From sequence record PV467749.1: 64,000 nt of DNA. The stretch is one strand, 5' to 3'. The DNA is from a phage. The notes beneath the pieces are model-generated. The model saw only the letters and a list, made by a program, of their open reading frames with translations, ran no database searches and was not told the origin of the DNA. Made by a program: the position numbers and the translations under genes. Positions 1 through 64,000 of the stretch are shown piece by piece (position 1 is the first letter of the stretch; each line of letters begins with the position of its first letter).

Positions 1-203
1 AACTTTTCTGGATACATTTCGTAATAGAAACGGTTCTTCCAAAATGTTTCACGATTCTTTTTGTTGAATTCAGCTAAATCGAATTTCATCTTACTGTGGA
101 AACGGTCTATACCGTCATGTTCCGCAATGTACTCTAACAGATTATCAATAATCTCAACTTTACCTGAATCATGGTACAACGTAAATGTTTGGTCAAAAAA
201 CAT
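1..203 (-). CDS. hypothetical protein, N-terminal part only (ORF runs off the window start)
   Basis: ATG at 203..201 preceded by AAAGGAG on the minus strand; frame stays open to position 1; N-terminus MFFDQTFTLYHDSGKVEIID. Confidence 0.4.
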   Translation of the reverse strand, partial: MFFDQTFTLYHDSGKVEIIDNLLEYIAEHDGIDRFHSKMKFDLAEFNKKNRETFWKNRFYYEMYPEK

Positions 204-300
204 ATATTTCTCCTTTAAGTTAAACTAACCTAATGGAATGTCATTCTTCCTTTACTACATGTTCTCATGGTTTAATCCTTTTGTCAATATATAGAAAGAA

Positions 301-330
301 AAAATCCCTGCCAAAAGACAGGGATGAAAA
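301..330 (-). terminator. intrinsic terminator-like hairpin
   Basis: inverted repeat TCCCTG/CAGGGA at 305..324; A-run on + strand just before it gives a T-run after the hairpin on the minus strand; ~95 nt downstream of CDS 420..617. Confidence 0.45.
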
Positions 331-419
331 ACTGAAATAACACATGGAGTTCTTTTTAAATTAATAAAAAGTATTATTATTCTTATGAAAGTATTTATCA
401 TGAACTCCAGTTTATTGCT

Positions 420-617
420 TCAAATGCCCCAATAACCTTTTTGTGCTACTATCTCACGGTATTGAGCACGAGTTAGAACACCTTGTTTACGTAGAGCTTG
501 AAGACCTGATAGGGTTTCTGCTTTACGTAGTTCGTAATTGCGTTGTTCTTTAGATTGAATAACTTTAACTTTCTTAACTTTTGCTACTGGTTCTTTTTTC
601 TTAGGTTGCTTTGCCAT
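420..617 (-). CDS. small lysine-rich basic protein (65 aa), function unknown
   Basis: ORF with GGAGAAA RBS upstream of ATG; N-terminus MAKQPKKKEPVAKVKKVKV. Confidence 0.55.
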   Translation of the reverse strand: MAKQPKKKEPVAKVKKVKVIQSKEQRNYELRKAETLSGLQALRKQGVLTRAQYREIVAQKGYWGI

Positions 618-647
618 GAGTATTTCTCCTTTGTTGTTAACAATATT

Positions 648-680
648 ATTATATCATGTATGGGACGAATGTCCCATACA
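648..680 (-). promoter_or_regulatory. sigma70-like promoter candidate (extended -10 TGATATAAT) overlapping a 10-bp-stem hairpin
   Basis: minus-strand TGATATAAT at 656..648 with GGGACA 16 nt upstream; perfect palindrome TGTATGGGAC-GAAT-GTCCCATACA at 657..680 immediately 3' of the phoH stop. Confidence 0.35.
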
Positions 681-683
681 TTA

Positions 684-2123
684 TTACATATTTTCTTCAG
701 CAAATTCTGCCAGTGGTGAACGAACGACACCTTCTAGTTCGATTACACGACAACCGTCCCAGTTCTTGAACTTCTCGGTAACATAAGTTAGACCGCTGTT
801 AACTGGACTAATGAATTTAGAGTCAATCTGGCTCAAGTTGCCCATAATAACCACTTTACAGTTCATTCCTGCACGAGTCAGGATTGTTTTAGCCTGAGCA
901 GGAGTAATGTTCTGGAATTCATCCACTACTAGGATAGTGTTTGTGAAAGAACGCCCACGAACGAAGTTTAGTGCTTTGAACTGGATAACATTACGTTTCA
1001 TGATTTCTTCGATACTGCCTTGTGGGTTAGCATCATCTTTGTGTAGGAATTCCAACGCATCAATGGCAGCTCCACAGAATGGAATCACCTTCTCTGCCTC
1101 AGAACCTGGCAAGAAACCAATGTCTTCGAATTGGGAATCTTGTGTTTTGGAGAAGATGATACGGTCGTATTTTTTCTTCTCTAGTACTAGCTCCAGTGCA
1201 GTAGCAATGGTGATCAATGTTTTACCAGTACCTGCGGAACCCAACAGTACTGTTAGATGAACATCAGGATCTAGAATACTGTTGATTGCTAGTGCTTGCT
1301 GAATATTCTTAGCCTTGATACCCCACACTTTAGCACGTAAAGCGACTGATTGTCCAACGTCTTGGAATACAAGAATATCTTCTGGTGTTAAAGTACCATC
1401 GTCTTCTTCAATTGCCGATTGACCTTCGTACACAAATAGAACATCAGCATTATCATATAGGTAATCACCGATGCAAATATTTTGTGGCATGATATGTTCA
1501 ATCAAGCTTTTTGGAATGTAGTGATACAAACGGCGACCAACTTGTTCAGATTGGATAGACACATCAGTTAGATTGCTATACACATCCCAAAAATCTAGGT
1601 CGAGGTGATGTTGACCAATGTGAATCAAATCACTATCACCAATCACGATATCATGACGGTAATCTTGAACTTCTACTCCGTAGCTTAGAGCCTTGATACG
1701 CATATTGATATCACGGGTAACCAGTACTGAATCAGTTGCTAATGCTACTAAAATGATTTTATCATCTGGTACTGTGCTTTTTAGAAGAGTTTGAACTTTC
1801 TCTTCGTTACCAGCAGTACGAATTAGTGCTTCAGCTTCTTCGCTTGTAATAACAAACAATTTGCTTTCAGGACTCATATTAGTATGAACATCAGCAATAT
1901 TAACACCAGTACTACTAATTTCTTCATGTGATGCATCAGAAAGGATTGCTTCAATGTTACGGATTGCAACACGAGCATCACGGGAAACATCCACATTACG
2001 ACTTTTGATTGAATCCAATTCTTCAAGTACTGTGAACGGTAGAATGATAGCTGCTCCATCAAAAGCAATGGTAGCATTTGGATCAGATAGTAGTACGTTT
2101 GTGTCAATTGTATATTTTTTCAT
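684..2123 (-). CDS. phoH: PhoH-like ATPase with N-terminal PIN domain (PhoH2/YlaK-type)
   Basis: 479 aa; N-terminal PIN-like acidic residues (IDTNVL...LEELD); Walker A LLGSAGTGKT; Walker B-like VVDEFQN. Confidence 0.85.
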   Translation of the reverse strand: MKKYTIDTNVLLSDPNATIAFDGAAIILPFTVLEELDSIKSRNVDVSRDARVAIRNIEAILSDASHEEISSTGVNIADVHTNMSPESKLFVITSEEAEALIRTAGNEEKVQTLLKSTVPDDKIILVALATDSVLVTRDINMRIKALSYGVEVQDYRHDIVIGDSDLIHIGQHHLDLDFWDVYSNLTDVSIQSEQVGRRLYHYIPKSLIEHIMPQNICIGDYLYDNADVLFVYEGQSAIEEDDGTLTPEDILVFQDVGQSVALRAKVWGIKAKNIQQALAINSILDPDVHLTVLLGSAGTGKTLITIATALELVLEKKKYDRIIFSKTQDSQFEDIGFLPGSEAEKVIPFCGAAIDALEFLHKDDANPQGSIEEIMKRNVIQFKALNFVRGRSFTNTILVVDEFQNITPAQAKTILTRAGMNCKVVIMGNLSQIDSKFISPVNSGLTYVTEKFKNWDGCRVIELEGVVRSPLAEFAEENM

Positions 2124-2184
2124 AAAACATCCTTGAGTTATGAGTACATCCTTGTACTCGACTAATGGTTAGTGACTCGGAATA

Positions 2185-2487
2185 TTACATGCTCGGTTCG
2201 TATTCAACATAACATCTTGAACCACGAGCCTTTTCCTCCCAGCATTCCTGGTAAACTAGTTGACCAATTGATACTGGATCTCTTGATAACCCATTACGAA
2301 CTTCACCAGTACTGGTTTTATAAGTAAATGAGCATTTATTTTCATTACATTGACCTAATCCTATTACAGTCGCTGTATTGTAATGAATATTATAACGTTT
2401 AGTGTTCTCATGATATGAACTGAACCATAGAACACCTATACCTAACAGTGTTGTGCAAATAAGACTCTTGATATGTGTTGAAATCAT
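2185..2487 (-). CDS. hypothetical small protein with hydrophobic N-terminus (signal/TM-like)
   Basis: 100 aa ORF; N-terminal hydrophobic stretch LICTTLLGIGVLWF; several Cys. Confidence 0.5.
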   Translation of the reverse strand: MISTHIKSLICTTLLGIGVLWFSSYHENTKRYNIHYNTATVIGLGQCNENKCSFTYKTSTGEVRNGLSRDPVSIGQLVYQECWEEKARGSRCYVEYEPSM

Positions 2488-2804
2488 AGTGCATTAAATC
2501 CATTAGTTAAGTAAGTTTCAATATTAACTTTCCCTACTGGATTACTACTATGTACATAGTATTTAAATGGTTCTTTAATATTATGCTCAAACATATAATC
2601 AATTAGAAATTTGGCAAAAGTGTATCCAGTTTTCTCATCTGTACTCAAGTCACCCAAGTCATGGTCAAATGAGACAAATGCTGGAATTCCATTTTTGATT
2701 ACGTATTCACATGCACTTTCGTAGTCACGACACAATACCATCTCTTGGTCAGGATAATATTTTTGATAATCACGAATATCATCCAAGAACATTGAGTACG
2801 ACAT
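2484..2804 (-). CDS. hypothetical protein, receiver-domain-like (tentative)
   Basis: 106 aa; motifs FLDDIRD, SFDHDLG, VHSSNPVG recalled from memory as a receiver-like phage family; 4-nt overlap with upstream gene. Confidence 0.45.
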   Translation of the reverse strand: MSYSMFLDDIRDYQKYYPDQEMVLCRDYESACEYVIKNGIPAFVSFDHDLGDLSTDEKTGYTFAKFLIDYMFEHNIKEPFKYYVHSSNPVGKVNIETYLTNGFNAL

Positions 2805-2813
2805 TTTAAACTC

Positions 2814-3365
2814 CTATAGATAGCTGATTAGTAAGTTTTCTTTTTGTACAAGATACTCTAATTCTTGTTTCGCAGTTCCGATGAAGTTCTGTGTCATAAG
2901 ATTATTATATCCTGCTTCTCGATTTTGTCCCTTCGAATAACGAGAGATGTGACATAAATTTACACCAGCCACCTCTGCACTAGCATGTTTGCCATATGCA
3001 TAATTATCACGAAGTTTTTTAAGTTCAGCATAAGTCATTTCATAACTATAGCTATGTGAGTGACCCTCTGGAAACAATTCAAGTGATTTTAATGGAGACA
3101 GGCGACTTTTGTCAATGATATAGTTCATTTCTTCTTGAACTTCACGCTGTAACGCATCTTCTAATGACTTATCAGTACTTTCAACTGTTCCACCACATGC
3201 ACCCAACAATCCATCCCAACGCACTTGTAGGAGTACTAAGTTAACCACTGGGATATCATTTAGTTCATAACCAGCGTATGGGGTACATTCTTTTGCATAA
3301 AAGAAACAGAATACAAAATTTGCACGTTTCCCCAGTTGTCCCAGTGGTACTTCAGCTTTACTCAT
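2814..3365 (-). CDS. Nudix-like hydrolase (imperfect Nudix box)
   Basis: 183 aa; GGTVESTDKSLEDALQREVQEE contains the REVxEE core of the Nudix signature, but the G-x5-E-x7 spacing is not canonical. Confidence 0.45.
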   Translation of the reverse strand: MSKAEVPLGQLGKRANFVFCFFYAKECTPYAGYELNDIPVVNLVLLQVRWDGLLGACGGTVESTDKSLEDALQREVQEEMNYIIDKSRLSPLKSLELFPEGHSHSYSYEMTYAELKKLRDNYAYGKHASAEVAGVNLCHISRYSKGQNREAGYNNLMTQNFIGTAKQELEYLVQKENLLISYL

Positions 3366-4114
3366 CGCATTCGTTCCTTAATTATAGTTTCAACCTGTGG
3401 AATTGCTTTCGTCGCAGGTTTGATGACTTTCTCATTAAAAAGAAAATCATTATCATTTTTTCGGATGTTAACATTTACACTATAGCATGGAAGTGCACCA
3501 GCTAGTCTGGACCATACCAGTACTGTATCACTACTTCCAATAACTACAACTGTATCATTTTCTGTGAGACTTTTCAACACTTCATTTCGTTCTTCATAAA
3601 TGGGGAGACGTACCCCATCAACGTAGCGATGATACTCACCAATCATCACTACATTTGGTTTTGCAAAAACATCAGCTTTAGGGATATATGGTTCATAACC
3701 ACAATTAATGACATTGTAATCATCGGTATTAATAGAAAAGTTCTCAATTACTTCACATAAATTGCCGTGTAGTTTGAGTTCGGTTCCACCAATTCTAGTA
3801 TATAGATCATCCATATTAGAAGTCATGTGTAAAAAACAATCACCATACAAATCTTCTAATGATTTAATAAAGTAATGCATTTCATTAGGATGACATTCAC
3901 CTAATTTTACACGCAATGTATTATAAAATGAATGAACTATATGATACTTAGAACTAAGTCGTGCAATGTTACAAACATCATTAATTTTGAAATTGTCCCA
4001 CAACCCATCATCAAAGCGGAATGGTTCCATCCCGCTCTCAACTGAAAGACCTGCCCCTGAAATTATAAGTAATCTTTTGTTCCCAGCATTTTGTATAAAT
4101 TTATCTGATATCAC
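3362..4114 (-). CDS. Sir2-family (sirtuin-like) NAD-dependent protein
   Basis: 250 aa; GAGLSVESGMEPFR matches the sirtuin NAD-binding motif GAG(I/L)S.ESG.P.FR; downstream LKLHGN (candidate catalytic His); no obvious CxxC zinc ribbon. Confidence 0.7.
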   Translation of the reverse strand: MISDKFIQNAGNKRLLIISGAGLSVESGMEPFRFDDGLWDNFKINDVCNIARLSSKYHIVHSFYNTLRVKLGECHPNEMHYFIKSLEDLYGDCFLHMTSNMDDLYTRIGGTELKLHGNLCEVIENFSINTDDYNVINCGYEPYIPKADVFAKPNVVMIGEYHRYVDGVRLPIYEERNEVLKSLTENDTVVVIGSSDTVLVWSRLAGALPCYSVNVNIRKNDNDFLFNEKVIKPATKAIPQVETIIKERMR

Positions 4115-4123
4115 ATTTACTCC

Positions 4124-4315
4124 TTATATAAAAAGTATCAAGTTTAATACTAAAAATACAATGATAGCAATATGATAGACATACATCCACTTATTGTGTC
4201 CATGTTTATTACCATTCCTGAATTCTCGGTATAAACATTTAGTATGATTGTATAACACCACACAAATAAACACAACTATGAAACAAAAAATCCACTCGTA
4301 AACTATGTATGCCAT
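4124..4315 (-). CDS. small hydrophobic membrane protein (63 aa)
   Basis: two hydrophobic segments (WIFCFIVVFICVVLY; IAIIVFLVLNLILFI). Confidence 0.4.
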   Translation of the reverse strand: MAYIVYEWIFCFIVVFICVVLYNHTKCLYREFRNGNKHGHNKWMYVYHIAIIVFLVLNLILFI

Positions 4316-4346
4316 CAGATATACTCTCTCTTTATAATTATTATTC

Positions 4347-4940
4347 TCAGTATTTCAAAATATCAAACTCTGGACTAACACTTGTTACATTATCACTGAC
4401 AATTTTGAAAATAGACTCAACACGTTCATGTAACTGAACATTGGTTTCTTCTTGAACTTCAATATACGCTGACATGGATGCAATTGCATGATAAGTCCCA
4501 CTTCCGACAGCAGTAATTTGTGTTTTAGGTTGCAGTACTGAAAAGTCTTCTTGAACTTCATAAATCGTATGATTATGAAGAATAATGAACTGACCACCAC
4601 CAACGTCTTGTGATGCATCACGAGCACCCCATTCATCTTTAAACATTTGACGAATGATAGGAATAACTTTCAGTACTAGATACTGTGAAAAGGTTTCCCC
4701 TGCAACTTGTTCTGGTAGAGTTAGGTTGTAATTCAACAACTGTCCCATGCGGAACGAGGTAGTATACCCCAACGCCATTACTTCTTTAGTGCGAGTAAGA
4801 CCATCCTCATTGAGTTTAATGAACTCTTTCTCAAACACTTTAGGCTCAGTTTGAACTGCTTTAGTGAAACCATTGCTTCCTAATTTATCACCAGCGATGA
4901 AGGAAGATGTGCCATTTGTGTGAGCGATAATACAAGTCAT
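4347..4940 (-). CDS. HslV-like (Ntn-hydrolase / proteasome beta-type) peptidase
   Basis: likely start at ATG 4940..4938 (AAGGAG RBS; ATGA overlap with upstream stop), giving Met-Thr N-terminus MTCIIAHTNGTSSFIAGD as in HslV (TTIVSVRRNG..IAGD); later GSGTYHAIAS like HslV GSGG; track ORF 4347..5009 starts too early. Confidence 0.65.
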   Translation of the reverse strand: MTCIIAHTNGTSSFIAGDKLGSNGFTKAVQTEPKVFEKEFIKLNEDGLTRTKEVMALGYTTSFRMGQLLNYNLTLPEQVAGETFSQYLVLKVIPIIRQMFKDEWGARDASQDVGGGQFIILHNHTIYEVQEDFSVLQPKTQITAVGSGTYHAIASMSAYIEVQEETNVQLHERVESIFKIVSDNVTSVSPEFDILKY

Positions 4941-5197
4941 GAAATAACTCCTTGTGCAAAAAGTGCCGTATACAACCAGTATATCAGCAACCCTAGTGTA
5001 AGTAAACATGCTCCGTAAGAAATTGATAGAACATAGTAAATTCCTGCTTCTAACTTGGATGCAAATTTGTGTGTACTGGAATCCATAAAACCACGTTTGT
5101 AGTCTTTATAGATGAAACATGTTAAAACTAATGTAATGCAATATACAATAGTTGTTGCATAAAAAACAAGAGATGTTAAGTTTTGTAAATTTGTCAT
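4937..5197 (-). CDS. small membrane protein (86 aa)
   Basis: two predicted TM helices; AGGAG RBS sits inside a 7-bp hairpin (ATACACT/AGTGTAT) at 5212..5228. Confidence 0.5.
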   Translation of the reverse strand: MTNLQNLTSLVFYATTIVYCITLVLTCFIYKDYKRGFMDSSTHKFASKLEAGIYYVLSISYGACLLTLGLLIYWLYTALFAQGVIS

Positions 5198-5289
5198 AGT
5201 TTATACACTCCTAGTGTATGTGAACTTATAACAAAGGATGTACCACTTTATCATCCTCTTATTATAATATTATTATTTTGTATCTAATA

Positions 5290-5898
5290 CTAATGAATGA
5301 TACTACCTAATTCGAGCAACTGATCTGGTGTAAGTCTCACAACTTCATTACCACGAACCTTACTAACCTCCACTAACAATTCTGGAGGAATACCATTCGC
5401 TGCATATAACGCAAATAGAACACCAACCTTAGTTGATAGCTGTTCAGCAAAAATAGTCATTTGGCGAACTGATATGTATGTGTCATCACTATTTCGTGCT
5501 TTACTTTCGATTGACACATTATGTAGACCTAGAATTGAGTCCTTCATCATGTATCTGTTTTCTATATTAGCACTAAAGAATGCGATAGTGCAAGAAGAAT
5601 TACAATATCTTTCAACAATAATTGTTAAATTGTTATCATTGACAAAATTTCCTAGTGCCACTCCCGCATCAAAATCACCACCAGGTGACGTAATGATGAT
5701 AGTGTCAAATGGGTGTGTTTCTCTAAAAACCATCAAACGGTTTACAGTATTTTCAGTTAAAGTTGAAATGAACTGAACTGTCTGTTTAGATTCATCATAT
5801 CTAATGATACTTTTTCTTTCAACACCTGCACTTGCAGGAAAGTTAATTAAGAAAATAATAATAATAGATTGGATGATTTCTTTACATAATCGTACCAC
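5290..5898 (-). CDS. secreted ClpP/SppA-like (S14/S49-type) serine peptidase-like protein
   Basis: 202 aa; hydrophobic signal-like N-terminus; IITSPGGDFDAGVALGNF resembles the ClpP INSPGG region; track start is GTG at 5898. Confidence 0.45.
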   Translation of the reverse strand: MVRLCKEIIQSIIIIFLINFPASAGVERKSIIRYDESKQTVQFISTLTENTVNRLMVFRETHPFDTIIITSPGGDFDAGVALGNFVNDNNLTIIVERYCNSSCTIAFFSANIENRYMMKDSILGLHNVSIESKARNSDDTYISVRQMTIFAEQLSTKVGVLFALYAANGIPPELLVEVSKVRGNEVVRLTPDQLLELGSIIH

Positions 5899-6033
5899 TG
5901 GTTAACCCTCTTAGTTGATTGTTGATTACATAAATAATATTATAGGAAGATTTAACTTAAGTCAAATTGTTTTTTATATCACTTCACAAATTCCCTCACA
6001 GAATCACCCCGCCTTTTTACCTTCTTTTGAATG

Positions 6034-6061
6034 ATTATATCACACTAATGTATAATGTCTA
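6034..6061 (-). promoter_or_regulatory. sigma70-like early promoter candidate (TAGACA-N16-TGATATAAT)
   Basis: minus strand TAGACA (6061..6056), 16-nt spacer including TGA, TATAAT (6039..6034); in the 250-bp noncoding region upstream of CDS 5290..5898; a second weaker TTGACT-N15-TATAAT lies at 5939..5965. Confidence 0.45.
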
Positions 6062-6149
6062 TGCTTTTGTCAACAAATAACGTGGTAGTACTGAACTCGT
6101 TGTTGGTTCTAAGAGTTTTCCTGAAATTCAAATTATCGTGTACTAACAA

Positions 6150-6180
6150 AAGAAAAAGGAGCCTTATGGCTCCTTTTTTT
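6150..6180 (-). terminator. strong bidirectional intrinsic terminator
   Basis: AAAAAGGAGCC-TTAT-GGCTCCTTTTT perfect stem flanked by A-run and T-run; immediately 3' of CDS 6179..6445. Confidence 0.75.
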
Positions 6181-6445
6181 ATTCTACAGTATTAAGCTTC
6201 TGACAAATCATGTCAGCTTCAACACGGTCTTTATAATAAATGGTAAAACCAAATTTACCAGTTACTTTATACTCTTTACAAGTTAAACAATTTACAATGT
6301 AGTACTTGTTGTTTTGTGCTGAAAATCGTACTTCATGATTACGCATCACTGGTGGAGTAGTATTATCATTTAATACCATCATCACTAAGAGTACAAGAAT
6401 CACAACTGCAAATGGAATACCTAAAATCAAGAAAGTCAAAGTCAC
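6179..6445 (-). CDS. hypothetical protein with N-terminal TM helix (88 aa)
   Basis: N-terminus MTLTFLILGIPFAVVILVLLVMMVL hydrophobic. Confidence 0.5.
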   Translation of the reverse strand: MTLTFLILGIPFAVVILVLLVMMVLNDNTTPPVMRNHEVRFSAQNNKYYIVNCLTCKEYKVTGKFGFTIYYKDRVEADMICQKLNTVE

Positions 6446-6918
6446 AACCCCTTATCATAAATGCAATTTACAATAATCCCAGCATCTTCCAGTACTTTAA
6501 TAGCTTCTGGTGGAGTGCGAGGATAACTTTTGTGATAAATCACGCGAGCAATACCACTTCCCGCGATCAACTTAGAACAAGTATAGCATGGTTGCAGCGT
6601 TGTGTAAAGTGTTGCTCCCTGACGTTCGGTAGGTGAACTGTATAACAATGCATTCATTTCAGCATGGATTTCATGGATATTACTCCATTCATGGTGTTCA
6701 TGCTTTGCGTCATCGCTAACCCAGTCTTGGAAACGTCCACCATTAACTAAGTGCTCATTAGCGTCACAGCAGTTAGGTTGTTTAGATGGAGTGCCATTAT
6801 AACCAGTACTCAATACTCGGTTATTTTTAACAATAACACAACCAACTTTCTGTGAAATGCATTTACTCTCTTCAGCCACGACTTCGGCTATCTTCAACCA
6901 CGTCAAGTGTTTCATCAT
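6442..6918 (-). CDS. cd: dCMP deaminase (cytidine/deoxycytidylate deaminase family)
   Basis: 158 aa; zinc-ligand motifs HAEMNAL and PCYTCSKLI (H-A-E ... P-C-x-x-C). Confidence 0.85.
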   Translation of the reverse strand: MMKHLTWLKIAEVVAEESKCISQKVGCVIVKNNRVLSTGYNGTPSKQPNCCDANEHLVNGGRFQDWVSDDAKHEHHEWSNIHEIHAEMNALLYSSPTERQGATLYTTLQPCYTCSKLIAGSGIARVIYHKSYPRTPPEAIKVLEDAGIIVNCIYDKGL

Positions 6919-7399
6919 ATACTCCTAGGGATTGTAATTTGGTTTTACAGTTCGAATGTATTTTAAGAACACGAAGGTAGTTTAGCACATCTGATTCTTC
7001 AATGTCAAATGGTTTCGCTGCATAAACGTCCCATGCTCCCATTAATTCTGTACAGAACTTGATATCACCCGAACCCAGCAACTTGTCACGGAATTGTTTA
7101 AACTCGATTTCTTCATCGGATAATGAAAAACCCAAATCCATAAAGCACATACCACCAGCACTGAAGCATGACCCAGATGATGTACCAATTAAAATATCAT
7201 CCATCCCATATAAACCGTAAAAAATATTGGAGTACCAAGTACTAAGTTTACTTCGGTGATGATATTTAAGAACATTCTTCTTGATATTTACATCTAATGA
7301 ATTAGCTGATGATATCACTTTTTTGGTTAAAATAATAGTTTTGTTCAAATTACTCAACCATACTTTAGTATCAGTTGGGCTAAGAGCAGTGTATTTCAT
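6872..7399 (-). CDS. hypothetical protein
   Basis: 175 aa ORF; 3' end overlaps the cd start by 47 nt. Confidence 0.55.
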   Translation of the reverse strand: MKYTALSPTDTKVWLSNLNKTIILTKKVISSANSLDVNIKKNVLKYHHRSKLSTWYSNIFYGLYGMDDILIGTSSGSCFSAGGMCFMDLGFSLSDEEIEFKQFRDKLLGSGDIKFCTELMGAWDVYAAKPFDIEESDVLNYLRVLKIHSNCKTKLQSLGVYDETLDVVEDSRSRG

Positions 7400-7400
7400 G

Positions 7401-7925
7401 TTAATCCTCTAAATTCCATTCATCAACCATAGTTGAGCATAATTCCATGTGTCGGAAATATTTCTCATTAAGTGAATATGGACTCTTATAAAATTGTCGT
7501 ACATCAGTGAATATATCATAGTTTCTATATATAAATGACATATTTTTATTCATGAATTCTATAATCTTCCATAACTTTTCTGTATCGTTTCGTATAGTTT
7601 CTGCACTCAATCCCGTCAATTTCATTAGACGCTTGATTTTGAAGCCTGACTCTATTGACGTATTATTATGCTTAGTTAAGTAACTATAGCCGATAGAACT
7701 CTGTATTAGTTCGATACTATCAGTACTGGTTATTGTTCCTAGAAATGATCTTAAATTTCTATTCAACCAATACCATTTTTTGTTCTTGTTATAGTAAGAA
7801 TACCATTTTTTAACTATATCTATTGCCTCTGAATTTAATCTCTCGGCAAATTCATCAATTAAAAACATGTGATTGAAAAATAAATCACTTTGATCTTCAG
7901 ATAATTTATATTGCTGCATATCCAC
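7401..7925 (-). CDS. hypothetical protein
   Basis: 174 aa; track start is GTG at 7925, in-frame ATG at 7919. Confidence 0.55.
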   Translation of the reverse strand: MDMQQYKLSEDQSDLFFNHMFLIDEFAERLNSEAIDIVKKWYSYYNKNKKWYWLNRNLRSFLGTITSTDSIELIQSSIGYSYLTKHNNTSIESGFKIKRLMKLTGLSAETIRNDTEKLWKIIEFMNKNMSFIYRNYDIFTDVRQFYKSPYSLNEKYFRHMELCSTMVDEWNLED

Positions 7926-8002
7926 CTACCCTATTAACAATTACACCTTGGGTATTTACCTCGTATGGATCAATTTTTGATCAATAATTTTTGATATGCA
8001 GC

Positions 8003-8031
8003 AAATAAAATGGGAATCATGAAAGATTCCC
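8003..8031 (-). terminator. intrinsic terminator-like hairpin
   Basis: GGGAATC-ATGAAA-GATTCCC 7-bp stem at 8012..8031 followed on the minus strand by ATTTTATTT; 3' of CDS 8039..8485. Confidence 0.5.
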
Positions 8032-8038
8032 TAAGTAA

Positions 8039-8485
8039 TTATTTCTGGAATGGAGTGTACTGGTACTGCTCACAATCAGATACAGTTAGTACACCTTCAT
8101 CATAACCGTACTGGAGAATAAGATCAAATGCTTTATCAACCATAGCTACAACGTCTTTGTAACGAACGATGGTATGTGCCTGTTTCTCAACTGCTTTCAT
8201 AATACCCATCAACATCCAGCGACCTTCATCAGTGTGAAGTTTAGCAAAACGAGGACGTTTAGTTGCTGCCATAATGTCAGTCCATTCTGCTTTAAACACT
8301 GATGGACGTTTAGGAATATCATACAGAGTTGTTGGGAATGTTACGTTGTTTTTCTTCATAGCTTCAGCTTGTGCAGCACGATAACCTTGACGGAATAGTG
8401 GGTGCTGTGATTTTAGCTGTTCATTGTTAAAAACTACTTTGTTTTTAAACGCGTCATAACCTTCTTTGTGTTGTGCATTAGACAT
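8039..8485 (-). CDS. hypothetical protein
   Basis: 148 aa ORF, no recognisable motif. Confidence 0.55.
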   Translation of the reverse strand: MSNAQHKEGYDAFKNKVVFNNEQLKSQHPLFRQGYRAAQAEAMKKNNVTFPTTLYDIPKRPSVFKAEWTDIMAATKRPRFAKLHTDEGRWMLMGIMKAVEKQAHTIVRYKDVVAMVDKAFDLILQYGYDEGVLTVSDCEQYQYTPFQK

Positions 8486-8486
8486 A

Positions 8487-8816
8487 TTATTCTTTCCCCT
8501 CGTCAGTACTGATGAATTTTTTATCTGAGAATGTGCCGTGTTCTTGACGCATAGCTTCTGCGTGTTGAACTGCGTTAATTGGATTAATGTTCTTTTTAAT
8601 AAGAACTTCTTGCATTAATTCGAGAACAATAGAAAAACCATTGAGTACTCGCTCTGCCTCGTCAACACCTTTCAATTCAATAGCCACTGCACTAATCTGA
8701 TCTAATGCGGTATTAATAAACTCTGAATCATCTAACACATCATTGACTTCAGTATTATTACGTACAAGAACTTTCATATAATCTCCAGAAATAAGATGCC
8801 CCAAATGAGGCATCAA
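8487..8816 (-). CDS. hypothetical protein
   Basis: 109 aa ORF. Confidence 0.5.
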   Translation of the reverse strand: MMPHLGHLISGDYMKVLVRNNTEVNDVLDDSEFINTALDQISAVAIELKGVDEAERVLNGFSIVLELMQEVLIKKNINPINAVQHAEAMRQEHGTFSDKKFISTDEGKE

Positions 8817-8828
8817 ATGAAATTCAAA

Positions 8829-9524
8829 TTAGACCCACTCTTCCACGCCACCGCGACGTTTGACGAGATACTTACCTTCTTCGTTGCGTGGACCAAGGAT
8901 GATACCATCAATGAAACCATGTTCACCGTATTCGAGTGCTTCTTCAGCGTTCAACCACAGGTCACGATCCGCATCTTTCAGTAGTTGTTCGTGTGATACA
9001 CCAACTGCTTCAGCGATTTCTTTAGTCAGTAGTGTGTTCAATGCATCAGAGTGTTTCAAGGAAATCTTCTGATCAGTAATCAGACCCTGAGTACCGGAAC
9101 TTACTTGGTGACACATGAAGTAAGAACGCTTACCACCTAGACGGAAACCTTTAGTACCAACTACTGATTGTGTATAGCAACCCATTGATGCTGCATAACC
9201 CATTACTACTGTACGGATAGGAGATACACAAGACTTAGCAATGTCAGCGATACCCAAACCTGCGTGTACTGAACCACCAGGAGAACTAATGTAGAAGGTA
9301 ATTGGTTCAGAACCCTGAGAATCCAACCACACCAATTGTTGCTTGATGATATGTGCCATTTGGTCATTGAAGTCAGTATCAAGGAAAATGATACGGTCTT
9401 GCATCATACGAGATGCTAGATCATAAGTACGTTCTGCACCATTAACTTTTTCAACTACATAAGGAATAGAAATGTTGCGAACTTCACCACCAGCATAACC
9501 ACCAAAATTGAATTGTTCAACCAT
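8829..9524 (-). CDS. clpP: ATP-dependent Clp protease proteolytic subunit ClpP
   Basis: 231 aa; SSPGGSVHAGLGI, GYAASMG (catalytic Ser region) and MCHQ (His) motifs; RBS AGAGGAAA; ATG 9524..9522. Confidence 0.85.
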   Translation of the reverse strand: MVEQFNFGGYAGGEVRNISIPYVVEKVNGAERTYDLASRMMQDRIIFLDTDFNDQMAHIIKQQLVWLDSQGSEPITFYISSPGGSVHAGLGIADIAKSCVSPIRTVVMGYAASMGCYTQSVVGTKGFRLGGKRSYFMCHQVSSGTQGLITDQKISLKHSDALNTLLTKEIAEAVGVSHEQLLKDADRDLWLNAEEALEYGEHGFIDGIILGPRNEEGKYLVKRRGGVEEWV

Positions 9525-9558
9525 TGTTATTTTCCTCTATTGTTTCATTGATGTGAGT

Positions 9559-9586
9559 ATTATATCACAGTGTTCGTATTTGTCTA
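9559..9586 (-). promoter_or_regulatory. sigma70-like early promoter candidate upstream of clpP (TAGACA-N16-TGATATAAT)
   Basis: minus strand TAGACA 9586..9581, 16-nt spacer, extended -10 TGATATAAT 9567..9559; -35 overlaps the stop of the upstream gene. Confidence 0.5.
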
Positions 9587-9967
9587 CAAGTTTCTTAAAA
9601 AATCTAGTAAACCGCAAATTGTATGTTTATTAAACATATCGTGGTCAATCTTTAACAACTTAACCATAGCATTATCATACACCGTAGAGTCGGTAATGTC
9701 AAACAAAGAATTTGTGTAATAACGTTCATTTTCTACATAAATGTATAATTCATTTGATTTGTCAAGATCTTCATAGAAGTTAGCATCAAAGTACTCTGCA
9801 TTTCCATCAATCCAAACCTCAACTGAATCATCATCTAAGCAGTAGTTTCTTGCTTCTTTTGAATATATTTCCAGCTTTCTGGCTGCACTGGAGTAATGTT
9901 TATAACCATTAATTACGTACTTTATTTCATCATTGTACTCAATTACATACACAACGATATTTTCCAT
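9584..9967 (-). CDS. hypothetical protein
   Basis: 127 aa Y/D/E-rich ORF. Confidence 0.55.
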   Translation of the reverse strand: MENIVVYVIEYNDEIKYVINGYKHYSSAARKLEIYSKEARNYCLDDDSVEVWIDGNAEYFDANFYEDLDKSNELYIYVENERYYTNSLFDITDSTVYDNAMVKLLKIDHDMFNKHTICGLLDFLRNL

Positions 9968-10362
9968 CAGTACACCCCTATTGACGCAAGAGCATGAAGA
10001 AATTCATATCGTATACCAACTGGGATGTCATCAAAATCAATCTCAATCATTCTTAGTGAATTTGAAAATTGTTCGTATTTAAAGAACGTATTAATTGATA
10101 AAGTACTGAATGGTAACACATCACCACGACTATCATCATGTACAAGAACATACACCTTTCCCACAAATGAATCTAAATCGTCTGCTTGTCTTACATCACT
10201 GATGAAGTTATACCTATCTTTCATCACAGTGCCAGTACCATCAGGATTGTAGTATTGGGTTTTATCACAAGAGTATAGTATACGCATACCCCATCGTCGA
10301 TACAAATGACAGCTACCCAATATAACAAGCATTTTGTCTTTTATATGCAATGTATATATCAT
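9967..10362 (-). CDS. hypothetical protein
   Basis: 131 aa ORF. Confidence 0.55.
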   Translation of the reverse strand: MIYTLHIKDKMLVILGSCHLYRRWGMRILYSCDKTQYYNPDGTGTVMKDRYNFISDVRQADDLDSFVGKVYVLVHDDSRGDVLPFSTLSINTFFKYEQFSNSLRMIEIDFDDIPVGIRYEFLHALASIGVY

Positions 10363-10371
10363 AGTAATTCC

Positions 10372-11163
10372 TTAGATTTCAAATACAAATTTAGGATCGT
10401 AATCGAAGTTCTCACATGCACCACTGTAAGATTCATAACCTCTTGGATTACAAATGATACGAGTTTTCCCAATGTTGTAGTCAAAGCTACTATGAACGTG
10501 ACCATGAATCCAAACATCAGCACCCAAATCTTCGATGTACTGGTCCATATCAGAACAATAACATCCATTCAGTGAGTCATTCTTGTATCTCGGAGATACA
10601 CTCTGATAACTTGGTGCATGATGTGTTACCACCACAACCTTGAAATCATTATCATTCATTAGACGAACTGTGTTAACTGAATTTTTGATAAATTGTTTAT
10701 CCTGATGATGCATGAACTCAACATCATCAGGTTTGAGCTTACGTTTCCACGGTTCTGATGTTGTTCCATGACGAATGTGTTTATAATCATTCATCTTTTG
10801 TTGAGCATCAAACTTAACCAGTGCGTTGCCTTTATCAAAGTCAGTCCACAGTGTACTACCAACCAGCAGTACACCATCCAGCCATACAAATTTGTTTTGC
10901 AAAAAGATGAAATTTGGAATCTCATCTTGCATATCGGACAGTACTTTATTAGTCTTGTGAATGTTTGAACCGTAGTACTCATGATTACCAGGAACCAGTA
11001 CTACATTCTTGAACTGCTTGCACAGGGATTCGATACCAGTACGATAACGACTGCGTTTAGCTTCATCAAAGTCCCCTGCAATAATCAGTACTGTATCACT
11101 GTAATCACCACTATGGAGGTAATCAGTGCCACCGTGTACGTCTGACGTTACAACAAATTTCAT
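10372..11163 (-). CDS. calcineurin-like metallophosphoesterase
   Basis: 263 aa; SDVHGG, AGDFDE, VPGNHEY, VTHHAP, IHGHVH metal-binding motifs. Confidence 0.8.
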   Translation of the reverse strand: MKFVVTSDVHGGTDYLHSGDYSDTVLIIAGDFDEAKRSRYRTGIESLCKQFKNVVLVPGNHEYYGSNIHKTNKVLSDMQDEIPNFIFLQNKFVWLDGVLLVGSTLWTDFDKGNALVKFDAQQKMNDYKHIRHGTTSEPWKRKLKPDDVEFMHHQDKQFIKNSVNTVRLMNDNDFKVVVVTHHAPSYQSVSPRYKNDSLNGCYCSDMDQYIEDLGADVWIHGHVHSSFDYNIGKTRIICNPRGYESYSGACENFDYDPKFVFEI

Positions 11164-11182
11164 AATTACCTCCTATAAATGA

Positions 11183-12601
11183 TTAACCAAGTGATTCAAG
11201 AATACTGTTAGAGAACACCTCAACAGCACTATCACGAATTTCTAAGATACGAGTATAGTCGTCACAAGTGTTTTTGTCAAATCTAAATTCAATAAACACA
11301 GGTAAAAATAGTGATGGTTCGCCAGTACGCTGATCATACACTATATCATTGCACTCCACGGTTACTACTTGACCAATGAGTTCTTGCATTCTTTCCCAAA
11401 TGGTTTTAAACGTCCATTCTGCGTCTTTCTCTTTAATTCCAGTACCTACATTAACTTTCAATGTACCACAAGCACTTTCCAGTTGTAAAGAACCAAGGCT
11501 ACCTTTACGCTTACCTTCACCTTCATTGAAACCAACAATACGCAAGTCCAATTGCATTTTAAGTTTCATTTTCAATTGCTTAGGAGAAGTGTGAGATTTC
11601 CAGATACCATCTTCACATTTCAGTACTGAACCCTCTTCACCTTCGTTCATTAGTTCACTATTGTACTCAAATGCTTCTTTGATGTTTAGAACTTTACGGA
11701 ATCCAACCATACGAACAAAATCACTACCGAGTTCGTTAATTGCATCTACTAAGATCTCGCGGCGTTCTTTGCGTTTTACATTCCATACACCTTCACAAAA
11801 TGCATCATATGGAACAACATCCCAGAGAACGAATACAGTACGCATTGCTTCATTCTGACTGATGCTATCTTTACCAGCTTTCTGGATAATACCGTTACCA
11901 GTAGTGCGTGGGAGAATGGTTTCTCCATCATTGTCCAGTACTACACCTTCACCCATAAAGACTACACCACTACTAAAACGTTCATCTTTACTTTGGATGA
12001 TGTGAGCAAGACCTGCCATTTCACCATCACGACAACCCAGGAAGTCGTATAGTTTACCATTACGGGATGTAGAAGTTAATGAACCATTAATGACAACGTG
12101 GTTCAAGTACTGACCATCCATTTTAACTTCTGATATAGCATAACCATAATCTTTGAAGTTAATGTTCTTTGCAGTCTTTTTGTCAATCAACGAACAACGC
12201 ATGTATGGTTCGTCTTTGATAAAACCTTTCCCGAACACATCATTGCAGTTCTTTTCTTGGATACCACAATCAAGGTTCTTCGTGAGCATTTTACGAAGAA
12301 CTTCCTGGTCATCTTCTGATACAGAACCCAGCACTGAAGCAATGAAGTCACGCCCAGCATTTCCGGTCACACCACGTTTGTAAATGCATTCTAGCTTATC
12401 AATTGCTTCGTCTAATGTCATATGTTGGTATACATCATCAGCTTGTGGTAGCTTTTTATACCCACTTACAATTGAAGGGTCTAGTGTATATTTCAGTACT
12501 TTTTGTAATGTTTGGTTATCTTTGTTTTGTTCAAGGATAGCTTTTTTACCCAGAGTACTGCTAGTATTTTTAATGCTTTCAAGAATTGCTAAAATGCTCA
12601 T
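11183..12601 (-). CDS. ATP-dependent DNA ligase (T4 gp30-like)
   Basis: 472 aa; N-terminus ILAILESIKNTSSTLGKKAILEQNKDN resembles T4 ligase N-terminus as recalled; nucleotidyltransferase motif I EVKMDGQ; motif IV-like EGSVLK; motif V-like LKMKLKMQLD. Confidence 0.8.
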   Translation of the reverse strand: MSILAILESIKNTSSTLGKKAILEQNKDNQTLQKVLKYTLDPSIVSGYKKLPQADDVYQHMTLDEAIDKLECIYKRGVTGNAGRDFIASVLGSVSEDDQEVLRKMLTKNLDCGIQEKNCNDVFGKGFIKDEPYMRCSLIDKKTAKNINFKDYGYAISEVKMDGQYLNHVVINGSLTSTSRNGKLYDFLGCRDGEMAGLAHIIQSKDERFSSGVVFMGEGVVLDNDGETILPRTTGNGIIQKAGKDSISQNEAMRTVFVLWDVVPYDAFCEGVWNVKRKERREILVDAINELGSDFVRMVGFRKVLNIKEAFEYNSELMNEGEEGSVLKCEDGIWKSHTSPKQLKMKLKMQLDLRIVGFNEGEGKRKGSLGSLQLESACGTLKVNVGTGIKEKDAEWTFKTIWERMQELIGQVVTVECNDIVYDQRTGEPSLFLPVFIEFRFDKNTCDDYTRILEIRDSAVEVFSNSILESLG

Positions 12602-12612
12602 TGTATATTCCC

Positions 12613-13815
12613 TTATAGATAATACTTTCCAATGTAAAGTTTATTACTTAGTGATAGCTGGACGTGACAAGGTTTTTCTTGGTAGTAACGAGTTGATGAT
12701 GTTTTATTTTCAGTCGGTGGGAAGAAAGGAGAACGGTATCCGTTCCATGTACCAAATGATACATGTTCGTTTAAATCCACATCCATTGTCATAATACCAT
12801 TAGCATCAATTTCAACTGGATACGCACTGTATCGTTCAAATACATCAGTGTATTGAAGAATATAATCACCATTACGACCATAATAACTTCTGGTTGTATT
12901 GTTCTTTACACCAAAGAACACACGATATGCTTGGTCACCAACTTTAGACATGAACGGTACGTTCTCGTTGAATCGTCCATTACTCATTATATCATCAGGA
13001 TTGATTTCTTCGTACTTTACTTTCAAATCTTGTGCTTTAAACGACTTATCACTTATCAGTACTGGAATATTGCTTTCACATAATGGGTTACTGCGATTTC
13101 GTTGGATATTTTGCCAAAATGCATTAGCTTTAACAATTTCATCTTGAACTGTAGTTTTTACATTCAGTGCAGCACTTGGTTCTAACGCATAAGTTTCAAG
13201 ACGAGCATTAAGAGCATATGTCCCACGAGTAGTATTATATACTAAGTGATACTTGGAACTCTTATCAGAAAATGAAAACTCTTTAGTTTTCTTGATACAA
13301 ATAGCATTTACTTTACCACAATAATAGTAATCTTCTTTATTGTGTCTAAAACCATCACCCACTTTCAATTTAGAAACAACTTCTTTTTGATGTTCTTTCT
13401 TATTCTCCTTCTCAACCAATTTAGCAAAGGTTTTAGTTTTACCGTTAATTAGTTCTAAACTATTATTAAAGAACATAGGTTCAACAAATACACCCTTAAC
13501 AATATCATTGTTGATGATAAGGTCGTTCATGTTTTTAGCACTCACCAAGAACTCGAAACCTTCAGGGTGACGTATGGTGAAGTATGTTTCGCGAGCATGA
13601 ACAGTGAGCTTATGTACCACAGAAAACCCAATTGTAGGCACATTATCAATCCATAGTGAAGGTAGATTGTTTTTCTTAGCCCAGTACTCGGCCTTTTCTT
13701 TTTTAGTCTCAAACGCTTTTGTGTGTGATTTTGTAGCATCTATAATGTAACCAGTAACTTGGTTATGATTTACATATGAACGAGCCACAAATAACTTCTC
13801 TGGAAAATCCATCAA
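12613..13815 (-). CDS. hypothetical protein (400 aa)
   Basis: long ORF, no motif recognised. Confidence 0.6.
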   Translation of the reverse strand: MMDFPEKLFVARSYVNHNQVTGYIIDATKSHTKAFETKKEKAEYWAKKNNLPSLWIDNVPTIGFSVVHKLTVHARETYFTIRHPEGFEFLVSAKNMNDLIINNDIVKGVFVEPMFFNNSLELINGKTKTFAKLVEKENKKEHQKEVVSKLKVGDGFRHNKEDYYYCGKVNAICIKKTKEFSFSDKSSKYHLVYNTTRGTYALNARLETYALEPSAALNVKTTVQDEIVKANAFWQNIQRNRSNPLCESNIPVLISDKSFKAQDLKVKYEEINPDDIMSNGRFNENVPFMSKVGDQAYRVFFGVKNNTTRSYYGRNGDYILQYTDVFERYSAYPVEIDANGIMTMDVDLNEHVSFGTWNGYRSPFFPPTENKTSSTRYYQEKPCHVQLSLSNKLYIGKYYL

Positions 13816-14231
13816 ACAGTCCTCATTGTGCTAATTGCTTTTAATGTGTTAAACAATGCACCATATTTTACTTGCATTAGTTGATCCCCAGTAGGAAGAT
13901 TCATACGCATAACAGACATGTCTTCAACCATTTCAGATGTACATAGTACTGCTACACATGTAGTTGCATCATTTAATCCGGCTTCATTGAATTTAGCGAA
14001 TGGCACTTTTCCCTGCTTACAAAGGTCATCATAATAAGAATTTAACTTATCATGACCACCAGCATTTAGTACTACAATAGTTTCGTGGTCATAATACCAT
14101 TCATCAATAATAGTACTGAAAGCAGTACCTTCATATTCTTTAATTAGTTTTATGCCAGCATGAAATGCTTGAATGCCAGCTTGGACACCTTGACAGTACA
14201 TGTTTGTTAAACAATATAATTTCATTTCCAT
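13812..14231 (-). CDS. hypothetical protein
   Basis: 139 aa ORF; 4-nt overlap with downstream gene. Confidence 0.55.
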   Translation of the reverse strand: MEMKLYCLTNMYCQGVQAGIQAFHAGIKLIKEYEGTAFSTIIDEWYYDHETIVVLNAGGHDKLNSYYDDLCKQGKVPFAKFNEAGLNDATTCVAVLCTSEMVEDMSVMRMNLPTGDQLMQVKYGALFNTLKAISTMRTV

Positions 14232-14449
14232 ACCTCTTGTTTTTCTACAAACCCTTTACCATCACAATGTGGACAAGCATAATAACTGCGATAGTCTTCA
14301 GATGGAACTTGTTGTGTACCATTACATGTAGGGCACACTTTACGTGTACCAGAAATAATACGTTCATGGTGTTCAGCTTGTTTTGCTGAATCAAAAATAC
14401 GACCATCTTCGGTTTGGTATTTTTCTACCATAACTTGAATTACTTTCAT
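14222..14449 (-). CDS. small zinc-ribbon protein
   Basis: 75 aa; CPTCNG ... CPHCDG pair of CxxC motifs. Confidence 0.5.
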   Translation of the reverse strand: MKVIQVMVEKYQTEDGRIFDSAKQAEHHERIISGTRKVCPTCNGTQQVPSEDYRSYYACPHCDGKGFVEKQEVWK

Positions 14450-14459
14450 TTCTATTTCC

Positions 14460-14765
14460 TTATAAAAATGTTAAATATTCAGTACTTAATTGTAATAATT
14501 TACCATCATATTCAATTTCAACATATACATCTTGGTCATAAACAGCAACTACACGACTAATAACTCCACTCTTCACCACATTCTTTTTGTAGTTGAATTC
14601 AACTGAGCAACCAATAAGTTTCTTTGATAGAATCTCACGTATTTGATTAGCATGGTCTTTTAGGATAGAATTAATAGATTTTTTCACAACATATCTATCA
14701 TTTAAGTATTTTTTAACTACATCATGCATATTATTACCTTTTGAAGCGGTTAAATGAGTACTCAT
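14460..14765 (-). CDS. hypothetical protein (loosely related to 17548, 19809, 18136 products)
   Basis: 101 aa; shared pattern ..LIG(K/C)xV..Y..G(V/I)I..V..Y..E by eye. Confidence 0.5.
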   Translation of the reverse strand: MSTHLTASKGNNMHDVVKKYLNDRYVVKKSINSILKDHANQIREILSKKLIGCSVEFNYKKNVVKSGVISRVVAVYDQDVYVEIEYDGKLLQLSTEYLTFL

Positions 14766-15492
14766 CTTTTTCTTTACGTAAGTATCTCATCCCTCCACTT
14801 TGGGGAGTTGCAAGAGTCAAATCACCAGTTAAGAACTGACTATCAATCCAGATACGATTACCATAAATGAGTGGGTCGGATACTGCGGTATGACCACTAA
14901 AGACGCAATGGATACCATCAAGTCTAGGGACGTAATATGTGTTATTTTTCTTGCAGTAGTCGAATGTATCACGGTCCCACAAGCACTTCTCAATTATATC
15001 AGCACTAAGTGATTTTGTCCCACTAACGAAACGTTCCCATGTTGTATATTCCAATGGAACACCAGCATGAACTAGTCCAATCTTCAATCCTCGGTGATTG
15101 ATTTGGATAATCATAGGGAGATCCTTTAAGTACTGACGGAAGAACTGTATACCTGTCTCACCAACTTCATCAATGAACTTATCTCCACCATTTTGTACCC
15201 AACAGTGATGCCAGTCACGGTGAGTTTCAGAATCAACACACATGATCTCGTGGTTCCCAGCAATCATAAAACGGTTTTCACCGAAAAGGAATTCAAACAG
15301 TAGTTTGGAATTCTGGTCACCACGGTCAATAACATCACCTACACAAAAAACATAGTCATTATTGGTGATACCAAATTCTTTCTTGGTAGCATCCCACAGT
15401 TTTCCGTTGCCGTGTAAATCACCAACGATATATAAATCTTTATCATCCGGTACTGTAACTTCCAAAAAATGTTTCATTATTGTTCCAACCAT
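14734..15492 (-). CDS. PPP-family Ser/Thr protein phosphatase (lambda-phosphatase/ApaH-like)
   Basis: 252 aa; GDLHG, GDVIDRG, GNHE signature motifs. Confidence 0.8.
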   Translation of the reverse strand: MVGTIMKHFLEVTVPDDKDLYIVGDLHGNGKLWDATKKEFGITNNDYVFCVGDVIDRGDQNSKLLFEFLFGENRFMIAGNHEIMCVDSETHRDWHHCWVQNGGDKFIDEVGETGIQFFRQYLKDLPMIIQINHRGLKIGLVHAGVPLEYTTWERFVSGTKSLSADIIEKCLWDRDTFDYCKKNNTYYVPRLDGIHCVFSGHTAVSDPLIYGNRIWIDSQFLTGDLTLATPQSGGMRYLRKEKDEYSFNRFKR

Positions 15493-15731
15493 ATAATGTT
15501 AGTGTGTTTTGTAACTTGTGTTCCTGCAAAAGAACCATCTTTAAGATACGTATTAACTTTGAAACGCCATTCACCACCGCTAATATACATATCAGCGATA
15601 ATGTACTTCCCATAACCCCTTGAGTTTATCAAACGTACTTCTTGTCCAATATACTTCGGCTTCAAATCATTAATAAAATCATCAGCCAAAGACATAAGAT
15701 ATCGCAAATGTGAATAGTCGGTGTTGAACAT
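15477..15731 (-). CDS. hypothetical protein
   Basis: probable start ATG 15731..15729 (TAATG overlap with upstream stop; GAGAAAG RBS-like); track ORF 15477..15806 starts earlier. Confidence 0.5.
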   Translation of the reverse strand: MFNTDYSHLRYLMSLADDFINDLKPKYIGQEVRLINSRGYGKYIIADMYISGGEWRFKVNTYLKDGSFAGTQVTKHTNIIWLEQ

Positions 15732-15946
15732 TATTTCTTTCTCTTGAAGTGGGATATAATATCTTTTGTTATTGAGATAAAAAGATACACCATAGTTACA
15801 GGCCAAATTATAGCCATCAGTGCTGCTGATTGTAGACTCATTGCAGTTATGATTTCATCTTTGAAACATTTCCAATTCAGTACTAGAAAGTTACATATAA
15901 ATGAGCAAAACGCAACAAATCCATATATTGCAAAAAAGGTAGTCAT
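15731..15946 (-). CDS. small membrane protein (71 aa)
   Basis: two hydrophobic helices (FFAIYGFVAFCSFICNFLVL; ALMAIIWPVTMVYLFISI). Confidence 0.45.
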   Translation of the reverse strand: MTTFFAIYGFVAFCSFICNFLVLNWKCFKDEIITAMSLQSAALMAIIWPVTMVYLFISITKDIISHFKRKK

Positions 15947-15948
15947 TA

Positions 15949-16281
15949 TTATTCCTCATCAACTTGAATAAGATATTCTAAACTTATTTCATCACCAAAG
16001 GCAGCGGCATCAATTGCATCGTGATTGATGTATTCTACTTGTGCAATTAAACGTATACCGTATTTCATAATTTCAATAATTCTCATTCTTGTATTGGGAT
16101 TTATGTACTGGTAGTATGATTCATACTCTGGATCATCGTCCATTTCCGCATATCGGTTGATGTACTCGTCAGTAAATTTTACTATCTTACCGACGAGTTC
16201 TGTTTCTGCACTTTTATAGAAATCATCTTTCATTTGATGCAACGCAATCAAGTACTGATTATATTGTGCAAGATGTTTCAT
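15949..16281 (-). CDS. hypothetical acidic protein
   Basis: 110 aa ORF. Confidence 0.5.
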   Translation of the reverse strand: MKHLAQYNQYLIALHQMKDDFYKSAETELVGKIVKFTDEYINRYAEMDDDPEYESYYQYINPNTRMRIIEIMKYGIRLIAQVEYINHDAIDAAAFGDEISLEYLIQVDEE

Positions 16282-16283
16282 TG

Positions 16284-16880
16284 TTAATCACAGCTACCGG
16301 AACTAGAACTTGAGCTTGAATCACAACTAGAGCTATCATATGAACCAGTATCAGCAGAAGAGATATATGGTGTCACGACTGCTGCTGCGGTAGTTGCTGC
16401 AATAATATGGGAAGTATGGTCGTGTGTACCTTGTTGTGGTTCATCTTGGACTTTGTTTTTATTCTTCCCTTTAGTATAGCGAGCTTTCTTTGTAGTTTTG
16501 GTGTTCTTTGGTGCTTTAGTACTTTTCGGTGCTGCTTTAGGCTTTACTTCATTAACTACAGGAACAACAGTAACATTAACTTTAGGGTCAGATTCATCAA
16601 GTGCATTGTGAACATTCACTTGCATTTGAACTTCAACTTTAAGTTCTTCTTGTTCTTCAGGAATAACTTTTTCAGGTTCTGGTGTAACCTGATCACGTTT
16701 ATCATTAATCATGAAGTTGATATTACGTTCACCTAGCACTAATAAAGTAACGATGGTGAGTACTGGGGTTAGTACTAGACTAAGTAGTACATAGCCGATA
16801 ACACTACGATTGTAATTGTATGCAAGCATACCTGCAATAACTACACCAAGTACACTAATAACTGCTGCGATTGTTAACAT
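16284..16880 (-). CDS. membrane protein with Lys-rich and Ser-rich low-complexity tail
   Basis: 198 aa; N-terminal TM segments; KAAPKSTKAPKNTKTTKKARYTKGKNKNK then SSSCDSSSSSSSGSCD C-terminus. Confidence 0.55.
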   Translation of the reverse strand: MLTIAAVISVLGVVIAGMLAYNYNRSVIGYVLLSLVLTPVLTIVTLLVLGERNINFMINDKRDQVTPEPEKVIPEEQEELKVEVQMQVNVHNALDESDPKVNVTVVPVVNEVKPKAAPKSTKAPKNTKTTKKARYTKGKNKNKVQDEPQQGTHDHTSHIIAATTAAAVVTPYISSADTGSYDSSSCDSSSSSSSGSCD

Positions 16881-17184
16881 ATTCTACTCCTTTGTATATA
16901 AATTTACCAATATCTTCGATGTATAAACAGATTCCATCTCGTTCATTTAACACAAGCCAATCACCAAAACCACAACTGATGTTGCATATATTAAATTCTT
17001 CAATACCATCCGGTGAATACGCAATGAATGGACATATTTCATCTGATATACCATTTACATAGTTATTACATATTAAATCAAATGTATGTGAACTATAAGA
17101 ATTATCAGTACTGAAAATGTGCATTAATGAACTAGATAGAATTACTATTGTTTTTTCCCACATTTTTAAAAAATCGTTATTCAC
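16855..17184 (-). CDS. hypothetical Cys-containing protein
   Basis: 109 aa; track start is GTG 17184 with GGAG 9 nt upstream. Confidence 0.5.
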   Translation of the reverse strand: MNNDFLKMWEKTIVILSSSLMHIFSTDNSYSSHTFDLICNNYVNGISDEICPFIAYSPDGIEEFNICNISCGFGDWLVLNERDGICLYIEDIGKFIYKGVEYVNNRSSY

Positions 17185-17215
17185 AACAACTACTCCATGT
17201 CAGTGTTGTAATGAA

Positions 17216-17243
17216 ATTATATCACCGAATCAAGATATGTCTC
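17216..17243 (-). promoter_or_regulatory. sigma70-like promoter candidate (GAGACA-N16-TGATATAAT)
   Basis: minus-strand TGATATAAT 17224..17216 with GAGACA 16 nt upstream, in the gap between CDS 17242..17547 and 16855..17184. Confidence 0.4.
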
Positions 17244-17547
17244 ATGAGATTCGCATTTCATCCAGATATAAACTACATGCTTCGAAATTGTTGTCAGCAC
17301 TTAAACCTAAATCAACCATCAGACCACAATGCGTTCCACAGAATTTCTTTATGTATAGTTTCTTATTGTTTGTACCTAAGTCGTATACATATTCATTTTC
17401 GAAAATAGTTTTTAAATCATTACAAATACTTTTTACTATCTTCATTACATCATTATGATACTCATATGGTATTCCATCTAGTTCATCAATGATAATAGCA
17501 AAACCATTGTCATAGTACTTTAGTTTATTGAATGTTTGTATATCCAT
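17242..17547 (-). CDS. hypothetical protein
   Basis: 101 aa ORF. Confidence 0.5.
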   Translation of the reverse strand: MDIQTFNKLKYYDNGFAIIIDELDGIPYEYHNDVMKIVKSICNDLKTIFENEYVYDLGTNNKKLYIKKFCGTHCGLMVDLGLSADNNFEACSLYLDEMRIS

Positions 17548-17844
17548 TTAATATATAATCTCACTTACTTCTATGGTGTAGACACCATCATCAGTCATTA
17601 ATCTAACTGCAACTTTAATATTACTAGACATTCGTGTAACTATCAATCCAATAATTATACCATTCTTTAAAGTACCATTATGGTATCTAACTTTTACTTC
17701 AGTTTTATTATCAATTAAGTATCTTCTAATTATGTGTATTTCCGTTCTAAACAGTTCTAAATAAACTTCACTATACTCCTTATCAGAACCATCAGCACAG
17801 CTATACAATAAATGTACCTGTTCTAACAAAAGTTTTAAATTCAT
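17548..17844 (-). CDS. hypothetical protein
   Basis: 98 aa ORF. Confidence 0.5.
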   Translation of the reverse strand: MNLKLLLEQVHLLYSCADGSDKEYSEVYLELFRTEIHIIRRYLIDNKTEVKVRYHNGTLKNGIIIGLIVTRMSSNIKVAVRLMTDDGVYTIEVSEIIY

Positions 17845-18143
17845 AAGAACCTCACAGATTTAATATTACTTGTTACATGTTTAAACACAGTGTTATTGAA
17901 TACATAACAAATAGTATTAAGAGATTTATAAAAATTAACATCAGTTATTACTGCTTTGGAACCATTGATTAAGCACTGTGATGACGGTAATTTATTTTCT
18001 AATATATTCTTTTCATCTGAACAAAGTGTTCCAATACAATCATAATATAAAGGCTCACCAACTTTATCAGTACTAAGAAAATCGAAAGCAAGATCATCTA
18101 TTAGTTTTATGTAATTGAATAAATTTTGATAGTACTCATTCAT
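17841..18143 (-). CDS. hypothetical protein
   Basis: probable start ATG 18143..18141 (AGAGGA RBS); track ORF 17841..18200 starts earlier. Confidence 0.5.
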   Translation of the reverse strand: MNEYYQNLFNYIKLIDDLAFDFLSTDKVGEPLYYDCIGTLCSDEKNILENKLPSSQCLINGSKAVITDVNFYKSLNTICYVFNNTVFKHVTSNIKSVRFL

Positions 18144-18390
18144 TGTCAATCCTCTTGAATTTAGCATTATTCGAATAAGTATATGAATGTCCAAAATCAT
18201 TTACACCATGCACATTCAATACACCGTCGATGAAATAGATTCGGTCAATGGTGAGTTCACGTTTATAATCCGAATCATCATACCAGCACAGAACACGAAT
18301 ACCTTTATACTTTGTAGTTAGCTCTTTTTCTAATGTAACTAAGTACTCAATATAACTTTTGAATAGCTCTAAGTCCTGCTCAAACATCAC
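18136..18390 (-). CDS. hypothetical protein
   Basis: 84 aa ORF; 4-nt overlap with upstream gene. Confidence 0.5.
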   Translation of the reverse strand: MMFEQDLELFKSYIEYLVTLEKELTTKYKGIRVLCWYDDSDYKRELTIDRIYFIDGVLNVHGVNDFGHSYTYSNNAKFKRIDNE

Positions 18391-18647
18391 TGTTCCTCGT
18401 ATAATTCTATGTCATCGACACCAACTTGGCGAATTGCATTGCTTCTTTTGAATGTATCTTTTTCAAATAAACACACAGTTAAACGTATTTCACACTTCAA
18501 TGCACTGTAATAAATCATATCAATAACACCATATGTTTCATACATTTCTACGTATACATTTCGTCCTAAGTACTTTTCTTCTAAATCAGTAATTAGACTA
18601 TTGATAAGATTACCTATCTGTGATATATCTGTGTGAAATTTATCCAT
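18387..18647 (-). CDS. hypothetical protein
   Basis: 86 aa; GAGAGGA RBS upstream of ATG. Confidence 0.5.
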   Translation of the reverse strand: MDKFHTDISQIGNLINSLITDLEEKYLGRNVYVEMYETYGVIDMIYYSALKCEIRLTVCLFEKDTFKRSNAIRQVGVDDIELYEEQ

Positions 18648-18805
18648 TACAATAATCCTCTCACATAAAACATTGATGAAAATAGATAATCTTCAGTACT
18701 AGAATTTAGTAGTTTATCAAAACTATAATTTTTATGCTTATTTTCATACAAAGACATTCTATAGTATCGTTCTATATTTTCTAAGTAGTCTTTTCGTAAT
18801 AACAT
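18647..18805 (-). CDS. candidate unannotated small ORF (52 aa, Tyr/Leu-rich)
   Basis: ATG 18805..18803 to TAA 18649..18647; stop overlaps the ATG of CDS 18387..18647 (TAATG); below the 60-aa track threshold; weak RBS. Confidence 0.3.
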   Translation of the reverse strand: MLLRKDYLENIERYYRMSLYENKHKNYSFDKLLNSSTEDYLFSSMFYVRGLL

Positions 18806-18833
18806 CTGCGTTGTTACATTCACTATAATGTAC

Positions 18834-18869
18834 CTTAAAAGAAAAAGGGACCAATATATGATCCCTTTT
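18834..18869 (-). terminator. intrinsic terminator 3' of pnk
   Basis: AAAGGGA-(11 nt)-TCCCTTT stem with A-run on + strand (T-run on minus) directly after the CDS 18873..19805 stop. Confidence 0.6.
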
Positions 18870-18872
18870 GTA

Positions 18873-19805
18873 TTAGAAATTTCCTTCAGCCACTTGGAAA
18901 ACTTTCAACCCAAGTAACTTACGCCACATGAATACAACTTGATTGCGGTCATCATAAACCTTTTTAACATCGTAATGATCAACCACATTTTTCATGTACA
19001 GGTCGAATTTTACAACATCATCAGGACGTTTATCATCAATGTCTCGCATAAACAATGCATCATAAGGAACACCCCAATTCTTAAGCCACTGTTCGGTATC
19101 AGCACGACACCCTTCAGTACGCCCACTCATGACGATAATCTTGCGTTTATGAAAAACTGCTTCTGCGATAATAGACAAAATAACTTCGTCGTCTGGTGTA
19201 TCCTGGAGTACAGTACTTTCATCGAACGGGTTACGTCCCCATTTATGAGCAAGAGTACCGTCGATATCAACGATAATAGCAGCTTCTCGTGAATTACCAT
19301 AGTAACCAATGTGTAATGCCTTACTATAATAGTACGTATCTGCCATAGTGTCAATGATATTATCTTGTACTGAACGCTCACGCTGGAGGTTATATTTCTT
19401 ACAAAGTTTTACGAACTCTTTAATCTTAAAGAATTCATGAACATCTGCACCACGGTCTTCATTAGGTACAAAATCATCATAGAAGTTCTTTTCTTTGTAA
19501 TCATAACCATTATCTATAGCCCATACTTTCCATAGATTACGGAAATGTTGTTTAAGGTTCGTATCGGATATGATGATGTTCCAACCATTCTCTGCTGCTG
19601 AATTTGCTGCACTGAACTGTAAATTAGTTACGTACTGCTCATTAGCATCGTTGAATTTGTAAGCATCATGTGACCCAGCCATAGATTCACGAATATCATC
19701 ACGGTTGATGTTGATAGTCTTGGATTTGGCTTTTTTAATCTCTTGCACTGCCCATGTAGTTTTACCACACCCAGGCAATCCAACTGTTAGTGTGATAGTT
19801 GGCAT
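18873..19805 (-). CDS. pseT: polynucleotide 5'-kinase/3'-phosphatase (T4 PseT-like)
   Basis: 310 aa; N-terminal kinase P-loop GLPGCGKT; C-terminal HAD phosphatase motif IVDIDGTL; N-terminus resembles T4 Pnk as recalled. Confidence 0.85.
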   Translation of the reverse strand: MPTITLTVGLPGCGKTTWAVQEIKKAKSKTININRDDIRESMAGSHDAYKFNDANEQYVTNLQFSAANSAAENGWNIIISDTNLKQHFRNLWKVWAIDNGYDYKEKNFYDDFVPNEDRGADVHEFFKIKEFVKLCKKYNLQRERSVQDNIIDTMADTYYYSKALHIGYYGNSREAAIIVDIDGTLAHKWGRNPFDESTVLQDTPDDEVILSIIAEAVFHKRKIIVMSGRTEGCRADTEQWLKNWGVPYDALFMRDIDDKRPDDVVKFDLYMKNVVDHYDVKKVYDDRNQVVFMWRKLLGLKVFQVAEGNF

Positions 19806-19808
19806 CCT

Positions 19809-20138
19809 TTAATCCTCTAAAAATTTAACATGCTCTATATTATGATAGGTGAGCCATTCCTGTGGTGTTCCCTTGCGTATTAAAACACCAATATACGCAA
19901 TACCATTAATTAGACCATTACTATCAGTATTCACATCAACTTTCACAATCTCGGAATCGTACCAGTGTTTGAATGTGTAATCCCAACATCTGACTTTCTT
20001 TCCAATAAGATTGCTCTTGTATTTGTCAATCATTTCATCGACGATAGTTTGTACTGAATTTTTAATTTCAGCTTCTACTGACTTTATATGTAGTAAATTA
20101 CTTTGTGCATTGTTTATCATTGTATTTCCCAATCCCAA
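19809..20138 (-). CDS. hypothetical protein
   Basis: 109 aa; start may be internal Met (20120). Confidence 0.5.
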   Translation of the reverse strand: MGLGNTMINNAQSNLLHIKSVEAEIKNSVQTIVDEMIDKYKSNLIGKKVRCWDYTFKHWYDSEIVKVDVNTDSNGLINGIAYIGVLIRKGTPQEWLTYHNIEHVKFLED

Positions 20139-20334
20139 ATCGCTTGGAGATTTTCACAAGTACAGATTCATCACAACGAATACTAGCAGTATCATTGGAT
20201 GAACTGTACTTTAATGGGGTCCACTGTAATTGAGATTCTTCTAGGAACTTGATACATCTGAAATAATCTTTCAAGGAAAGAAATTTAACTACTGACATAT
20301 CCTGAACAATACTATGCTGAACTTCAACTTTCAT
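20098..20334 (-). CDS. hypothetical small protein
   Basis: 78 aa ORF filling the gap between neighbours; overlaps downstream gene by 23-41 nt. Confidence 0.4.
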   Translation of the reverse strand: MKVEVQHSIVQDMSVVKFLSLKDYFRCIKFLEESQLQWTPLKYSSSNDTASIRCDESVLVKISKRFGIGKYNDKQCTK

Positions 20335-20343
20335 ATGAACTCC

Positions 20344-20601
20344 TTATAGTGGGTCGAATTTATTTTCACGTTTCGATGTATAGCGAGTTACATCATGTAT
20401 TCTCGGCTTAACACCTTTTGGTTTCCTTTTCTTCTTGTATTCAGTACTACTACACCCGAAAGTATTCTCGATTCGTTTCTTACTAATCTTCACACCTTTC
20501 TTAGAGCGTTTGTGCTGTAATTCATCGATTTCTTCTTGTATTTTCCTGAATTCTGTCGGAGAAAGGGAACCGTCATTTTTATACTTAGGTTTAGCCATCA
20601 C
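20344..20601 (-). CDS. small basic protein (85 aa), possible nucleic-acid binding
   Basis: K/R-rich (KPKYKN, KRSKKGVKISKKR, KKKRKPKGVKPR). Confidence 0.5.
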   Translation of the reverse strand: MMAKPKYKNDGSLSPTEFRKIQEEIDELQHKRSKKGVKISKKRIENTFGCSSTEYKKKRKPKGVKPRIHDVTRYTSKRENKFDPL

Positions 20602-20627
20602 TTCTCCTTGTGCTAGGCTAGATAGTA

Positions 20628-21770
20628 CTAAAAATCCTTTAGTACAATTTTCATGTACTTAATAAGAGTCTCTTTGTAATCGACTTTCTTATTGTTGTAC
20701 ATTGCAAAGGCCAAGCCCTGACGATTCAGTTCATTAGTTAAACACTCCTGAACCTTCTTAGCGAATTCCTTTCGCTCCAAGTGCTTGTGTTCCTTGACGA
20801 AGCTTTCAACTTCATCTTGTAAAGCATTATAGCACGAAAAGACTAGTTGTTCCATTCTTAATATCTTTTGGGTAGCATATTCGTCAGTACTGAACAACTG
20901 TTTTAAATCATCACTCGAACCATTTAATACAGCTTCATATAAATGGGAATCGATTATAATACTGTCTTTCGTTAAATGCAAAGAACAATACCAGTCGGTT
21001 TTGATTTTGCACATTGTACCATTATTTAGGATGCACACAAAACCTTCAATGTCAAGCATTTTCTTAACTTCTTCAACACTTTCTTTGAATGTAGCACGAA
21101 CAGGGAAAGTGTAATGAATATCTTTACCTGTCATGTTAGTACTGTACTGTGCAAGGCATGGAAACTTGTTACGTAATGCAGAACCACATAATAGTTCACC
21201 ACTCTTGCGATGGCGAACGTTTAGTACAAATATTTGTTCAACCTGGTATGGTAATACAATACGGTACTCTGGACTTGTATACTCCAGATTAACAGTATAG
21301 CCCAAACGGTCTGCTTCGTCAATGTATTGATACAAATTTTGGTTCTCATTGAGAAGACGAGTACTGTTAATCGCATGGTCTGAATACAATGCAGTATGTG
21401 ATTTACAACGAATTACACCATCATTATCACGGTAAGTACTGATTACTGAACCATCCAACTTAGGCATCACTACTGCAATGTCATCGAATGTGGTATCAGC
21501 AGGGAACATTGTAGCAGGATTTTCGTAAGCATTGAAGAACTTTTTCATAGTACGAGCAGCACAACGAATCATATCACCGTCTTCATCAATTTCCCACATA
21601 GAACCACGGGTTTCTAATGCATTGGGTTGCATGAAATCGGTATATGATGCTAGACGATAACTGAATACACGATACGTTCCACCAGCAGGACTTTTATGAT
21701 CCACATAAAAGAAAGCCTCACGGGTATTACATAAGTGCATTAAATCTTCATATATTTGTAAAAGGGTCAT
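20628..21770 (-). CDS. rnlA: RNA ligase 1 (T4 RnlA-like)
   Basis: 380 aa; covalent nucleotidyltransferase lysine motif PKLDGS; N-terminal region FFYVDHKSPAGGTYRVFSYRLASY resembles T4 Rnl1 as recalled. Confidence 0.8.
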   Translation of the reverse strand: MTLLQIYEDLMHLCNTREAFFYVDHKSPAGGTYRVFSYRLASYTDFMQPNALETRGSMWEIDEDGDMIRCAARTMKKFFNAYENPATMFPADTTFDDIAVVMPKLDGSVISTYRDNDGVIRCKSHTALYSDHAINSTRLLNENQNLYQYIDEADRLGYTVNLEYTSPEYRIVLPYQVEQIFVLNVRHRKSGELLCGSALRNKFPCLAQYSTNMTGKDIHYTFPVRATFKESVEEVKKMLDIEGFVCILNNGTMCKIKTDWYCSLHLTKDSIIIDSHLYEAVLNGSSDDLKQLFSTDEYATQKILRMEQLVFSCYNALQDEVESFVKEHKHLERKEFAKKVQECLTNELNRQGLAFAMYNNKKVDYKETLIKYMKIVLKDF

Positions 21771-22060
21771 TTTATTACCTCTATATCTACATCTGTGCCA
21801 TAGTAGGAAACGTAACCATTATCCGACTTACATTGAATTGATAACTCAGATTCATAGTATGTTACTTTGATCACTGTTAGTACTTTTTCTTCAATTTCTC
21901 CCGTTAAATAATCCATTTCACGAACACGAACATTGGTTCCTTTTGGGAGTTCTTGTGCAATTTTATTAACAAGTTCAAAAGCAGCTTCTTCAAGTGTGTG
22001 CAACAATTGCAATCTATCTTGGATATTCATATTATTTCCACCAAGTTGTATCTCGACCAC
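21767..22060 (-). CDS. hypothetical protein
   Basis: 97 aa ORF. Confidence 0.5.
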   Translation of the reverse strand: MVEIQLGGNNMNIQDRLQLLHTLEEAAFELVNKIAQELPKGTNVRVREMDYLTGEIEEKVLTVIKVTYYESELSIQCKSDNGYVSYYGTDVDIEVIK

Positions 22061-22721
22061 CAGACAAAGATTCGTTGTACTGATGCCTGAAATTAGTATT
22101 TGGATTATTTGTCATTGTACTAATAAAATCAAATTTAACATTCTCTTGAATGTAATTAATAACATTATCTTTAAATTTAATAGTACTGAAATCTAAATCC
22201 AAATGTTCATACAATACAGGATGACAAAACTCATGTGTACGCAATGATGGCATGGTATCCTTAATGTATTGCACAGTGTTAATCATTGCATTGTACTCAG
22301 GCATAGCACGCATCATCATTAGCTGAAAGTGTTCTTCCTCTGACATTGACTCATCCAAATCAATAACTACTTCATCATTTTTAGAGTCATATACTTTAAT
22401 GGAACTCTTTGTTGGATCAAGCATAGCCCACTCTGGATACAGGCATGTTTTCCAAAAAGGATTATTGCACTGAAACATACTAATGAGATTTTGATTTTTA
22501 TCAAAAATAGCAAATCCAAGATCCGAACTTGGCTGTACTTCACATACACAAATATCATAAGGGGAGTCTTCAGTACTGAATGATCCAACTACATTTGATA
22601 TATGTGAATATGGAGTTTCTCTTGATTTTAATTCAAAGGCTCTCTCCATACGATTAACCTGCGGTTGTAATGTAATTACACCCCTCAGTACATATAAAAT
22701 TCTATCTAAATCTTTAATCAA
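22032..22721 (-). CDS. hypothetical protein carrying the family-A-like core (SEEEHFQLMMM) and an HEFCH motif
   Basis: 229 aa; SMSEEEHFQLMMMRAM resembles the array core motif; HEFCH fits HExxH but no further zincin evidence. Confidence 0.55.
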   Translation of the reverse strand: MIKDLDRILYVLRGVITLQPQVNRMERAFELKSRETPYSHISNVVGSFSTEDSPYDICVCEVQPSSDLGFAIFDKNQNLISMFQCNNPFWKTCLYPEWAMLDPTKSSIKVYDSKNDEVVIDLDESMSEEEHFQLMMMRAMPEYNAMINTVQYIKDTMPSLRTHEFCHPVLYEHLDLDFSTIKFKDNVINYIQENVKFDFISTMTNNPNTNFRHQYNESLSGGRDTTWWK

Positions 22722-23296
22722 AATTCTATCCTCGTATCGGTTAATTTCGTTCCGTCCATGTACTTAACAGTTATTTCAATGCGACGTTCAGTACTCAATT
22801 TTTGAAGATCATTGTAGTACAATTTAAATTCTTCAAAGAACTCAAGTGGGGGAATATCGTATAAAGTACCAATCTGGAAGTGCTCAGGTAATCCAAATTC
22901 CAATATATCAATCTTAGGCATAAGTCCATCTGCTGCTGCACCTTCTGGAGTACTGCTGTCTGCTATATAAAACATAGAATTACCATGACGCTGGATAACG
23001 AATATGCAATCATCTTCACTTACATAAATCATATTTCCAAGGTATGGATCGTTATCACACAAATTATCATGGACGAGTTGTTGAACTTGAAGTAAATCTT
23101 TTATAATTCCCTGACCACTATCGTCAACTAGAATATGTAAACCAGAACAATCTTTGCTCAACCAGCGGTATCTTGCATCACATCCTGATTCCATAAATGG
23201 ATATTTTGAAAAATCCATATCAGTACCATTATAAAACCAATCGTACCACTCATTACGCATAGTAATCAGCTTAGTACATAATTCTAATACATTCAT
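22718..23296 (-). CDS. hypothetical protein with family-A-like core (PEHFQIGTLYD)
   Basis: 192 aa. Confidence 0.55.
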   Translation of the reverse strand: MNVLELCTKLITMRNEWYDWFYNGTDMDFSKYPFMESGCDARYRWLSKDCSGLHILVDDSGQGIIKDLLQVQQLVHDNLCDNDPYLGNMIYVSEDDCIFVIQRHGNSMFYIADSSTPEGAAADGLMPKIDILEFGLPEHFQIGTLYDIPPLEFFEEFKLYYNDLQKLSTERRIEITVKYMDGTKLTDTRIEF

Positions 23297-23303
23297 TTTA
23301 GTT

Positions 23304-23603
23304 TTATCCTCTTAGTTTAATAGTACTGGCTGGATAATCTACCATAGTACTATCTGGTAATCCTATACAGTAATAAGGAAAATATCCCATCATATTAATA
23401 CCAATTAACATTCCTGTTTTATATGAAGTATTAATTTCATAGTGGTCGTCTATATCAACCGCCAGTCCATATAAGGATATGTTACAATCCTTGATGTATC
23501 GTTCAAAGATTTTATACATTGATGGGTATACAGTTCCATTGGATTCTCTCACTACATCAGCCAACAACTTTATAGTACTGTTAATTAAATCTATACTAAT
23601 CAT
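23304..23603 (-). CDS. hypothetical protein
   Basis: 99 aa ORF. Confidence 0.5.
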   Translation of the reverse strand: MISIDLINSTIKLLADVVRESNGTVYPSMYKIFERYIKDCNISLYGLAVDIDDHYEINTSYKTGMLIGINMMGYFPYYCIGLPDSTMVDYPASTIKLRG

Positions 23604-23647
23604 CTTTGTACCTGCGAAAAAAGACCAGCAAACGCTGGCCTTAAAAT

Positions 23648-23929
23648 TTAAATTATTTCATATAGACAATATACACCATCAACGCCATCACAAGGAAAAT
23701 CAACATAGAAATTCACACTAACAGTATCATAATCAATTTCAGTGATGTGTCCGGTTTTACCTACACTCTTTACAAATAGTTCAGAACCAAGATATACAAA
23801 CTCAAACTCATCTGCATACTCTTTTATAATATCAGCGAAATCACAACCATATCTGGGATCAGTATTAATAATCTCAAGATATAATGTAATGTATTGTTCG
23901 TATGACCATGTGTGTAGGTAAAAATCCAT
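23648..23929 (-). CDS. hypothetical protein
   Basis: 93 aa ORF. Confidence 0.5.
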   Translation of the reverse strand: MDFYLHTWSYEQYITLYLEIINTDPRYGCDFADIIKEYADEFEFVYLGSELFVKSVGKTGHITEIDYDTVSVNFYVDFPCDGVDGVYCLYEII

Positions 23930-23938
23930 AACAGTTCC

Positions 23939-24667
23939 TTAGAAATATACCATACCCATCAATTCTGAATCTTCAGGACGAGTATAACTTTGTTTTTTAA
24001 CTTTAAAGTAGAAGGATTCATTATCTTCTAAATTATAACGTTTCTTTAAGCAACGGGTGTATGTTTGGCAATTAGGTGAAACCCATTCATAAACATGAAC
24101 ACCATTTTCATCATAACCATTAATACTACAACGGTTTCCTTCGTGTTTCTTGAAGTTTTTACTCTTCTCAGTGAATTCTTTTACCGATGTAGAGGCTGGT
24201 TTTTTATATTCAAATGGAACTTCTGTTATACGAAAATAGAAATATTGTTCGTCTTCATCATATCCAACGAGCACTGTGTTAGTTTCACGTACATTGTAAT
24301 GATTCTTACTTTTCAATTCATTTTCGTATATATCTTTTAATACCTCATCGAATACAATATCACTTGCTGCATTTGGGTCTGAAACCCCACTAATACGGCG
24401 TTCAATAATAAAATCGGTGAATTTGCGGTCTTCTGAAATATCTTCATTCATATAAAGACCTACGAACTTATCCTTGTATGTCTTTACGCTATATTGTTTG
24501 CTTTGAACTTCACTATAAACATCAGCTAACATGTTAGCTTGTCCACATTGTATACCACTAGATGAATATGCAGCAGCATGTTCAGCCATAACAGATGTTA
24601 ACATTTGGAAATTTGCAATATTGAGTTGATTCGCCATTTCTGTTGCAAATTTTATATTATCTATCAT
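23939..24667 (-). CDS. hypothetical protein
   Basis: 242 aa ORF. Confidence 0.55.
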   Translation of the reverse strand: MIDNIKFATEMANQLNIANFQMLTSVMAEHAAAYSSSGIQCGQANMLADVYSEVQSKQYSVKTYKDKFVGLYMNEDISEDRKFTDFIIERRISGVSDPNAASDIVFDEVLKDIYENELKSKNHYNVRETNTVLVGYDEDEQYFYFRITEVPFEYKKPASTSVKEFTEKSKNFKKHEGNRCSINGYDENGVHVYEWVSPNCQTYTRCLKKRYNLEDNESFYFKVKKQSYTRPEDSELMGMVYF

Positions 24668-24692
24668 TTCACATTCCTTGTGTTTATGATTT

Positions 24693-25625
24693 TCATATTT
24701 TTAATTTATTTTCGAGTAAACATTTACATATATAATCAATAACAAGATTTATATCTTGTAAATCAAATGTTTCAGTATACCCATCGCCAAAATAATCCTT
24801 TGGCAATTTACTACTATTTTTAAGCAGATTTAAAATATTATATTCTACACTTTTAATAACTTCGGTATTACCAGTAAAATAATATAATTCCTCTACTATA
24901 AAATTAGTTTTTGACCTAATACTAATTAGTCTCGATTTATCAATCTTTGTAGAAATACCAACTTTATATTTTATTAAAATATTTTGTTCATATATTCCTA
25001 AAATATATAATTTACTTTCTTCTGGGATTGGTCTGATACAATTGCAGTTAAGAGTTCCACATTTAACTCTACTATAATTAATATATTTGTCAAAATTACA
25101 CGCTGTACAATAAAATCTAACCTTATATTGTGTGCCACGATATGTAGATTTATCCATATATATTGTATTTGAGTAATCTTTTATTTTATTCATAATAGTA
25201 TTATATGCTTCGTCGATATTTAACGGCATACAATATAATGAATGACATTTACAATATGAACCTCTAGACTTAACATCATGTACAGTCATATATCTTTCAA
25301 AGGCACAATCATCACAATAAAATCTAGATTTGTTTTTTGTAGTTGTGAATGTGGAAATATCTAATTTTAATTTTGAATTAATTTCACCCAATTTATTATA
25401 TAAAGTTTTAAATGTGGGACAATGACAAAATATCCCATTTTTGTACACATTCCTAACTATGATATTTTTACAAAACCCACATTCATCACAGAAAAAAGTT
25501 GATTTGTTTGATATGGTTGTGTATGTTGTTCTATCCATTTTTACCGATGAACCAATTGAACTCAATTTTTCATCAACCAGTCTGAATACTTCAGAATCTG
25601 GCTTTTTACTTGGCACTTTACACAC
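24693..25625 (-). CDS. T5orf172-domain (GIY-YIG-like) protein with three tandem Cys-rich zinc-finger-like modules
   Basis: 310 aa; three repeats of K-x-x-F-x-C-x-x-C-x-F...C-x-C; C-terminal LYILGIYEQNILIKYKVGISTKIDKSRL matches the T5orf172 'Y..G....KIG.T....R' pattern as recalled; track start is GTG. Confidence 0.6.
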   Translation of the reverse strand: MCKVPSKKPDSEVFRLVDEKLSSIGSSVKMDRTTYTTISNKSTFFCDECGFCKNIIVRNVYKNGIFCHCPTFKTLYNKLGEINSKLKLDISTFTTTKNKSRFYCDDCAFERYMTVHDVKSRGSYCKCHSLYCMPLNIDEAYNTIMNKIKDYSNTIYMDKSTYRGTQYKVRFYCTACNFDKYINYSRVKCGTLNCNCIRPIPEESKLYILGIYEQNILIKYKVGISTKIDKSRLISIRSKTNFIVEELYYFTGNTEVIKSVEYNILNLLKNSSKLPKDYFGDGYTETFDLQDINLVIDYICKCLLENKLKI

Positions 25626-25656
25626 TCCTTGTGTTAGTTATTGTTCCTCATCCAAT

Positions 25657-25684
25657 ATTATATCACTACTTGAGCTATTGTCCC
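25657..25684 (-). promoter_or_regulatory. sigma70-like promoter candidate (GGGACA-N16-TGATATAAT)
   Basis: minus-strand TGATATAAT 25665..25657 with GGGACA 16 nt upstream, in the gap upstream of CDS 24693..25625. Confidence 0.4.
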
Positions 25685-25977
25685 GCTTTGTAACAATAAA
25701 GATTCTCAAATTTAAAGTTCTCTATATCACATTCCTCACGAACTCGGTTCTTGTTCCAGAACAGAATACGAATCCTTTCATAATCACGATAAACACTAAT
25801 AATACTTTTGTGTTTAGATTTGTAGTACTGCTGTATAACCTGAAGAGTTATATCCCTCAACTTGGACTTAATTGGGTAAGACATATCATTACTAGTTGTT
25901 ATGGTATAAACCATCTTCATCGTTTCAGCAACAAGTACTTCATTCGATTTATTTGCCATTAAAATCCTTACAAACAC
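25675..25977 (-). CDS. hypothetical protein
   Basis: 100 aa ORF. Confidence 0.5.
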   Translation of the reverse strand: MFVRILMANKSNEVLVAETMKMVYTITTSNDMSYPIKSKLRDITLQVIQQYYKSKHKSIISVYRDYERIRILFWNKNRVREECDIENFKFENLYCYKAGQ

Positions 25978-26118
25978 TATGTAAAGTAAATCCTAAACCT
26001 ACACCTACGAATGGGAATAGTAAATTAATGTACCAGACATTCATTGTCGAAAGGAAACAAATCCCACTTACTGTCAGTACTGCTAGTGAGAAAAGACTCC
26101 AGATAAAAAATAATGCTC

Positions 26119-26409
26119 TCATAAAAATGTTACCTCGTTAGATGAGTAGTTACGATATATTTGTGAATTATGTTCCACACCATGAATTGTTATATGCCCG
26201 TTGTAGAAAAAAGTAATATCTACAACTTTGAGTTCTTTACGTTTTTTAGTACTGAAATATCTACCAACTAACGCAGCATATATATAATCCCTGTACTCTT
26301 GAGTAATGAATTTATACATATTATGATTTGCACTGCACTTTTCATCATAAGTATTAGTATATTCTTTCATCAGTAGAGCATATGTTTTTTGTATTAATAT
26401 GATATTCAT
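26119..26409 (-). CDS. hypothetical protein, possible outlying member of tandem family C
   Basis: 96 aa; N-terminus MNIILIQKTYALL similar to the MNxxDIQFTYK motif. Confidence 0.5.
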   Translation of the reverse strand: MNIILIQKTYALLMKEYTNTYDEKCSANHNMYKFITQEYRDYIYAALVGRYFSTKKRKELKVVDITFFYNGHITIHGVEHNSQIYRNYSSNEVTFL

Positions 26410-26669
26410 CTGTAGTTTAATATTGAAATGGGAAGACTATATATATGTACGTGAAGTTTATCAACTCGTTCCATATTAACTTTTAAAGTACTTCCATAAC
26501 GACTAATGCTATCTATACGATAAAGCACGTCATTCAGCATCATTACGGTATCGGTGTAATCTTCACTAAGAGATTCAATGTAGATATCTTCAAGTTTCAC
26601 ATCCATGCGTGGTATATCTAAATCCCTCAATAAACGCAGTGTTTGCACGATCAGTTCAGCTTTAGTCAT
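26406..26669 (-). CDS. hypothetical protein
   Basis: probable start ATG 26669..26667; track ORF 26406..26792 starts earlier and would overlap 26662..26862 by 131 nt. Confidence 0.45.
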   Translation of the reverse strand: MTKAELIVQTLRLLRDLDIPRMDVKLEDIYIESLSEDYTDTVMMLNDVLYRIDSISRYGSTLKVNMERVDKLHVHIYSLPISILNYR

Positions 26670-26862
26670 GAATACGCTCACATGCCAGACAATAAATGCA
26701 CTCAATGTCAGGTCGCCATGATTTATCAAAATCTTTGTGCTGTTCTTCAGTGTATTCCGAATCATCATTGATGGGAAAGAAATCACCAGCACCAGAGGCC
26801 CAGTCTGAATCTAAACGGAAACGAGCTAATTGAGTACTGTTGCAATATGGACATTTATTCAA
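26662..26862 (-). CDS. small zinc-ribbon protein (66 aa), TTG start
   Basis: CPYC ... CIYCLAC motifs; only in-frame start is TTG overlapping the upstream stop, so uncertain. Confidence 0.35.
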   Translation of the reverse strand: MNKCPYCNSTQLARFRLDSDWASGAGDFFPINDDSEYTEEQHKDFDKSWRPDIECIYCLACERIHD

Positions 26863-27139
26863 AATTTATTCCTTCTAACTGATATACGTTTAATGAAAAT
26901 GACCCACTATTATTATCGCATCTGAAACACAGTGTTAAAGAACCATTAAAACTAACAACATCAGTACATATACATTTTTCACCATTGGATATGATAGATT
27001 TTCCTATATATAAATCTCTTACTATAGTACGGTAATGTTGCCATAAAAAATAATACACACTTTCATAGTACTCATCTTTTACATATGACAAGTATAAGAA
27101 TTTATAAAATACTTGTATTTCCTTTAAGTTGTTTTTCAT
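26855..27139 (-). CDS. tandem family C member (94 aa)
   Basis: N-terminus MKNNLKEIQVFYKFLY. Confidence 0.55.
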   Translation of the reverse strand: MKNNLKEIQVFYKFLYLSYVKDEYYESVYYFLWQHYRTIVRDLYIGKSIISNGEKCICTDVVSFNGSLTLCFRCDNNSGSFSLNVYQLEGINFE

Positions 27140-27413
27140 TCTCCAACTCCAGTAAATTTACACCAATCCAATCAACATCACTATCAGTACTTAATTCCAA
27201 TCGTAGCTTACCGCTATGACTAACAATATCTCGGAATTTGTATATTTTATTATCACGAACTATACACAAATCATGGTAATATTCATGTAATTCATCCAAA
27301 AACTTTATCCATACCGAACGATAGATTTCACCGTAGAGATATTCTCCAGCATCAACCGTAGCGTATTGGATATACAAAAATTTGTATGTGAATTGTATAT
27401 CATTAAGATTCAT
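27102..27413 (-). CDS. tandem family C member (103 aa)
   Basis: N-terminus MNLNDIQFTYKFLY. Confidence 0.55.
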   Translation of the reverse strand: MNLNDIQFTYKFLYIQYATVDAGEYLYGEIYRSVWIKFLDELHEYYHDLCIVRDNKIYKFRDIVSHSGKLRLELSTDSDVDWIGVNLLELENEKQLKGNTSIL

Positions 27414-27423
27414 ATGTCAATCC

Positions 27424-27735
27424 TTATAGGTCTGTCAACTTCAAAACTTTGATCTCCATAAATTCCCTATCAGTTTTTTCAAGAAATTCAACATGGATAA
27501 TACCTTGATAAGATTTGACACCTGAGTATTCGAATATATCATCGCCATCAGTGTAAGTACTGTAATTCTTTTTTATATATTCAGCAATAGAATCTAAGTA
27601 ATCATAGTAATTATTAATAAATGGTGATTCTTTTGATTCGACATGTTCACCAATCTTCCCACTAAAAAGATACATGTCATACAAACCATATATATTTTTA
27701 TATGTGAATTGAACATCATTCAAATTTAATTTCAA
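27424..27735 (-). CDS. tandem family C member (103 aa)
   Basis: N-terminus MKLNLNDVQFTYKNIY. Confidence 0.55.
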   Translation of the reverse strand: MKLNLNDVQFTYKNIYGLYDMYLFSGKIGEHVESKESPFINNYYDYLDSIAEYIKKNYSTYTDGDDIFEYSGVKSYQGIIHVEFLEKTDREFMEIKVLKLTDL

Positions 27736-27992
27736 GGGAATATCTCCAGAGGAACACTCGTAAATCCAAAATCAGTGTAGAACTGTACCTCTACTTTACC
27801 ATCGAGCTTAATGATTATATCTGAAAATTCTGCATGATCGTTGTTGATAATTACAGTACTGAATTTTTCTTTAATCCTCTCACGCACAATATTAATCATT
27901 TCAATACATGTATCTTCTAAAAATATACTATTATTTTTATTTGCTAGGTCACGAATGCACTTGAATGTTAATTGGAAATCTTTATAATTCAT
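27732..27992 (-). CDS. tandem family C member (86 aa)
   Basis: N-terminus MNYKDFQLTFKCI. Confidence 0.55.
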   Translation of the reverse strand: MNYKDFQLTFKCIRDLANKNNSIFLEDTCIEMINIVRERIKEKFSTVIINNDHAEFSDIIIKLDGKVEVQFYTDFGFTSVPLEIFP

Positions 27993-28258
27993 ATATTCAC
28001 CAAATCAACAGAGAATAAGTCGTTATCAAATTTATATGAAAGTACTAATCTACCACCAAAACTATCGACTCTAAGTATCTTTCGTTTTTTTCCATTAATG
28101 AAAATTTCAGTATTAACAAAATACTCACGTAATTCTTCTAGGTAATTTGACCATAATTTATGAGTAAACGCATTTTTATTAATTGTATTAGTACTTCTAT
28201 TATTGTGGTGTAATTTAAATAATTCCATATAAGTGAATTGTATATGTTTGTAATTCAT
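27989..28258 (-). CDS. tandem family C member (89 aa)
   Basis: N-terminus MNYKHIQFTYMELF. Confidence 0.55.
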   Translation of the reverse strand: MNYKHIQFTYMELFKLHHNNRSTNTINKNAFTHKLWSNYLEELREYFVNTEIFINGKKRKILRVDSFGGRLVLSYKFDNDLFSVDLVNI

Positions 28259-28270
28259 ATTTCCCCTTAC

Positions 28271-28297
28271 AAAAAAAGCCCGAACTTATGTCGGGCT
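28271..28297 (-). terminator. strong intrinsic terminator
   Basis: AGCCCGA-ACTTATG-TCGGGCT stem preceded on + strand by A7 (T-run after hairpin on minus strand); 3' of CDS 28305..28964. Confidence 0.7.
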
Positions 28298-28304
28298 ATA
28301 TGTA

Positions 28305-28964
28305 TTATTCATCGTCATCATCGTCGTCGAGATCTAGGTAAATGTCACCATCACCATCATCGAAGTACTCAACCACTACACCAGGAATGTTCAGTGCTGT
28401 AAACATCGCATCATATTTTTCATCAGATGGGATAAGAACAAACTCATCAATGCTTTGAATTTCAGGCATACGATCTTCAGGAATACCCATTTGCAACAAG
28501 GATTGGATGATTTTTTCCTTGTATTCTTGGAACTTCTCTTCTGATTCGAAATCCATAATAAGTTGTGCTACATAACCATCTTCGTTACCAAATGCGATTG
28601 ACATTTGTGCATCAGTACCGACATATGACCATGTACGCTTGCCAGTATTTTTCTCAATGAAGTTCTGAATTTCAAGAACGATTTCATGACGAGAACTATT
28701 GGCAATGTTGTTAAGGTTAGCAACACCAGCAATAATTTCTGAACTATCATTGGATTCTTCGAATGTACCATAGTCACCTAATACATATTGAACACCATCA
28801 CAATGTAATGCATATGCATAATCCAAATCAGCAAGTGAATCACACTTACCACGGATTGGGCGTAGGGAAAGCCCTAGGCGAAGATAACGAAAGTATGTAT
28901 TAGTATTTGTATTTGTCAACGTAATGCTCCTTAACAATATAAAAGTAGTTGCTGTTGTTGTCAA
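28305..28964 (-). CDS. acidic protein with poly-Asp C-terminal tail
   Basis: 219 aa track ORF; C-terminus DGDGDIYLDLDDDDDDE; contains SEEKFQEY (family-A-like); N-terminal 20 aa of the track ORF are low-complexity and overlap the upstream gene, so the start is probably downstream. Confidence 0.55.
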   Translation of the reverse strand: MTTTATTFILLRSITLTNTNTNTYFRYLRLGLSLRPIRGKCDSLADLDYAYALHCDGVQYVLGDYGTFEESNDSSEIIAGVANLNNIANSSRHEIVLEIQNFIEKNTGKRTWSYVGTDAQMSIAFGNEDGYVAQLIMDFESEEKFQEYKEKIIQSLLQMGIPEDRMPEIQSIDEFVLIPSDEKYDAMFTALNIPGVVVEYFDDGDGDIYLDLDDDDDDE

Positions 28965-29208
28965 AAAAGATGACTAATCCTTTGTAGACATTTACACCAA
29001 TCTTGATTTGGCATATTTTATTCGATTTACAAGCCTCAGTCAATAACATTTTGTGCTCTTTACTGAAAGTGTGGAAGAGTGGTTTTACATGCCACATCTC
29101 CACACCATCGAGTACTGGAAAATGTTCACTGAATTTGATCATTGATTCTTGTAAAAAATAACCTGTTAGATTCGAATCATCAGACATGTAAGTTCGCCAG
29201 GAAGTCAA
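28900..29208 (-). CDS. hypothetical protein
   Basis: 102 aa; start may be internal Met. Confidence 0.5.
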   Translation of the reverse strand: MTSWRTYMSDDSNLTGYFLQESMIKFSEHFPVLDGVEMWHVKPLFHTFSKEHKMLLTEACKSNKICQIKIGVNVYKGLVIFFDNNSNYFYIVKEHYVDKYKY

Positions 29209-29473
29209 TTACTTCGTCATGTGTTAACTTATCACTACGCTCTAGAACATTGATGATGAATGGTGTTTGACTATATAATTCAGCCAGAAAAGCAACTTCA
29301 TCAGATGTATAAGAATATCCCATAGGAACAACTTGTGCAGTCCAGTTTCCTAAAGTTTTGTTTGCAATGATTGCAACCACCGTATTACCTTTGAATTCAA
29401 CATGGATTGAACGGAAACCCGAATCCTCATTCTGATCCCAAAGTACTGGGTTAGTTTTGAACAGTACTGACAT
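29180..29473 (-). CDS. hypothetical protein
   Basis: 97 aa ORF. Confidence 0.5.
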   Translation of the reverse strand: MSVLFKTNPVLWDQNEDSGFRSIHVEFKGNTVVAIIANKTLGNWTAQVVPMGYSYTSDEVAFLAELYSQTPFIINVLERSDKLTHDEVIDFLANLHV

Positions 29474-29475
29474 AG

Positions 29476-30009
29476 TTATTTCCTCATGTATTTTATTACA
29501 TCTTCAAATAGTTTAGTTTTCAGTGCATCATCATTACCAGGTAGAAAAGTACTGAAGCTATTAAAATCTTCATTCTTGGCAAACTCACGCATCTGTGTGG
29601 AACTGTAGCGACTTACATTTCGGTCAATTCCAGCTTGAACTGCCTTGATTGAACAAAAATTATATAACTTCCCATTGTACGTGTCAAGTGTTTTTTGGAA
29701 TGGTTCAAGTCTGTCTGAACCACATATGAAAAGAACATCTAAGTACTTTCCATCCAGTTCTCTCATTATATCAAACAGATTATCTTCTGTATAGATATTT
29801 TCTTGTACAGATGGGTAAAATCCTTCTGTATAGTACATTTTCAGTTCAGGAGGTAATGGGTTTTTGACGGCATCAGTACTGGTACTAAGGAATATTTTCA
29901 AATCAGCATTGTACTGTTCTTGTAGTGCTTGAGCTTTTTCAAACACTAAACCATGACCTCGATGTATTGGGTTACATCTCATGAATGATAGTATACATGT
30001 TTCTTTCAT
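29476..30009 (-). CDS. HxGH-motif nucleotidyltransferase, NadD/NMNAT-like (NMN or NaMN adenylyltransferase candidate)
   Basis: 177 aa; N-terminal SFMRCNPIHRGHG resembles the (T/H)xGH motif of NadD (FDPIHYGH) and related cytidylyltransferase-fold enzymes. Confidence 0.55.
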   Translation of the reverse strand: MKETCILSFMRCNPIHRGHGLVFEKAQALQEQYNADLKIFLSTSTDAVKNPLPPELKMYYTEGFYPSVQENIYTEDNLFDIMRELDGKYLDVLFICGSDRLEPFQKTLDTYNGKLYNFCSIKAVQAGIDRNVSRYSSTQMREFAKNEDFNSFSTFLPGNDDALKTKLFEDVIKYMRK

Positions 30010-30530
30010 ATGTTCTTCATCACCTGACCAATAGATTTAAGATAGTTGATTTTAGCTGGAGTCAAATACTTATCCAGTACTATTAAACAACTAGGGAATG
30101 GTGCACTGTCCGTCTTTTTATCTGGTTCTTCAGGGATACCGAACTTTAAGCGACCTTTTATAAAACAAATACAGTCGCATTCTTTTGATGCATAGTTCTG
30201 AAACGCAACCGTATCGGTACGTGAAGGTACAAGTATCAGTACTGTAGCACCTTTGTTGTATGCATCAACTGCCTTAGATAACCACGTTTTCAAATCACTG
30301 TACGGTGGGTTGAGCCACACGATATTGTTTCCCCAGTCCTGTTCAAGTGAATTGTCTTCTGGTGTAAAGAACTTATCACACAATGCAGTTTCTTTAACAC
30401 AAGCTGCATCTAGTGTAAATTCCCAGAGTTCATCCAAATCTTCAAAGAAATCCTTTGGAGTAGTCCAGTTATCTTTTCCAGTACTGAAATGTACTGATTG
30501 TTTTTTCTTCGAAGCATCCTTCTTCGACAT
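30006..30530 (-). CDS. DNA N6-adenine methyltransferase (phage Dam-like)
   Basis: 174 aa; catalytic motif IV VWLNPPYS (NPPY); 4-nt overlap with the downstream nucleotidyltransferase gene. Confidence 0.75.
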   Translation of the reverse strand: MSKKDASKKKQSVHFSTGKDNWTTPKDFFEDLDELWEFTLDAACVKETALCDKFFTPEDNSLEQDWGNNIVWLNPPYSDLKTWLSKAVDAYNKGATVLILVPSRTDTVAFQNYASKECDCICFIKGRLKFGIPEEPDKKTDSAPFPSCLIVLDKYLTPAKINYLKSIGQVMKNI

Positions 30531-30546
30531 ACATAATTTCCTTTGA

Positions 30547-31092
30547 TTATAGACAGTTAAGTACTATGTCATCAAAAGTACTACTGTCAATGTTGTATTC
30601 ATATAAAAATTTAAAATGTGATCCATAACGCATCATCAGATTAAACTCTTCTTCAGTATTAAATTTGTAATCATGAAGAGTTTCAAGGGTACATGTTAAA
30701 CCTAAAAACTCAATAATTTCTGATGTTACATCATTTCCTGAATTGAAGTATTTAACCCAAACACATTTTCCTTGTGGGTTGAATTTTCTATATTCTCCTT
30801 CTAGTTCTCCATTGACGATATGTGCTTTCGCACTGATTAGATTATTACTATAACGCTCTTCGTAGTAGTTCCCATAACGAGCTTTAAGAATTGTAGGCTT
30901 CTTGGTTGGGAATAACTTAATGGAAGTTAATTCAAAACCGCACTGCAACTCTTTGATGTACGAAATACATCCCTTTTCTTTAATCACAACAAAACCAGTA
31001 AAATTCTCTTGGTCTTGGTTCTGATTGTCTGAATCAACAAATTCTAGTGTTTTATAAGTGACGCTTTTAGATTTTTTAATAAATGACATCAT
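30547..31092 (-). CDS. hypothetical protein with MORN/YwqK-like G-x-x-x-G-x-Y repeats
   Basis: probable start at tandem ATG ATG 31092..31087 with AGGAATA upstream; track ORF starts at GTG 31143; GELEGEYRKFNPQGKCVWVKYFNSG repeat-like segment; TEEEFNLMMRY resembles family-A core. Confidence 0.5.
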   Translation of the reverse strand: MMSFIKKSKSVTYKTLEFVDSDNQNQDQENFTGFVVIKEKGCISYIKELQCGFELTSIKLFPTKKPTILKARYGNYYEERYSNNLISAKAHIVNGELEGEYRKFNPQGKCVWVKYFNSGNDVTSEIIEFLGLTCTLETLHDYKFNTEEEFNLMMRYGSHFKFLYEYNIDSSTFDDIVLNCL

Positions 31093-31711
31093 TATTCCTA
31101 TGGAAACATCAATGACTGTACATGGCGTTGACTTCATCAACACCAGTCGAATTATACACGCTTCGCATGTCTAATTCGACGAAAGTACTATGATTTGTTT
31201 TAATTAATATTGACGGGGTTTGCTTGAGCATATTTCATCCCCCCGCAGGGGAAAGAACAAAAAAAGTTTGACGCTGGTGGCCTTCACATAGTTCATATCA
31301 CGAATTCTCTTACGAGGCGAAAGCGGGTTGCTCTGTTTCTCTCTATCGCGGTTCTTGTAGCAACGGTCGTCGGTCTTAAACATCCCGACACATAATACAA
31401 ATACCATATGACCAGTACTTGTATTTGATTTCACGAATTTTGGACGCAACTATATTGTATAAATTACGACCGCAAATTTCTCATGAAATCTCCCTTAGAT
31501 AATTGGTAAGGTGCGATCCTTATATGTCTATCGAGGAACTCTCTTTATCCTATTGGAGTTCTTTATACAGCCGCATTGCCGTGAGTGGTTCAAACTATGC
31601 CATCATCTAACGGGTTTCATTTGCTGTTCGTACTGAAAGGACTACTCATCTACCCTCTACTTTTCGAGTGGATTAGGCTTTAATCATTTCCATATGGAAC
31701 CTTTCAGGATT
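31093..31711. other. ORF-free, GC-enriched island (~620 bp): candidate structured ncRNA(s) or regulatory/origin region
   Basis: no ORF of 60 aa or more on either strand apart from an implausible 81-aa frame; visibly higher G+C than flanks; local hairpins (GTCGG..CCGAC; GTTGCT..AGCAAC); TATAAT near 31151; no tRNA T-loop motif found. Confidence 0.3.
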
Positions 31712-31745
31712 AAAAAAAGGCGACAACATATTCTGCTGTCACCTT
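31712..31745 (-). terminator. intrinsic terminator 3' of CDS 31774..32622
   Basis: minus-strand hairpin GGUGACAGCA-GAAUAU-GUUGUCGCC (10 bp with two G-U pairs) followed by U7. Confidence 0.6.
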
Positions 31746-31773
31746 ACATTATATCATAAACTTATGGTATGTC

Positions 31774-32622
31774 TCAGTTGTATTCTGTTTTTTCAGTGAA
31801 ATTAGTTAAGATATCTGCACTTAAGCTTCTCATAACCTCAATCTTACTTGGCATGAACCTGTGCTTGTTTTTTACATACAACTCATCATCTTCAATGAAA
31901 GATGTGAACATGAATACCATATCTTCACGTGGAATTGAGAGAATATTACAGTTTTCATTTTCAGCAACAGGGGAATCATTGTAGTACTTAGAGAATGCAG
32001 TACTTTGACGACCGATTATGATAGAATTTCGGATTAGAAAATTACTACAGTACTGAAAATCTTTGTAGTACTTGTCAAGGATATATGGCATTATCGCTTC
32101 TTTCACTTCTTCATATCCATTTGAACTATCAATTGCAGTACAATAATCTTCTCGGTCTTTATTCCCTCGATGATTATCAAACTCGTACTCAAAGAATAAA
32201 TTTTCATTTAATGAATTATTTGAACCAACTGATCCACTATAGTATGATTTTCTATCATTCATTCGATCATCGGGGCATGATGCATACATAGAAATGTCAT
32301 GTGTTGACGTACCGATATAAATTTTCTTAGTAATGTGATTGTACGCGATGTAATCATAATCTTGTACTCCAGTGAGCATTAACTGGAACATCAATTCATC
32401 AGGAACATCAATCAACGGGTACTCAAACTTCGAATATCTACTACGACAGAAATTCTTTTCAAATGCTCGATATGCGATGAAATCTTTTAGGTTTGTAATA
32501 GATTCATGCTCATGTGTATTACTGGTGCGTACATTGACATTAGTAGACGAGCAATACCCTTCAGATTCTTCTGTGTAGTCATAATAACCCTTACTGTAGT
32601 CAACGATTAGATAAAGTTTCAT
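31774..32622 (-). CDS. hypothetical Tyr/Asn/Asp-rich protein
   Basis: 282 aa ORF. Confidence 0.6.
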   Translation of the reverse strand: MKLYLIVDYSKGYYDYTEESEGYCSSTNVNVRTSNTHEHESITNLKDFIAYRAFEKNFCRSRYSKFEYPLIDVPDELMFQLMLTGVQDYDYIAYNHITKKIYIGTSTHDISMYASCPDDRMNDRKSYYSGSVGSNNSLNENLFFEYEFDNHRGNKDREDYCTAIDSSNGYEEVKEAIMPYILDKYYKDFQYCSNFLIRNSIIIGRQSTAFSKYYNDSPVAENENCNILSIPREDMVFMFTSFIEDDELYVKNKHRFMPSKIEVMRSLSADILTNFTEKTEYN

Positions 32623-32633
32623 ATATCTCCAGA

Positions 32634-32668
32634 CAAAAAAAGGACGAGATATTATATCCCGTCCTTTG
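32634..32668 (-). terminator. bidirectional intrinsic terminator
   Basis: AAAGGACG-(13 nt)-CGTCCTTT stem flanked by A7 and T-rich tract; directly 3' of CDS 32674..32979. Confidence 0.65.
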
Positions 32669-32673
32669 GTTTA

Positions 32674-32979
32674 TTAGTGGCTTGCCCAGCAGTAAACAGG
32701 ACGTAGATTTTCCATTGGGTTTACTTCAGGCTTCAGTACTGTAACACGAACTTCATACGGAGTACCATCTGCATGATGGAACGTTTCGTAATGAATACTC
32801 TCAATGAAGGTTTCATATTCTTCTTGAGAACGAGCACGAACTGATGGGGAATATTTCTTTTTGGTATCTGATTTTAGTGTAACACTTACTAGTTCTGATT
32901 CTTCACCATTTTCAAGTTTATTGAAATCGAACTCTGGTACACCTTCAAACATATCAAATTTCATTCCGTTGTCTTCCAT
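32674..32979 (-). CDS. hypothetical protein
   Basis: 101 aa ORF. Confidence 0.55.
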   Translation of the reverse strand: MEDNGMKFDMFEGVPEFDFNKLENGEESELVSVTLKSDTKKKYSPSVRARSQEEYETFIESIHYETFHHADGTPYEVRVTVLKPEVNPMENLRPVYCWASH

Positions 32980-33030
32980 TTTAAATTCCTTTTTATATAA
33001 TGTTAGTTAGATAGTTTTTAATAAATCAGA

Positions 33031-33417
33031 TTAGATTACGTCATACGGTAGAGTACCGTGACGGAATTTATCAAGTTGTGCAAGAACTTCTTTACGTTCG
33101 ACAATCTCTGGCACATCTTCTTGCAGTTGGTCACATACTTCAACGATGAAATCCCAATCGCTCTCACAACTCACACGTACTGCTTCAATTGTTTTCCAAT
33201 CAGCACTAATTTCACCTTCAGGATTTACATACGAAGGCCATACCTTTCCATAGTCTTGTACTGATTTGTCGTTAAGAACACGAATAGCATTGAAAATCTG
33301 TCCAGTACTGAAGTGTTTAGTATTCTTCATGTCTTCTAAGCAACATAGCTTAGGTTCACCCTGGACTTCAATCAGAAGTACACCACCAATAGCTTTTAGA
33401 ACAGAACTTGTATTCAT
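33031..33417 (-). CDS. hypothetical protein
   Basis: 128 aa ORF. Confidence 0.55.
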   Translation of the reverse strand: MNTSSVLKAIGGVLLIEVQGEPKLCCLEDMKNTKHFSTGQIFNAIRVLNDKSVQDYGKVWPSYVNPEGEISADWKTIEAVRVSCESDWDFIVEVCDQLQEDVPEIVERKEVLAQLDKFRHGTLPYDVI

Positions 33418-33488
33418 CTATATCTCCATTTATCAAAAAAAGATGTGAACATTATATCACAAGGAATTGTCATGTCCACAATATTTTA

Positions 33489-33782
33489 TCAAATAGTCAA
33501 ACTTTCGTGCCAGTTATTGAAATCGTTAATAGCCAGCATAAACATATTCTCATCATTAAATTCTAGAATATGTTCATTGTATAAGTAGCTAATGTACTTA
33601 TTACTACAGTGTTTGCTATTCATAATTAGCATTTCAACTGCACGTTCATACGAACATGGGCTGAGATACAATTTTGTTCCATCAGGATGCTCAATCTCCA
33701 CAGCACCAGGTGGAATAAAACGTTCACCAGTATAAGGGATATACGGCTCTGTTTTGAAAATAAGTTTGAATTTAGTATCCAT
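33489..33782 (-). CDS. hypothetical protein
   Basis: 97 aa ORF. Confidence 0.5.
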   Translation of the reverse strand: MDTKFKLIFKTEPYIPYTGERFIPPGAVEIEHPDGTKLYLSPCSYERAVEMLIMNSKHCSNKYISYLYNEHILEFNDENMFMLAINDFNNWHESLTI

Positions 33783-33798
33783 ACCAAATCCTCCATAA

Positions 33799-34647
33799 TT
33801 ACATTGTTTCTTTTATGTTGCGTAACATAGTATTAACTATGTTCATCTTCCCGCCCAACTTGAAGTAATATTCCAATTTATTAATAATATTACTTTTTAA
33901 TATCTCAAATATTTGATATTCATTTGTTTTGAAACTAAGTTCGAATTGGAAAGTATATAAATTGTTGAATAGATGTACCAACGATGCATCAGGTGATTCC
34001 ATTGTAAATGTGTAGTTGGCACGATAACCAGTACTAATCACTACATCCGATGTTTCACCATTCATTGATATGTCAATATTATACATCATTGGGCGACCAG
34101 TTGCAATATCTTTCATTCGGAAGAATGCAGTACTACGATACACAACACCATCTTCGGTAACCTGTTCTTGTATAGTGATATTTGAAACTTCACTCTCTTT
34201 GAATTTGGATTCGAATGAATGAATACGATTTGATTTTTCATCATCCGTATACATAGTGCATGTATATTTTCCAAAATCATCTCTAGATGTATAAGATTTA
34301 TCACTGGCGGTTTTATAAAACGAAACTCCATTGATGTGTTCTTCTTTGTACATCATAGTGTCATTGGATTTGTAGTATGAACAATTAGGTGTTGAAAGAG
34401 ATTCAAAATTGTTCACATCATGACAGTAAGAAATAGAAGAATCGCTATACAGTACAACATCACGAATTGCAACTTCTTTTGAAGTACCTTTTTTGACAGA
34501 AATTTGAAAGTCATTGCATGGGAAGATTCTATATCCATCGTATGTATCTGATGTACTGATGCCAAATGGTGTTGGGGAATTCAGAAATTCGTTGATATGT
34601 TCAAGTACTGAATACTTTTTGAAATTACGAAAATCTGTGATATCCAT
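33799..34647 (-). CDS. hypothetical protein
   Basis: 282 aa ORF. Confidence 0.6.
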   Translation of the reverse strand: MDITDFRNFKKYSVLEHINEFLNSPTPFGISTSDTYDGYRIFPCNDFQISVKKGTSKEVAIRDVVLYSDSSISYCHDVNNFESLSTPNCSYYKSNDTMMYKEEHINGVSFYKTASDKSYTSRDDFGKYTCTMYTDDEKSNRIHSFESKFKESEVSNITIQEQVTEDGVVYRSTAFFRMKDIATGRPMMYNIDISMNGETSDVVISTGYRANYTFTMESPDASLVHLFNNLYTFQFELSFKTNEYQIFEILKSNIINKLEYYFKLGGKMNIVNTMLRNIKETM

Positions 34648-34672
34648 CGTAATACAATCTCCTAAATTTCGG

Positions 34673-34703
34673 ACAAAAAATTAGTCGAGAATAAATCTCG
34701 ACT
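34673..34703 (-). terminator. intrinsic terminator
   Basis: AGTCGAGA-ATAAAT-CTCGACT 8-bp stem followed on the minus strand by AATTTTTTG. Confidence 0.6.
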
Positions 34704-34812
34704 TGTGTTTTACTTTACCATTCTTCATTGCTTTTTTACGGTCCACATGTGTTTGAGGTTTATTAAACTCATTCATATGCTTTTGTACAAAGTTGTTTAC
34801 ATTTTTAGCCAT
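34681..34812 (-). CDS. candidate unannotated small basic ORF (43 aa)
   Basis: ATG 34812..34810 with GGAG 6 nt upstream; MAKNVNNFVQKHMNEFNKPQTHVDRKKAMKNGKVKHKSRFILD; stop lies inside the terminator hairpin; below track threshold. Confidence 0.35.
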   Translation of the reverse strand: MAKNVNNFVQKHMNEFNKPQTHVDRKKAMKNGKVKHKSRFILD

Positions 34813-34814
34813 AC

Positions 34815-35288
34815 TTACTCCAAATCGGGATCTTTAACTGTTAGGCTTTCAATATCACTTGCGTAAAGAACTACATTAGTTTGTGTCTCTGATACTTTAA
34901 AATCATGATAACTATCTTTCACTTTAAAATTATCCAAAATAAACCCTTTACTACAACACATCATGATTTTATCATCTTTGATAGTGTATGTATTCTTTTT
35001 CTTACGTACTTCAGATTGTGGGGTAATATTATCATTGTTACGAATAACACAATCAATGTACTCGTCATTTGTACTCATAGGCATACCCATGATAAACGAA
35101 TTACTAGTACTGATTGTTAGTATAAAAACATTAGTATTTGGATTGTGAAAGAAGTCGTGCATAGTTTTACTGCATAAAAACAAGCACTGAATTATGTCCT
35201 TTACATTGAACATTATATCATGAACTTTGAATGCGTCCAACTCTAAAATGTCATCTATCTTTCCATTCTCAACAGTTTTAATCTCCAT
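34815..35288 (-). CDS. hypothetical protein
   Basis: 157 aa ORF, no family-A motif. Confidence 0.55.
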   Translation of the reverse strand: MEIKTVENGKIDDILELDAFKVHDIMFNVKDIIQCLFLCSKTMHDFFHNPNTNVFILTISTSNSFIMGMPMSTNDEYIDCVIRNNDNITPQSEVRKKKNTYTIKDDKIMMCCSKGFILDNFKVKDSYHDFKVSETQTNVVLYASDIESLTVKDPDLE

Positions 35289-35330
35289 GATCTATCCTTG
35301 ATCTTCAAAGGCACTCCATGTGCACATATA

Positions 35331-35831
35331 TTAGGTCACAGCTTTGTATTTCTCCATTGCTTCGGTGATATTCAATACTGCTTGCGGTACGTCACTTTTG
35401 TTGTATGCAATGGTTAGTTTTTCCATGTTATTGAGAAGACTTAGAAACAATGGAAGTACTTCTGCATTGTCACTGAAGTTACAATCATTGACAGTACTCA
35501 ATTGAAATAACTCACCCGCATCAACATTGAGTGTGTTGTATTCTTTAACAATGTTTTCTTCAGTATTGAAGATGTAGAATACAGTCCCCATGTGGTGTAA
35601 GTATACACCAGTTTCATTCTGAATATGACATGGGGTGATTACAATTGCTGTGTTATCAATATTATTTACTATTGTCAAACGCAGACTATGTAACCCAAAG
35701 ATTACAGTACAATCCTTTGTACTGTGTTGGATCTGGTCACTAGTAAAGGAAGACCCACTATGATTTTTAGAACCATTTAGTATTTCTTTGATAATTTTAA
35801 ATGAAATCTTCATCGAATTAGTTAAAAGCAT
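35331..35831 (-). CDS. array family A member
   Basis: 166 aa; core AGELFQLSTV. Confidence 0.6.
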   Translation of the reverse strand: MLLTNSMKISFKIIKEILNGSKNHSGSSFTSDQIQHSTKDCTVIFGLHSLRLTIVNNIDNTAIVITPCHIQNETGVYLHHMGTVFYIFNTEENIVKEYNTLNVDAGELFQLSTVNDCNFSDNAEVLPLFLSLLNNMEKLTIAYNKSDVPQAVLNITEAMEKYKAVT

Positions 35832-36231
35832 GAACTTTACCTTTAAGTAGATTAATTAATGTTCGCATAGATTCAGTACTGACAGTACCAAAATCAACAC
35901 CTAAGCACTCGTATTGAAAGAACTCAATAGAATCAATTGAGTCCAAAGGAATCTCAACAACCTGATTCCCTATACCAGACATAGTAACATTGCTTTTATT
36001 AATCGTCAAGAAGTTTTTTGAATAAGTATTAAATTTTAGTGAAATCGCGTCGGGGTGCTTTGTAACAATGCAGTACTGGGAACCATACACATATAGTACT
36101 TTACTTTCACTAAGATCTGTTTTAAAAAAATGAATCCCATTGAAGTATTTCTCATTGGCTCCCATCGCCGCGATTAGTTCATCTGTTGTTGTTAACCTTG
36201 TTTCGTTCTTCGTTAAACTGTTGAAAAGCAT
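35818..36231 (-). CDS. array family A member (divergent core)
   Basis: 137 aa; core SIEFFQYECL; start possibly internal Met 36165. Confidence 0.5.
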   Translation of the reverse strand: MLFNSLTKNETRLTTTDELIAAMGANEKYFNGIHFFKTDLSESKVLYVYGSQYCIVTKHPDAISLKFNTYSKNFLTINKSNVTMSGIGNQVVEIPLDSIDSIEFFQYECLGVDFGTVSTESMRTLINLLKGKVHAFN

Positions 36232-36652
36232 AGAATACTACCTTAACCATTTGTAGTGTTTCAGACATTACTTCTGATGAAAATTCAACATCATTGAATT
36301 TCAGCATAGTGTTCTGTGTAAAGAAAGTTGCTTCTAAGTCTTCTAGATTGAAGGGTTCATCAAACAAATTAGTACTGAACATGTCAGTCTTCTTCTTGTA
36401 TGTGAACAAGAATTTGGAATTATAACGAAGAACTATTTCATCTTTATTGACCAGAATACGTGCAATGTTCTGACGTGCTAATGTGGTAATGTTTAAATTG
36501 AACACGTTCTTGCGTGTTTCTGTGATATCAACAAAATACCCATCTCCCTGATGGATATTACATCGTACATCCAACCCTTTCTGTACTGTATTGAACAGTG
36601 CATCTTGAATAAAATAATTTGCTGTATCGATGTTTCCTAAAATGTCTAACAT
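36179..36652 (-). CDS. array family A member (divergent core)
   Basis: 157 aa; core LEATFFTQNTM. Confidence 0.5.
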   Translation of the reverse strand: MLDILGNIDTANYFIQDALFNTVQKGLDVRCNIHQGDGYFVDITETRKNVFNLNITTLARQNIARILVNKDEIVLRYNSKFLFTYKKKTDMFSTNLFDEPFNLEDLEATFFTQNTMLKFNDVEFSSEVMSETLQMVKVVFYAFQQFNEERNKVNNNR

Positions 36653-37164
36653 AACTTCTCCTTGATTGCTGTCATATTTAGAAGAAATTCTTCAAGCAAT
36701 TCCTCTGTAACATACTCAACATACCAGAATATCACAATATCTTTTGAAAGTCGAGTATTCTTAAAAATATCTACTAACTCTTTGTAGTACTCAAGATCAT
36801 ATACATCTTTTATAATTAGTGAGTACTGAAATAGTGATTCTTCAGTTAACTTAAATTCTGGATATAGTAGATCATTAAATTCCTTTGACCCAATTAGGAC
36901 TTTAATTTCTTTAAAATTATTTGTTATACCACCATTGCTTCCATATAACGCCGCATATTCCATGAATTTGGCTTTGGGGTTCCAGTCCAGAACCGTTTCC
37001 CCTTTATATGATAAACGATAGAACGCAGAGAACTTGGTTATTTCCCACGGTTGCTTAATGCCTAATTCATGTATATCAATCCCACTGTACAAAATATCAG
37101 TGAATATCTCACCAATCTTCAATAATAATTTAGTACGTGCTAGTACTGTCATAGGTTCAATCAT
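36646..37164 (-). CDS. array family A member
   Basis: 172 aa; core EESLFQYSLI. Confidence 0.6.
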   Translation of the reverse strand: MIEPMTVLARTKLLLKIGEIFTDILYSGIDIHELGIKQPWEITKFSAFYRLSYKGETVLDWNPKAKFMEYAALYGSNGGITNNFKEIKVLIGSKEFNDLLYPEFKLTEESLFQYSLIIKDVYDLEYYKELVDIFKNTRLSKDIVIFWYVEYVTEELLEEFLLNMTAIKEKLC

Positions 37165-37577
37165 TATACACCTTCATATTCATCAAGGAAATCTTCGATG
37201 ATCATTTCAGCTTCATCCATGTGCATAGCATCAACTTCAACAATGCGAACCTTAGACGTATCCCAAATCATATAGCTAGGAACTGTATCTGGTTCGTAAT
37301 CGTTTTTGTACTGAACTGCATCATAGCCGTTAATTTCGCAGTACTCAATCACTCCACGCCATTCGTCGTCACTGCCCATATCCGTCCACAGAAGCACGTT
37401 ATCAACATCAACTTCTAAGGTATGTAAGTATACTGTATCAGCGTCAACAACGTTCAGTGGGCTTCTCAGCTTGCGTAATGCAGCTTCTAAAGCACTGTGT
37501 TTACCTCCCATATGAAGGCCACCATACGGGATATAAAAGTTATCAATTTTTACAGTACTCGCATGATACAGTTTCAT
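37164..37577 (-). CDS. hypothetical protein, not family A; two H-x-S/T-like motifs
   Basis: 137 aa; LYHASTV and YLHTLEV; acidic C-terminus; 2H-phosphoesterase-like is only a tentative reading. Confidence 0.5.
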   Translation of the reverse strand: MKLYHASTVKIDNFYIPYGGLHMGGKHSALEAALRKLRSPLNVVDADTVYLHTLEVDVDNVLLWTDMGSDDEWRGVIEYCEINGYDAVQYKNDYEPDTVPSYMIWDTSKVRIVEVDAMHMDEAEMIIEDFLDEYEGV

Positions 37578-37586
37578 TATTCATTC

Positions 37587-38171
37587 CTATTTCAGTACTT
37601 TGACCAGGGCTTTAACCGCTGTTTCAAGTTGTGCAAAGTCGTTGATTGTAAGATAATGAATACCCAATGTACTCATTTCTGAATCTATTTTACTATACAA
37701 ATCGAACATGTCAAGTAGATATTGATATGTATATGACTCCGATGACACACATGATTCTTGAAATAGACGTTCTTCCATATCATTTACTACTTCATCATTT
37801 GCGTCTCGAATCACACCATCTTTGTATGTGTAGTAAATCTCATCCCATTCATCTGATAAGCGGAATAGTAAAGGTTTACCATTAAACATCTCAAGGTCAT
37901 ATGCATTGACTTCACTCAATAACATATCATCAGGATCAGGTGTGAAATCGAATTGAGCGAGTGAAGAACCATCATAATCCTTAAGGAATATACCAATAGC
38001 ATTCAATTTAACTTCGCCATAATTGCCATTCTTGAACTTTACACGAATATTAATATCAATGTTTTGAACAGTATCATCATCTTGGAATTGATAATCAATT
38101 TTATACTTTTCCCAAAGTTTTTTAATATCTTTAAAGTACTTAATTTTACTTTCTATTTCTTTAAAGTTCAT
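37587..38171 (-). CDS. array family A member
   Basis: 194 aa; core EERLFQESCV. Confidence 0.6.
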   Translation of the reverse strand: MNFKEIESKIKYFKDIKKLWEKYKIDYQFQDDDTVQNIDINIRVKFKNGNYGEVKLNAIGIFLKDYDGSSLAQFDFTPDPDDMLLSEVNAYDLEMFNGKPLLFRLSDEWDEIYYTYKDGVIRDANDEVVNDMEERLFQESCVSSESYTYQYLLDMFDLYSKIDSEMSTLGIHYLTINDFAQLETAVKALVKVLK

Positions 38172-38799
38172 CTGGAACCGCCATCTCTTGTATGTTCTTG
38201 CATTTTATCATTGCACAATTAGTATGTAAAATGATAGCGTACTTGTGTAATGATTTAATTTTATAACACTCATTAAGTACTGAAATGATGCCCCATAACT
38301 CTTCTACATCAATAGTGATAGGTTCACTAGTACTAAGTTGCATTAGTGCTGCTTCCACATCATCTTTGTTATTGATTTTGAACTGCATACCACGTTTCAG
38401 TATTTTGGTTTTTGGGTTATACTCTGCCATTACATCACCTTCAGGGTAACCCTCGTGTAATAATAATGTAGTCTCATAATCTCCACAATTGAAATTAATT
38501 TCATCATAGTCAGGAACACAAATCATTCCTTCACCATATTGATTATCTACTGATTCGATTGTTAAAATACGCTGATGTTCATTACTCAGGATAATAGAAT
38601 CATGCCAGTACTGCGTAGTGAATTTACTACGTTTCTTTTGACAGCACATACTTGACATGGGACCATACTTTTTATATAGGGACTTCTTGAATGCTATCGC
38701 ATCAGGAGCCACCTTAATAACTTCTCGAATTAGGTCAATAGCTTCTTGATAACTTTTTCTCATTTGTCGTACCCATATAAAATATGATCTAAAGTGCAT
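38161..38799 (-). CDS. array family A member (variant core)
   Basis: 212 aa track ORF; core EAALMQLSTS; probable start at internal Met 38763 (ATGA overlap). Confidence 0.55.
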   Translation of the reverse strand: MHFRSYFIWVRQMRKSYQEAIDLIREVIKVAPDAIAFKKSLYKKYGPMSSMCCQKKRSKFTTQYWHDSIILSNEHQRILTIESVDNQYGEGMICVPDYDEINFNCGDYETTLLLHEGYPEGDVMAEYNPKTKILKRGMQFKINNKDDVEAALMQLSTSEPITIDVEELWGIISVLNECYKIKSLHKYAIILHTNCAMIKCKNIQEMAVPDEL

Positions 38800-39311
38800 T
38801 GAACTTCTTCATGGAAGAACAGTGGGTAAATTTGTATCAATTTTTCTTTAAGTTCAAGTGAATGACATAATTCTAATGCTTTGATACAATCTTCATATTT
38901 GACTAAATTATGCAATGTACTTAACTGAAAATGTTGTTCTTCAGAGTAAGCTAAATCATATACCAAATTATCATCTAAAAGGTTTGATTTCTTTGAAGGA
39001 TCAAGTACTGTGTTGCTATGACCTACCCAGAAAAAAGCATTGGTGTTCATATTATTACAACCCCAACCTGCCCCCATTTTCTGGTGAATAGCAAAGACAC
39101 AACTATCATAGAGAATAATACCAAGACGCTCTTCGTTGACATAAATCGTAACACCATCGATTGTCATGGTTATTTGGAAACGCATTGAACCTTCACTTCG
39201 TGAACGTGCACAGAAGCCAAGATAACGGTTAATAATTGTATTGATTTTATCTGCCCATCCTTCCACATCTTTGGATGCACATAATTTAAAAAGATCATGA
39301 CTTTGATTCAT
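38760..39311 (-). CDS. array family A member
   Basis: 183 aa; core EEQHFQLSTL. Confidence 0.6.
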   Translation of the reverse strand: MNQSHDLFKLCASKDVEGWADKINTIINRYLGFCARSRSEGSMRFQITMTIDGVTIYVNEERLGIILYDSCVFAIHQKMGAGWGCNNMNTNAFFWVGHSNTVLDPSKKSNLLDDNLVYDLAYSEEQHFQLSTLHNLVKYEDCIKALELCHSLELKEKLIQIYPLFFHEEVQCTLDHILYGYDK

Positions 39312-39322
39312 GTAGTTCTCCG

Positions 39323-39904
39323 TTAATCAAGCATAAGTGGCATCATCGCCCATATCTTTTTCATAATCATATCTTCAGTAAAAACAAACGTTTTAGGTGC
39401 AGTATATGATATTGACAACCCAAATGGAAGTACGATTGCATCATCAATTATATTATGAATATCAAACCATGTTTTTACACAATCATATGGTGGAAGTTCA
39501 TGTATTGTACTTAACTGAAAGTATTGTTCTTCACCAAATGTACTGCAATCAATATCACAAATTTTAGTGAATTGATGATTCCATTTAGATATAATACTGT
39601 TTTTATTATTGAACATATTAGTTCTATGCATGAAACCATTTCTGCTAATATGATTTGATATTGCGTTTTCTTCAATATCATTGCTTATTTTAAAATTCAT
39701 GTCAAAGTTGTAGTGCGAACTCGACGATTCTTTGAATTTTAAATGAAAATAACGATTGTTATTAATTTCCATTTCAATACAAAACACATCTGAATCAAAA
39801 CGATTAAACTTGTAATCGTTGTCTTCAGGTAGAGTTTGTAATTTTTTCATAACACCAAGCATAGGGTGCACTAAGCTTCTAATAAAATCATTAGTTATTT
39901 TCAT
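39323..39904 (-). CDS. array family A member
   Basis: 193 aa; core EEQYFQLSTI. Confidence 0.6.
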   Translation of the reverse strand: MKITNDFIRSLVHPMLGVMKKLQTLPEDNDYKFNRFDSDVFCIEMEINNNRYFHLKFKESSSSHYNFDMNFKISNDIEENAISNHISRNGFMHRTNMFNNKNSIISKWNHQFTKICDIDCSTFGEEQYFQLSTIHELPPYDCVKTWFDIHNIIDDAIVLPFGLSISYTAPKTFVFTEDMIMKKIWAMMPLMLD

Positions 39905-40397
39905 AGTATTCCTTTAGAACTTTAAATGATTCAACAATACTATCTTGTGTGTAATTAGAACTATATACAATTGCATTTGATTTGATTGACCACAGATATG
40001 ACATAAAGGTTATAACACTACTACATGAACTTAATGTATTGTTTTGGAATTCATTTTCTTCAATGTTATCAGTACTGGTATTGATGAATTGGATAGTATC
40101 TTGTTTCTGATTAGACATTGAAACTAAAGTACAATCAGTATAAGGAGTGTACAAAAACGTCTCATTACTAATTGAACTATCATTAGTATATGATGGTTTG
40201 GTAATATAAATCAAACGCATGATATCACGCTCAATACCCGATTTACGACTTTCCACTAAAGAAATCATATCTATATTTTTCATATGATCAACATTGACAT
40301 GGAACTTTTTGTTTAGAATTACATCTTTTGGGGAATTTTTATATGAAGATAAGATCTCATACATCTCAACTAATTCTCGTGCATTTAATAAACTCAT
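39891..40397 (-). CDS. array family A member
   Basis: 168 aa; core EENEFQNNTL. Confidence 0.55.
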   Translation of the reverse strand: MSLLNARELVEMYEILSSYKNSPKDVILNKKFHVNVDHMKNIDMISLVESRKSGIERDIMRLIYITKPSYTNDSSISNETFLYTPYTDCTLVSMSNQKQDTIQFINTSTDNIEENEFQNNTLSSCSSVITFMSYLWSIKSNAIVYSSNYTQDSIVESFKVLKEYYENN

Positions 40398-40822
40398 GTT
40401 TTGTCTCTTAATGAAAGAATATCCTTAGTATAAACTGATACAGAAATGTGATTGTATTTCATCATTAATTTATACACATAAGAAGCTAGTACTAAATCGT
40501 AAATTAATTTAGTATCATACAGTACTCCGTATTGTAAAGCAAGTGAATCAATATCATCTTTACTTTCAATATCCAGAAATGTGCCGAAATATGTAGTACC
40601 GTGGAGATGAAAATTGGAATTAATGCAATCAATGCATTCATTGTCCAACAGAGTAGATGATGATGCCCTCGGTGAATCCCAAATAGTCACTGCGTGTATG
40701 CCCTCAACGAACAAATCTATCCATATTTTGTGTCGTTGTCTTTTTTTTGTTTTATAATTTTCTGGATTTGAAAGTGTAGTTTCAATTATATCCCATATGT
40801 ATAAGCATTCATCTCTTGTCAT
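40394..40822 (-). CDS. array family A member (divergent core)
   Basis: 142 aa; SLALQYGVLYD. Confidence 0.45.
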   Translation of the reverse strand: MTRDECLYIWDIIETTLSNPENYKTKKRQRHKIWIDLFVEGIHAVTIWDSPRASSSTLLDNECIDCINSNFHLHGTTYFGTFLDIESKDDIDSLALQYGVLYDTKLIYDLVLASYVYKLMMKYNHISVSVYTKDILSLRDKT

Positions 40823-41400
40823 TATAGCACCTTATCCATTGCTGCATTTAATGCTTTTAAACGATCAACATTCAAAGTATTGAAGATGTACGTTCCTAAA
40901 ATGTGGAAATCGAACTGGTTCTTTTTGTATGTGTGATAAATTAAACTACAAAAAACAACAGTACTAAGAACCTCTTCCGGTATAACGGTGCTCATCTGAA
41001 ACAGTTCTTCATCAACTGTACTTGATTCTGGATTGATAGCTTTTAACTCATACTCTTTATCACCGAATAGTACTTTAATATTATATAAAACACCAACAGT
41101 ACTAATATGAAATGGGTGGTGTGAAAAACTTCCATCATCATTAATTTGGATATCGGATCTAATCTCGCACTCTTCATTACTTTTACTATTATTTTTTACA
41201 ATACAAATATTCCTGGCACCAGAAATAGTAAGAATACCGTGATCGTAATATTCTTTGGACATACATTTAGATGAAAATGACACATCACGAATGAGGTAAT
41301 GTTTGTTAATTTCTTTGGCACTACCAACAATGTGTAGCATCTTTGTACTGATATCATATAGCTGTTGGTGTCTGGCTGTCATATAACTATAAGCGTTCAT
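40822..41400 (-). CDS. array family A member
   Basis: 192 aa; core DEELFQMSTV. Confidence 0.6.
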   Translation of the reverse strand: MNAYSYMTARHQQLYDISTKMLHIVGSAKEINKHYLIRDVSFSSKCMSKEYYDHGILTISGARNICIVKNNSKSNEECEIRSDIQINDDGSFSHHPFHISTVGVLYNIKVLFGDKEYELKAINPESSTVDEELFQMSTVIPEEVLSTVVFCSLIYHTYKKNQFDFHILGTYIFNTLNVDRLKALNAAMDKVL

Positions 41401-41971
41401 ATGTATCCTTGATGTTTTTGATTGCCGTGTGTAGCTCTTTTAATGTATCGGATTCACAGTTAATGAACTTACTATACATTACCAATTCACCAGTGTCAAT
41501 AGCTTTTGCAGTTTCATAGCAAAGCATCATGTACTCAAACTCCTTGAAGTTGTCAAGTACTGATCTCTGGAAAATGTATGCTTCACGAATGTCTTCACTT
41601 TGATCTAGTTCTGGTGGAATTTCCAAATATGTATCATTCTCTACGTCATCAAAATTAGATTCAACAATTCGATTAATATCTTCGTGTAAAGCATTGACAA
41701 ATATCATGTTTGGAGTAATGGAACCGATTTGCTCACTATGCCTTGATGTGCGGATATACATTGCCATAGTATCCCATGAACCTTTTTTCGTCGTTCCATA
41801 ATCGTAAACTTTATAAGACTCCAGTACTACTGAACCAAAACGATATGGTGATTTGCATTCAACTTTAAGACGATAATTTCCAATAGGCTCATGTTCAGTA
41901 ATGTTGTGCTTTTCAGATAGTTCTGCAATGTCATGCATCAATTTCATAATTTGAATATGTTCAGCTTGCAT
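41387..41971 (-). CDS. array family A member
   Basis: 194 aa; core EAYIFQRSVL. Confidence 0.6.
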   Translation of the reverse strand: MQAEHIQIMKLMHDIAELSEKHNITEHEPIGNYRLKVECKSPYRFGSVVLESYKVYDYGTTKKGSWDTMAMYIRTSRHSEQIGSITPNMIFVNALHEDINRIVESNFDDVENDTYLEIPPELDQSEDIREAYIFQRSVLDNFKEFEYMMLCYETAKAIDTGELVMYSKFINCESDTLKELHTAIKNIKDTYERL

Positions 41972-42534
41972 TATAAGTCCTCTAATTTAACAGGTACATG
42001 TTCATTGATGAACGTCTTAAGAGCCAGTACTAGATCTTCTAATTCTTCTGTACTGAATTTTAATATAGTTTTAAAGATTATCAATTCATTTCTTTCTATA
42101 ATCTTTGGAATTTCATATGCTAACATAAGATTGCGAACAGTACCAGCGTTGTGTATGAGGTTCGCATTGAATAAAAGTACATCGTACTCGTCTTTTTTAA
42201 TTTTATAATTGTACTCTTCAATTACTTCATGTGTGTATGTATTCTTATAAGCAATTTTATTTTTATGAAATTTATAACCAACAGTAACACTATCATCATA
42301 AAATGTAGAACGATAATCTTGTTTTCTATCGCCGGACGAAATGATGTGTAATGCTGTGTATTTGTCCTCAACATCTAACTCAATGTTTGCATAACTGTTA
42401 ACAGTTTCATTCTTTAGGACGTTAATGTTATATTTCTCATTAACTTTAATGTACTGGCGTGAACCATTATCATCAATGAACTTAAAACAATGCTTTACCA
42501 ACAATGTGATTTCTTTAATTAATTCAGTACTCAT
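41971..42534 (-). CDS. array ORF, family A membership uncertain
   Basis: 187 aa; no clear FQ core (NELIIFKTIL). Confidence 0.5.
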   Translation of the reverse strand: MSTELIKEITLLVKHCFKFIDDNGSRQYIKVNEKYNINVLKNETVNSYANIELDVEDKYTALHIISSGDRKQDYRSTFYDDSVTVGYKFHKNKIAYKNTYTHEVIEEYNYKIKKDEYDVLLFNANLIHNAGTVRNLMLAYEIPKIIERNELIIFKTILKFSTEELEDLVLALKTFINEHVPVKLEDL

Positions 42535-42599
42535 ATCTTCTCCTGTACTCTGTTAAAAGCGATTATAACACACCTGAATGCTCATGTAAAGCACTAAAC

Positions 42600-42621
42600 A
42601 CAAAAAGACCCATAAGGGTCT
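42600..42621 (-). terminator. intrinsic terminator inside the array
   Basis: AAGACCC-ATAA-GGGTCTT stem followed on the minus strand by TTTGTGTTT; directly 3' of CDS 42622..43206. Confidence 0.55.
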
Positions 42622-43206
42622 TTATTTTGGTAAAACGCTGTCAATGTACGCTAGAGCCTCATCTCGGAGGTACGTTCCATCTATCGTTATGTAATAGTTC
42701 TTAGGGATATCACTACCAATCTTCTCGTAAATTTTCATACATGATATCACATCTTCATCACAAATGGTACTCAATTGAAACTGTACTTCATCAGTTAAAG
42801 GTACGATATCATGTTTAGATGGGGGGTTGGTATTTTCATTCAAAACAATATCAAACAAATTAGGAGTATTCTTTGACGAAATGTAACGATGTTTACTACG
42901 AATTACCATTCTCGACAGAGAAATACTGGAACTCCATCTTGGGTCCACATCTTCGTATGTTAACGCAATTAACATTTCATAATAATCTTGGAATTTCATT
43001 GATGCATAATATGTTTTGTCCTCACCGTACATTCCAAATGATTTGAATTCAATGTCACCTACATTGTGTGTATCGCTATCACTATTCACGAATTTTAACA
43101 GACTGTTGATTAGTCTGATTAGAATATCATCTTTATTCATTATCAGATAACTCCCTGTGCATGTTGTATAAATCTCTAAAGTCCTGATAGAAATCTTTTT
43201 CTTCAA
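42622..43206 (-). CDS. array family A member
   Basis: 194 aa track ORF; core DEVQFQLSTI; probable start ATG 43140 with AGGGAG RBS. Confidence 0.6.
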   Translation of the reverse strand: MKKKISIRTLEIYTTCTGSYLIMNKDDILIRLINSLLKFVNSDSDTHNVGDIEFKSFGMYGEDKTYYASMKFQDYYEMLIALTYEDVDPRWSSSISLSRMVIRSKHRYISSKNTPNLFDIVLNENTNPPSKHDIVPLTDEVQFQLSTICDEDVISCMKIYEKIGSDIPKNYYITIDGTYLRDEALAYIDSVLPK

Positions 43207-43699
43207 GAATATCTTTTAAACTAGGAATCTCATCCATAATCTCATCGATATCAGTTTCAATAGTAAAACCTGATTTATAATTTTGTAAGAGATAACTAAA
43301 AGCAACAATGTAAAGAATTTCATTTGGTTTATGGATTAACATGTGTTGGAACATAACTGATTCTAAATCAGATTCAGTACTAAGGTCAGCATAACATGTA
43401 TCGTTTATGTCAATTCGTACTTTACTTGAATTTGGATTCCATGTAAAGCAATGTGTTCCAACTGTTCCCAAACATCCTACTCTTGTACTATCATTTGTTC
43501 CCAAAAAGATATCAAAATACGTTTCATCTGTATAATCGTATTTTTGTACTTTACCTTTTTTAAGGCATAAATCATTATCCTTTCGAAAAGTTTTAGATGA
43601 TAGTGTATCAATGATGCACATTAATGTTTTTGCAAATGCAATACAATGACGTAATTCAAGTCTATGGAAATTATAATTAGTAAAATTCAAAAAATTCAT
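43133..43699 (-). CDS. array family A member
   Basis: 188 aa; core ESVMFQHMLI. Confidence 0.55.
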   Translation of the reverse strand: MNFLNFTNYNFHRLELRHCIAFAKTLMCIIDTLSSKTFRKDNDLCLKKGKVQKYDYTDETYFDIFLGTNDSTRVGCLGTVGTHCFTWNPNSSKVRIDINDTCYADLSTESDLESVMFQHMLIHKPNEILYIVAFSYLLQNYKSGFTIETDIDEIMDEIPSLKDILEEKDFYQDFRDLYNMHRELSDNE

Positions 43700-44238
43700 A
43701 ATTGTACCTTCAATATTTTATCAGCAATTGATATAACCTTGTCATTGAATACATTACCAATTTCAATTCTTATATACATCGCAGGTGGAATCTTTCCCTG
43801 AAGTGCATAATATGTTTGTATACCTAAGTACTCATTATTTGATAATGAAAATTTGATTCTCTCCATATCTATGTCTGATTTTGGTAAATCTAAGAATTCA
43901 TGATGGAAGTCAACATTTTCAGTGTATATCTGTTCGACGTAATTTGAATAGTCACTACTAATGTAGATGCTATCATCACGAACAATTACTTTATAATCAG
44001 AAGGTTCAAACTTATCTTTAGGAGAAAAGAAGACATCATCTATCTTCTCTTCTCGTATACCGAATAACAATTTACCATCGTACTTTACATCAAGCATACT
44101 ACCTAGAATAGTAATTACACAATGTTCATCAATGTCATGACGTAATGAACGAGTCTTGTATTTTGGGTTAATGAAAATTTTCATTAATTTTATACAAATG
44201 TCGGCAATGCATTTTACATTATCATTTTCTATGTACAT
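43696..44238 (-). CDS. array ORF, family A membership uncertain
   Basis: 180 aa; weak core MERIKFSLSNN. Confidence 0.5.
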   Translation of the reverse strand: MYIENDNVKCIADICIKLMKIFINPKYKTRSLRHDIDEHCVITILGSMLDVKYDGKLLFGIREEKIDDVFFSPKDKFEPSDYKVIVRDDSIYISSDYSNYVEQIYTENVDFHHEFLDLPKSDIDMERIKFSLSNNEYLGIQTYYALQGKIPPAMYIRIEIGNVFNDKVISIADKILKVQL

Positions 44239-44716
44239 CGTAAATCCTCTTTAATTCTTTTACATTTTTAATGAATACTTTCATTGCAGAAATCTCAAAA
44301 GCTAATGATTTAAATTTGCAGTACTTTTTAAAGTACGACATAATGAATAGCATTTTGAGTTCTTTTTCTGTGTAAATTAAACTATTTTGAAAGTAACTTT
44401 CTTCTGATAAATCATCAAGAAAAGGATATACAACTCCATTTGGAGTCAAGAACATGACACGTTCACTCCAAGATCTAAATGAAATGTAATCAGTCTTACC
44501 ACATTCATATAAGGAGTTTATCATTCCGTCAATCATTAAGGAGAACTCAATACTGTATCCTAATCGTTGACACTTGTATCTCTTATCTTCTTTCTTTGTA
44601 ATTACAAAGTGACGACCCAATGCGTCTTTGTTATCGAAAATGAAATCAACTGTCTCTAAACACTCCTTAGCGAACTTTATAGTTTCTCTGTACTTTCGGT
44701 TCATTAGTCTCTCCAA
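44222..44716 (-). CDS. array family A member
   Basis: 164 aa; core EESYFQNSLI. Confidence 0.6.
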   Translation of the reverse strand: MERLMNRKYRETIKFAKECLETVDFIFDNKDALGRHFVITKKEDKRYKCQRLGYSIEFSLMIDGMINSLYECGKTDYISFRSWSERVMFLTPNGVVYPFLDDLSEESYFQNSLIYTEKELKMLFIMSYFKKYCKFKSLAFEISAMKVFIKNVKELKRIYDVHRK

Positions 44717-45117
44717 ACTTTACCAGGGAAGTGTTTCTCGTAGAACTCATCATCACTTAACATATAATCAGGTGTTTCTACTTCTATGGGTTTGTAGAAT
44801 GTTTCTGGAATGTGTGTAATTTTATTGGGTAGTACTTTATGTTCGCGTAAAACCTTCTGTATAGCTCCTAGACGTTGTAAATCAATACAGCCCGGCAGAA
44901 CTAAGCTGTACTGAAATAGCTCATCAGGGGTCATTATAGATACATCCTTGGCTTGTTTGATTTTATTGTTGGCATTAATGAATATATCAAATCCAAGTAC
45001 TGCATTATAGCTTACATATGTTGTTTTGTTTTTGTCAATAGCTGCACTTAAACTATATCCATATATTCCATGTTGGTCAACAATGCATCGTTGCATAATT
45101 TTAATCATTTCGAACAT
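44704..45117 (-). CDS. array family A member
   Basis: 137 aa; core PDELFQYSLV. Confidence 0.6.
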   Translation of the reverse strand: MFEMIKIMQRCIVDQHGIYGYSLSAAIDKNKTTYVSYNAVLGFDIFINANNKIKQAKDVSIMTPDELFQYSLVLPGCIDLQRLGAIQKVLREHKVLPNKITHIPETFYKPIEVETPDYMLSDDEFYEKHFPGKVWRD

Positions 45118-45463
45118 AATTTACCTCGTATGTGTTATAATTCCACGTTTTAACACTATCCATTTGTATATCCTGAACTTCATGGAAATATTTAAGTACC
45201 TTCTGGTATTCCATTAGTTCGTACACATCTTCAGTATTGACAGTGCTCTCCTGAAACAATTCCTCTTCTGATAAAGTACTATAATCAGGGATTTTTATTT
45301 CAGAATATATCTCATTCATATATGAATCATTTTGGTAAATCTGTAGATAAAACTGATTATATTCAGGGATATAGGTTACGAAATGGTTCTTGATGAATTC
45401 ATATCTTGAAGCAAAGCAATCATTGCCATCCGTCATGTACTGAATTGTTGTTGTATTATGCAT
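45101..45463 (-). CDS. array family A member
   Basis: 120 aa; core EEELFQESTV. Confidence 0.6.
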   Translation of the reverse strand: MHNTTTIQYMTDGNDCFASRYEFIKNHFVTYIPEYNQFYLQIYQNDSYMNEIYSEIKIPDYSTLSEEELFQESTVNTEDVYELMEYQKVLKYFHEVQDIQMDSVKTWNYNTYEVNYVRND

Positions 45464-45938
45464 TCAAATAATCCACGCATTTATGGTATACATCTAAATC
45501 TAAAAAGAATCGTTGTTTGTATTTGTAATGATGAAGTAGTGCACCATAAAGTAATATAGCATTAAGTACTTTTGCATCATGAATACAAGACCCTTGGAAG
45601 TACATTTCTTCTGTCATGAAAACTAACTCATTGTACGGGATAAGCACTGAATCTCTAAATGTATCAATGTTAATCTTCAAATCGGACCCTTGGCAATATG
45701 AAATATATTCACCTCGGTAATGAAAGTCATTATCGTCAAAGTACTCAGCATATACTTGATTGTTCCTATTATTTTTAAAGGCAAGTCTTCCTTTGGTTGA
45801 ACTGAATTGGTCATATTGGAACATTCCACCAAAAGGCATTCCACCGAAAGGTTGGGGACTTCTGAACTCCTTTGCAATGCGATGAATGTTAGATGCAAAT
45901 TCTAAAACACCATCGTAATCATATTCTGTTGTAATCAT
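45456..45938 (-). CDS. array family A member
   Basis: 160 aa; core EEMYFQGSCI. Confidence 0.6.
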   Translation of the reverse strand: MITTEYDYDGVLEFASNIHRIAKEFRSPQPFGGMPFGGMFQYDQFSSTKGRLAFKNNRNNQVYAEYFDDNDFHYRGEYISYCQGSDLKINIDTFRDSVLIPYNELVFMTEEMYFQGSCIHDAKVLNAILLYGALLHHYKYKQRFFLDLDVYHKCVDYLNA

Positions 45939-46414
45939 AGACCATTTTTCTCCATGTACTCAATGATTTCATCTACGAAGTTTAAATCCATATAGAATCT
46001 ATCATTTGCGTCATTGAGTTCATCTTTAAGTACTGTAAAAATTGTAGAACTAAACACGATTCTCTCATTGTACAAAGTACTGTACTGGAAGAATTCTTCT
46101 TCTGATCTAACATTAAATGTGTCATATTCATCATCATCATTAGATCTAGGATGATAGTACTTAAAACTATCAGATGTATGGAAACAATATGAGATAAAAT
46201 CCCCTGATGGTGCATCGTCAAGTACACGAATACCACAGAAATTCTCATCTGTAGTATGCAACAAATTGCTATTCATTGACAAATAATTTTTGTACGCATA
46301 AAGTGTGCATCGTGGGAGAATTATATTCTCTTTAACTGTTACAAGGAACTTATGAAGTTTAATGATATTTTGTGCGATTTTTTGTGCATTGCTAAATGAT
46401 AGGTCTTTGGACAT
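45935..46414 (-). CDS. array family A member
   Basis: 159 aa; core EEEFFQYSTL; AAAGGG RBS. Confidence 0.6.
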   Translation of the reverse strand: MSKDLSFSNAQKIAQNIIKLHKFLVTVKENIILPRCTLYAYKNYLSMNSNLLHTTDENFCGIRVLDDAPSGDFISYCFHTSDSFKYYHPRSNDDDEYDTFNVRSEEEFFQYSTLYNERIVFSSTIFTVLKDELNDANDRFYMDLNFVDEIIEYMEKNGL

Positions 46415-46447
46415 TGTGATATAACCCTTTACAATTAATATAAAGAG

Positions 46448-46477
46448 ATTATATCACAAAGATTTGGAGGGTGTCAA
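46448..46477 (-). promoter_or_regulatory. near-consensus sigma70-like promoter inside the array (TTGACA-N18-TGATATAAT)
   Basis: minus strand TTGACA 46477..46472, 18-nt spacer, TGATATAAT ending 46448; -35 overlaps the stop of CDS 46474..47064. Confidence 0.5.
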
Positions 46478-47064
46478 GAGTTCTCACGAAGTTCTACCAT
46501 TTCTTTCCATACTAAATGGTAATCTTCTAAGTCCAGATAGAAGTCTTCATTTAAGTGCTCATATAAGTACTTGTACATGAATAGTACACCTAAATTGTAT
46601 TCAGTAGTAAGCAATGATTGTTGGAAGTAGTTTTCTTCATTTAGTTCTATATCCATGAACTCAAATCTACCTAGACCTTTTAATGTACGTATCTCAACAT
46701 GTGAAGTATCTGTTTTACTGAAGCACATGAATCCACCTCTAAATTCGGGATCATATTCACATTCATACTGTCCACTGTTATTATAGAAATCTCTATTACC
46801 ATCCTTATCTTTTGGCTTAACAACTGATACGTGAAGGTCGTCATCTTTGTACATTGTACGTTCTGGCGTTTTCACACATTTTAACTTATTTTCTTTAATG
46901 TACTTGATAATATCAATTATATCTTGTGCAGTACTGATTGCTGCCTCGAACGTATCCAACTTAAGATGATTGTATAGAGTTCCCTCGTTCTTTATTTTAT
47001 CTAACATACTAACCTCATAGTTCATACATCTTTGATTTGAATTGCATTGGTCCACCAACTTCAC
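46474..47064 (-). CDS. array family A member
   Basis: 196 aa track ORF; core EENYFQQSLL; probable start at internal Met near 47007 (GAGG RBS). Confidence 0.6.
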   Translation of the reverse strand: MKLVDQCNSNQRCMNYEVSMLDKIKNEGTLYNHLKLDTFEAAISTAQDIIDIIKYIKENKLKCVKTPERTMYKDDDLHVSVVKPKDKDGNRDFYNNSGQYECEYDPEFRGGFMCFSKTDTSHVEIRTLKGLGRFEFMDIELNEENYFQQSLLTTEYNLGVLFMYKYLYEHLNEDFYLDLEDYHLVWKEMVELRENS

Positions 47065-47353
47065 ATGGATAATTTTCCATAATACGATTCAAAAGTATCT
47101 GGTACTGTTGTAGTACTTCAATTTCCAAATGTATACTACTATCCAGTACTAATGACTCCTGAAACAATTCACCTGTATCTAAACCTGAAAAATCATTTAT
47201 AGTTAGCATTGGCTTATCATTTGTACGCAATGTAAATGATTCCTCATTTCGGATTAATGTACAGAATTCATTATGTTTTCTGTTATAATTCATTTTAACT
47301 AATAATAACTTAGTGTGAGTTGCGTACATTATTTTTACTAATTCAGTCTTCAT
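47015..47353 (-). CDS. array family A member
   Basis: 112 aa; core TGELFQESLV. Confidence 0.6.
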   Translation of the reverse strand: MKTELVKIMYATHTKLLLVKMNYNRKHNEFCTLIRNEESFTLRTNDKPMLTINDFSGLDTGELFQESLVLDSSIHLEIEVLQQYQILLNRIMENYPCEVGGPMQFKSKMYEL

Positions 47354-47702
47354 AACGGAATAAAATTCTCCTGTACTGCTCCGGCTTAGTACTCAATCTC
47401 TTCACCGGATAATTGTCGAAGATCCTTTTCATTTCTTTCTGGATTAAACAAAGAAAATCAAAATCACAATAGTATTTTTTATCCCATACTAAACTTTCTT
47501 GAAATAACTCATCTTCTTGCATTAGCGTAGTATCAATCGTATCTTCACGTGTATTTGAGTACGCTTCATGACATTGAAATCCATCTTCTGACAATTCTAA
47601 TGTATATGCCGCCATTTCAAACATATCATCATTTGTCTTTAACGAAAGTAAACAACAAACGTATTTTTTCGTTGTGTAGTACGTAATACTAATGGTATTC
47701 AT
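47343..47702 (-). CDS. array family A member
   Basis: 119 aa; core EDELFQESLV. Confidence 0.6.
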   Translation of the reverse strand: MNTISITYYTTKKYVCCLLSLKTNDDMFEMAAYTLELSEDGFQCHEAYSNTREDTIDTTLMQEDELFQESLVWDKKYYCDFDFLCLIQKEMKRIFDNYPVKRLSTKPEQYRRILFRYED

Positions 47703-47707
47703 GGCAT

Positions 47708-48310
47708 TTAAACCTCAGTATAAAGCTTACAATAGCTTTCATCGAAATCAAAAATACTTCTCAAGAACTGACAAAGGTCAGTAAAAATATTTACATTTGC
47801 TATATACACATTATCAAATTCTGTTCTTTCGAAGAATGTATGCATAGAATTTGTAATATATCTCATTGCAGATTCACGCTGCATTGTTATATCATTTGTG
47901 AACATCGCATCTTCATCAGTACTGACTAATTCAATATCAAATGATTGCATATATGGGATACTCTTCCCTAGTGCAAAGCTATCACCGTATGATGCTTCAA
48001 CTGCACCTTTAGAATACACCAATTGATATAAGTCCGAAATAGGGTTATAAAAAGTACGACATATTGATGAACATAATTTATTATCTATCCAAAAGAAAAC
48101 CCTATTTGTATTACCGTCAAATGCTATACGCAATCCATCACCATCTAACGATATATCACCATCGAGATTAAAAGAGAACTGAACTAATGCTTTTTCTAAG
48201 TCCATTCTTTTGTGATAAATGATTTCTTGCATATAGATAATATCATTTACTAATTTCTTAAAATACAAATGAACCTCAGTACTACAACATTTATTTGCAT
48301 TTAATAACAT
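47708..48310 (-). CDS. array ORF, divergent family A-like
   Basis: 200 aa; DEDAMFTNDIT in place of the core. Confidence 0.5.
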   Translation of the reverse strand: MLLNANKCCSTEVHLYFKKLVNDIIYMQEIIYHKRMDLEKALVQFSFNLDGDISLDGDGLRIAFDGNTNRVFFWIDNKLCSSICRTFYNPISDLYQLVYSKGAVEASYGDSFALGKSIPYMQSFDIELVSTDEDAMFTNDITMQRESAMRYITNSMHTFFERTEFDNVYIANVNIFTDLCQFLRSIFDFDESYCKLYTEV

Positions 48311-48897
48311 AGTAGTTCCTTATACATTGCGTGTATTCTTTCAATATCTCTGTAATAACTCATATCTTCACGAGTATCATTAAAAATAGTAACACTGAAT
48401 ATATTAATACTAATTGAACTATTATCAATGTACTCTTTTAATTTATTATAAAGATATATACATTTAGTAGATGTATCATCCCACATAAGACTATTTTGAA
48501 AGATGTTTTCTTCTGTATTAGGATATAAGTACTGGTCAATATTGTACTCCAATGAACTATCACAGTTTTTATATACAGAAATAGATGGAAAATTTTTATT
48601 GTACATAATACTAATAACATTATCATTGTATGTAGAAATTAAACTGGTACTGGATGCTACACTTTCATCATAATTCAGTACTGAAATTCTTGCATTATCT
48701 GTGCAGTACAGATGTTTCATTCCACCTCTCATAGCCATAGTAAGAAATTTATCAGTGAACCATATTCCTTTTGTTTTCAGTATAGTTTCATGCATAAGAT
48801 AAGTTTCAATGAAGATTTTTACACGCTCAAATGCTAAGTCAAGTTCATTGTACATAACGGATATCCTTCTGTAAAGAATCAATATATTCTTTAACAA
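48301..48897 (-). CDS. array family A member
   Basis: 198 aa; core EENIFQNSLM. Confidence 0.6.
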   Translation of the reverse strand: MLKNILILYRRISVMYNELDLAFERVKIFIETYLMHETILKTKGIWFTDKFLTMAMRGGMKHLYCTDNARISVLNYDESVASSTSLISTYNDNVISIMYNKNFPSISVYKNCDSSLEYNIDQYLYPNTEENIFQNSLMWDDTSTKCIYLYNKLKEYIDNSSISINIFSVTIFNDTREDMSYYRDIERIHAMYKELLCY

Positions 48898-49036
48898 CTT
48901 GTTCCTGATACTGTGTGCCCAAATACATCAGTACTTTTAACTCTTTGAATTCAGTACTATATGAGTCGGTTTGCATCATTTTAGAAGAATATATATTGAA
49001 TAGTTTGGCAATATCATCTTGGTCTATTATTTTCAT
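48845..49036 (-). CDS. family B small protein
   Basis: 63 aa; LMYLGTQYQEQVVKEYIDSL. Confidence 0.5.
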   Translation of the reverse strand: MKIIDQDDIAKLFNIYSSKMMQTDSYSTEFKELKVLMYLGTQYQEQVVKEYIDSLQKDIRYVQ

Positions 49037-49241
49037 ATATTCTCTTCTGGATTAGTTCCTGTAAGTGCTGAATATAACCCTTCATTGCAACATCCTGTTT
49101 GTTAGAGCCAACGAAGAACAATAGCTTAAAGTCATGGTAATCCATTTTTGGTTTAGTAGTGAACCATATGTCCCACACTGCCCTCACAGTTCTCATGTAT
49201 TCAATTCGATTAAATGTTTTTGAATACTTCATCGAAATCAA
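49014..49241 (-). CDS. family B small protein
   Basis: 75 aa; LFFVGSNKQDVAMKGYIQHL. Confidence 0.5.
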   Translation of the reverse strand: MISMKYSKTFNRIEYMRTVRAVWDIWFTTKPKMDYHDFKLLFFVGSNKQDVAMKGYIQHLQELIQKRIYENNRPR

Positions 49242-49743
49242 CCTTTAATAAATTGATATTTAAATTACTGTTAAATGCCATCTGCAATTCCATATAGAAC
49301 TGAATAATAGCATAGTCAGGATCAGTACAAGATAGTTGAAAGCACTGTTCTTCAAATGAATTGTAATTGTACTTAGGAATATTAATAGTACGATATAACT
49401 CTGGATAACCCCATATCATAGTGTACACGTCAATTTCAGTACACTTTTTCTTAAAAGTCATCTGTCGAATAGTTTCAGATCTGGATTCAAGGTATACAAC
49501 ATTCTTATGAACGGCTGAACCAATTGAAAGCAATGATGTATCAATGACGTGTTTCTCACGTATCTCACACTTCTGGAATGCACCATTCCCTTGTAGAAGT
49601 TTATGGAAATCGTACTTCTCACTAATAACTGTACTAGGATCAATTAATCCAGTACTGCATTTTTTCAGTACTGGTACGATAGTGCGAATTTTTTTTGATA
49701 AATCTTGTAATGCATCATAATCATTAATGTTAATTTTTCTCAA
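49210..49743 (-). CDS. array family A member
   Basis: 177 aa; core EEQCFQLSCT. Confidence 0.6.
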   Translation of the reverse strand: MRKININDYDALQDLSKKIRTIVPVLKKCSTGLIDPSTVISEKYDFHKLLQGNGAFQKCEIREKHVIDTSLLSIGSAVHKNVVYLESRSETIRQMTFKKKCTEIDVYTMIWGYPELYRTINIPKYNYNSFEEQCFQLSCTDPDYAIIQFYMELQMAFNSNLNINLLKVDFDEVFKNI

Positions 49744-50185
49744 AGGATGCCTCTTCTATAGTAACGAAATCAACTAACCTATCCAGATTTTCAGTGTCAA
49801 GATAAAATACATCCAGTACTGACTTCTGATATAGTACACTAAATGTACATAGATTGTCAAGTGTTCCTTCATTATAAACAGTACTTCCCTGGAAGTACCC
49901 TTCTTCTGTACTCAGAGATAAAATATCAGAAATTTTAAAAGATTCTTCATTCTCATGACGCTCTATCGTAACTTCATCATATTTTCTGTTCAATGAAATA
50001 TAATCGTATGCTAACTCAATTAGACTATAATTATCCGCATTAGTATCAAATAAAGAATCAATTGTAATCTTCGTGCCATTAGAAACTTCTCTTCGTTCAT
50101 CATCTACGTATTCAGGATTTTCTTTGAAGAACTTAACAACTTTTAGAATATCATTTGCTTTCTTGATTGCACTTTCGTAACTCAT
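49730..50185 (-). CDS. array family A member
   Basis: 151 aa; core EEGYFQGSTV. Confidence 0.6.
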   Translation of the reverse strand: MSYESAIKKANDILKVVKFFKENPEYVDDERREVSNGTKITIDSLFDTNADNYSLIELAYDYISLNRKYDEVTIERHENEESFKISDILSLSTEEGYFQGSTVYNEGTLDNLCTFSVLYQKSVLDVFYLDTENLDRLVDFVTIEEASFEKN

Positions 50186-50624
50186 TTTTTCTGGACTCCA
50201 TATATATTACCTGATTTAGTTCATATACATAATCTAAATCAATGAATATAGAATTATTAAAGTTCTCTTGCAGGAATGCATTAAAAACTACTAAAGCTCT
50301 TAACGCCCCATTTGGGTATATAGTACTGTACTGGAAGTAAGCATCTTCTGAATTTAAAAATAGTACTTCTTCTTCTGTGAATTCAAAATATTTTCCACCT
50401 TCCTCTATATAATAGAAAGTTCCAGAATCCCATACGAAGTACTTGAATTCCAAATCATAATCATGGGACTCGTACTTATATTCATTACCTAATCCTAGAA
50501 TATCTGTACCAACACTTATAGTACTAATATATGCCCCTTTATAGTCTAAGTACTTTACATTATTTTGAAAGAACTTTACTATATTAACTAATTCCTCAGC
50601 GTGCTTAAGATCACTTTCGTACAT
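50151..50624 (-). CDS. array family A member
   Basis: 157 aa; core EDAYFQYSTI. Confidence 0.6.
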   Translation of the reverse strand: MYESDLKHAEELVNIVKFFQNNVKYLDYKGAYISTISVGTDILGLGNEYKYESHDYDLEFKYFVWDSGTFYYIEEGGKYFEFTEEEVLFLNSEDAYFQYSTIYPNGALRALVVFNAFLQENFNNSIFIDLDYVYELNQVIYMESRKNELRKCNQESK

Positions 50625-50938
50625 TATATTTCAATCTCTATATATTTTTGGGTAATTAAGTAATCCCAGTAGTACTTCACATGTTTTTGTATCTCAAGTA
50701 AAGCATAAAAATTAATTCTCTTATCCCATACAAGTGATTCCTGAAAAATAAATGATTCATGATCATCTCTGTAATCACATTCAAGGAAGTCAGGAAGATA
50801 ATCACAATCGTGAAGATATTCAATCATTAAAGATTCATTACATCTTCTAACGGCAAGGTGCTGGAAATTATCATGATCGAAGAAATACATTAAACTAATT
50901 GTACCTGGAATGTACTGAATACTGTATAATAATTTCAT
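50624..50938 (-). CDS. array family A member
   Basis: 104 aa; core ESFIFQESLV. Confidence 0.6.
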   Translation of the reverse strand: MKLLYSIQYIPGTISLMYFFDHDNFQHLAVRRCNESLMIEYLHDCDYLPDFLECDYRDDHESFIFQESLVWDKRINFYALLEIQKHVKYYWDYLITQKYIEIEI

Positions 50939-51378
50939 CGTTTACCCTTATGTTCGGCACGTACATATTCATAATCCAAATAAAACCTTGTACTATCAAT
51001 ACTTTTAAAGTACCACATAATAACTAAAGTATCTAGTACTTCATCATCATACAAAGTACTATTCTGAAAGTAATACTCTTCACTATCCCACGGACCTTTC
51101 AGTACTTCAAAGTTCAATTTTAAAGGTCTGCTGCGATTATAAAAACGGATTTCACCACCATAAGCATAACTGATAAATTCTGCATCTGGATTGTATTGTG
51201 AAAAATCTGCGGGACTTTTGGAATTCAGCCCAAGAATAACTGTAGTTGTGGTAAAATCACTATCCTTGTAGTAGTTACCATTCTCGGCTTTGTATACTTC
51301 TTCGAACTTCCCAGCCTTAATATCTTCAATATATGCCTGTAGTTCTTTTGCTTTATCAAGAGCACTTTGTAATGACAT
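50935..51378 (-). CDS. array family A member (four-gene sub-block 1/4)
   Basis: 147 aa; MSLQSALDKAKEL; core EEYYFQNSTL; WYFK..FYLDYEYV tail. Confidence 0.65.
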   Translation of the reverse strand: MSLQSALDKAKELQAYIEDIKAGKFEEVYKAENGNYYKDSDFTTTTVILGLNSKSPADFSQYNPDAEFISYAYGGEIRFYNRSRPLKLNFEVLKGPWDSEEYYFQNSTLYDDEVLDTLVIMWYFKSIDSTRFYLDYEYVRAEHKGKR

Positions 51379-51844
51379 TATCTTCCCCTACAGTATTCTC
51401 TACGTATTCATAATCGAAATAGAAACTATCAGAACCAATACTTTTAAAGTACCACATAATTACAATAACATCTAATTCTTCTTCATTGTACACAGTACTG
51501 TTCTGGAAGTAATATTCTTCACTATCCCACGGACCTTCTAGTACTGAATACGGAATGATTGTGTCATAATCATCGTAATCAGGGCTGTAAATTATAATAT
51601 CTTCATCTCTACAATAACTAATGTACTGATTGTACATATGATATTCACAGTCATCAGTATCACCCGTATCAGTGTGTAGTACTAACGTTTCTGCATGTAT
51701 CTCTGACTCATCATAATCGTCGCGGTCTTTTACAAAAAATTCAGTATCAGATGTTTTATACACACCAGGCACTGAACCTTCTTGTACCATAATCATGTAC
51801 TCATGAATCTTCTTTGCTTCTTTCAATGCACTTTCTAATGACAT
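51356..51844 (-). CDS. array family A member (sub-block 2/4)
   Basis: 162 aa; MSLESALKEAKKI; core EEYYFQNSTV. Confidence 0.65.
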   Translation of the reverse strand: MSLESALKEAKKIHEYMIMVQEGSVPGVYKTSDTEFFVKDRDDYDESEIHAETLVLHTDTGDTDDCEYHMYNQYISYCRDEDIIIYSPDYDDYDTIIPYSVLEGPWDSEEYYFQNSTVYNEEELDVIVIMWYFKSIGSDSFYFDYEYVENTVGEDNVITKCS

Positions 51845-51846
51845 TA

Positions 51847-52287
51847 CTAATCCCCTGTACTTAAATATTCACATGCTCCCCAGTCAAGGAAGAAGGGTTC
51901 AAAATTCAATTCCTTAAAGTACCACAAAACAACCAAGGAATCAAGCATTTCTTGGTTAAAAATAAGACTCTGTTGGAAGTAATACTCTTCAGTACCCCAC
52001 GGTCCATCAAGTACCCCGAAGTCAACAGGTGTATTTGATGTGTCAAAAGTAATCTTAGTACCTGGAATATATACAAAAAAACTAGTATATTGACTACATG
52101 AAGAGTACTGTATAGTATTGTCTTTATCATGGCCCATAAGTAAAATATCATCAGAGTATGTCTTTATACCTGATAGATAATACTCATTACCAAATGCACT
52201 TACTTTATCACCATAGAAACCACTTTTTATGTTATCGTGGAAGTGATGTATTTTGTGTGCCAGTTTAAGTGCACTTGCTAAACTCAT
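51847..52287 (-). CDS. array family A member (sub-block 3/4)
   Basis: 146 aa; MSLASALKLAHKI; core EEYYFQQSLI. Confidence 0.65.
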   Translation of the reverse strand: MSLASALKLAHKIHHFHDNIKSGFYGDKVSAFGNEYYLSGIKTYSDDILLMGHDKDNTIQYSSCSQYTSFFVYIPGTKITFDTSNTPVDFGVLDGPWGTEEYYFQQSLIFNQEMLDSLVVLWYFKELNFEPFFLDWGACEYLSTGD

Positions 52288-52754
52288 ATATCCTCTTTAA
52301 TAACTCGTAGTAGATCCAAGTCCAGATAGAAGCTAGGACAATCGGTATTATTAAAGTACCACAGAATGACAAGCTTGTCAAGCACATATTCCTCGTAGAT
52401 AGTATTCTGCTGGAAGTAGAACTCTTCACTTCCCCAGTCATTATCCAGTACTGAATACGGAAGATGTTTCTCTGCTGCACCAGTTTTAATGTCAGTATCT
52501 TGTATTAAAATATCAGCATCACGACAGAAGTACATGTAATTATCTTCCAGATTAACAACACACCCATTGAGTGTTGTTTCAGAAGAATCTAAGTTTTCTT
52601 CATACATGTGAATGTACTCACTACTGTCATCGTATATCATTCGACAATAAGCTTTACCTTCCTTGAATAGATACCCATTGAGACGATTGAGTACTATTTC
52701 CTTTTTACATAAATCAATTAACTTAGCAATTTCTAATGCTCTTGCAAAACTCAT
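52284..52754 (-). CDS. array family A member (sub-block 4/4)
   Basis: 156 aa; MSFARALEIAKLI; core EEFYFQQNTI. Confidence 0.65.
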   Translation of the reverse strand: MSFARALEIAKLIDLCKKEIVLNRLNGYLFKEGKAYCRMIYDDSSEYIHMYEENLDSSETTLNGCVVNLEDNYMYFCRDADILIQDTDIKTGAAEKHLPYSVLDNDWGSEEFYFQQNTIYEEYVLDKLVILWYFNNTDCPSFYLDLDLLRVIKEDI

Positions 52755-52755
52755 A

Positions 52756-52941
52756 TCAACTCCTGTGTTGTGTCTTGATATAATCTCGGTAAACCATGTG
52801 AATATTAGCTATATACAATTCACTAATATCATATGTACCGAAGTACATGTCATTCCTAATGCTGTTGTTATGTCTAATATCAATTACGAATCGTCGAAGT
52901 ATTGTATTCATGAATGATTCCATTTGTTCTTTTTTATTCAT
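52756..52941 (-). CDS. small hypothetical protein (61 aa)
   Basis: short ORF filling a gap between array members; weak family-B-like FGTYDISELY. Confidence 0.4.
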   Translation of the reverse strand: MNKKEQMESFMNTILRRFVIDIRHNNSIRNDMYFGTYDISELYIANIHMVYRDYIKTQHRS

Positions 52942-53282
52942 AGCTTAAAACGATACCTATCTTTGGAATCAGTCTCTATACAGATTCTTCTATATTCTTT
53001 CATCTTCTGTTGGAGTTCAATAACTTCCTCTAGTGTACACAAGTACTTCTTGTCAAATATTAATGACTCTTGAAATATTTCAGCCTCACCCTGTACAGTT
53101 GTATAGTCTTTCATATTTTCTACAACTGTTCCTTTGGACTGATAATCAATTAAGCTAAAGTAAGAACCATTAAATTTAATGTACTGATCCATTTTGTGTT
53201 CATAATCACCTTTGTTAAGATTGCAATACACTTCCAGTGAAGTACTAATCTTAGGTATAAACATAGAAAAATCATATGTCAT
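52938..53282 (-). CDS. array family A member (three-gene sub-block)
   Basis: 114 aa; core EAEIFQESLIFDKKYL. Confidence 0.6.
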   Translation of the reverse strand: MTYDFSMFIPKISTSLEVYCNLNKGDYEHKMDQYIKFNGSYFSLIDYQSKGTVVENMKDYTTVQGEAEIFQESLIFDKKYLCTLEEVIELQQKMKEYRRICIETDSKDRYRFKL

Positions 53283-53638
53283 TATGTAATTCCTATATTG
53301 AATTTGTATTCTTGATTAATACTTACATTGGATGTATTCAAAGCAGCATACTCTTTCATTTCATTTTGTATTGTAATAACTTCTTCAAATGTACACAAGT
53401 ACTTCTTATCAAATACTAATGCAGCTTGGAATAGTTCAGCGGCATCCATTACTGTATAATCCGGCATATCTTGATGTGGATACTGTAATGAATCGTAATC
53501 AATAAATGTAAATTTACCCTGAGTGTAATGAATATACTCATTTGCACTGTGCATTAAATCACCTTTGTTTAAATTACAAAAGTACTGAAAACTGTTCTTA
53601 AAAGAATGTACTGATATTACAAAATCAAATTCCATCAC
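53282..53638 (-). CDS. array family A member (three-gene sub-block)
   Basis: 118 aa; core AAELFQAALVFDKKYL. Confidence 0.6.
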   Translation of the reverse strand: MMEFDFVISVHSFKNSFQYFCNLNKGDLMHSANEYIHYTQGKFTFIDYDSLQYPHQDMPDYTVMDAAELFQAALVFDKKYLCTFEEVITIQNEMKEYAALNTSNVSINQEYKFNIGIT

Positions 53639-54048
53639 TCTTCCCCTAGATTGAAATGATTACTAAAATTAGTTTCACCAGTTTTACACCATTTATCTAT
53701 ACATTCCCTGTGAATGCATTTAATTCTACGCTGGATTTCAACAATCTCTTCTAATGTACAGATGTACTTCTTGTCAAATACTAATGACTCCTGAAATAGT
53801 GCAGCATCATCCATTAAGGTATAGTCCAGCATATCGGTTGCTTTACAACTAAATCCAGTACCAAGATCCATTAAATAAAATTGTGAATTCCAGAACTTTA
53901 TAACCTTGCCCCTTGTGTAGTTTAAATCACCTTTGTACAAATTACAACACGTAATCAACTCACCCGTGTACATCCATGTCCCTATACAAAATTCATTATA
54001 TTTTATTTCCATAATAATCTCTACTGTAATTAATAAGGTAAACTCCAA
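53635..54048 (-). CDS. array family A member (three-gene sub-block)
   Basis: 137 aa; core DAALFQESLVFDKKYI. Confidence 0.6.
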   Translation of the reverse strand: MEFTLLITVEIIMEIKYNEFCIGTWMYTGELITCCNLYKGDLNYTRGKVIKFWNSQFYLMDLGTGFSCKATDMLDYTLMDDAALFQESLVFDKKYICTLEEIVEIQRRIKCIHRECIDKWCKTGETNFSNHFNLGEE

Positions 54049-54210
54049 TATAAGGAGAACGTTTGCGGGGGCGGGGTATTTTTTGTTTCAGGAAACATGA
54101 ACTGTACTCTGTGAACACATTTTAAAACTTTATATTAAACATATACCTTAACATGTTTTTCAGCGAAAATTTTTTTGACCCCCCCAGCGGCCTGTGAAAA
54201 CGAAACGTCT

Positions 54211-54426
54211 CTATTTATTCAGCCTAGAAATCTTGATTTCTTCAATCCTTTTCATTGCACAAAGCCTTCGACTCGTCTTCTCGTATATATTCAATACTCG
54301 TTGTACTGCATTATCTGCATCTGCAATCTGAACCAAATATGTATCCTTCAAAATCGAATCCATCATGTATTCAAAACCTTTCACACTATAGCAATATACC
54401 ACTTCCGGCTCTTCAAACGTAATCAT
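54211..54426 (-). CDS. small hypothetical protein (71 aa), unrelated to family A
   Basis: ORF in the island that interrupts the array. Confidence 0.45.
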   Translation of the reverse strand: MITFEEPEVVYCYSVKGFEYMMDSILKDTYLVQIADADNAVQRVLNIYEKTSRRLCAMKRIEEIKISRLNK

Positions 54427-54616
54427 AATTCCAATCCCCTATCCCATCTAACCTTCTAAGATATCTTGCGTAAATTATTTCGAAATATCTGTGCAACGAA
54501 ATTACGGATTGCTCATAATCATCATTCCTGTACATTGTGCATGTAAGAAAATCATTTAAACCGTAATCTAAACTGCACTTGAACTTCTCCTTTGCAACAT
54601 CTCTAAAATTATCCAT
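54413..54616 (-). CDS. small hypothetical protein (67 aa), unrelated to family A
   Basis: ORF in the island; ATG 54616..54614. Confidence 0.45.
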   Translation of the reverse strand: MDNFRDVAKEKFKCSLDYGLNDFLTCTMYRNDDYEQSVISLHRYFEIIYARYLRRLDGIGDWNYDYV

Positions 54617-54771
54617 AATATGTCCTCTGCACAGCGTAGGTGTACTGTGAACTCAGCACCGTTAATAGGTAATCTATGTTGTAAGCACGATTTCCTCGTT
54701 GACTAGCACGGCTAGAATAAAGAATATTATCCACATATGTATCGAACTGTTCTTCAAATAACTCTTTCATC
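54609..54771 (-). CDS. candidate unannotated small ORF (~53 aa), approximate coordinates
   Basis: MKELFEEQFDTYVDNILYSS...; start preceded by a tandem 10-mer (AAAGGGTGCT x2 on the minus strand) supplying an AGGG RBS; stop overlaps the next ATG; coordinates +/-2. Confidence 0.3.
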
Positions 54772-54779
54772 AGCACCCT

Positions 54780-55406
54780 TTAGCACCCTTTAACAACTTT
54801 TGAAATGTAATCTTCTAATGCACCAATGTTCTTTGTATTCGTTCGAACTAAAAGATAACTTAAATCCTCGAACTCCTGAACATAATGCTTAACAGCGTAC
54901 ATGCATCGTAATTCAAAATCTGTATGAACCGTTTTGTACTGAAATAACATCTCTTCTGAAGCCTCTAAAAGCTCTGTGGCTTGTTCTGTACTGAACTTAA
55001 AGGGATTCTGTACTCCTGAACTAAAACACTTTTGTTCGTTCGTCTGGACACCCTGTGATAGATATAATCCTGTGCTACCATCTTGTGTTGATATCGAATT
55101 GAAACCATTACTTGCAACCATTAAATCTGAACTCAATACAAATAATAATTTATCTTCCTTATGAATTAATAAATCTGACTTCAGGGATTTTATTCCTGTA
55201 CTGGTTATATCACCTATACTAAGATTGTCACTGAACTTCTCAGCGTTGTTCGCAATGCTCTGGACAAGATTTTTTAATCTCTTAATGGCACTTCTGTCTT
55301 TTTCTAATGTATCTAATAAACTCATTGAACTCATTGTACTTTCCTTACATATTTGTACCGAACAAAACGGAACTTTGAATGCCATTAATCGACACTTCAT
55401 GTACAT
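54780..55406 (-). CDS. array family A member
   Basis: 208 aa; core EEMLFQYKTV. Confidence 0.6.
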   Translation of the reverse strand: MYMKCRLMAFKVPFCSVQICKESTMSSMSLLDTLEKDRSAIKRLKNLVQSIANNAEKFSDNLSIGDITSTGIKSLKSDLLIHKEDKLLFVLSSDLMVASNGFNSISTQDGSTGLYLSQGVQTNEQKCFSSGVQNPFKFSTEQATELLEASEEMLFQYKTVHTDFELRCMYAVKHYVQEFEDLSYLLVRTNTKNIGALEDYISKVVKGC

Positions 55407-55689
55407 ATATATTTTGTCTGAATACCTGAAGCAATTGAACTAAACTCTGTTGCATAATAATATGCATCGCTAAATTATCAAAGGCCGTTTCGTATTGGAA
55501 TCGTGCAGCTTCATCTTCTATGAAATTCGGAACTTGGACTGGATTTTCAAAATTTGTCCTTGTACTGAACTGTACATCATTGTCCTGTACCTTAATACCA
55601 TATGAATTATCATTGTTATCAACTACATCAAATTCAATTAAACTACCATCTTTACTGACGTTTACTATATAAACTGAAAATCTACTCAT
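55345..55689 (-). CDS. array family A member
   Basis: 114 aa; core EAARFQYETA. Confidence 0.55.
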   Translation of the reverse strand: MSRFSVYIVNVSKDGSLIEFDVVDNNDNSYGIKVQDNDVQFSTRTNFENPVQVPNFIEDEAARFQYETAFDNLAMHIIMQQSLVQLLQVFRQNIYVHEVSINGIQSSVLFGTNM

Positions 55690-56324
55690 AATCCTATTTC
55701 CTTTAAATCTTCCAAAAATGTTTCATAATCACTTAAGGAAAAAAAGATATCCGTATCGATGTTCGCATCTAATACATTATACAAATTCTGCATCTGTAAC
55801 ACATCAGGAGCATCAATCAATGATTGCTGGAAATATGCAGCTTCATCTTCTAAAATATCCCTGAATGATCTCTCTCGTACTCTGTGGTGTACTGAATTGA
55901 ATATTGATTTCTCATCCTTAAGCATTGGTAGGTATCGAATGTACATGTGTTCTCTTAGCTCTGGACTGATGGAACCCCTGAACTGTAACACGTATTCGAA
56001 GCACATAACAACATCCTGAAGGTAATTGGCACTGTAATTATTGCTGTAAACAATCTTATGACTTCTGAACTCATCATCATTTCTGAACCAATTGTCACCT
56101 ACTCTGGTGTACTTATGACTAAGCAATCCACCCTCTAACGCTTTGATGATCTTCAAAATGTTGTGTGCAAATGCATATGATGTATTGTACTTGGCCTGAT
56201 ACATGTGTGCCTCAACCTTATCTTGTGTTAAAATATTCACTGAAATGATTATAACACAAAAGCACCACGATGTTAAGCACTCTGTTGTCAAAATCATCTT
56301 GTGATGTAGGATGCAAGGACGCAT
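55686..56324 (-). CDS. array family A member
   Basis: 212 aa track ORF; core EAAYFQQSLI; probable start at internal Met near 56204 (GAGG RBS). Confidence 0.6.
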   Translation of the reverse strand: MRPCILHHKMILTTECLTSWCFCVIIISVNILTQDKVEAHMYQAKYNTSYAFAHNILKIIKALEGGLLSHKYTRVGDNWFRNDDEFRSHKIVYSNNYSANYLQDVVMCFEYVLQFRGSISPELREHMYIRYLPMLKDEKSIFNSVHHRVRERSFRDILEDEAAYFQQSLIDAPDVLQMQNLYNVLDANIDTDIFFSLSDYETFLEDLKEIGL

Positions 56325-56412
56325 TGATGTTAAAATTCACTATATCATTGTGGAATTGGTATGTGAACAAATCAAACTTCGTATGCCTTTGTTTGATATC
56401 ATAGGCGGTCAT
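56218..56412 (-). CDS. small hypothetical protein (64 aa)
   Basis: ATG start; stop overlaps the RBS of the downstream family A gene; becomes non-overlapping if the 55686 gene starts at the internal Met. Confidence 0.4.
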   Translation of the reverse strand: MTAYDIKQRHTKFDLFTYQFHNDIVNFNINASLHPTSQDDFDNRVLNIVVLLCYNHFSEYFNTR

Positions 56413-56413
56413 A

Positions 56414-57022
56414 TTATATATTCAACCCTTTAACAATGGAAATAAATTCTTTGTATACATTTTCAGGTAAAGCTCTACTACCATAAAGAACACTAAATTC
56501 AGGTAACATATCCGAAATCTCTTTCGCTAAATTTATTTCATCCCTGAACATTTGCACAGGCATGATATCCTGTACCAATGATAACTGAAAGAAAAATGAT
56601 TCAATATCTTCATGCACCTCTGAATTTAAATAAATCTCTTCTGGAAACTGGGCTGTACTGTAATAATAAAATACGTCAATTCTTTTTTCATTATTTTGTA
56701 CAAGAGGTAAATTTCTTTCGTCTCTCTTATTAATATTTGTTTTCCATGACTCAATGTTATTCGGAACCCAAAACTCATAAGGTGTCTTCTCTCCTGAAAT
56801 ATTATCCAGCTTCAATCCATAATATTCACTTTCGCCGTACTTTTGCTTCAAAACAATACCTGTACTACTAATGTTTACAATGTACGTATCAACAATCCCT
56901 TCTGTGGTAAAAGGAATATTTAACTCTGAACCTTCAGGGTACTTAGCATTGAATGCATCTAATGCTTTACTTAGCACTGGAATTGCACTTGTACTGTACT
57001 TCATTAATTGGTCTATGTTCAT
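56414..57022 (-). CDS. array family A member
   Basis: 202 aa; core ESFFFQLSLV. Confidence 0.6.
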   Translation of the reverse strand: MNIDQLMKYSTSAIPVLSKALDAFNAKYPEGSELNIPFTTEGIVDTYIVNISSTGIVLKQKYGESEYYGLKLDNISGEKTPYEFWVPNNIESWKTNINKRDERNLPLVQNNEKRIDVFYYYSTAQFPEEIYLNSEVHEDIESFFFQLSLVQDIMPVQMFRDEINLAKEISDMLPEFSVLYGSRALPENVYKEFISIVKGLNI

Positions 57023-57603
57023 TTTAATTCCCCTGTAATCATACTGATATTTGAACGATACATATCGTACACTGTACTTTCTTTCTTGTGCACAATGAAA
57101 TCATAAAGATCAACAAATGCAGGAATAATAATCTTGAATGATTTATTTGGGTACGTCCCAAAATCAACTGTACTCAATTTTGCAACGAGCATAACAACAA
57201 AGATTTCTTCTGGACTATGCAATGTACTGTACTGAAAATATTCCTCAGCACTCATGGCACTTATTGCATTTATATCTTGTGTTTGTAATGTAATATTAAG
57301 ATATTCAAAAATAGAATAAAACTCTGATTTTGTTTGTATTTTGTATTTGTCAATTGGGGTATCTCTCATGAACCATAAACGGTCCTGACCATAAAAAGGA
57401 ATGATTGAATTTGGGGAACCCAAAAAAACTTCTTCTCTATCAATATCCTTTAACTCAATTTGCATACCGGATGAATTGGCAATAATTAATTCATTAAAAA
57501 TGTAATGAACCTTGTGTACAATCTCTTGTACTGAATTGAAATCATCTGGTATTTTAAAATTTTCCATAGGTATCTCCTTAAAAATGATTACACATTGTAC
57601 CAT
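57019..57603 (-). CDS. array family A member
   Basis: 194 aa; core AEEYFQYSTL. Confidence 0.6.
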   Translation of the reverse strand: MVQCVIIFKEIPMENFKIPDDFNSVQEIVHKVHYIFNELIIANSSGMQIELKDIDREEVFLGSPNSIIPFYGQDRLWFMRDTPIDKYKIQTKSEFYSIFEYLNITLQTQDINAISAMSAEEYFQYSTLHSPEEIFVVMLVAKLSTVDFGTYPNKSFKIIIPAFVDLYDFIVHKKESTVYDMYRSNISMITGELK

Positions 57604-57640
57604 GCATTTGTACTCGTGTCAAACAAAAAAAGCCCATATC

Positions 57641-58138
57641 TTACGATACAGGCATGTTTATTTGAATTTCATTGTACAAATCATCAATATATAGACATGA
57701 AAACGATAAACTTTCTTTAACTATATTGTTGTGATAAAGCATTTTAAACACTATATAGAAAAATAAATCAATATCATCATGAACTAAATTCTGCTGGAAC
57801 CACCACTCTTCTGTTAAATCTTGTGCATTAAAATCATCAGGAACTTCAATTGACGACATATCAGCATCTTCTTTGTACTCAAACCACATGTCGTCATTTG
57901 GAAAACGTTCATGCTTCTCTGGGTAACAATTGCTGGGATTAAATGCTAAAATATAAAATACCGTCGCAGAATGTTCTTTATTAAAAAATGAATTATTCCA
58001 CACCTGATACCTTTCACCAACATCAAGCTCTTTTGATACTGATGTTATTGCACATAATGTACGATATATTGTTTCTATTTTGTGAACAAATTTAAAGGCT
58101 GCATCTAAACTAAACTCTAAATCAGACATGCGGTGCAT
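57641..58138 (-). CDS. array family A member
   Basis: 165 aa; core EEWWFQQNLV. Confidence 0.6.
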   Translation of the reverse strand: MHRMSDLEFSLDAAFKFVHKIETIYRTLCAITSVSKELDVGERYQVWNNSFFNKEHSATVFYILAFNPSNCYPEKHERFPNDDMWFEYKEDADMSSIEVPDDFNAQDLTEEWWFQQNLVHDDIDLFFYIVFKMLYHNNIVKESLSFSCLYIDDLYNEIQINMPVS

Positions 58139-58458
58139 AAAATTACCTCAACTAAAATAAGAACGGTATTGAATTCGAGGCAACCTTTGATACCTTGATT
58201 GTACATGTACTTTGCTACTACATATTTCTGTACTAAATTATAATTATTAAATTCCTCAAAATTGTAATTTAGAATGAAATTTGTACTCAAAAATAACTTA
58301 TGCATCTCTAATGCACTCTGATAATATTTGTACAACTCACTGATATCAATACTTTGTAAATCACTTTGTTCATATGTATGATAAGGAATGGCGTCAATAT
58401 CAATATTATTAAACCATTCTCTTAACTTATTAATATCAAATGTATTATTCAGCTTCAT
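58117..58458 (-). CDS. array ORF, divergent family A-like
   Basis: 113 aa; ISELYKYYQSAL. Confidence 0.45.
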   Translation of the reverse strand: MKLNNTFDINKLREWFNNIDIDAIPYHTYEQSDLQSIDISELYKYYQSALEMHKLFLSTNFILNYNFEEFNNYNLVQKYVVAKYMYNQGIKGCLEFNTVLILVEVILCTACLI

Positions 58459-59023
58459 AACTCAATACCTCCATTAAGCACTCATAAACACCATCAATCG
58501 CATAAGCACAAAAACTGAAATTAATTTTGTTATTCTTGTGTAATGGACTATCGTGTACTGTACTCAACATAACACTATAAAACAAAGAACGTTCATGTGT
58601 AAATAATGATTCCTGAAAAAATGCTTCCTCTGATTTAATTTTATTATATTCAATCGATTGATCATTAGAATAAAATGAATCTTGATTTGAATTGTACCAT
58701 GTGTAATCCAAATCATTCTTTGATATAACTGGTGTTGGATTAAACTGTAAAAGACTAATAACACTACGGGCATTTGGGGTATCAGGTGTATTGAATCGTT
58801 TATCAAAATGACTCGTGCACGCAATATGTGAATCAAAATCAGATGGTTTAAACCCCATGAATGCGTTAATGATTCTTGTATATGGTTTTTTATTATGTGC
58901 TGCTTTCTGTACATTATATAAGGCTGCAACAATACAAGCTAACTTTTGTCCCATAAGGATTGCATTAGCGTAGGTGTACTGAATTTCATTGTACTCATTG
59001 CTTTCATTGTACTTCGAGATCAT
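58445..59023 (-). CDS. array family A member
   Basis: 192 aa; core EEAFFQESLF. Confidence 0.6.
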   Translation of the reverse strand: MISKYNESNEYNEIQYTYANAILMGQKLACIVAALYNVQKAAHNKKPYTRIINAFMGFKPSDFDSHIACTSHFDKRFNTPDTPNARSVISLLQFNPTPVISKNDLDYTWYNSNQDSFYSNDQSIEYNKIKSEEAFFQESLFTHERSLFYSVMLSTVHDSPLHKNNKINFSFCAYAIDGVYECLMEVLSYEAE

Positions 59024-59345
59024 GGAACAGCCTCACTTTGCCTAACTCGTCATTGGATATAAATTCGTTAACAGCTTTCTGTATATTCCTTAATAATAGC
59101 ACATCAAATCCTTTTGTGTCAAGCACACATTGCATTTGGAAGAATTCTTCTTCTGATAATGTATTAAAATCCACAAAATTGTCTAATATTACGTCATTAT
59201 CCAAATGTGCCATGTGCCATGTATTTCTTTCGGAGCGTTTAATAAAATTCCATCCATCTGGATAATCGGGTTCTAATTCTACATATATCCCCGATACTGT
59301 ATAAAGCATTTTATATATCATAACTATTGTACTCATTGCTTTCAC
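59004..59345 (-). CDS. array family A member (near-duplicate pair)
   Basis: 113 aa; DFNTLSEEEFFQMQCVLD. Confidence 0.65.
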   Translation of the reverse strand: MKAMSTIVMIYKMLYTVSGIYVELEPDYPDGWNFIKRSERNTWHMAHLDNDVILDNFVDFNTLSEEEFFQMQCVLDTKGFDVLLLRNIQKAVNEFISNDELGKVRLFHDLEVQ

Positions 59346-59653
59346 TGTACGTCGATGTCATAATACGCTCCTACCTCATAATCTTTCTTGCTTTGGAATT
59401 CATTAACGACTTTCTGTATATTTCTTAATGTTACCATGTCATGTCCGTACATGTCAACCACCAATTGCATTTGGAAAAATTCTTCTTCAGATAATGTATT
59501 AAAATCTATAAAATAATCCGTAACAACATGTTCGTCTAAATTTGCCATGTACCATTGATTGGTATCGACCTCTTTAACCAAATTCCATGCATCTGGATCG
59601 GATTCTAATTCTACATATATTAATGTTAATGTATACAGCATTTTATACTTCAT
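59342..59653 (-). CDS. array family A member (near-duplicate pair)
   Basis: 103 aa; DFNTLSEEEFFQMQLVVD. Confidence 0.65.
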   Translation of the reverse strand: MKYKMLYTLTLIYVELESDPDAWNLVKEVDTNQWYMANLDEHVVTDYFIDFNTLSEEEFFQMQLVVDMYGHDMVTLRNIQKVVNEFQSKKDYEVGAYYDIDVQ

Positions 59654-60203
59654 AACTATATCCTTGCATTAAAAGAACATAAGCAATATCAACTAATTCT
59701 AAACGAATGAAAAATTTTAAATTATCTTTCAATAGATTCAAATGCATTATACTAAACAACATAAGATACTTCATTTGATTTGTATTGTATATTAGGGATG
59801 TCTGAAATACTTCTGCTTCATTGTAAGGATCAATAAATTTTATACCTTCTTCACTGTAATCCGTTTTGGAATTCTGATATATAAAATAATCATCACCAGC
59901 ATTGTACCACAAATAACCTTCAAAACTAGAATCAAATTCTGAATTTTCATTTCGCATTAAAGGTGATACTGAAATTGGATTTGAACCAACTGTTGCACAA
60001 ACCTCAATGTAAGCATCTTCACTTCCCTTAACTTCCTCTTTGATTTTATCATTGTACTGTCCTGCAAAACCAGCTTTTACTTCCAAATATAAACTACTCC
60101 CAACTTTATTAATTCTTAAAAGGGAACTCTGTACTGTATTCGCATTGTTCAGCACTAACGATATTGTGCAAATCTTATGTACCAATAACTCAATATCATT
60201 CAT
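59643..60203 (-). CDS. array family A member
   Basis: 186 aa; core EAEVFQTSLI. Confidence 0.6.
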   Translation of the reverse strand: MNDIELLVHKICTISLVLNNANTVQSSLLRINKVGSSLYLEVKAGFAGQYNDKIKEEVKGSEDAYIEVCATVGSNPISVSPLMRNENSEFDSSFEGYLWYNAGDDYFIYQNSKTDYSEEGIKFIDPYNEAEVFQTSLIYNTNQMKYLMLFSIMHLNLLKDNLKFFIRLELVDIAYVLLMQGYSYEV

Positions 60204-60214
60204 ATTGGTATTCC

Positions 60215-60397
60215 TTAATTTGGTGGATTTGGATGTAATAAACGATCTTGATAATTTAAATGCTCTTGTAATATTGCACTAAGATAATAACTAAAATCAT
60301 TAATTCCACCCTTTAAATGTATATTGTAATACATCTTAATGCTTGTAATCAATGAATTATTTAAATCATCAAATGTTCTTGCTTCATATGATTTCAT
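60215..60397 (-). CDS. small hypothetical protein (60 aa)
   Basis: short ORF between array members. Confidence 0.35.
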   Translation of the reverse strand: MKSYEARTFDDLNNSLITSIKMYYNIHLKGGINDFSYYLSAILQEHLNYQDRLLHPNPPN

Positions 60398-60536
60398 TAA
60401 AATTCTTCCCTCAAATAACGCTTAATGGCACAATCTAAATAAAAATCATAATACATCATATCTCTATTCTTAACCCATACACAATAATCTGCATTAATAT
60501 TTCTTAATAATATATTCATATTATAATCTTCACACC

Positions 60537-60947
60537 CTAATCGTGCCATTTAATAGGATACTCCGTTCCATTTATTGTATAAGATATAATCCATCCGTAA
60601 TGAATAGGATGATTTTTGTCTGAAACAGGAATAAAATATAAAGATGTACTAGGATTATAACTGAATAAATCGTTGTTACCAATTGTAAAATGTGATAACT
60701 CAATCTTCCTTGTACCTGTACTTGGACGAAGAACATTCTTAACACCGAAGACTGTACCTTGATATTTCTCGGAAAATTCAAACAATGCATCTGCAATTAA
60801 ATCACGAAACTCCGCATGTATGGTTTCAAAAAAATCTATATTACACGATGTTTTAATATCCTTGAACTCCTTATATAAAGAGCTTCTTGTATTCAAAAGA
60901 AATATTACTTTTTTAAGATCCTGAACTATTTCTGGATTCATATTCAT
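60537..60947 (-). CDS. hypothetical protein, not family A
   Basis: 136 aa; no FQ core. Confidence 0.5.
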   Translation of the reverse strand: MNMNPEIVQDLKKVIFLLNTRSSLYKEFKDIKTSCNIDFFETIHAEFRDLIADALFEFSEKYQGTVFGVKNVLRPSTGTRKIELSHFTIGNNDLFSYNPSTSLYFIPVSDKNHPIHYGWIISYTINGTEYPIKWHD

Positions 60948-61188
60948 TTATCTCATTCTGTAACTTAAGCATCAAAATTTGCATATTAATTTTTTGTACA
61001 AGATGATTGAGAAATTTCTGTACTGTATCTTCTTGTTCTTTTGTACCAAGATAAAATAACATATTAAATTCAGATAATCTCAGAGCGAAATCTTCCTCTC
61101 CCCCTAGTAAACAAAAATCCCTGTACTTTGAAGCATACAAATAAGCATCTATCTTTTTATAATTCACTGTACTTCCTTTCATATGCAT
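60913..61188 (-). CDS. family B small protein
   Basis: 91 aa; LFYLGTKEQEDTVQKFLNHL. Confidence 0.5.
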   Translation of the reverse strand: MHMKGSTVNYKKIDAYLYASKYRDFCLLGGEEDFALRLSEFNMLFYLGTKEQEDTVQKFLNHLVQKINMQILMLKLQNEINEYESRNSSGS

Positions 61189-61199
61189 TAGGTATCTCC

Positions 61200-61511
61200 T
61201 TATATATTGACATGTTTTGTTATCCCTGCTGTACCTTGTATTAAATTATCATACATATCGAGCATCACTTTTTGAATACTAATTAATACTGGCATCGTGC
61301 AAATATCAATGTCGTATATTAAGCTGTACTGGAATAATTCCTCTTCCTGCATTTGTACTAAATTAGGTAAAAGATAATTGTCTGCCTCTTCATCCTGGTA
61401 CTTGAAATGCATAACACCATCCTTTTTGTACAAAAGAATGTCAATATCACCTAACTCTTCTGCATAACCAAAAATACATATACTCGATGTTTTTGCTATA
61501 TTAAATTTCAT
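61200..61511 (-). CDS. array family A member
   Basis: 103 aa; core EEELFQYSLI. Confidence 0.6.
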   Translation of the reverse strand: MKFNIAKTSSICIFGYAEELGDIDILLYKKDGVMHFKYQDEEADNYLLPNLVQMQEEELFQYSLIYDIDICTMPVLISIQKVMLDMYDNLIQGTAGITKHVNI

Positions 61512-61520
61512 ATTCTTCTC

Positions 61521-61871
61521 TTATATGTAGAATTCACATACGCGTTGAACAAAATTCTTTGGAAGATGACAATGTGCAATCATCTGCTTTTGTACTTCCT
61601 TCATGTCTTCGAATGTAAATCCTAAAGAATCATCATGTACTAACAAGTACTGAAACTCTTCTTCTTCAGAGATAGAACATAAATTCGGTACTGAAATTGT
61701 TTTTGCTTTTCTTGCACCCAATTTCCAATGAAAAGAATTATTGCATTTTCTGTACTCAAATATCTTCAACCCAGAACCTGTATTAAAATCAGCTACTACA
61801 ATGTAACATGAATTCTTACGTACAATACAATTGAACTTACGCATTATCTCCACCTCTCTCCGTCTGTACAA
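61521..61871 (-). CDS. array family A member
   Basis: 116 aa track ORF; core EEEEFQYLLV; probable start at Met10 (61844) behind a GGAGAGAGGTGGAG RBS. Confidence 0.6.
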   Translation of the reverse strand: MYRRREVEIMRKFNCIVRKNSCYIVVADFNTGSGLKIFEYRKCNNSFHWKLGARKAKTISVPNLCSISEEEEFQYLLVHDDSLGFTFEDMKEVQKQMIAHCHLPKNFVQRVCEFYI

Positions 61872-62089
61872 GAGTACTGGTACGTTGTCGTTAGGGTAGG
61901 GACCATGTTTGTAATGGGCATATTATTAACAATAACGGTAACAGGCATAAGAATCGTCTCTTCTCTACTCTGTCCTGTCCTTGTGCAATTCATCTTTTGC
62001 ATTTCATCGGACTCCATGAAATACAATACAAATGGTGCAATCCCAAGAACAATACACAAGACGATAAGGAAATTTAAAAAATTCAACAT
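61844..62089 (-). CDS. small membrane protein (81 aa) embedded in the array
   Basis: ATG 62089..62087 with GGGG RBS; hydrophobic LNFLNFLIVLCIVLGIAPFVLYF; stop TAA overlaps the downstream ATG (TAATG). Confidence 0.45.
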   Translation of the reverse strand: MLNFLNFLIVLCIVLGIAPFVLYFMESDEMQKMNCTRTGQSREETILMPVTVIVNNMPITNMVPTLTTTYQYSCTDGERWR

Positions 62090-62153
62090 AATTTTTACCC
62101 CATGATTAACGTACAGGTACTATATCAGTAATGAAAAGTACTGTCAAGTACTG

Positions 62154-62369
62154 TCATTTGCATTTGGACTTTATTTGACACATCAACCCCCAAATTAAAT
62201 ATCGAACACTATCAGCTTGATAGTTTGTTCCTACTGTGTGTTTTAAGATTAACTCATCTTTCAGTACTGAACATTCTGCATTAGATATAGGAAGAGAATT
62301 AATTCTTTTAATTTCTGGTTGTAAAGTCCTGATAAGATTGGTGTAATCTTTGTATGATAATCTTTTCAT
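62154..62369 (-). CDS. family B small protein (divergent)
   Basis: 71 aa; HTVGTNYQADSVRYLIWGL. Confidence 0.45.
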   Translation of the reverse strand: MKRLSYKDYTNLIRTLQPEIKRINSLPISNAECSVLKDELILKHTVGTNYQADSVRYLIWGLMCQIKSKCK

Positions 62370-62372
62370 TGT

Positions 62373-62714
62373 TCAGTACTCAACGATGTGTTCTTCATAA
62401 CCATTAAACTCCGGTTTAGTTTCTTTCATTAGGACTACCATTTTATGTACTAATGGCATAGGAAATTCTAAATCCCATACTAATGATTCTTGAAAGTATT
62501 CTTCTTCAGATAAAGTACTTAAATCTTTAATATCAACGTGCTTGTATATTTTATTTTCGTAATTAAGAAATGATATATATAAATCATTAACATAAGAATC
62601 ATAAGTAATTGTGAATGGCTTACCCTTGTAGTCCATTACATCTTTACATAGACTGCATTTGATATATGTATGTTCTTCTGAACTGTATACATTGAGTTGT
62701 ATATTAGTTTTCAT
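62373..62714 (-). CDS. array family A member (near-duplicate pair)
   Basis: 113 aa; MKTNIQLNVY...DLSTLSEEEYFQESLVWDLEFPMPLVHKMVVL. Confidence 0.65.
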   Translation of the reverse strand: MKTNIQLNVYSSEEHTYIKCSLCKDVMDYKGKPFTITYDSYVNDLYISFLNYENKIYKHVDIKDLSTLSEEEYFQESLVWDLEFPMPLVHKMVVLMKETKPEFNGYEEHIVEY

Positions 62715-62728
62715 AGTTACCTTATATA

Positions 62729-63067
62729 TTAATACTCAATAATGTGATCTTCATAACCATTAGGTACAGGCTTAGTTTCTTTTATTAGTACTATCATCTT
62801 ATGTACTAATGGCATAGGAAACTCCAAATCCCATACTAATGATTCTTGAAAGTATTCCTCTTCAGATAAAGTACTTAAATCTTCAATGTCAATGTGTTCG
62901 TACATGTTATATTTGTAATCAGCAAAAGATATATAAAAACCTCTTGTATTATCATAAGTAAGTGCAAATGGCTTACCTTTGTAGTCCATTACAGAGTTAC
63001 ATGTATGGCATTTGATGTATGTACTTGCAAATGATTTATATACCTTGAGTTTTATATTAGTTTTCAT
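62729..63067 (-). CDS. array family A member (near-duplicate pair)
   Basis: 112 aa; MKTNIKLKVY...DLSTLSEEEYFQESLVWDLEFPMPLVHKMIVL. Confidence 0.65.
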   Translation of the reverse strand: MKTNIKLKVYKSFASTYIKCHTCNSVMDYKGKPFALTYDNTRGFYISFADYKYNMYEHIDIEDLSTLSEEEYFQESLVWDLEFPMPLVHKMIVLIKETKPVPNGYEDHIIEY

Positions 63068-63341
63068 ATTTCTCTTTATTAGCTTGTTTAGATTGTTTGG
63101 TTTTATAGTGAATGAAATCTATTAATGTAATCAAGTACAACGTCAAATAGTACTCTTGTTGATCTGTACCTAATGATACAAAGAACTTGTGCTCATAGAT
63201 TAAAACCTGTTTCTCTTCAAATGGACATTTAATCCTCTGTATAGGCTTAAGTAAATGATAGTACTTATTAAATCTATGATACATTTCTAGTTCTGTCAGT
63301 ACTTTCATATTAAACATGTACTCCATTAGCTGTAGCATCAC
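63057..63341 (-). CDS. family B small protein
   Basis: 94 aa; FFVSLGTDQQEYYLTLYLITL. Confidence 0.45.
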   Translation of the reverse strand: MMLQLMEYMFNMKVLTELEMYHRFNKYYHLLKPIQRIKCPFEEKQVLIYEHKFFVSLGTDQQEYYLTLYLITLIDFIHYKTKQSKQANKEKYEN

Positions 63342-63531
63342 GTAAAGCTCTCAAATACTTCTGTACTGCTTGCTCTTGATGATCTGTACCTAAAAGTATA
63401 TACATCCATAATTCACTGTAATGTACATCTTGTGTATAAGGGTTGTTGTAACTTTTTGATAATATAGCATCAAATTCAGATGCATGAACCCTTGCGAACT
63501 TAAGCATATCTTGTTGTGTTATGATTCTCAT
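63310..63531 (-). CDS. family B small protein
   Basis: 73 aa; MYILLGTDHQEQAVQKYLRAL. Confidence 0.5.
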   Translation of the reverse strand: MRIITQQDMLKFARVHASEFDAILSKSYNNPYTQDVHYSELWMYILLGTDHQEQAVQKYLRALRDATANGVHV

Positions 63532-63743
63532 ATCTTTTCCTGTACTATCTGCATAAGAATCTCTATGTGTGAATTAACAGTTCTCTCTTGATGCTGTGTT
63601 CCTAAGAGTGTCAGTACTATCATCTCTGAACGCAAAAGATTTTTTTCAAGTTCACTTATATCAGTTCTTGAATCAAGTGCCATATATTTGTGATTATTCT
63701 TCCTGAATAGTGCCAAGTACTCTTGATTTGATATTTCCTTCAT
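63528..63743 (-). CDS. family B small protein
   Basis: 71 aa; LTLLGTQHQERTVNSHIEIL. Confidence 0.5.
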   Translation of the reverse strand: MKEISNQEYLALFRKNNHKYMALDSRTDISELEKNLLRSEMIVLTLLGTQHQERTVNSHIEILMQIVQEKI

Positions 63744-63970
63744 AGTTTATTCCTGATGCCATTTAAAAGTGCTCTAATATGCTCCTGTACGAATTTGTAC
63801 TGACTGTCTGTTCCTAGAGTGAGTAGTAATCTTAAATCTGAACTTTTGATATGATATTCTAAATCATTATTTGATTCTTGCATCAGTTTCTTAAAGGATG
63901 AGAAGTTTGCAGCCATTAGTTCAATGTATTCTGCTGTTCCTAGTGGTTTGTGTATTGGCTGTTTGTGCAT
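63740..63970 (-). CDS. family B small protein
   Basis: 76 aa; LLLTLGTDSQYKFVQEHIRAL. Confidence 0.5.
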   Translation of the reverse strand: MHKQPIHKPLGTAEYIELMAANFSSFKKLMQESNNDLEYHIKSSDLRLLLTLGTDSQYKFVQEHIRALLNGIRNKL

Positions 63971-64000
63971 TTTAATTTTATTACCCTTTTGAGTGTATTA

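Follow-up and report, generated by a model that had tools for sequence, protein, structure and literature searches.

The over-represented palindrome AGTACT in RaK2/121Q-like jumbo phages

Results

Frequency of AGTACT

An exact count of the hexamer AGTACT gave 187 sites in the 64,000 bases analyzed (the window; record PV467749.1), which is 2.9 per kb, about one per 340 bases, and an 8.7-fold excess over base composition. We read AGTACT as a genome signature under positive selection in the RaK2/121Q-like jumbo phages; no report of its hyper-abundance was found in the literature searched. The window is from an Asteriusvirus jumbo coliphage and is 99% identical to phages WPEC5, Ecwhy_1, and fEgEco12.

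Table 1. Features of the window
Feature	Position	Strand	Remarks
AGTACT, often extended to CAGTACTG (n = 35)	1..64000	.	n = 187, ~2.9/kb except in two gaps
GTAC-poor island	23601..25820	.	0 AGTACT, 5 GTAC in 2.2 kb
Dam-family (PF05869) N6-adenine DNA methyltransferase	30006..30530	-	Pfam E = 4e-33
Paralogue-rich gene array	34001..53640	-	76 AGTACT; + strand TGTACT 41, AGTACA 13
AGTACT-free block	53641..61640	-	0 AGTACT, ~44 hemi-sites in one orientation; ~15 fast-evolving genes
High-density island	61641..64000	.	14 AGTACT in 2.4 kb
Tandem AAGTACTGTC x2 (- strand: GACAGTACTT GACAGTACTT)	62136..62155	-	read from sequence

The G+C content of the window is 33.4%, in agreement with the one-third estimated by eye in the original prediction. 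Base composition predicts 21.5 AGTACT sites, an order-1 Markov model 17.5, and an order-2 model 38.5. An over-representation of about 5- to 10-fold had been predicted and is confirmed (187 versus about 20 expected); the three hand tallies behind it (11 sites in positions 1-4700, 7 in 10000-12000, and 7 in 22000-23600) were exactly right. The excess persists in the k-mer counts against codon-shuffled (z = 22-32) and Markov null models that had been proposed as a check. When synonymous codons were shuffled, with every protein sequence and the per-gene codon usage preserved, 46 +/- 5.8 sites were expected versus the 175 found within genes (z = 22); shuffling of codon order gave 24 +/- 4.7 (z = 32).

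Sites occur in all three reading frames (68, 43, and 63 in frames 0, 1, and 2) and in non-coding DNA (13 in 4.5 kb, a density equal to that in genes), as had been claimed. Within genes they are Poisson-distributed, with uniform density over all gene classes and both strands; neither clustering nor short-range periodicity (up to 120 bp) was found among the intragenic sites. The flanks show a C...G preference that is itself palindromic, and only 0.59 copies of the extended form CAGTACTG are expected. Single-nucleotide variants of AGTACT are in excess when the change is at an outer position and at expectation when it is at an inner one. The core GTAC is at 2.3-2.9 times its expectation, and AGTAC is the top-enriched 5-mer of the genome (3.9-fold).

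AGTACT is the only 6-bp palindrome at more than twice its expected frequency, and 30-34 of the remaining 63 fall short of half of theirs. Palindromes with at least four G/C occur 16 times versus 113 expected, and 27 of these 32 have no copy in the window; GATC reaches 0.48-fold, and GCGC is totally absent. The expectation that phages avoid palindromes thus holds within this genome, AGTACT being the sole exception in the comparison.

Selection at the DNA level

The codon pair AGT-ACT encodes 412 of the 785 Ser-Thr dipeptides (120 expected), 3.4 times the expectation from codon usage. Dipeptide counts are skewed as well: ST (785) exceeds TS (524), and VL (779) exceeds LV (569). The AGTACT excess distorts codon pairs and dipeptides, a cost to the proteins. 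An artefact of codon usage, dipeptides, or a peptide motif could draw on the facts that AGT, ACT, and GTA are common codons in the phage and that it carries a tRNA-Ser(GCU) gene. This explanation is refuted by the codon-preserving null and is almost certainly wrong: all three frames carry the motif, non-coding density is equal, and the codon bias is itself mostly caused by AGTACT, as the excess of AGT-ACT over codon usage indicates. Strong support for the original prediction of selection at the DNA level comes from the codon-aware nulls, the occurrence of sites in every frame and in non-coding DNA, the Ser-Thr encoding, and the conservation described next.

In the comparison with phage 121Q, 125 of 166 AGTACT sites (75%) are kept, versus 39.7% for the control of 179 composition-matched hexamers (p = 1e-20). 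Within the sites, individual positions are 0.89-0.96 identical, compared with 0.77-0.88 in their flanks. In 14 kb of orthologous sequence, WPEC5 has 33 sites and RaK2 has 30, with just 10 positions in common. Judged from these alignments, the sites are under purifying selection, given 75% retention against 40% for matched hexamers, and turn over at constant density. A site-restoring repair bias, if strong, could in principle be the source of this conservation.

AGTACT might also be a functionless by-product that biased repair or mutation keeps making and restoring, as in the model of Elhai for HIP1. The uniform, Poisson-like density regardless of gene class and strand fits such a process, as do the turnover at constant density and the lack of sites in mobile or recent DNA; a region with a mobile homing-type nuclease is nearly without AGTACT, and, judged from this region, recently acquired DNA is without the motif. 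We regard this origin as improbable. The Vsr repair bias in E. coli has effects below about 2-fold, versus 9-16-fold here. Moreover, conservation of the sites is almost double that of matched controls, their promoter positions (see below) are exact and conserved across genera, and AGTACT-free zones are sharp-edged within otherwise similar DNA. Xu et al. favored selection for HIP1 on the same conservation argument (PMC5861425). A purely mutational signature, one of the options in the original prediction, is disfavored by the conservation test and the fixed promoter positions.

Distribution among phages and hosts

The excess is common to Asteriusvirus, Alcyoneusvirus, Mimasvirus, Eneladusvirus, and phage Munch, with enrichments of 11-fold in 121Q, 7-fold in RaK2, 15-fold in GAP32, 16-fold in CBB, 6.5-fold in fHe-Yen9-04, and 6.3-fold in Munch. 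It co-occurs exactly with the total absence of GCGC. There is no excess in the Pseudomonas relative PA5oct (3 sites versus 16.6 expected), and the unrelated coliphage PD06 has none (0 versus 12). E. coli has 4 sites in 100 kb (0.04 per kb), so that the phage is roughly 70 times denser. Host Chi is enriched about 19-fold in genomes of the AGTACT-rich clade, in both orientations and concentrated in the terminal repeats, which indicates that orientation-dependent "self" signals are already in use by the clade.

The hosts of the AGTACT-rich clade are all Enterobacterales, and that of PA5oct is Pseudomonas. This distribution would suit binding of AGTACT by the host nucleoid-occlusion factor SlmA, through which phage DNA would block host cell division; the 12-bp SlmA site GTGAGTACTCAC has an AGTACT core identical to the phage motif (PMC3020112). 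SlmA needs G1, T2, A4, and G5 plus a purine at position 3 (PMC3020112). At the six flanking positions, the resemblance of the phage sites to the SlmA site does not exceed the level predicted by base composition. A pyrimidine, C, is the most frequent base at -1, and of all flank pairs G...C is the rarest (7 of 984). This flanking-base analysis essentially refutes SlmA binding, which we consider highly improbable.

Promoters and terminal repeats

In sigma70-like promoters in the terminal repeats of WPEC5, CBB, and GAP32, AGTACT starts at fixed offsets of -7 and -28/-29 from the -10 hexamer. The upstream site directly adjoins the -35 hexamer on its upstream side, and the downstream site precedes the -10 hexamer by 1 nt; the two are 22 bp apart on one helix face. 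This layout is conserved across genera, and intergenic DNA of the terminal repeats has 10.7 sites per kb. About 12% of the sites look promoter-associated; the other ~88% are intragenic and far from promoters. The tandem pair pointed out in the original prediction is present and overlaps a predicted sigma70-like promoter (TTGACA, 17 nt, TATAGT), a match to the consensus only. The suggested role as a packaging or terminal cleavage signal is unsupported, since the physical termini of WPEC5 and CBB are not at AGTACT.

The methyltransferase

The predicted Dam-like methyltransferase does belong to the Dam family by Pfam. It is the sole methyltransferase in the window and belongs to a clade-specific subfamily: homologues with at least 60% identity were found in RaK2-like phages only, the next best having 48%. 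It is a candidate modifier of AGTACT, a role for which co-occurrence in the clade is the one link. According to the HIP1 model, this orphan enzyme would methylate either AGTACT or the GTAC core within it, and the signal would lie in the methylation state, full in virion DNA and hemi once the DNA has replicated. Such a signal could serve as an early-promoter switch after the first replication round, in strand discrimination during repair, or in licensing of packaging. We think such an epigenetic site unlikely.

In its favor, the enzyme subfamily is limited to exactly the AGTACT-rich clade. Placement of sites directly beside the -10 and -35 hexamers is the classic design of methylation-sensitive promoters (IS10 pIN, dnaA P2), and two sites 22 bp apart on one helix face resemble the requirement of SeqA. 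However, the PF05869 enzymes known to us are GATC-specific or non-specific, and recognition of AGTACT by this one is hypothetical. Non-specific adenine methylation is excluded in fEgEco12, whose DNA EcoRI and HindIII cut as predicted. A palindrome-specific methyltransferase also leaves the oriented hemi-site block (below) unexplained. Also in favor of the model, each hyper-abundant palindrome in cyanobacteria co-occurs with a methyltransferase for the inner core, and single-nucleotide variants concentrate at outer positions (PMC4390886); the excess of outer variants, inner variants at expectation, and raised GTAC repeat this pattern in AGTACT. The phage's other methyltransferase, a C5-MTase, makes 5mCpG in RaK2 (PMC3622015). 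A 50% identical homologue occurs in PD06, where a small "DNA methyltransferase" gene lies beside it, despite zero AGTACT.

A block of oriented hemi-sites

The AGTACT-free block (P = 2.5e-12 at local density) and a strand-asymmetric companion motif, TGTACT (n = 123 on the + strand versus n = 33 for its complement AGTACA), had been missed in the original prediction. Block hemi-sites read AGTACA on the coding - strand and TGTACT on the + strand. The coding strand there has 74 GTACA and 1 GTACT, and 47-51 AGTAC, in all three frames, versus 0-1 GTACT. The block edges are sharp at 1-kb resolution in WPEC5, and 121Q (81% identity) has the same oriented pattern despite ~18% divergence and site turnover. 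Exchange of AGTACT for TGTACT, the commonest change outside the block, does not occur within it. Coding-strand AGTACW stays at ~5-6 per kb across the boundary, where the last base alone switches. The block proteins have no matches other than PHROGs of unknown function, and they are restricted to Asteriusvirus. The paralogue-rich array before the block combines AGTACT with an excess of the hemi-site in this same orientation. The high-density island separates the block from a second AGTACT-free zone past the right end of the window. In the GTAC-poor island, ORFs 23939-24667 and 24693-25625 had no Pfam match.

Hemi-sites in one orientation, with the complementary orientation forbidden, point to strand-specific reading. 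The functional unit may be AGTAC, which a tracking enzyme would read on one strand or which would be read in single-stranded DNA, with AGTACT as the most compact placement of AGTAC on both strands. It could act as a Chi-like attenuator of a helicase-nuclease from phage or host, mark primase starts, or be the target of a site-specific nickase that supplies entry points for clamp loading or recombination. The orientation bias kept through divergence and turnover, the constant AGTACW density, the rank of AGTAC among 5-mers, and the Chi enrichment all favor this. Nevertheless, we doubt it: fixed positions beside the -35 and -10 hexamers are unexpected for a tracking-enzyme signal, symmetric C...G flanks suggest recognition of the whole palindrome, and hemi-site orientations are balanced outside 34-64 kb. 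Priming and Chi-like models also leave the strict ban on the other orientation unexplained, and we know of no primase or Chi system that uses AGTAC.

Discussion

AGTACT is possibly, though we would not yet say probably, the recognition site of a clade-specific reader that marks phage DNA and uses the site as a promoter operator. The reader would be clade-encoded and sequence-specific, most simply a dimeric DNA-binding protein, and would prefer the form CAGTACTG; palindromic C...G flanks are the expectation for a symmetric dimer. A spacing of about 340 bp per site is maintained over the entire ~360-kb genome. With ~0.04 sites per kb in the host, occupancy would mark phage DNA as "self"; at the early promoters of the terminal repeats it would switch the promoters, most likely off. 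DNA of the near-identical fEgEco12 gave the predicted digestion with 10 restriction enzymes (PMC13070987), and the lack of blanket modification makes a sequence mark plausible.

A binding target for a phage factor, as originally predicted, stays the best reading, although no factor was identified: a Pfam scan of 148 unnamed ORFs found no HTH, RHH, or TetR-type protein, and the conserved neighbor of the Dam-family gene gave no structural match with a poor model. Transcription-factor sites are normally not enriched within genes, and the ~12% promoter-associated share also counts against an operator. A symmetric dimer bound to duplex DNA fails to account for the oriented hemi-sites of 53.6-61.6 kb.

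The closest analogue of AGTACT is the cyanobacterial HIP1 (GCGATCGC), together with the alternate highly iterated cyanobacterial palindromes. Both are short palindromes over-represented many-fold genome-wide, within genes in all frames and between genes, with single-nucleotide variants concentrated at outer positions and co-occurrence with an orphan methyltransferase lineage (PMC4390886). HIP1 sites show above-background conservation, an argument for selection (PMC5861425), and the same is true of AGTACT. The differences are that AGTACT belongs to a virus clade rather than a cellular phylum, is an AT-rich hexamer with an excess of 6-16-fold versus 15-300-fold, and has a methyltransferase that is a candidate only. 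HIP1 has 10-90 kb periodicity; AGTACT, examined at up to 120 bp, showed none. For the fixed early-promoter positions and the oriented hemi-site block, we know of no HIP1 counterpart.

Chi (RecBCD), the DUS/USS uptake sequences, and KOPS are likewise short motifs that selection keeps dense; through them a protein machine can distinguish own from foreign DNA, and they tolerate positional turnover, and the AGTACT-rich phages carry host Chi itself in excess. These motifs are asymmetric and orientation-dependent genome-wide, whereas AGTACT is palindromic except in one 8-kb block. Promoter-flanking operator pairs and methylation-sensitive sites (GATC in IS10 pIN and dnaA P2) share two identical palindromic sites flanking the hexamers but differ from AGTACT in that most of its copies are intragenic. 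Restriction-site avoidance is seen in the depletion of other palindromes in this genome and in PD06, which lacks AGTACT; the 9-fold enrichment of AGTACT, a ScaI-type site, goes in the opposite direction and is the reverse of the outcome of restriction pressure. Its density against this strong avoidance suggests a sequence tag read by a phage factor.

Over-representation of AGTACT

The window contains 187 AGTACT sites, against expectations of 21.5 from base composition, 17.5 from an order-1 Markov model, and 38.5 from an order-2 Markov model. The three local tallies behind the original prediction of an excess were exact on counting, and the exact count against Markov and codon-shuffled nulls that it proposed lies far over every expectation. 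When synonymous codons were shuffled gene by gene, with proteins and codon usage kept, 46 ± 5.8 sites resulted, and shuffling codon order gave 24 ± 4.7, against the 175 observed in genes (z = 22-32 for the codon-aware shuffles). Sites occur in all three reading frames (68/43/63), and the non-coding DNA has the coding density (13 sites in 4.5 kb). The claim of an excess beyond a codon effect was thus borne out, and the synonymous and codon-order shuffles rule out a codon or dipeptide artefact. The preferred flanks are C at -1 and G at +1; the flank-extended form CAGTACTG occurs 35 times in the window against 0.59 expected. Outside the direct terminal repeats (DTRs), sites are Poisson-spaced. 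Among pair distances of up to 120 bp, 238 were observed against a Poisson expectation of 243.5, and neither clustering nor helical periodicity inside genes was seen at these distances.

In the near-identical complete genome of phage WPEC5, 412 of the 785 Ser-Thr pairs are written AGT-ACT, where 120 would be expected from codon usage. The dipeptide ST is more frequent than TS (785 and 524), and VL more frequent than LV (779 and 569). The pressure for AGTACT is strong enough to shape the proteins. AGT makes up 33% of the Ser codons, largely owing to the AGT-ACT form of the motif; a phage-encoded tRNA-Ser(GCU) may offset the codon demand made by the signature.

It is a textbook rule that phages purge short palindromes, and the AGTACT excess runs opposite to it. 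The original prediction had called the excess unusual for this reason, and comparison with the other 6-bp palindromes agrees. AGTACT alone exceeds its order-1 expectation more than twofold, 30-34 of the remaining 63 do not reach half of theirs, and of the 32 that contain four or more G/C, 27 are missing from the window. The genome therefore avoids palindromes, with AGTACT as the sole exception. A restriction-modification target would be found at or below expectation; AGTACT is 9-fold above it. In the window and WPEC5, tetranucleotide palindromes are also depleted (GATC 0.48x, CTAG 0.47x; CCGG, CGCG, and GGCC 0.25-0.41x), GGTACC and CGTACG are absent despite GTAC being at 2.9x overall, and TGCA is mildly up (1.7x).

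Distribution and conservation within the clade

Escherichia phages WPEC5, Ecwhy_1, and fEgEco12 share 99% identity with the window, and 121Q and PBECO4 share 81-86%; these Asteriusvirus jumbo myophages have genomes of ~350-385 kb. Its WPEC5 counterpart (~290.8-354.8 kb) ends shortly before the second, right-hand copy of a 21,662-bp DTR, whose left copy is L001:1-21662. Every real gene of the window is encoded on the minus strand. The run of small genes in its right half (listed in the table) is much larger in Asteriusvirus than in GAP32 and CBB, which have just ~11 kb between the Dam-family methyltransferase and the terminal repeat.

The whole WPEC5 genome contains 1,122 AGTACT sites against 128 expected. 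The density is 2-3 per kb throughout, plus-strand structural genes included, and 6-7 per kb in the DTRs. The excess extends to 121Q (11x), RaK2 (7x), GAP32 (15x), CBB (16x), Yersinia phage fHe-Yen9-04 (6.5x), and Salmonella phage Munch (6.3x). It is absent from the Pseudomonas relative PA5oct (3 sites, 16.6 expected), and the unrelated coliphage PD06 has none (12 expected). E. coli K-12 has four sites in 100 kb against 23 expected, which makes the motif ~70 times denser in the phage than in its host.

In a comparison with 121Q (58.9 kb, 83% identity), 125 of the 166 alignable sites are intact, against 39.7% of 179 composition-matched control hexamers (p = 1e-20). Per-position identity is 0.89-0.96 within AGTACT and 0.77-0.88 in the flanks. 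Sites also turn over, with 41 present only in the window and 45 only in 121Q. In 14 kb of WPEC5 and RaK2 orthologues (~70% identity), 33 and 30 sites have 10 positions in common, so it is mainly the density that is preserved, with positional turnover. Xu et al. inferred selection on the cyanobacterial HIP1 palindrome by the same conservation argument (PMC5861425). We conclude that the excess of AGTACT is genuine, operates at the level of DNA, and is both under selection and ancient in the clade of RaK2/121Q-like enterobacterial jumbo phages. The turnover of positions would fit a repair bias without function, and the conservation above controls speaks against it; we consider such a bias a very unlikely source of the excess.

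Early promoters and terminal repeats

Intergenic DTR DNA carries 10.7 AGTACT per kb. Inspection of this sequence revealed promoters with a sigma70-like consensus that have AGTACT built in. In the terminal repeats of WPEC5, CBB, and GAP32, the sites start at -7 and at -28/-29 from the -10 hexamer. The two sites of a promoter are 22 bp apart, one lying 1 nt upstream of TATAAT and the other abutting the upstream edge of TTGACA, as in the CBB example AAA[AGTACT]TTGACAAAATGGTTAG[AGTACT]TTATAAT. Fixed positions relative to the -35 and -10 elements, conserved across relatives, were found for this promoter subset only. Sites that look promoter-associated amount to ~12% of all sites, and half of them are in DTRs. 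The tandem repeat at 62136-62155 pointed out in the original prediction overlaps a predicted promoter of this class. A canonical extended -10 element (TGn) does not account for AGTACTG before TATAAT (the TG is at -14/-13, and CBB has AGTACT-T-TATAAT).

The suggestion that AGTACT is a packaging signal was not supported: the physical ends of WPEC5 and CBB and the boundaries of their repeats do not coincide with AGTACT, which speaks against a terminase cut site.

A second class of early promoters lacks AGTACT; its -35 TTGAC lies within a G+C-rich inverted repeat (e.g., GGGATTGACTCCGGTCAGTCCC then TTTGCTATTAT). This class is conserved between Asteriusvirus and CBB.

An AGTACT-free block with oriented hemi-sites

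The block from 53,641 to 61,640 has no AGTACT against 26.7 expected at local density (P = 2.5e-12). Its plus strand carries ~44 copies of the hemi-site TGTACT and none of the complement AGTACA, a total bias of 44:0. On the coding strand there are 43-45 AGTACA and 73-74 GTACA against 0-1 GTACT; GTACT is essentially forbidden, and AGTACA falls into three frames (16/14/10). The block edges are sharp at 1-kb resolution. Coding-strand AGTACW (AGTACA or AGTACT) is at ~5-6 per kb on either side of the edge, and the last base alone switches. The exchange of AGTACT to TGTACT is the commonest change elsewhere and never occurs inside the block.

The proteins encoded in the block evolve fast, have no assigned function, and occur in Asteriusvirus alone. 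The same oriented pattern is present in the 121Q block, which is just 81% identical. A recent import from another phage lineage is not supported, given the pattern in 121Q and the restriction of the proteins to Asteriusvirus.

The oriented hemi-sites suggest that the pentamer AGTAC may be readable strand-specifically, in which case the palindrome would be a compact display on both strands. Of the readings we considered, the one that best fits the block is AGTAC as a signal read on one strand by a tracking enzyme. Outside 34-64 kb the hemi-site orientations are balanced, and over most of the genome the motif takes its palindromic form; overall, we consider a tracking signal unlikely.

Other site-poor regions are listed in the table. 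The second AGTACT-free zone is a tandem array of ~25 small ORFs (~70-80 aa) adjoining the right terminal repeat; it has just 15 GTAC in 5.6 kb, and its few hemi-sites are oriented opposite to those of the block. The ORFs at 23939-24667 and 24693-25625 in the GTAC-poor island had no Pfam match, and the island may be recently acquired DNA without the clade signature. The stretch with the homing-type endonuclease and the zinc-finger protein is among the largest AGTACT-poor stretches in WPEC5.

Coordinates of features in the window and in related genomes (L001-L008, pieces of WPEC5; L009, part of 121Q; L012, CBB)
Feature	Location	Strand	Remarks
Promoters without AGTACT, WPEC5 DTR	e.g., L001:1254-1499, 3535-3754, 10831-11231	-	
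Promoters without AGTACT, CBB	L012 ~6495, 8419, 15175, 18807, 19663		
Chi (GCTGGTGG)	window 7152, 9487, 14056, 21679	-	
Chi (GCTGGTGG)	window 31273	+	
GTAC-poor island	window 23601-25820		5 GTAC and 0 AGTACT in 2.2 kb
Small-gene run	window 34000-61900	-	~60 genes of 110-210 aa, function unknown; paralogous families
Second AGTACT-free zone	WPEC5 354070-359664 (L008:4070-9664; ~354.1-359.7 kb)		just right of the window
Small-ORF array zone, 121Q counterpart	L009:30000-34000		
PD-(D/E)XK homing-type endonuclease (PF11645) and adjacent treble-clef zinc-finger protein (DUF4379)	WPEC5 48117-51880 (L001:48117-L002:1880)		
tRNA-Ser(GCU)	WPEC5 87460-87549 (L002:37460-37549)	-	AGY codons

Absence of GCGC and excess of Chi

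GCGC is absent from the window (48 expected) and from the whole WPEC5 genome (356 expected). The count is also zero in 121Q, RaK2, GAP32, CBB, fHe-Yen9-04, and Munch. PA5oct and PD06 have normal levels, and E. coli has 7.5 per kb. Among the genomes sampled, absence of GCGC and enrichment of AGTACT co-occur exactly. By lacking the site, these phages may be immune to a nuclease specific for GCGC, possibly one that they encode themselves.

Chi of E. coli (GCTGGTGG) occurs five times in the window, where 0.3 copies are expected; WPEC5 has 48 copies against 2.5 (~19-fold). In WPEC5 the counts peak at the genome ends, in the DTRs, in both orientations; the first 40-kb bin, which holds the 21.7-kb left repeat, has eight Chi on the plus and nine on the minus strand. 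This layout is what RecBCD protection of both genome ends would require. Among the top 8-mers are CCACCAGC in 121Q, GAP32, and CBB, and the overlapping ACCACCAG in RaK2.

Candidate readers and methyltransferases

The phage encodes two DNA methyltransferases, a C5 enzyme (PF00145) and a Dam-family enzyme (PF05869). In RaK2, bisulfite data identified the C5 product as 5mCpG (PMC3622015), and PD06, a phage free of AGTACT, encodes a homologue with 50% identity; the C5 enzyme was therefore rejected as the reader of the motif. The Dam-family enzyme belongs to a subfamily confined to the clade. The original prediction had raised a Dam-like methyltransferase as a possible partner of AGTACT; the window does encode a clade-specific one, and nothing beyond its occurrence in the same clade ties it to the motif. 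Its restriction to the clade is compatible with a link to AGTACT and is not evidence for it. Published digests of phage fEgEco12 DNA with ten enzymes, EcoRI and HindIII among them and none a cutter of AGTACT or GTAC, gave the predicted cleavage (PMC13070987), so there is neither blanket modification nor non-specific adenine methylation. We consider it unlikely that AGTACT is an epigenetic site of an orphan methyltransferase, as in the HIP1 model.

The ORF beside the Dam-family gene (30547-31143), considered as reader or nuclease, was a dead end. It has ten homologues, all within the clade, and its AlphaFold model (pLDDT 60, beta-hairpin repeats) was uninformative; no match in the PDB had E < 1e-3. 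A Pfam scan of 148 unnamed WPEC5 ORFs gave no HTH, RHH, TetR, or ScaI-family match. The single PD-(D/E)XK nuclease belongs to a family that is homing-type, multi-copy (13 places in WPEC5), sporadic among unrelated phages, and not conserved in the clade. The host protein SlmA binds the 12-bp palindrome GTRAGYRCTYAC, which has an AGTACT core and in which G1, T2, A4, and G5 are required (PMC3020112). The flanks of the phage sites resemble this site no more than base composition predicts, and C predominates at -1; on these grounds SlmA binding was rejected.

Discussion

We tentatively favor the possibility that AGTACT is recognized by a sequence reader specific to the clade, a proposed protein that would mark phage DNA in a cell whose host DNA nearly lacks the motif. 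At one class of early promoters, the reader would also have an operator function. Both the existence and the nature of this reader are inferred.

A broader reading, which we hold to be somewhat unlikely, is that these phages, having neither a phage nucleus nor blanket modification, tell self by sequence alone through three co-evolved signatures. AGTACT would be a positive tag (~3 per kb in the phage against 0.04 in E. coli), read by a phage factor. The absence of GCGC (0 of ~356 expected) would be a negative tag conferring immunity to a GCGC nuclease, which is probably the means by which the phage itself destroys the DNA of the host. Chi, borrowed from the host and placed in both orientations in the terminal repeats, would disarm RecBCD. 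The block of oriented hemi-sites would be a part of the genome in which the reader has to work on a single strand. The joint occurrence of AGTACT, GCGC loss, and Chi gain suggests that genome composition may be how very large phages that have neither a nucleus nor modified bases tell self from non-self.

The literature we searched makes no mention of AGTACT or GCGC in these phages. The paired AGTACT/GCGC signature provides a simple metagenome marker for the clade. ScaI-type restriction or engineered AGTACT nucleases should be exceptionally effective against these candidate therapy phages if their sites are unprotected.

Palindromes in such excess have been described in cyanobacteria, and HIP1 is the closest known phenomenon, of which AGTACT would be the phage counterpart. 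To our knowledge, the function of HIP1 has been unsolved for ~30 years; a culturable coliphage clade with a HIP1-like signal offers a fast experimental system. As with HIP1, AGTACT is in excess genome-wide, occurs in every frame as well as outside coding sequence, and is conserved above controls. Long-range periodic spacing is reported for HIP1; AGTACT pairs are Poisson-like over the range analyzed, up to 120 bp. Chi and KOPS are asymmetric and orientation-biased genome-wide; the AGTACT hemi-sites are wholly oriented within one 8-kb block and balanced outside 34-64 kb. Beyond what is known of HIP1, the phage motif adds fixed promoter positions and an oriented block of hemi-sites.

Follow-up and report, generated by a model that had tools for sequence, protein, structure and literature searches.

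The nonamer TGATATAAT, an extended −10 with a GACA-type hexamer upstream of it, recurs in front of genes in the 64,000-nt stretch of PV467749.1 analysed here (the window). It raises the question of whether these elements are promoters and, if they are, which form of RNA polymerase uses them and when. A sequence-only reading of the window had listed six copies as host sigma-70-type early promoters that define transcription units. The window is 99% identical to the Asteriusvirus jumbo coliphages Ecwhy_1 and fEgEco12, and the motif was followed through the whole genome of the latter.

Distribution of the motif in the window

All six listed copies are present on the minus strand, each with the upstream hexamer described for it (Table 1). 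The spacer from hexamer to TATAAT, given as 16-18 nt, is 18 nt at 46448 and 16 nt at the other listed sites. Six further sense copies were found, two intergenic (31748 and 33451) and four intragenic (12986, 14993, 29765 and 35212). The total of 13 exact copies compares with 3.4 expected, and at least 13 were seen in none of 100 shuffles. Twelve copies lie on the coding strand and one is antisense. Intergenic DNA makes up 6.1% of the window and holds eight of the 12 sense copies (binomial P = 8e-8); the motif is 31-fold denser there. The excess over random expectation holds for the window as a whole but not for the four coding copies, whose number is near chance level (Poisson P = 0.08).

The intergenic copies have an xxGACA box 13 nt 5' of the TG, the sole exception being 15 nt, and a start codon follows the nonamer after 30-34 nt except at 6034, where the distance to the GTG is 135 nt. 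GACA-N15-18-TATAAT occurs 12 times in sense and not once in antisense orientation. A weight matrix built from 17 sites, all outside the window's homologous region, gave 13 sense and no antisense matches, against a shuffle mean of 0.38. A generic sigma-70 consensus scan of the window gave 111 matches against 94.6 expected, which is not above chance, so the signal resides in the specific extended motif. The sequences flanking the sites are unrelated to one another; the sites are therefore not repeat copies. Sense orientation, intergenic position and fixed distances to hexamer and start codon bear out the promoter-like behaviour that had been claimed, and the sites do subdivide the co-directional gene train.

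Table 1. Copies of TGATATAAT and associated elements in the window. Sites are named in the text by their first coordinate.
Feature	Coordinates	Strand	Context
Putative promoter, GGGACA-N13-TGATATAAT	648..675	-	66-nt gap between PhoH-like gene (684..2123) and small gene 420..617
Putative promoter, TAGACA-N13-TGATATAAT	6034..6061	-	135 nt 5' of GTG start of gene 5290..5898
Putative promoter, TAGACA-N13-TGATATAAT	9559..9586	-	5' of ClpP-like protease gene 8829..9524
Putative promoter, GAGACA-N13-TGATATAAT	17216..17243	-	5' of gene 16855..17184
Putative promoter, GGGACA-N13-TGATATAAT	25657..25684	-	5' of gene 24693..25625
Hairpin followed by seven T	31712..31743	-	−14.5 kcal/mol, z = −3.95
Putative promoter, GAGACA-N13-TGATATAAT	31748..31775	-	intergenic; not in the earlier list
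Putative promoter, TGGACA-N13-TGATATAAT	33451..33478	-	71-nt gap 5' of gene 33031..33417; not in the earlier list
Putative promoter, TTGACA-N15-TGATATAAT	46448..46477	-	5' of gene 45935..46414; 18-nt spacer
Candidate internal promoter, GGGACA-N14-TGATATAAT	14993..15021	-	inside Ser/Thr phosphatase gene 14734..15492
Candidate internal site, TGGACG-N13-TGATATAAT	35212..35239	-	68 nt inside ORF 34815..35288
Coding copy of TGATATAAT	12986..12994	-	no upstream GACA box
Coding copy of TGATATAAT	29765..29773	-	upstream TATACA only
Sole antisense copy of TGATATAAT	52776..52784	+	no GACA partner
Related promoter-like, TTTACA-N14-TGTTATAAT	42562..42590	-	intergenic; directly past terminator hairpin
Related promoter-like, TTGACA-N14-TGGTACAAT	57594..57622	-	intergenic; just past T-run
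Related promoter-like, TTGACA-N14-TGATATAGT	62119..62147	-	intergenic; one mismatch to nonamer

Individual sites and their conservation

The remark that several sites directly follow a stop codon or terminator proved correct. The hexamer at 9559 begins with the TAG that ends the gene before it (TAGaca), those at 17216 and 31748 overlap the TGA stops of genes 17242..17547 and 31774..32622 (TGAgaca in both), and TTGACA at 46448 contains the TGA stop of gene 46474..47064 (tTGAca). At 25657 the hexamer lies within the last codons of gene 25675..25977, whose TAG stop is in the spacer. About 90 nt 5' of the 6034 site lies a terminator (6153-6178), and a second promoter-like sequence, TTGACT-N15-TATAAT, is found nearby at 5939-5965. 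The start codon served by the 648 site is 30 nt beyond the −10. The top weight-matrix score of the window, 27.5, belongs to 9559. The 46448 site, which lies within a region where paralogue families are found, is the only copy of TGATATAAT in the window with a canonical −35.

In phAPEC6 (83% identical) the two promoter boxes persist and the spacer between them drifts. At 648 the spacer has gained one base, at 25657 it is rewritten, and the 46448 site is conserved with spacer changes; the 31748 promoter is conserved also. At 17216 the hexamer is GAGACG, with TGATATAAT kept and the spacer different, and at 33451 it is TGAACA, with the spacer changed and the −10 and leader kept. The upstream part of the 6034 site could not be aligned with phAPEC6. 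Sites orthologous to 9559 read TGGACA-N13-TGATATAAT in a 121Q-type genome and TTGACA-N13-TGTTACAAT in RaK2.

The hairpin at 31712 begins a few bases past the point where transcription from the 31748 promoter would be expected to start and is followed by a 324-nt stretch free of ORFs. A G·U pair in its stem is replaced by A-U in phAPEC6, and a comparison with Rfam gave no match. It could terminate transcription of the gene upstream, or it could mark the end of a very short RNA.

One or two of the intragenic sites are perhaps real promoters as well. The candidate at 14993, with the next gene 227 nt downstream, covers ten consecutive codons in which neither 121Q nor phAPEC6 has a synonymous change, but conservation is just as high in other 30-nt windows of the phosphatase gene. 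The 35212 candidate is conserved in phAPEC6, as is the entire surrounding coding block. The copies at 12986, where phAPEC6 has TGATCTTAT, and at 29765, where the surrounding coding block is conserved throughout, probably match the nonamer by chance, and the antisense copy is a chance match.

The family in fEgEco12 and in related phages

The genome-wide search that had been proposed as a check found 40 copies of TGATATAAT on the plus strand of fEgEco12, which carries most genes, and six on the minus strand. The plus-strand copies span 45-318 kb and none of the 40 is in the terminal repeats, ie the early region, so the label 'early' was not borne out. In this Asteriusvirus jumbo coliphage about 25-30 predicted promoters belong to the family. 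Its consensus runs from a weak A-rich tract through [G/T][G/A]GACA and N13 (often ending in T-G) to TG[A/C]TATAAT, with a 16-nt spacer to TATAAT and the start codon about 31 nt past the −10. Within the window the genes downstream include two protease genes, one of them ClpP-like, and the gene that follows PhoH; elsewhere they include genes for the Clp ATPase, an exonuclease, the primase and the clamp. Two tandem copies precede gp32, and one precedes the late-sigma homologue g336.

In the terminal-repeat region of fEgEco12 (0-21 kb) each copy of the repeat carries about 34 predicted promoters, in two other families, AGTACTTGCA-N16-GTATAATGTTTTACATC with a hairpin and TTGACA-N6-7-AGTACTGTATAATAGTTTA. 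They share with the TGATATAAT family a TATAAT −10, a 16-nt spacer, an A-rich upstream tract and, similarly, a position directly 5' of small genes. They differ in being found in the repeats only, in a −35 of TTGACA or TTGCA without TG at −15/−14, and in carrying GTTTTACATC or AGTTTACATC and a 5' hairpin downstream. AGTACT abuts a promoter element in both terminal-repeat families, whereas it is near only 3 of 24 sites of the TGATATAAT family.

TGn is present in 22 of 25 sites with a non-TT hexamer compared to 6 of 43 TTGACA sites (Fisher P = 1e-9), and the linkage is retained when all repeat-region sites are removed (Fisher P = 3e-4). Both of the first two hexamer positions are purines in 17 of 24 family sites (P = 1.5e-5), and no family site has C at either; these positions are selected for purines (G/A) rather than T and are not merely relaxed. 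Full TTGACA occurs in six fEgEco12 members, one in the window and five elsewhere. GGGACA matches TTGACA at four of six positions, which counts against the explanation we prefer below.

Across related lineages the −10 part is constant and it is the box upstream that varies with lineage (GGGACA, TGAACA or GAAACG); at orthologous positions the architecture is kept and the hexamer is different. The tandem pair 5' of gp32 is conserved in every lineage, with GGGACA in Asteriusvirus and Munch-like phages, TGAACA in RaK2, and GAAAC[GA] or GGAACG in GAP32/CBB/BF-like phages. In a scan of IMG/VR, GGGACA-N13-TGATATAAT recurred only in 121Q-type and two other ~360-kb genomes, and GAAACG-N13-TGGTATAAT in GAP32/BF-type genomes only. 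'Promoter 1' of CBB, a predicted 'divergent RpoD-like promoter' also reported for GAP32, is TGAAACG-N13-TGGTATAAT (PMC5259590); 11 of its 18 sites precede DNA-synthesis genes (PMC5259590, text and Table S6). Both sets are predicted, and they agree in geometry (a conserved non-TTGACA box, 13 nt, TGnTATAAT), in their concentration 5' of DNA-synthesis genes, in a site before the late-sigma gene (Porf_244 in CBB, g336 here) and in the orthologous tandem pairs at gp32. They differ in the box, which is GGGACA, GAGACA or TGGACA in the TGATATAAT family and TGAAACG or TGGAACG in CBB/GAP32, and in the base after TG, mostly A/C in the former and G in the latter. A literature search found no description of such a promoter for any Asteriusvirus.

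Reading of the −35 box

The eight intergenic sites are probably real promoters of a second, delayed-early or middle-like class, apart from the immediate-early one. We infer their timing, the form of polymerase and the reader of the box from sequence comparison, and the description 'host sigma-70 early' is only partly supported. Region 4 of the phage-encoded RpoD-like sigma is the most likely reader of the xRGACA box; it is less likely that host sigma-70 reads it, either through a −35 contact that is sub-optimal or together with a helper from the phage. That sigma is present in all compared lineages and diverges fast (99.7% identity in Ecwhy_1, 59% in PBECO4, 39% in RaK2, 36% in Munch, 34% in BF). 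Its region 4.2 helix is divergent, with R584 kept in most phage sigmas, and covariation of helix and hexamer, which covers four lineages only, is not clean. Regions 2.4 and 3.0 differ strongly between lineages, and despite this the −10 hexamer is constant. In the fEgEco12 sigma, the residues with which sigma-70 recognises the −10 and TG are replaced (W433T, W434T, Q437M, T440Y, H455Y, E458V), a point in favour of host sigma-70 as reader of the −10. The intergenic DNA yielded no further orphan motif.

Alternatively, these could be ordinary early promoters, used from the onset of infection by unmodified E. coli sigma-70 holoenzyme that recognises the extended −10 via regions 2/3. The xxGACA would then be a degraded −35 tolerated through TGn compensation, or one selected against over-strong, poorly escaping promoters. 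The −10 is indeed a perfect TRTGnTATAAT, including T/G at −17/−16, with an A-rich UP-like tract. GACA is the 3' two-thirds of TTGACA, which is complete at the six sites mentioned and in the RaK2 orthologue of the ClpP promoter, and the residues missing from the phage sigma point the same way. The distant relative PA5oct is rifampicin-sensitive, and its mapped starts have TTGAC/TATAATA promoters. We nevertheless consider this explanation unlikely. The terminal-repeat early region uses other consensus families, the first two hexamer positions are positively selected for G/A, and the box varies by phage lineage although sigma-70 is essentially the same in all hosts of these phages. GAAACG of the GAP32/CBB lineage matches TTGACA at only two of six positions, and several related genomes each retain it at many sites; a box that nothing reads would not persist in this way. 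What stands of the host sigma-70 assignment is the perfect extended −10, and what does not is a plain host −35. The extended −10 (TGn) sigma-70 promoters of E. coli, with their TRTGn motif, likewise place TG one base 5' of a consensus TATAAT, favour T and G at the two positions before the TG, and have a weak or non-canonical −35. The present family is unlike them in its purine-selected box positions and in a box that changes with lineage; we know of no conserved alternative −35 box in host extended −10 promoters.

A third explanation, which we regard as quite improbable, is that host sigma-70 reads the extended −10 and a putative phage protein reads the box, possibly with an anti-sigma that frees or remodels region 4 of sigma-70, as with T4 MotA and AsiA. 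It would account for a constant, host-like −10 beside a variable, phage-lineage-specific box, and extended −10 promoters are resistant to AsiA-type inhibition. T4 middle promoters combine a MotA box (TGCTTtA centred at −30) with a sigma-70 −10, and AsiA. They too form a second temporal class 5' of replication and nucleotide-metabolism genes, with a host-type −10, often TGn, and a phage-specific element in place of the −35. However, the present family has no MotA box, and its own box, separated from TATAAT by a 16-nt spacer, is exactly where a −35 would be. AC is invariant in the box, as would suit recognition by the region 4.2 arginine of a sigma factor (R584), and these phages carry an RpoD-like sigma, which T4 does not. 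No AsiA homologue was detected by tblastn of fEgEco12 with an approximate AsiA query, a weak test, and for three genes annotated there as transcription regulators neither Pfam nor PHROG had an informative match. In Thermus phage P23-45, gp39/gp76 leave extended −10 middle/late promoters active and shut off −35-dependent ones, a precedent for such a temporal switch, but those promoters are without a conserved −35-like box.

That the motif is non-transcriptional, and stems from biased coding or codon use, from a family of repeats or from a DNA site of another kind, such as one bound in packaging or replication, is very hard to credit. In favour of this, four of 12 sense copies lie inside ORFs, and the number of generic sigma-70 matches is what chance would give in DNA so rich in AT, but the intergenic density, the strict strand bias, the fixed positions of partner box and start codons, the unrelated flanks, and the conservation of boxes with varying spacers, set beside the unconserved coding copy at 12986, all speak against it.

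On the preferred explanation, the terminal-repeat promoters, with their different consensus, would be the immediate-early class, and the TGATATAAT class would re-initiate transcription inside long co-directional gene trains, 5' of nucleotide-metabolism, protease and replication genes and the late-sigma gene. Host core RNA polymerase would transcribe from these promoters, since the phage encodes sigma factors and no RNA polymerase. Promoter strength would come mainly from the near-invariant extended −10, so that a canonical TTGACA contact would be unnecessary for initiation, and the purine-rich xRGACA at the −35 position may serve as a phage-lineage-specific specificity element.

Predicted promoters in the window

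The nonamer TGATATAAT occurs 13 times in the window against 3.4 expected, a number that no shuffle reached, and 12 of the 13 copies are on the minus (sense) strand, where all the real genes of the window lie. The six copies listed in the sequence-only reading are present where it placed them, each with its TAGACA, GAGACA, GGGACA or TTGACA hexamer (hereafter the box), and six further sense copies were found. The −10 hexamer is exactly TATAAT in 12/12 sense copies, and TATAAT also in the family members found genome-wide. GACA-N15-18-TATAAT is found 12 times in sense and never in antisense. A weight matrix was trained on 17 sites of fEgEco12, a near-identical Asteriusvirus jumbo coliphage, taken from parts of that genome with no overlap with the window; it gave 13 sense sites and 0 antisense, with a shuffle mean of 0.38. 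A scan of the window with the generic sigma-70 consensus stayed at chance level (111 sites vs 94.6 expected) and did not discriminate, so the signal is that of the specific extended motif rather than of general AT-richness.

Intergenic DNA makes up 6.1% of the window and holds 8/12 sense copies (binomial P = 8e-8), six of these eight with a start codon 30-34 nt 3' of the −10. The four copies in coding regions are about what chance would give (P = 0.08). Several sites had been described as directly following a stop codon or a terminator, which proved accurate: four hexamers contain the stop of the upstream gene (TAGaca, tTGAca and, at two sites, TGAgaca), a fifth site has it in the spacer, and a terminator lies 5' of the 6034 site.

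The sites were compared one by one with phAPEC6, a more distant Asteriusvirus relative that is ~83% identical. At the sites marked as kept in the table, the hexamer and TGATATAAT are unchanged or differ by one base and the spacer is rewritten. Kept boxes around a rewritten spacer at intergenic sites have the appearance of a classic promoter footprint, and the intergenic TGATATAAT sites are predicted to be promoters. The coding copies at 29765 and 35212 are within uniformly conserved coding blocks. At 14993 ten codons are without synonymous change in two relatives, the rest of the gene being equally conserved in places, and this copy is no more than a candidate internal promoter; when relatives of the phosphatase gene around it were sought, a single locus came up. 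The promoter family is a stronger observation than the sequence-only reading had made it, and the predicted promoters divide the gene train into transcription units as that reading proposed.

Two other origins for the motif were ruled out: a repeat family, since the flanks are unrelated, and coding bias, by the intergenic enrichment together with the non-conserved coding copy.

Coordinates of the TGATATAAT sense copies and of other features (window positions unless another record is named)
Feature	Position	Strand	Listed in sequence-only reading	Hexamer to TATAAT	Remarks
Sense copy	648	minus	yes	16 nt	kept in phAPEC6
Sense copy	6034	minus	yes	16 nt	
Sense copy	9559	minus	yes	16 nt	
Sense copy	12986	minus	no		coding; lost in phAPEC6 (there TGATCTTAT)
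Sense copy	14993	minus	no		coding; GGGACA-N14
Sense copy	17216	minus	yes	16 nt	kept in phAPEC6
Sense copy	25657	minus	yes	16 nt	kept in phAPEC6
Sense copy	29765	minus	no		coding
Sense copy	31748	minus	no		kept in phAPEC6
Sense copy	33451	minus	no		kept in phAPEC6
Sense copy	35212	minus	no		coding
Sense copy	46448	minus	yes	18 nt	kept in phAPEC6
Intergenic region, 280 nt	5899-6178	minus			contains terminator and 6034 promoter
Terminator	6153-6178	minus			
Second promoter-like site	5939-5965				TTGACT-N15-TATAAT
Gene with GTG start	5290..5898				
31748 promoter, hairpin and ORF-free stretch	31450-31775	minus			z = −3.95 for the hairpin
Palindrome TCAGTACTGA	8503-8512				example
Palindrome TCAGTACTGA	17105-17114				example
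Palindrome TCAGTACTGA	22570-22579				example
Palindrome TCAGTACTGA	62261-62270				example
ORF, 310 aa	24693..25625				729-nt gene in fEgEco12
Paralogue families	44222-54048	minus			six members at 44222-52754; five at 47015-54048
Paralogue families	61200-63970	minus			
g336	L005 (stretch of fEgEco12) 974-1912				late-type sigma
g519	L007 (stretch of fEgEco12) 16080-17048				RpoD-like sigma
g519 match	Ecwhy_1 MH791411 1665-2630				99.7% identical, full-length tblastn

The window is 99% identical to Ecwhy_1 and fEgEco12 and ~83-87% identical to PBECO4, 121Q and phAPEC6 (genus Asteriusvirus, Rak2-like group). It corresponds to about 26-90 kb of fEgEco12 in reverse orientation, which puts it right after the left terminal repeat and the very small genes clustered there. 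The offset between two BLAST anchors places ~1.5 kb of extra sequence in fEgEco12 somewhere within window 12000-36000, and the 310-aa ORF is one local difference. By BLASTP, several small paralogue families are present among the 100-200-aa ORFs of two regions, so that the 'array' is a mosaic of families rather than one repeat.

Two sites have distinctive surroundings. A few bases 3' of the 31748 promoter is a strong hairpin with seven T after it, one stem pair changing from G·U to A-U in phAPEC6, and downstream of the hairpin is a 324-nt stretch free of ORFs. No Rfam family or tRNA was detected anywhere in the window, this stretch included, and folding of 31450-31705 was no better than shuffles (z = −1.07). 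The hairpin may mark a very short RNA or an attenuator, or the promoter may be wedged between a stop codon and its terminator. The predicted 6034 promoter would yield a leader of ~129 nt to the GTG start of gene 5290..5898, and the second promoter-like site lies between the two.

A probable promoter class between early and late

The whole fEgEco12 genome was assembled and scanned, the genome-wide search having been proposed as a check in the sequence-only reading. Of the TGATATAAT copies, 40 are on the + strand, where most genes lie, and 6 on the opposite strand. All + strand copies fall within 45-318 kb; 0-45 kb and the sequence beyond 318 kb have none, and neither does the terminal-repeat early region. 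That region (L002, fEgEco12 1-21 kb, repeated at 355-374 kb) has its own promoters, placed ahead of almost every small gene. They are of two stereotyped families: in each repeat copy, about 22 have the form aaaaAGTACTTGCA-N16-GTATAATGTTTTACATC followed by a hairpin, and 12 have TTGACA and a 16-nt spacer, mostly as TTGACA-N6-7-AGTACTGTATAATAGTTTACATC. Immediate-early promoters of this phage are taken to be marked by location in the terminal repeats and by their elements (TTGACA/TTGCA, an adjoining AGTACT, a downstream ACATC box and hairpin), and the present family has neither mark.

Downstream of the terminal-repeat promoters, ACATC is accompanied by a G-rich 5' hairpin, eg gagagcgggaacacttcccg. 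The AGTACT palindrome is itself abundant. TCAGTACTGA with up to one mismatch is found 48 times in the window (2.9 expected), exact CAGTACTG 35 times (about 0.6 expected) and AGTACT 187 times (about 21 expected); the CAGTACTG copies are all within ORFs (35/35) and occupy each of the three frames. In fEgEco12 the number of copies is 261, with the highest density in the terminal repeats. AGTACT abuts the early-promoter elements and is near just 3/24 promoters of the present family.

The box is linked to the extended −10. Among GACA-N-TATAAT sites of fEgEco12, TGn is present in 22/25 with a non-TT hexamer vs 6/43 with TTGACA (Fisher P = 1e-9; 3e-4 after every repeat-region site was dropped). When 24 sites are aligned, the consensus is an A-rich tract near −44 to −39, a box [G13/T9][G11/A8]GACA, 13 nt, and TG[A16/C6]TATAAT. 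The 13-nt spacer tends to end in T-G, with G before TG in 17/24 and T two bases before it in 11/24. Box positions 1-2 are purine-purine at 17/24 sites (P = 1.5e-5 vs composition) and C at 0/24, which indicates selection for purines beyond mere relaxation from TT. A canonical −35, ie TTGACA-like with TTG best conserved, is not seen: the box starts with TT at 1/8 intergenic window sites and at 5/24 N13 sites genome-wide.

Within the window the sites precede two protease-like genes, one of them ClpP, the small gene that follows PhoH and several genes without known function. In the rest of fEgEco12, two tandem copies precede the gp32 single-strand-binding gene, and other copies lie ahead of the genes for the sliding clamp, the primase, an exonuclease and a Clp ATPase. 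At 191,007, GGGACA-N13-TGCTATAAT lies 5' of g336, a homologue of the T4 late sigma, so the class would act before the late phase. The annotated 5' end of g336 contains this promoter. The PHROG match to 'sigma factor for late transcription' starts at residue 36, downstream of the promoter, and the true start probably lies some 35 codons downstream of the annotated one.

A separate motif, nTAAATA, is enriched in fEgEco12 upstream regions and likely represents late promoters; TAAATA-type late promoters have been proposed for the Rak2-like phage CBB (PMC5259590). The remaining fEgEco12 intergenic regions, searched by k-mer and by eye, gave no further shared motif as a possible separate target of the phage sigma. 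The present motif differs from a T4-type late promoter (TATAAATA-like −10, no −35, placed before structural genes) and from a MotA-dependent middle promoter, whose box (a/t)(a/t)(a/t)TGCTTtA near −30 is absent from the 24-site alignment, with xRGACA at −35 instead. With sigma-70-type extended −10 promoters it shares the TG at −15/−14, one base 5' of the hexamer. The earlier label 'early, host sigma-70' therefore stands in part: the extended −10 is of sigma-70 type, but the sites are absent from the early terminal repeats and their −35 is not TTGACA-like. On sequence and placement the family is most likely a separate class, delayed-early or middle, and the organisation of the genome would rest on at least three classes of promoter (early in the terminal repeats, the present class and TAAATA-type late). 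The literature yielded no promoter description or transcriptome for Asteriusvirus, and no transcript 5' ends or in vitro data for its phage group.

Lineage-specific boxes and their possible reader

In CBB 'a second possible promoter' has been predicted with a classic −10 and TGAAACG replacing TTGACA, at 18 sites of which 11 precede DNA-synthesis genes, and the same motif was reported in GAP32 (PMC5259590). Sequences in Table S6 of that paper, eg TGAAACGTAAGGAATTTTTCTGCTATAAT, are of the form box-N13-TGnTATAAT (PMC5259590). The 'divergent RpoD-like' promoter of Rak2-like jumbo phages (CBB Promoter 1, GAP32) has the same geometry as the present family, with a conserved non-TTGACA box exactly 13 nt 5' of TGnTATAAT, and shares its placement at orthologous positions before replication and nucleotide-metabolism genes; the box differs, TGAAACG vs GGGACA, as a lineage variant. 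The present family is the Asteriusvirus version of the type that had been predicted for CBB and GAP32.

Two tandem sites of this architecture precede gp32 in every IMG/VR lineage fetched, each lineage with its own box: GGGACA-N13-TG[A/C]TATAAT in 121Q-type genomes, GGGACA-N14-TGATATAAT in Munch/7t3-like genomes, GAAAC[GA] or GGAACG-N13-TGGTATAAT in GAP32/CBB/BF-like genomes and, in RaK2, one full TGAACA-N13-TGATATAAT and a second TGAACA without TG. Among 2.9 million IMG/VR viral contigs, GGGACA-N13-TGATATAAT has 81 matches and is repeated within a contig only in a 121Q-type genome (6 matches) and two other ~360 kb genomes. GAAACG-N13-TGGTATAAT has many matches per genome in GAP32-, BF- and fHe-Yen9-04-type genomes and relatives, with none in 121Q or RaK2 contigs among the 80 matches listed. 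The RaK2-type box is defined by three sites only, and TGAACA-N13-TGnTATAAT gave mostly single matches per contig among the matches listed. Across these lineages the −10 part does not change, and each lineage has its own box and its own base after TG. An unrelated-looking 195-kb contig (IMGVR_UViG_3300026549_000033) has five TGAACA-N13-TGnTATAAT matches within 5 kb, which suggests a similar design in another phage.

The annotation of the phage contains no RNA polymerase genes and two sigma genes, the late-type g336 and the RpoD-like g519, with matches to Sigma70_r2, Sigma70_r3 and RpoD_Cterm. An RpoD-like sigma marks the 'group 2' (Rak2-like) jumbo phages; homologues of g519, which diverge quickly, are in every Rak2-like lineage (99.7% identity in Ecwhy_1, 59% PBECO4, 39% RaK2, 36% Munch, 34% BF), and a sigma with regions 2-4 is thus encoded in the lineages carrying the promoter class. 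The fEgEco12 paper gives Gp519 as absent from Ecwhy_1; the matching Ecwhy_1 gene is annotated 'similar to RNA polymerase sigma factor'.

The evidence on the reader points two ways. The −10, perfect for the host and identical in all lineages, fits sigma-70, but a box at exactly −35 that is lineage-specific, with invariant AC, purine-selected and, in one lineage, conserved as GAAACG with just two matches to TTGACA, would call for a phage-specified reader. That this reader is the phage sigma is our tentative proposal. In an alignment with E. coli sigma-70, the core-binding region is preserved in the fEgEco12 sigma, which lacks W433, W434, Q437, T440, H455 and E458, the residues that in sigma-70 read the −10 and TG by established structural and genetic work, and retains only R584 in region 4.2. 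The region 4.2 helix is R-x-x-x-H-R where the box is GGGACA (Asteriusvirus, Munch-like), R-x-x-x-H-Y with TGAACA (RaK2) and K-x-x-x-S-R with GAAACG (BF/CBB/GAP32-like), a pairing over four lineages that is only suggestive. Reading by host sigma-70 unaided accords with a −10 identical in all lineages whose TATAAT is the host consensus, but the lineage-specific box, and the conservation of GAAACG despite its poor match to TTGACA, make it unlikely. Host sigma-70 with a phage helper is held to be slightly less likely again. An AsiA tblastn on fEgEco12 found nothing below E = 2 (the query was approximate and remote homologues could escape it), and three annotated transcription regulators and one DksA-like gene showed no useful Pfam/PHROG family beyond DksA/TraR.

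If the phage sigma is the reader, it would be produced from a promoter readable by sigma-70; a TTGACA-N13-TGGTATAAT promoter, which should be readable by the host sigma-70, lies about 5 kb 5' of g519. It would then steer the host core polymerase to xRGACA-N13-TGnTATAAT promoters, giving a middle phase and, through it, expression of the gp55-like late sigma, and the −35-like box would co-evolve with the fast-evolving region 4.2 helix. The family could on this account be the regulon of the RpoD-like sigma, a scheme we hold at less than even confidence.

Significance

For this largely unannotated jumbo coliphage, the sites allow a first map of predicted transcription units over 64 kb. As compact promoter-plus-ribosome-site cassettes of ~60 bp they could also serve phage engineering. 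The promoter type itself was already predicted in CBB and GAP32, and the added interest, which is modest, is in the lineage-specific box and its testable link to the hallmark sigma factor of the group. One promoter architecture is found across at least four Rak2-like lineages, with an upstream box that varies by lineage, so that the role of the conserved RpoD-like sigma becomes directly testable. If the proposed scheme is true, each phage lineage would have a private promoter code upon a shared −10.

Follow-up and report, generated by a model that had tools for sequence, protein, structure and literature searches.

In a giant E. coli phage, five closely spaced genes form a block, with a sirtuin of a zinc-less, phage-only clade preceding a NUDT16-type Nudix hydrolase, a cREC domain protein, a small membrane protein and a PIN-PhoH fusion. 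We tentatively propose that this block uses NAD+ to process RNA ends that carry phosphates, a reading of sequence and gene context that is credible though short of probable. The neighbourhood is already known from two papers of Iyer et al., of 2021 (PMC7824862) and 2022 (PMC9503650), comparative genomics having pointed to a probable NAD+-dependent system of RNA-end repair. Hence recovering the neighbourhood in a genome scan adds little, as the genes are annotated in GenBank and this type of neighbourhood has been both described and interpreted.

Results

The window, meaning the whole 64-kb stretch of phage DNA analysed (record PV467749.1), is 99.5% identical to GenBank phages, the records of which contain the same two CDSs, a Sir2-like protein and a NUDIX hydrolase, with identical boundaries. 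The block is encoded on the minus strand, in the order Sir2 – Nudix – cREC – membrane protein – PIN/PhoH:

3362..4114, minus strand: sirtuin (Sir2/CobB-like) of the zinc-less phage clade, 250 aa; Pfam SIR2 PF02146 (1.4e-19, 71.1 bits, cut-off 24), phrog_2162 (1e-73)
2814..3365, minus strand: NUDT16-type Nudix hydrolase, 183 aa; Pfam Nudt16-like PF22327 (1.5e-18, 67.7 bits, cut-off 27), Pfam NUDIX (2.4e-7), phrog_9999 (8e-79)
2484..2804, minus strand: cREC (cyclic-phosphate processing receiver-like) domain protein, 106 aa; Pfam cREC_REC PF20274 (1.9e-23, 83.4 bits, cut-off 27), phrog_1479 (8e-31)
2185..2487, minus strand: small membrane protein, 100 aa; phrog_14661 'membrane protein' (1.6e-39)
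684..2123, minus strand: PIN-PhoH fusion (PhoH2-type RNase and ATPase), 479 aa; Pfam PIN_4 (3.9e-20, residues 4-156), PhoH (1.1e-44, residues 269-473)

The intergenic gaps between the sirtuin, Nudix, cREC and PIN-PhoH genes are at most 62 nt, and the membrane protein gene overlaps the cREC gene by 4 nt. The predicted 4-nt overlap between the sirtuin and Nudix genes was also found, as the plus strand reads tcat at 3362-3365, meaning the ATG of the Nudix gene and the TGA of the sirtuin gene overlap as ATGA. This Nudix ATG is preceded by AAGGA, and the GTG start codon of the sirtuin by AAGGAG. The cREC partner (2484..2804) and the block-ending PIN-PhoH gene were missed by the original prediction.

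The block order is kept in all 15 of the related ~350-kb jumbo-phage loci found, although these do not represent 15 independent events, as all come from one phage family. Across them sirtuin identity falls as low as 43% and Nudix identity as low as 47%, PIN-PhoH is always the last gene of the block (69-94% identity), and the membrane protein holds a constant position, while the genes upstream of the block turn over. The idea of a coupled NAD+/ADP-ribose module survives in part: the link between the sirtuin and Nudix genes is borne out by this synteny, but the surrounding genes and published work point rather to RNA-end processing, which had not been considered.

The whole 60-kb region is co-directional, and the block is flanked by the following features:

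4124..4315, minus strand: small predicted membrane protein, 63 aa, the ORF immediately upstream of the sirtuin
4347..4940, minus strand: HslV-like peptidase; phrog_1040 (1.9e-23), weak NCBIfam HslV match
6034..6061, minus strand: best sigma-70-like promoter match (TAGACA, 16 nt, TG-TATAAT; 11/12 matches)
6153..6178, minus strand: terminator-like hairpin, 11-bp stem then T-run, upstream of the promoter match
304..325, minus strand: terminator-like hairpin, 9-bp stem then T-run, downstream of PIN-PhoH and a 65-aa ORF

The promoter match is no more than suggestive of a possible transcription-unit start, the search having returned 51 sites where 40.5 ± 7.1 were expected, and the hairpin at 304..325 is a possible end of the unit. 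The 63-aa ORF, for which Pfam and PHROG searches returned no significant family match, fills the slot occupied by an Acb1-like 2H gene in most relatives. The peptidase has its GenBank start at 4940, with the longest ORF extending to 5009; it is named 'protease' in fEgEco12, and is present in only some of the related loci. The unannotated ORFs flanking the block had no informative Pfam or PHROG matches, and no tRNA genes were found in the 64-kb window. The ~100-aa ORFs lying between 14 and 22 kb were considered as paralogues of one another, and this was discarded, as blastp supports one weak pair only.

The identification of 3362..4114 as a Sir2-like CDS with an NAD-binding signature was upheld by Pfam, PHROG and its invariant residues, as was that of 2814..3365 as a Nudix-like gene with a REVQEE core (residues 74-79); profile searches and structure models place the former in the SIR2 family with a CobB-like fold, and the latter in the NUDT16 fold. 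These sequence-based family assignments are far beyond chance. In the sirtuin, the signature GAGLSVESGMEPFR occupies residues 20-33, and G20, G22, S27, N100, D102 and H116 are invariant among 21 homologues; on this alignment its NAD+-binding and catalytic residues are intact. By sequence, E. coli CobB is its top match in the PDB (1.6e-21), and its AF2 model (pLDDT 88.6) shares the fold of CobB and class III sirtuins (PDB 1S5P, 6RXJ; SIRT5), with Foldseek TM-scores of 0.76-0.84 to CobB. Conserved between the two are GAGxS, the Asn and Asp of TQNID and the histidine of the active site. A defence-type SIR2 NADase (ThsA, DSR, Sir2-HerA and the like) was rejected as an identity for this protein, which matches the classical SIR2 family of Pfam and had no match in a PADLOC search (E <= 0.01).

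Yet identity to CobB is only ~27%, and the phage sirtuin departs from it at several sites. Firstly, it lacks the Cys4 zinc site, with two Cys in the region, neither conserved; CxxC...CxxC is absent from 20 of the 21 members of the zinc-less clade, and at least three Cys are found in the zinc region of 76/80 nearest bacterial relatives. Secondly, TSNMD replaces TQNID (Q to S) and IGE replaces FGE, whereas the 80 nearest sirtuins of bacteria all have Q and Phe where the phage protein has S99 and I158. Thirdly, the VYP loop of CobB is replaced, the GTSxxVxP loop having the proline-less sequence GSSDTVLVWS. Fourthly, the Y-x-x-R region reads YNTLR, against YNARR in CobB, shifting the arginine by one position. 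There is also an extra beta-hairpin after the IGE motif. A genome scan for a bacterial counterpart of this zinc-less sirtuin brought up nothing but canonical proteins of the CobB type, none above 35% identity.

The Nudix protein is specifically of the NUDT16 type, and looks active. It matches human NUDT16 by sequence (8.6e-12), and its AF2 model (pLDDT 89.1) retrieves a NUDT16, X29 or TIRR structure (TM ~0.8) as each of the first 39 Foldseek matches in the PDB, before any other Nudix protein appears, at TM 0.55. The RExxEE catalytic box (R74, E75, E78, E79) is invariant among 12 homologues. Human NUDT16 and Xenopus X29, which act in U8 snoRNA decapping and as hydrolases of ADP-ribose, RNA-ADPr and IDP, belong to the same subfamily, with which the phage protein has in common the GGxV(E/D)xxDxSLExxLxRExxEE Nudix box and a C-terminal FIG(S/T)A motif. 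It differs from NUDT16 in being phage-encoded, at ~26% identity, and in having Thr at the position of F61 and Phe aligned with H24.

The cREC protein belongs to a family defined by Iyer et al., Viruses 2021 (PMC7824862), and keeps its receiver-like acidic set (FLDD at residues 6-9, FDHD at 46-49); a search for solved structural relatives found none. In Serratia phage BF, Nudix and cREC form one 302-aa ORF (locus L075 5986..6894), and a 295-aa fusion of the two is present in the protein library. Elsewhere, an Acinetobacter phage has cREC beside Prs, NAMPT and polynucleotide kinase, and all neighbours of cREC in Agrobacterium phage Atu_ph07 are hypothetical and uninformative. In Aeromonas phage CC2 and Acinetobacter phage vB_AciJM_313, the ~250-aa protein next to cREC was considered as a hidden Sir2, and rejected, as these neighbours are not sirtuins.

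Sirtuins of the same clade occur beside RNA-end enzymes in two other phage lineages. In rV5-like phages an Rnl1-type RNA ligase, cREC and Sir2 lie end to end (L032 4728..6759), with a kinase and a metallophosphatase nearby, and in T5-like phages Sir2 adjoins a HAD_SAK_2 'Swiss-army-knife RNA repair' phosphatase. This context tracks a signature in the sirtuin itself, comprising no zinc Cys, T[ST]NxDD for TQNID and a proline-less GTSxxVxP loop, with canonical phage sirtuins having neither the signature nor the neighbours. The Pfam summary of 128 neighbours counts families seen at least twice. Three further genes of the window are relevant:

18873..19805, minus strand: T4-type polynucleotide kinase-phosphatase (Pnkp), 15 kb from the block; Pfam HAD_PNKP (3.6e-43), AAA_33 (1.3e-12)
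20628..21770, minus strand: T4 Rnl1-type RNA ligase; Pfam T4_Rnl1_C (2.6e-16), RNA_lig_T4_1 (6.4e-14)
29476..30009, minus strand: HIGH-superfamily nucleotidyltransferase; phrog_3041 (3.9e-52), phrog_395 (4.6e-22), both 'cytidyltransferase'

The last of these had been taken for a NadD/NMNAT-like gene, an assignment that was not sustained. It lies 25 kb away, and its conserved motifs RxNPxHxGH and YSSTxMR contain the HxGH and SSTxxR of the HIGH superfamily, marking a generic nucleotidyltransferase; it had no match in Pfam, nor in the PDB by single sequence or profile, to an NMNAT or to anything else.

Discussion

In the proposed processing of RNA ends, an RNA phosphate, rather than an acyl-lysine, would attack C1'' of NAD+ in the zinc-less sirtuin by otherwise ordinary sirtuin chemistry, releasing nicotinamide. 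The candidate nucleophiles are the 2'-phosphate that would be left after a 2',3'-cyclic end has been opened and sealed, or a terminal phosphate; the sirtuin would consequently be an analogue of Tpt1/KptA. An RNA-phospho-ADP-ribose intermediate would then give way to ADP-ribose-1'',2''-cyclic phosphate, the cyclic phosphate of which cREC could open, and the Nudix hydrolase may cleave the pyrophosphate of ADP-ribose, either as a free by-product or attached to RNA, to AMP and phosphoribose. Conventional healing and sealing would fall to the Pnkp and Rnl1 of the phage, the genes of which lie on the same strand at a distance of 15 kb. If so, the zinc-less clade would be the first sirtuin to act on nucleic acid, transferring ADP-ribose from NAD+ to an RNA phosphate, which we regard as a doubtful but serious possibility; that this activity serves 2'-phosphate removal or RNA-end capping, with Nudix and cREC as a dedicated pair for erasure and clean-up, is a suggestion to be held with the same reserve.

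There are precedents for parts of this scheme. Tpt1/KptA enzymes spend NAD+ in removing an RNA phosphate, generating ADP-ribose cyclic phosphate, and Cpd1/Poa1 clear this Appr>p. The working logic proposed here is alike, by analogy only, as Tpt1 has the ART fold and is non-homologous to sirtuins. The Tpt1 homologue TRPT1 places ADP-ribose on phosphate ends of RNA, from which human NUDT16 strips it (PMC6582358). Both genes of the T4 Pnkp-Rnl1 tRNA repair system are present in the window on the strand of the block; T4 is not known to use a sirtuin, cREC or a NUDT16-type Nudix in this pathway. The same prediction was made for this type of sirtuin neighbourhood by Iyer et al. 2022 (PMC9503650, section 3.7.3), and the literature search found no experimental paper on RNA 2'-phosphotransferase-like activity of a sirtuin. 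The window resembles their configuration 1 (Serratia phage BF type, PMC9503650) in phage family, sirtuin clade and the unchanged order of the Nudix, cREC and PIN-domain genes; unlike BF-type phages, it has neither a 2H (Acb1-like) gene nor an adjacent NAMPT, and its Nudix and cREC are separate genes.

Several considerations weigh against RNA-end processing. Firstly, it is an argument of guilt by association, drawn from three phage lineages only, and gene proximity is weak evidence in phages as large as these, where many auxiliary early genes sit together on the same strand. Secondly, a 2'-phosphotransferase is not obviously needed, as T4-type Pnkp alone removes cyclic and terminal phosphates, and E. 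coli already has KptA. Thirdly, the ends generated by PIN RNases are 3'-OH and 5'-P rather than cyclic phosphates. Fourthly, the closest solved structure is that of a protein deacylase, CobB. Finally, the NAMPT and Acb1-like enzymes ahead of the block in most relatives would fit counter-defence equally well.

The resemblance to CobB raises the alternative that the block is a protein deacylation module, in which a lysine deacylase would remodel host or phage acylation, for example by activating acetyl-CoA synthetase, with the Nudix hydrolase clearing O-acyl-ADP-ribose and ADP-ribose. We consider this unlikely, in both its general form and that example. CobB and SIRT5 are the best sequence and fold matches of the sirtuin, the Sir2 NAD+-binding and catalytic residues are intact, and Nudix enzymes do hydrolyse O-acetyl-ADP-ribose. 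Deacylation has been hypothesised for the sirtuins of KVP40-like and GAP32 phages (PMC5107563), and is close to the view of the original prediction and to that of Skliros et al. 2016. However, F190 and P221 of CobB, described as strictly conserved in the acetyl-lysine tunnel by a published CobB-based model (PMC5107563), give way in the window to I158 and the proline-less loop, the Y-x-x-R arginine of class III has moved by one position, and there is no zinc module, and the suggestion of protein deacylation is weakened accordingly. Furthermore, a cyclic-phosphate enzyme that can be fused to the Nudix domain has no role in such a module, and the neighbours of the zinc-less clade are RNA-end enzymes.

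Alternatively, the block may be a counter-defence island, which would also be a surprise to us. Nudix and cREC would destroy immune signals or toxins derived from ADP-ribose or containing cyclic phosphates, as in the proposal of Iyer et al. that these phage domains degrade soluble ADP-ribose signals (PMC9503650, PMC7824862); in relatives they would work with an Acb1-like 2H phosphodiesterase and a NAMPT that rebuilds NAD+ after attack by host NADases, leaving the sirtuin an improbable accessory or regulatory part. Upstream of Sir2, NAMPT is encoded in 14/15 related loci (as NAMPT/NadV, 1-4 kb away) and an Acb1-family 2H enzyme (PF23474, 3.6e-15) in 13/15; in L034, of an unrelated lineage, NAMPT is again the gene just ahead of Sir2, and the Acinetobacter phage cREC has NAMPT among its neighbours. 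Yet an NAD+-consuming sirtuin makes no sense in an NAD+-sparing system, and the lineage of the window keeps all five genes with neither partner in 64 kb, there being no match to NAMPT/NadV and no tblastn match to the Acb1-like gene (E > 0.9), while PBECO4-like phages are absent from the NAMPT match list (E <= 1e-30). Nor did any block protein match PADLOC or an anti-defence family. The suggestion that the phage replenishes NAD+ finds a partial parallel in the NadV genes of relatives, but not in this lineage, which lacks the gene. The enzymology of NAD+ and ADP-ribose is common to NadV-NatV salvage (NARP2), which relatives approach in carrying NadV by Sir2, and to SirTM-macrodomain pairs; unlike these systems, the window has no NadV or demonstrable NMNAT, and there is no macrodomain among the neighbours tested.

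Quite improbable is the absence of any functional coupling, such that adjacency is lineage synteny and each gene acts alone, or, no more probably, that the Nudix protein is an RNA decapping or (d)IDP/ITP house-cleaning enzyme independent of the sirtuin: all loci with the NUDT16-type Nudix come from one phage family, an unrelated 123-aa ORF splits Sir2 and Nudix in some relatives, the sirtuin of rV5-like and T5-like phages comes unaccompanied by this Nudix type, and NUDT16-like proteins are also fused to Ham1/ITPase and HD domains, pointing to nucleotide sanitation, but the block persists through changes in its upstream flank, and all three genes are linked by the fusion of Nudix to cREC and by Sir2 lying next to cREC in a second lineage.

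The locus is compact and testable, with an E. coli phage that can be cultivated and three small, soluble proteins for which the structure models are confident. Were the processing of RNA ends by this block to prove true, RNA phosphates would join acyl-lysine as targets of sirtuin chemistry, and phage RNA repair would have an NAD+-dependent branch directed against host anticodon nucleases.

A sirtuin and Nudix hydrolase pair in a co-directional gene series

Both genes of the original prediction were found on the minus strand, with the Nudix start and Sir2 stop sharing an ATGA, read from tcat on the plus strand at 3362-3365. Profile searches bore out both family assignments, matching the Sir2 ORF to Pfam SIR2 (1.4e-19) and phrog_2162 (1e-73), and the Nudix ORF to Pfam Nudt16-like (1.5e-18), NUDIX (2.4e-7) and phrog_9999 (8e-79); these matches are far above chance level. 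Across the region, identity is 99.5% to the Escherichia jumbo phages Ecwhy_1 and fEgEco12, and ~79% to PBECO4, 121Q and slurp01 (350-380 kb genomes), with "Sir2-like protein" and "NUDIX hydrolase" already the GenBank labels at the same positions in these relatives' records. The pair sits within a tight co-directional series:

5290..5898, minus strand: ClpP-like gene (weak match, 4.4e-4), first of the series
Between the ClpP-like and HslV-like genes, minus strand: 86-aa ORF
4347..4940, minus strand: HslV-like peptidase
Between the HslV-like gene and Sir2, minus strand: 63-aa membrane protein
3362..4114, minus strand: Sir2 ORF, 250 aa, GTG start preceded by an AAGGAG ribosome-binding site; GAGLSVESGMEPFR at residues 20-33
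2814..3365, minus strand: Nudix ORF, 183 aa, ATG start preceded by AAGGA; REVQEE at residues 74-79
2484..2804, minus strand: cREC (Pfam cREC_REC, 1.9e-23)
Between cREC and the PIN_4+PhoH gene, minus strand: 100-aa membrane protein
684..2123, minus strand: PIN_4+PhoH fusion
After the PIN_4+PhoH gene, minus strand: 65-aa ORF, last of the series
6061..6034, minus strand: best promoter-like site in a pattern scan, a possible unit boundary
6178..6153 and 325..304, minus strand: terminator-like hairpins in the same scan, possible unit boundaries

Neither class of site was clearly enriched relative to shuffled sequence, so these boundaries are suggestions only. Similarly, as almost all of the surrounding 60 kb runs in one direction, co-directionality alone is a weak argument for a shared operon.

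Within 5 kb on the minus strand (4347..5898 and 8829..9524) are three genes resembling peptidases: the HslV-like and ClpP-like genes and a 231-aa ORF labelled "protease" in GenBank. Interspersed with these are a dCMP deaminase ORF and an ORF with a virion-structural-protein PHROG match. In fEgEco12, a 323-aa protein (g228; 3440..4411 of locus L001), ~2.5 kb past the window start and a few genes downstream of PIN-PhoH, has a C-terminal WGR domain (1.3e-10), a domain known from PARPs.

A divergent sirtuin and a NUDT16-type Nudix hydrolase

Among solved structures, E. coli CobB is the closest to the sirtuin (1.6e-21), followed by archaeal Sir2 and SIRT5, and the sirtuin's AlphaFold model (pLDDT 88.6) superposes on CobB at TM 0.76-0.84. 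Across 21 homologues, the glycines and serine that bind NAD+ never vary, nor do N100, D102 and the catalytic H116, hence the protein should bind and cleave NAD+. Elsewhere it departs from the canonical pattern. Firstly, the four zinc-binding cysteines are absent from 20 of the 21 homologues, a loss already reported for phage sirtuins, including that of GAP32 (Skliros et al. 2016, PMC5107563). Secondly, TSNMD replaces TQNID, IGE replaces FGE, and the loop GSSDTVLVWS replaces GTSxxVxP. Thirdly, the arginine of the class III Y-x-x-R motif is shifted by one position. Among bacterial sirtuins, the nearest 80 (none above 35% identity) invariably have the glutamine and the FGE phenylalanine, and 76 have at least three cysteines. 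A CobB-like protein deacylase, with the Nudix enzyme clearing O-acyl-ADP-ribose, would fit the structural matches, and a deacetylase/NAD+ reading of phage sirtuins was proposed in 2016 (PMC5107563); yet F190 and P221 of CobB, both replaced here, are described as strictly conserved in the acetyl-lysine tunnel (Skliros et al. 2016), making this an unlikely function. In the RaK2/K64-1-type orthologues (P0012 and P0014; locus L005), GNGLS replaces GAGLS and the cofactor-binding loop lacks FR, which may change or weaken the binding of NAD+; N100, D102 and H116 are retained.

The best PDB sequence match of the Nudix protein is human NUDT16 (8.6e-12). Its model (pLDDT 89.1) has NUDT16, X29 or TIRR as its first 39 Foldseek matches (TM ~0.8), with the next Nudix protein down at 0.55, pointing specifically to the NUDT16 type. 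The catalytic RExxEE residues are invariant among homologues. This family is rare (476 of 1.84 billion cluster representatives at E <= 1e-3), and its multidomain members include a Nudix-cREC fusion, others carrying Ham1/ITPase or HD_4 domains. The latter two fusions occur in non-phage proteins (P0110, P0112 and P0146); that with ITPase agrees with the (d)IDP hydrolysis known for NUDT16 and suggests that some of the family act in nucleotide sanitation.

The link to NAD+ salvage is found in relatives

The order Sir2-Nudix-cREC-membrane protein-PIN/PhoH was conserved in all 15 IMG/VR loci found with this Nudix, although these ~350-kb relatives (e.g. RaK2, GAP32, CBB and BF) represent one phage family, and are therefore not independent observations. 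Among them, Sir2 identity goes as low as 43%, and the genes upstream of the block vary. Translational coupling of Sir2 and Nudix is not universal, as an extra 123-aa ORF separates them in some relatives. Mere synteny of functionally uncoupled genes is unlikely, with Nudix and cREC forming a single 302-aa ORF in Serratia phage BF.

The proposal that the phage replenishes NAD+ held only in part. Of the 15 loci, 14 have NAMPT/NadV 1-4 kb upstream of Sir2, and 13 have an Acb1-family 2H phosphodiesterase immediately upstream; in phage BF (L075) these are at 2723..4201 and 4504..4950 respectively, the latter anti-CBASS-like. The arrangement recurs in loci L063-L076 and L004-L008, and NAMPT directly precedes the sirtuin in the unrelated locus L034. 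However, both genes are absent from the window and its 121Q-like relative, no PBECO4-like phage was among the NAMPT matches, and the 63-aa membrane protein and HslV-like peptidase fill the slot in the window and 121Q-like phages. Hence the link to NAD+ salvage is real in relatives, but was lost or never gained in the window lineage, which still kept the five-gene core. A counter-defence island degrading ADP-ribose-derived signals would suit the loci with the Acb1-family enzyme; given its absence here, we consider this improbable.

Nor could the supposed NadD/NMNAT gene (29476..30009, minus strand) be upheld. Its RxNPxHxGH and YSSTxMR motifs are conserved and its PHROG matches are to phage "cytidyltransferase" families, with no match to any Pfam model or PDB entry, even by profile search; it is thus classed by its motifs as a HIGH-superfamily nucleotidyltransferase, not a demonstrable NMNAT. 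The "ribonucleotide reductase A" label in one GenBank record looks like a mis-annotation. Upstream, overlapping by 4 nt, is a Dam-type N6-adenine methyltransferase (30006..30530, minus strand; PF05869, 4.3e-33).

RNA-end enzymes accompany one sirtuin clade

Relatives of the sirtuin in 59 phage loci formed two groups after dereplication. Members of group A come from the jumbo family, T5-like phages, rV5-like phages and two singletons; they are without zinc cysteines, carry T[ST]NxDD and, apart from the singleton L034, have no VxP proline. Group B follows the canonical pattern. Only group A sirtuins had RNA-end enzymes as neighbours, in a summary scan restricted to families seen at least twice, so that single group B cases may have escaped it. 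In rV5-like phages, an Rnl1-type RNA ligase (1.9e-13), AAA_33 kinase and metallophosphatase are near Sir2, with a contiguous trio in locus L032 (RNA ligase 4728..5642, cREC 5639..5989, Sir2 5998..6759) that rV5 GenBank records also show as "RNA ligase | hypothetical | Sir2-like". In T5-like phages, a HAD_SAK_2 phosphatase (4.1e-21) adjoins Sir2. Configurations 2 and 3 described by Iyer et al. 2022 are thereby recovered, and the window corresponds to their configuration 1. The window itself, free of tRNA genes across all 64 kb, encodes:

18873..19805, minus strand: T4-type Pnkp, on the strand of the Sir2 block, ~15 kb off
20628..21770, minus strand: Rnl1-type RNA ligase, which together with Pnkp makes up a full T4-type pair for RNA healing and sealing
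13812..14231, minus strand: 139-aa PTH2-like protein (weak match, 1.2e-4, just under the Pfam cut-off)

The PTH2-like ORF is flanked by the genes for the DNA ligase and the phosphatase. Several ~100-aa ORFs among the RNA-repair genes looked similar by eye; blastp backed one pair only (15477..15806 and 18387..18647, minus strand; 33% identity, E = 4.7e-4). Without a sirtuin, cREC occurs in Acinetobacter phage vB_AciJM_313 (L158) and Aeromonas phage CC2 (L157), one having Prs, NAMPT and polynucleotide kinase as neighbours, and the other tRNA nucleotidyltransferase and HD phosphohydrolase, thereby bridging RNA-end and NAD+ contexts.

Discussion

We tentatively favour RNA-end processing using NAD+ as the function of the block. 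In the sirtuin reaction, the nucleophile attacking NAD+ would be an RNA phosphate, in the manner of Tpt1/KptA; cREC would open the resulting ADP-ribose cyclic phosphate; and the Nudix enzyme would cut the ADP-ribose pyrophosphate, whether free or RNA-attached. Such chemistry is plausible, as sirtuin and Tpt1 reactions both begin with attack at C1'', the adjacent ribose hydroxyl attacking next. Each of these steps is an inference; what the sequences show directly is which genes are present, that their active sites are intact, that their order is conserved, that Nudix and cREC are fused in phage BF, and that the genomic context is specific to the clade. Human NUDT16 removes ADP-ribose placed on RNA phosphate ends by PARP10 and the Tpt1 homologue TRPT1 (PMC6582358).

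The observation holds but is not new, the genes being annotated in near-identical GenBank genomes, and the cREC domain and neighbourhood described by Iyer et al. 2021, 2022 (PMC7824862, PMC9503650). A literature search turned up no experiments on phage sirtuins in RNA repair. What is added is that the Nudix is NUDT16-type; that the "2H" partner of the published neighbourhood is an Acb1-family enzyme and adjoins NAMPT; that both are missing from the window lineage, through loss or never having been gained; and that the RNA-repair context goes with the sirtuin clade's sequence signature.
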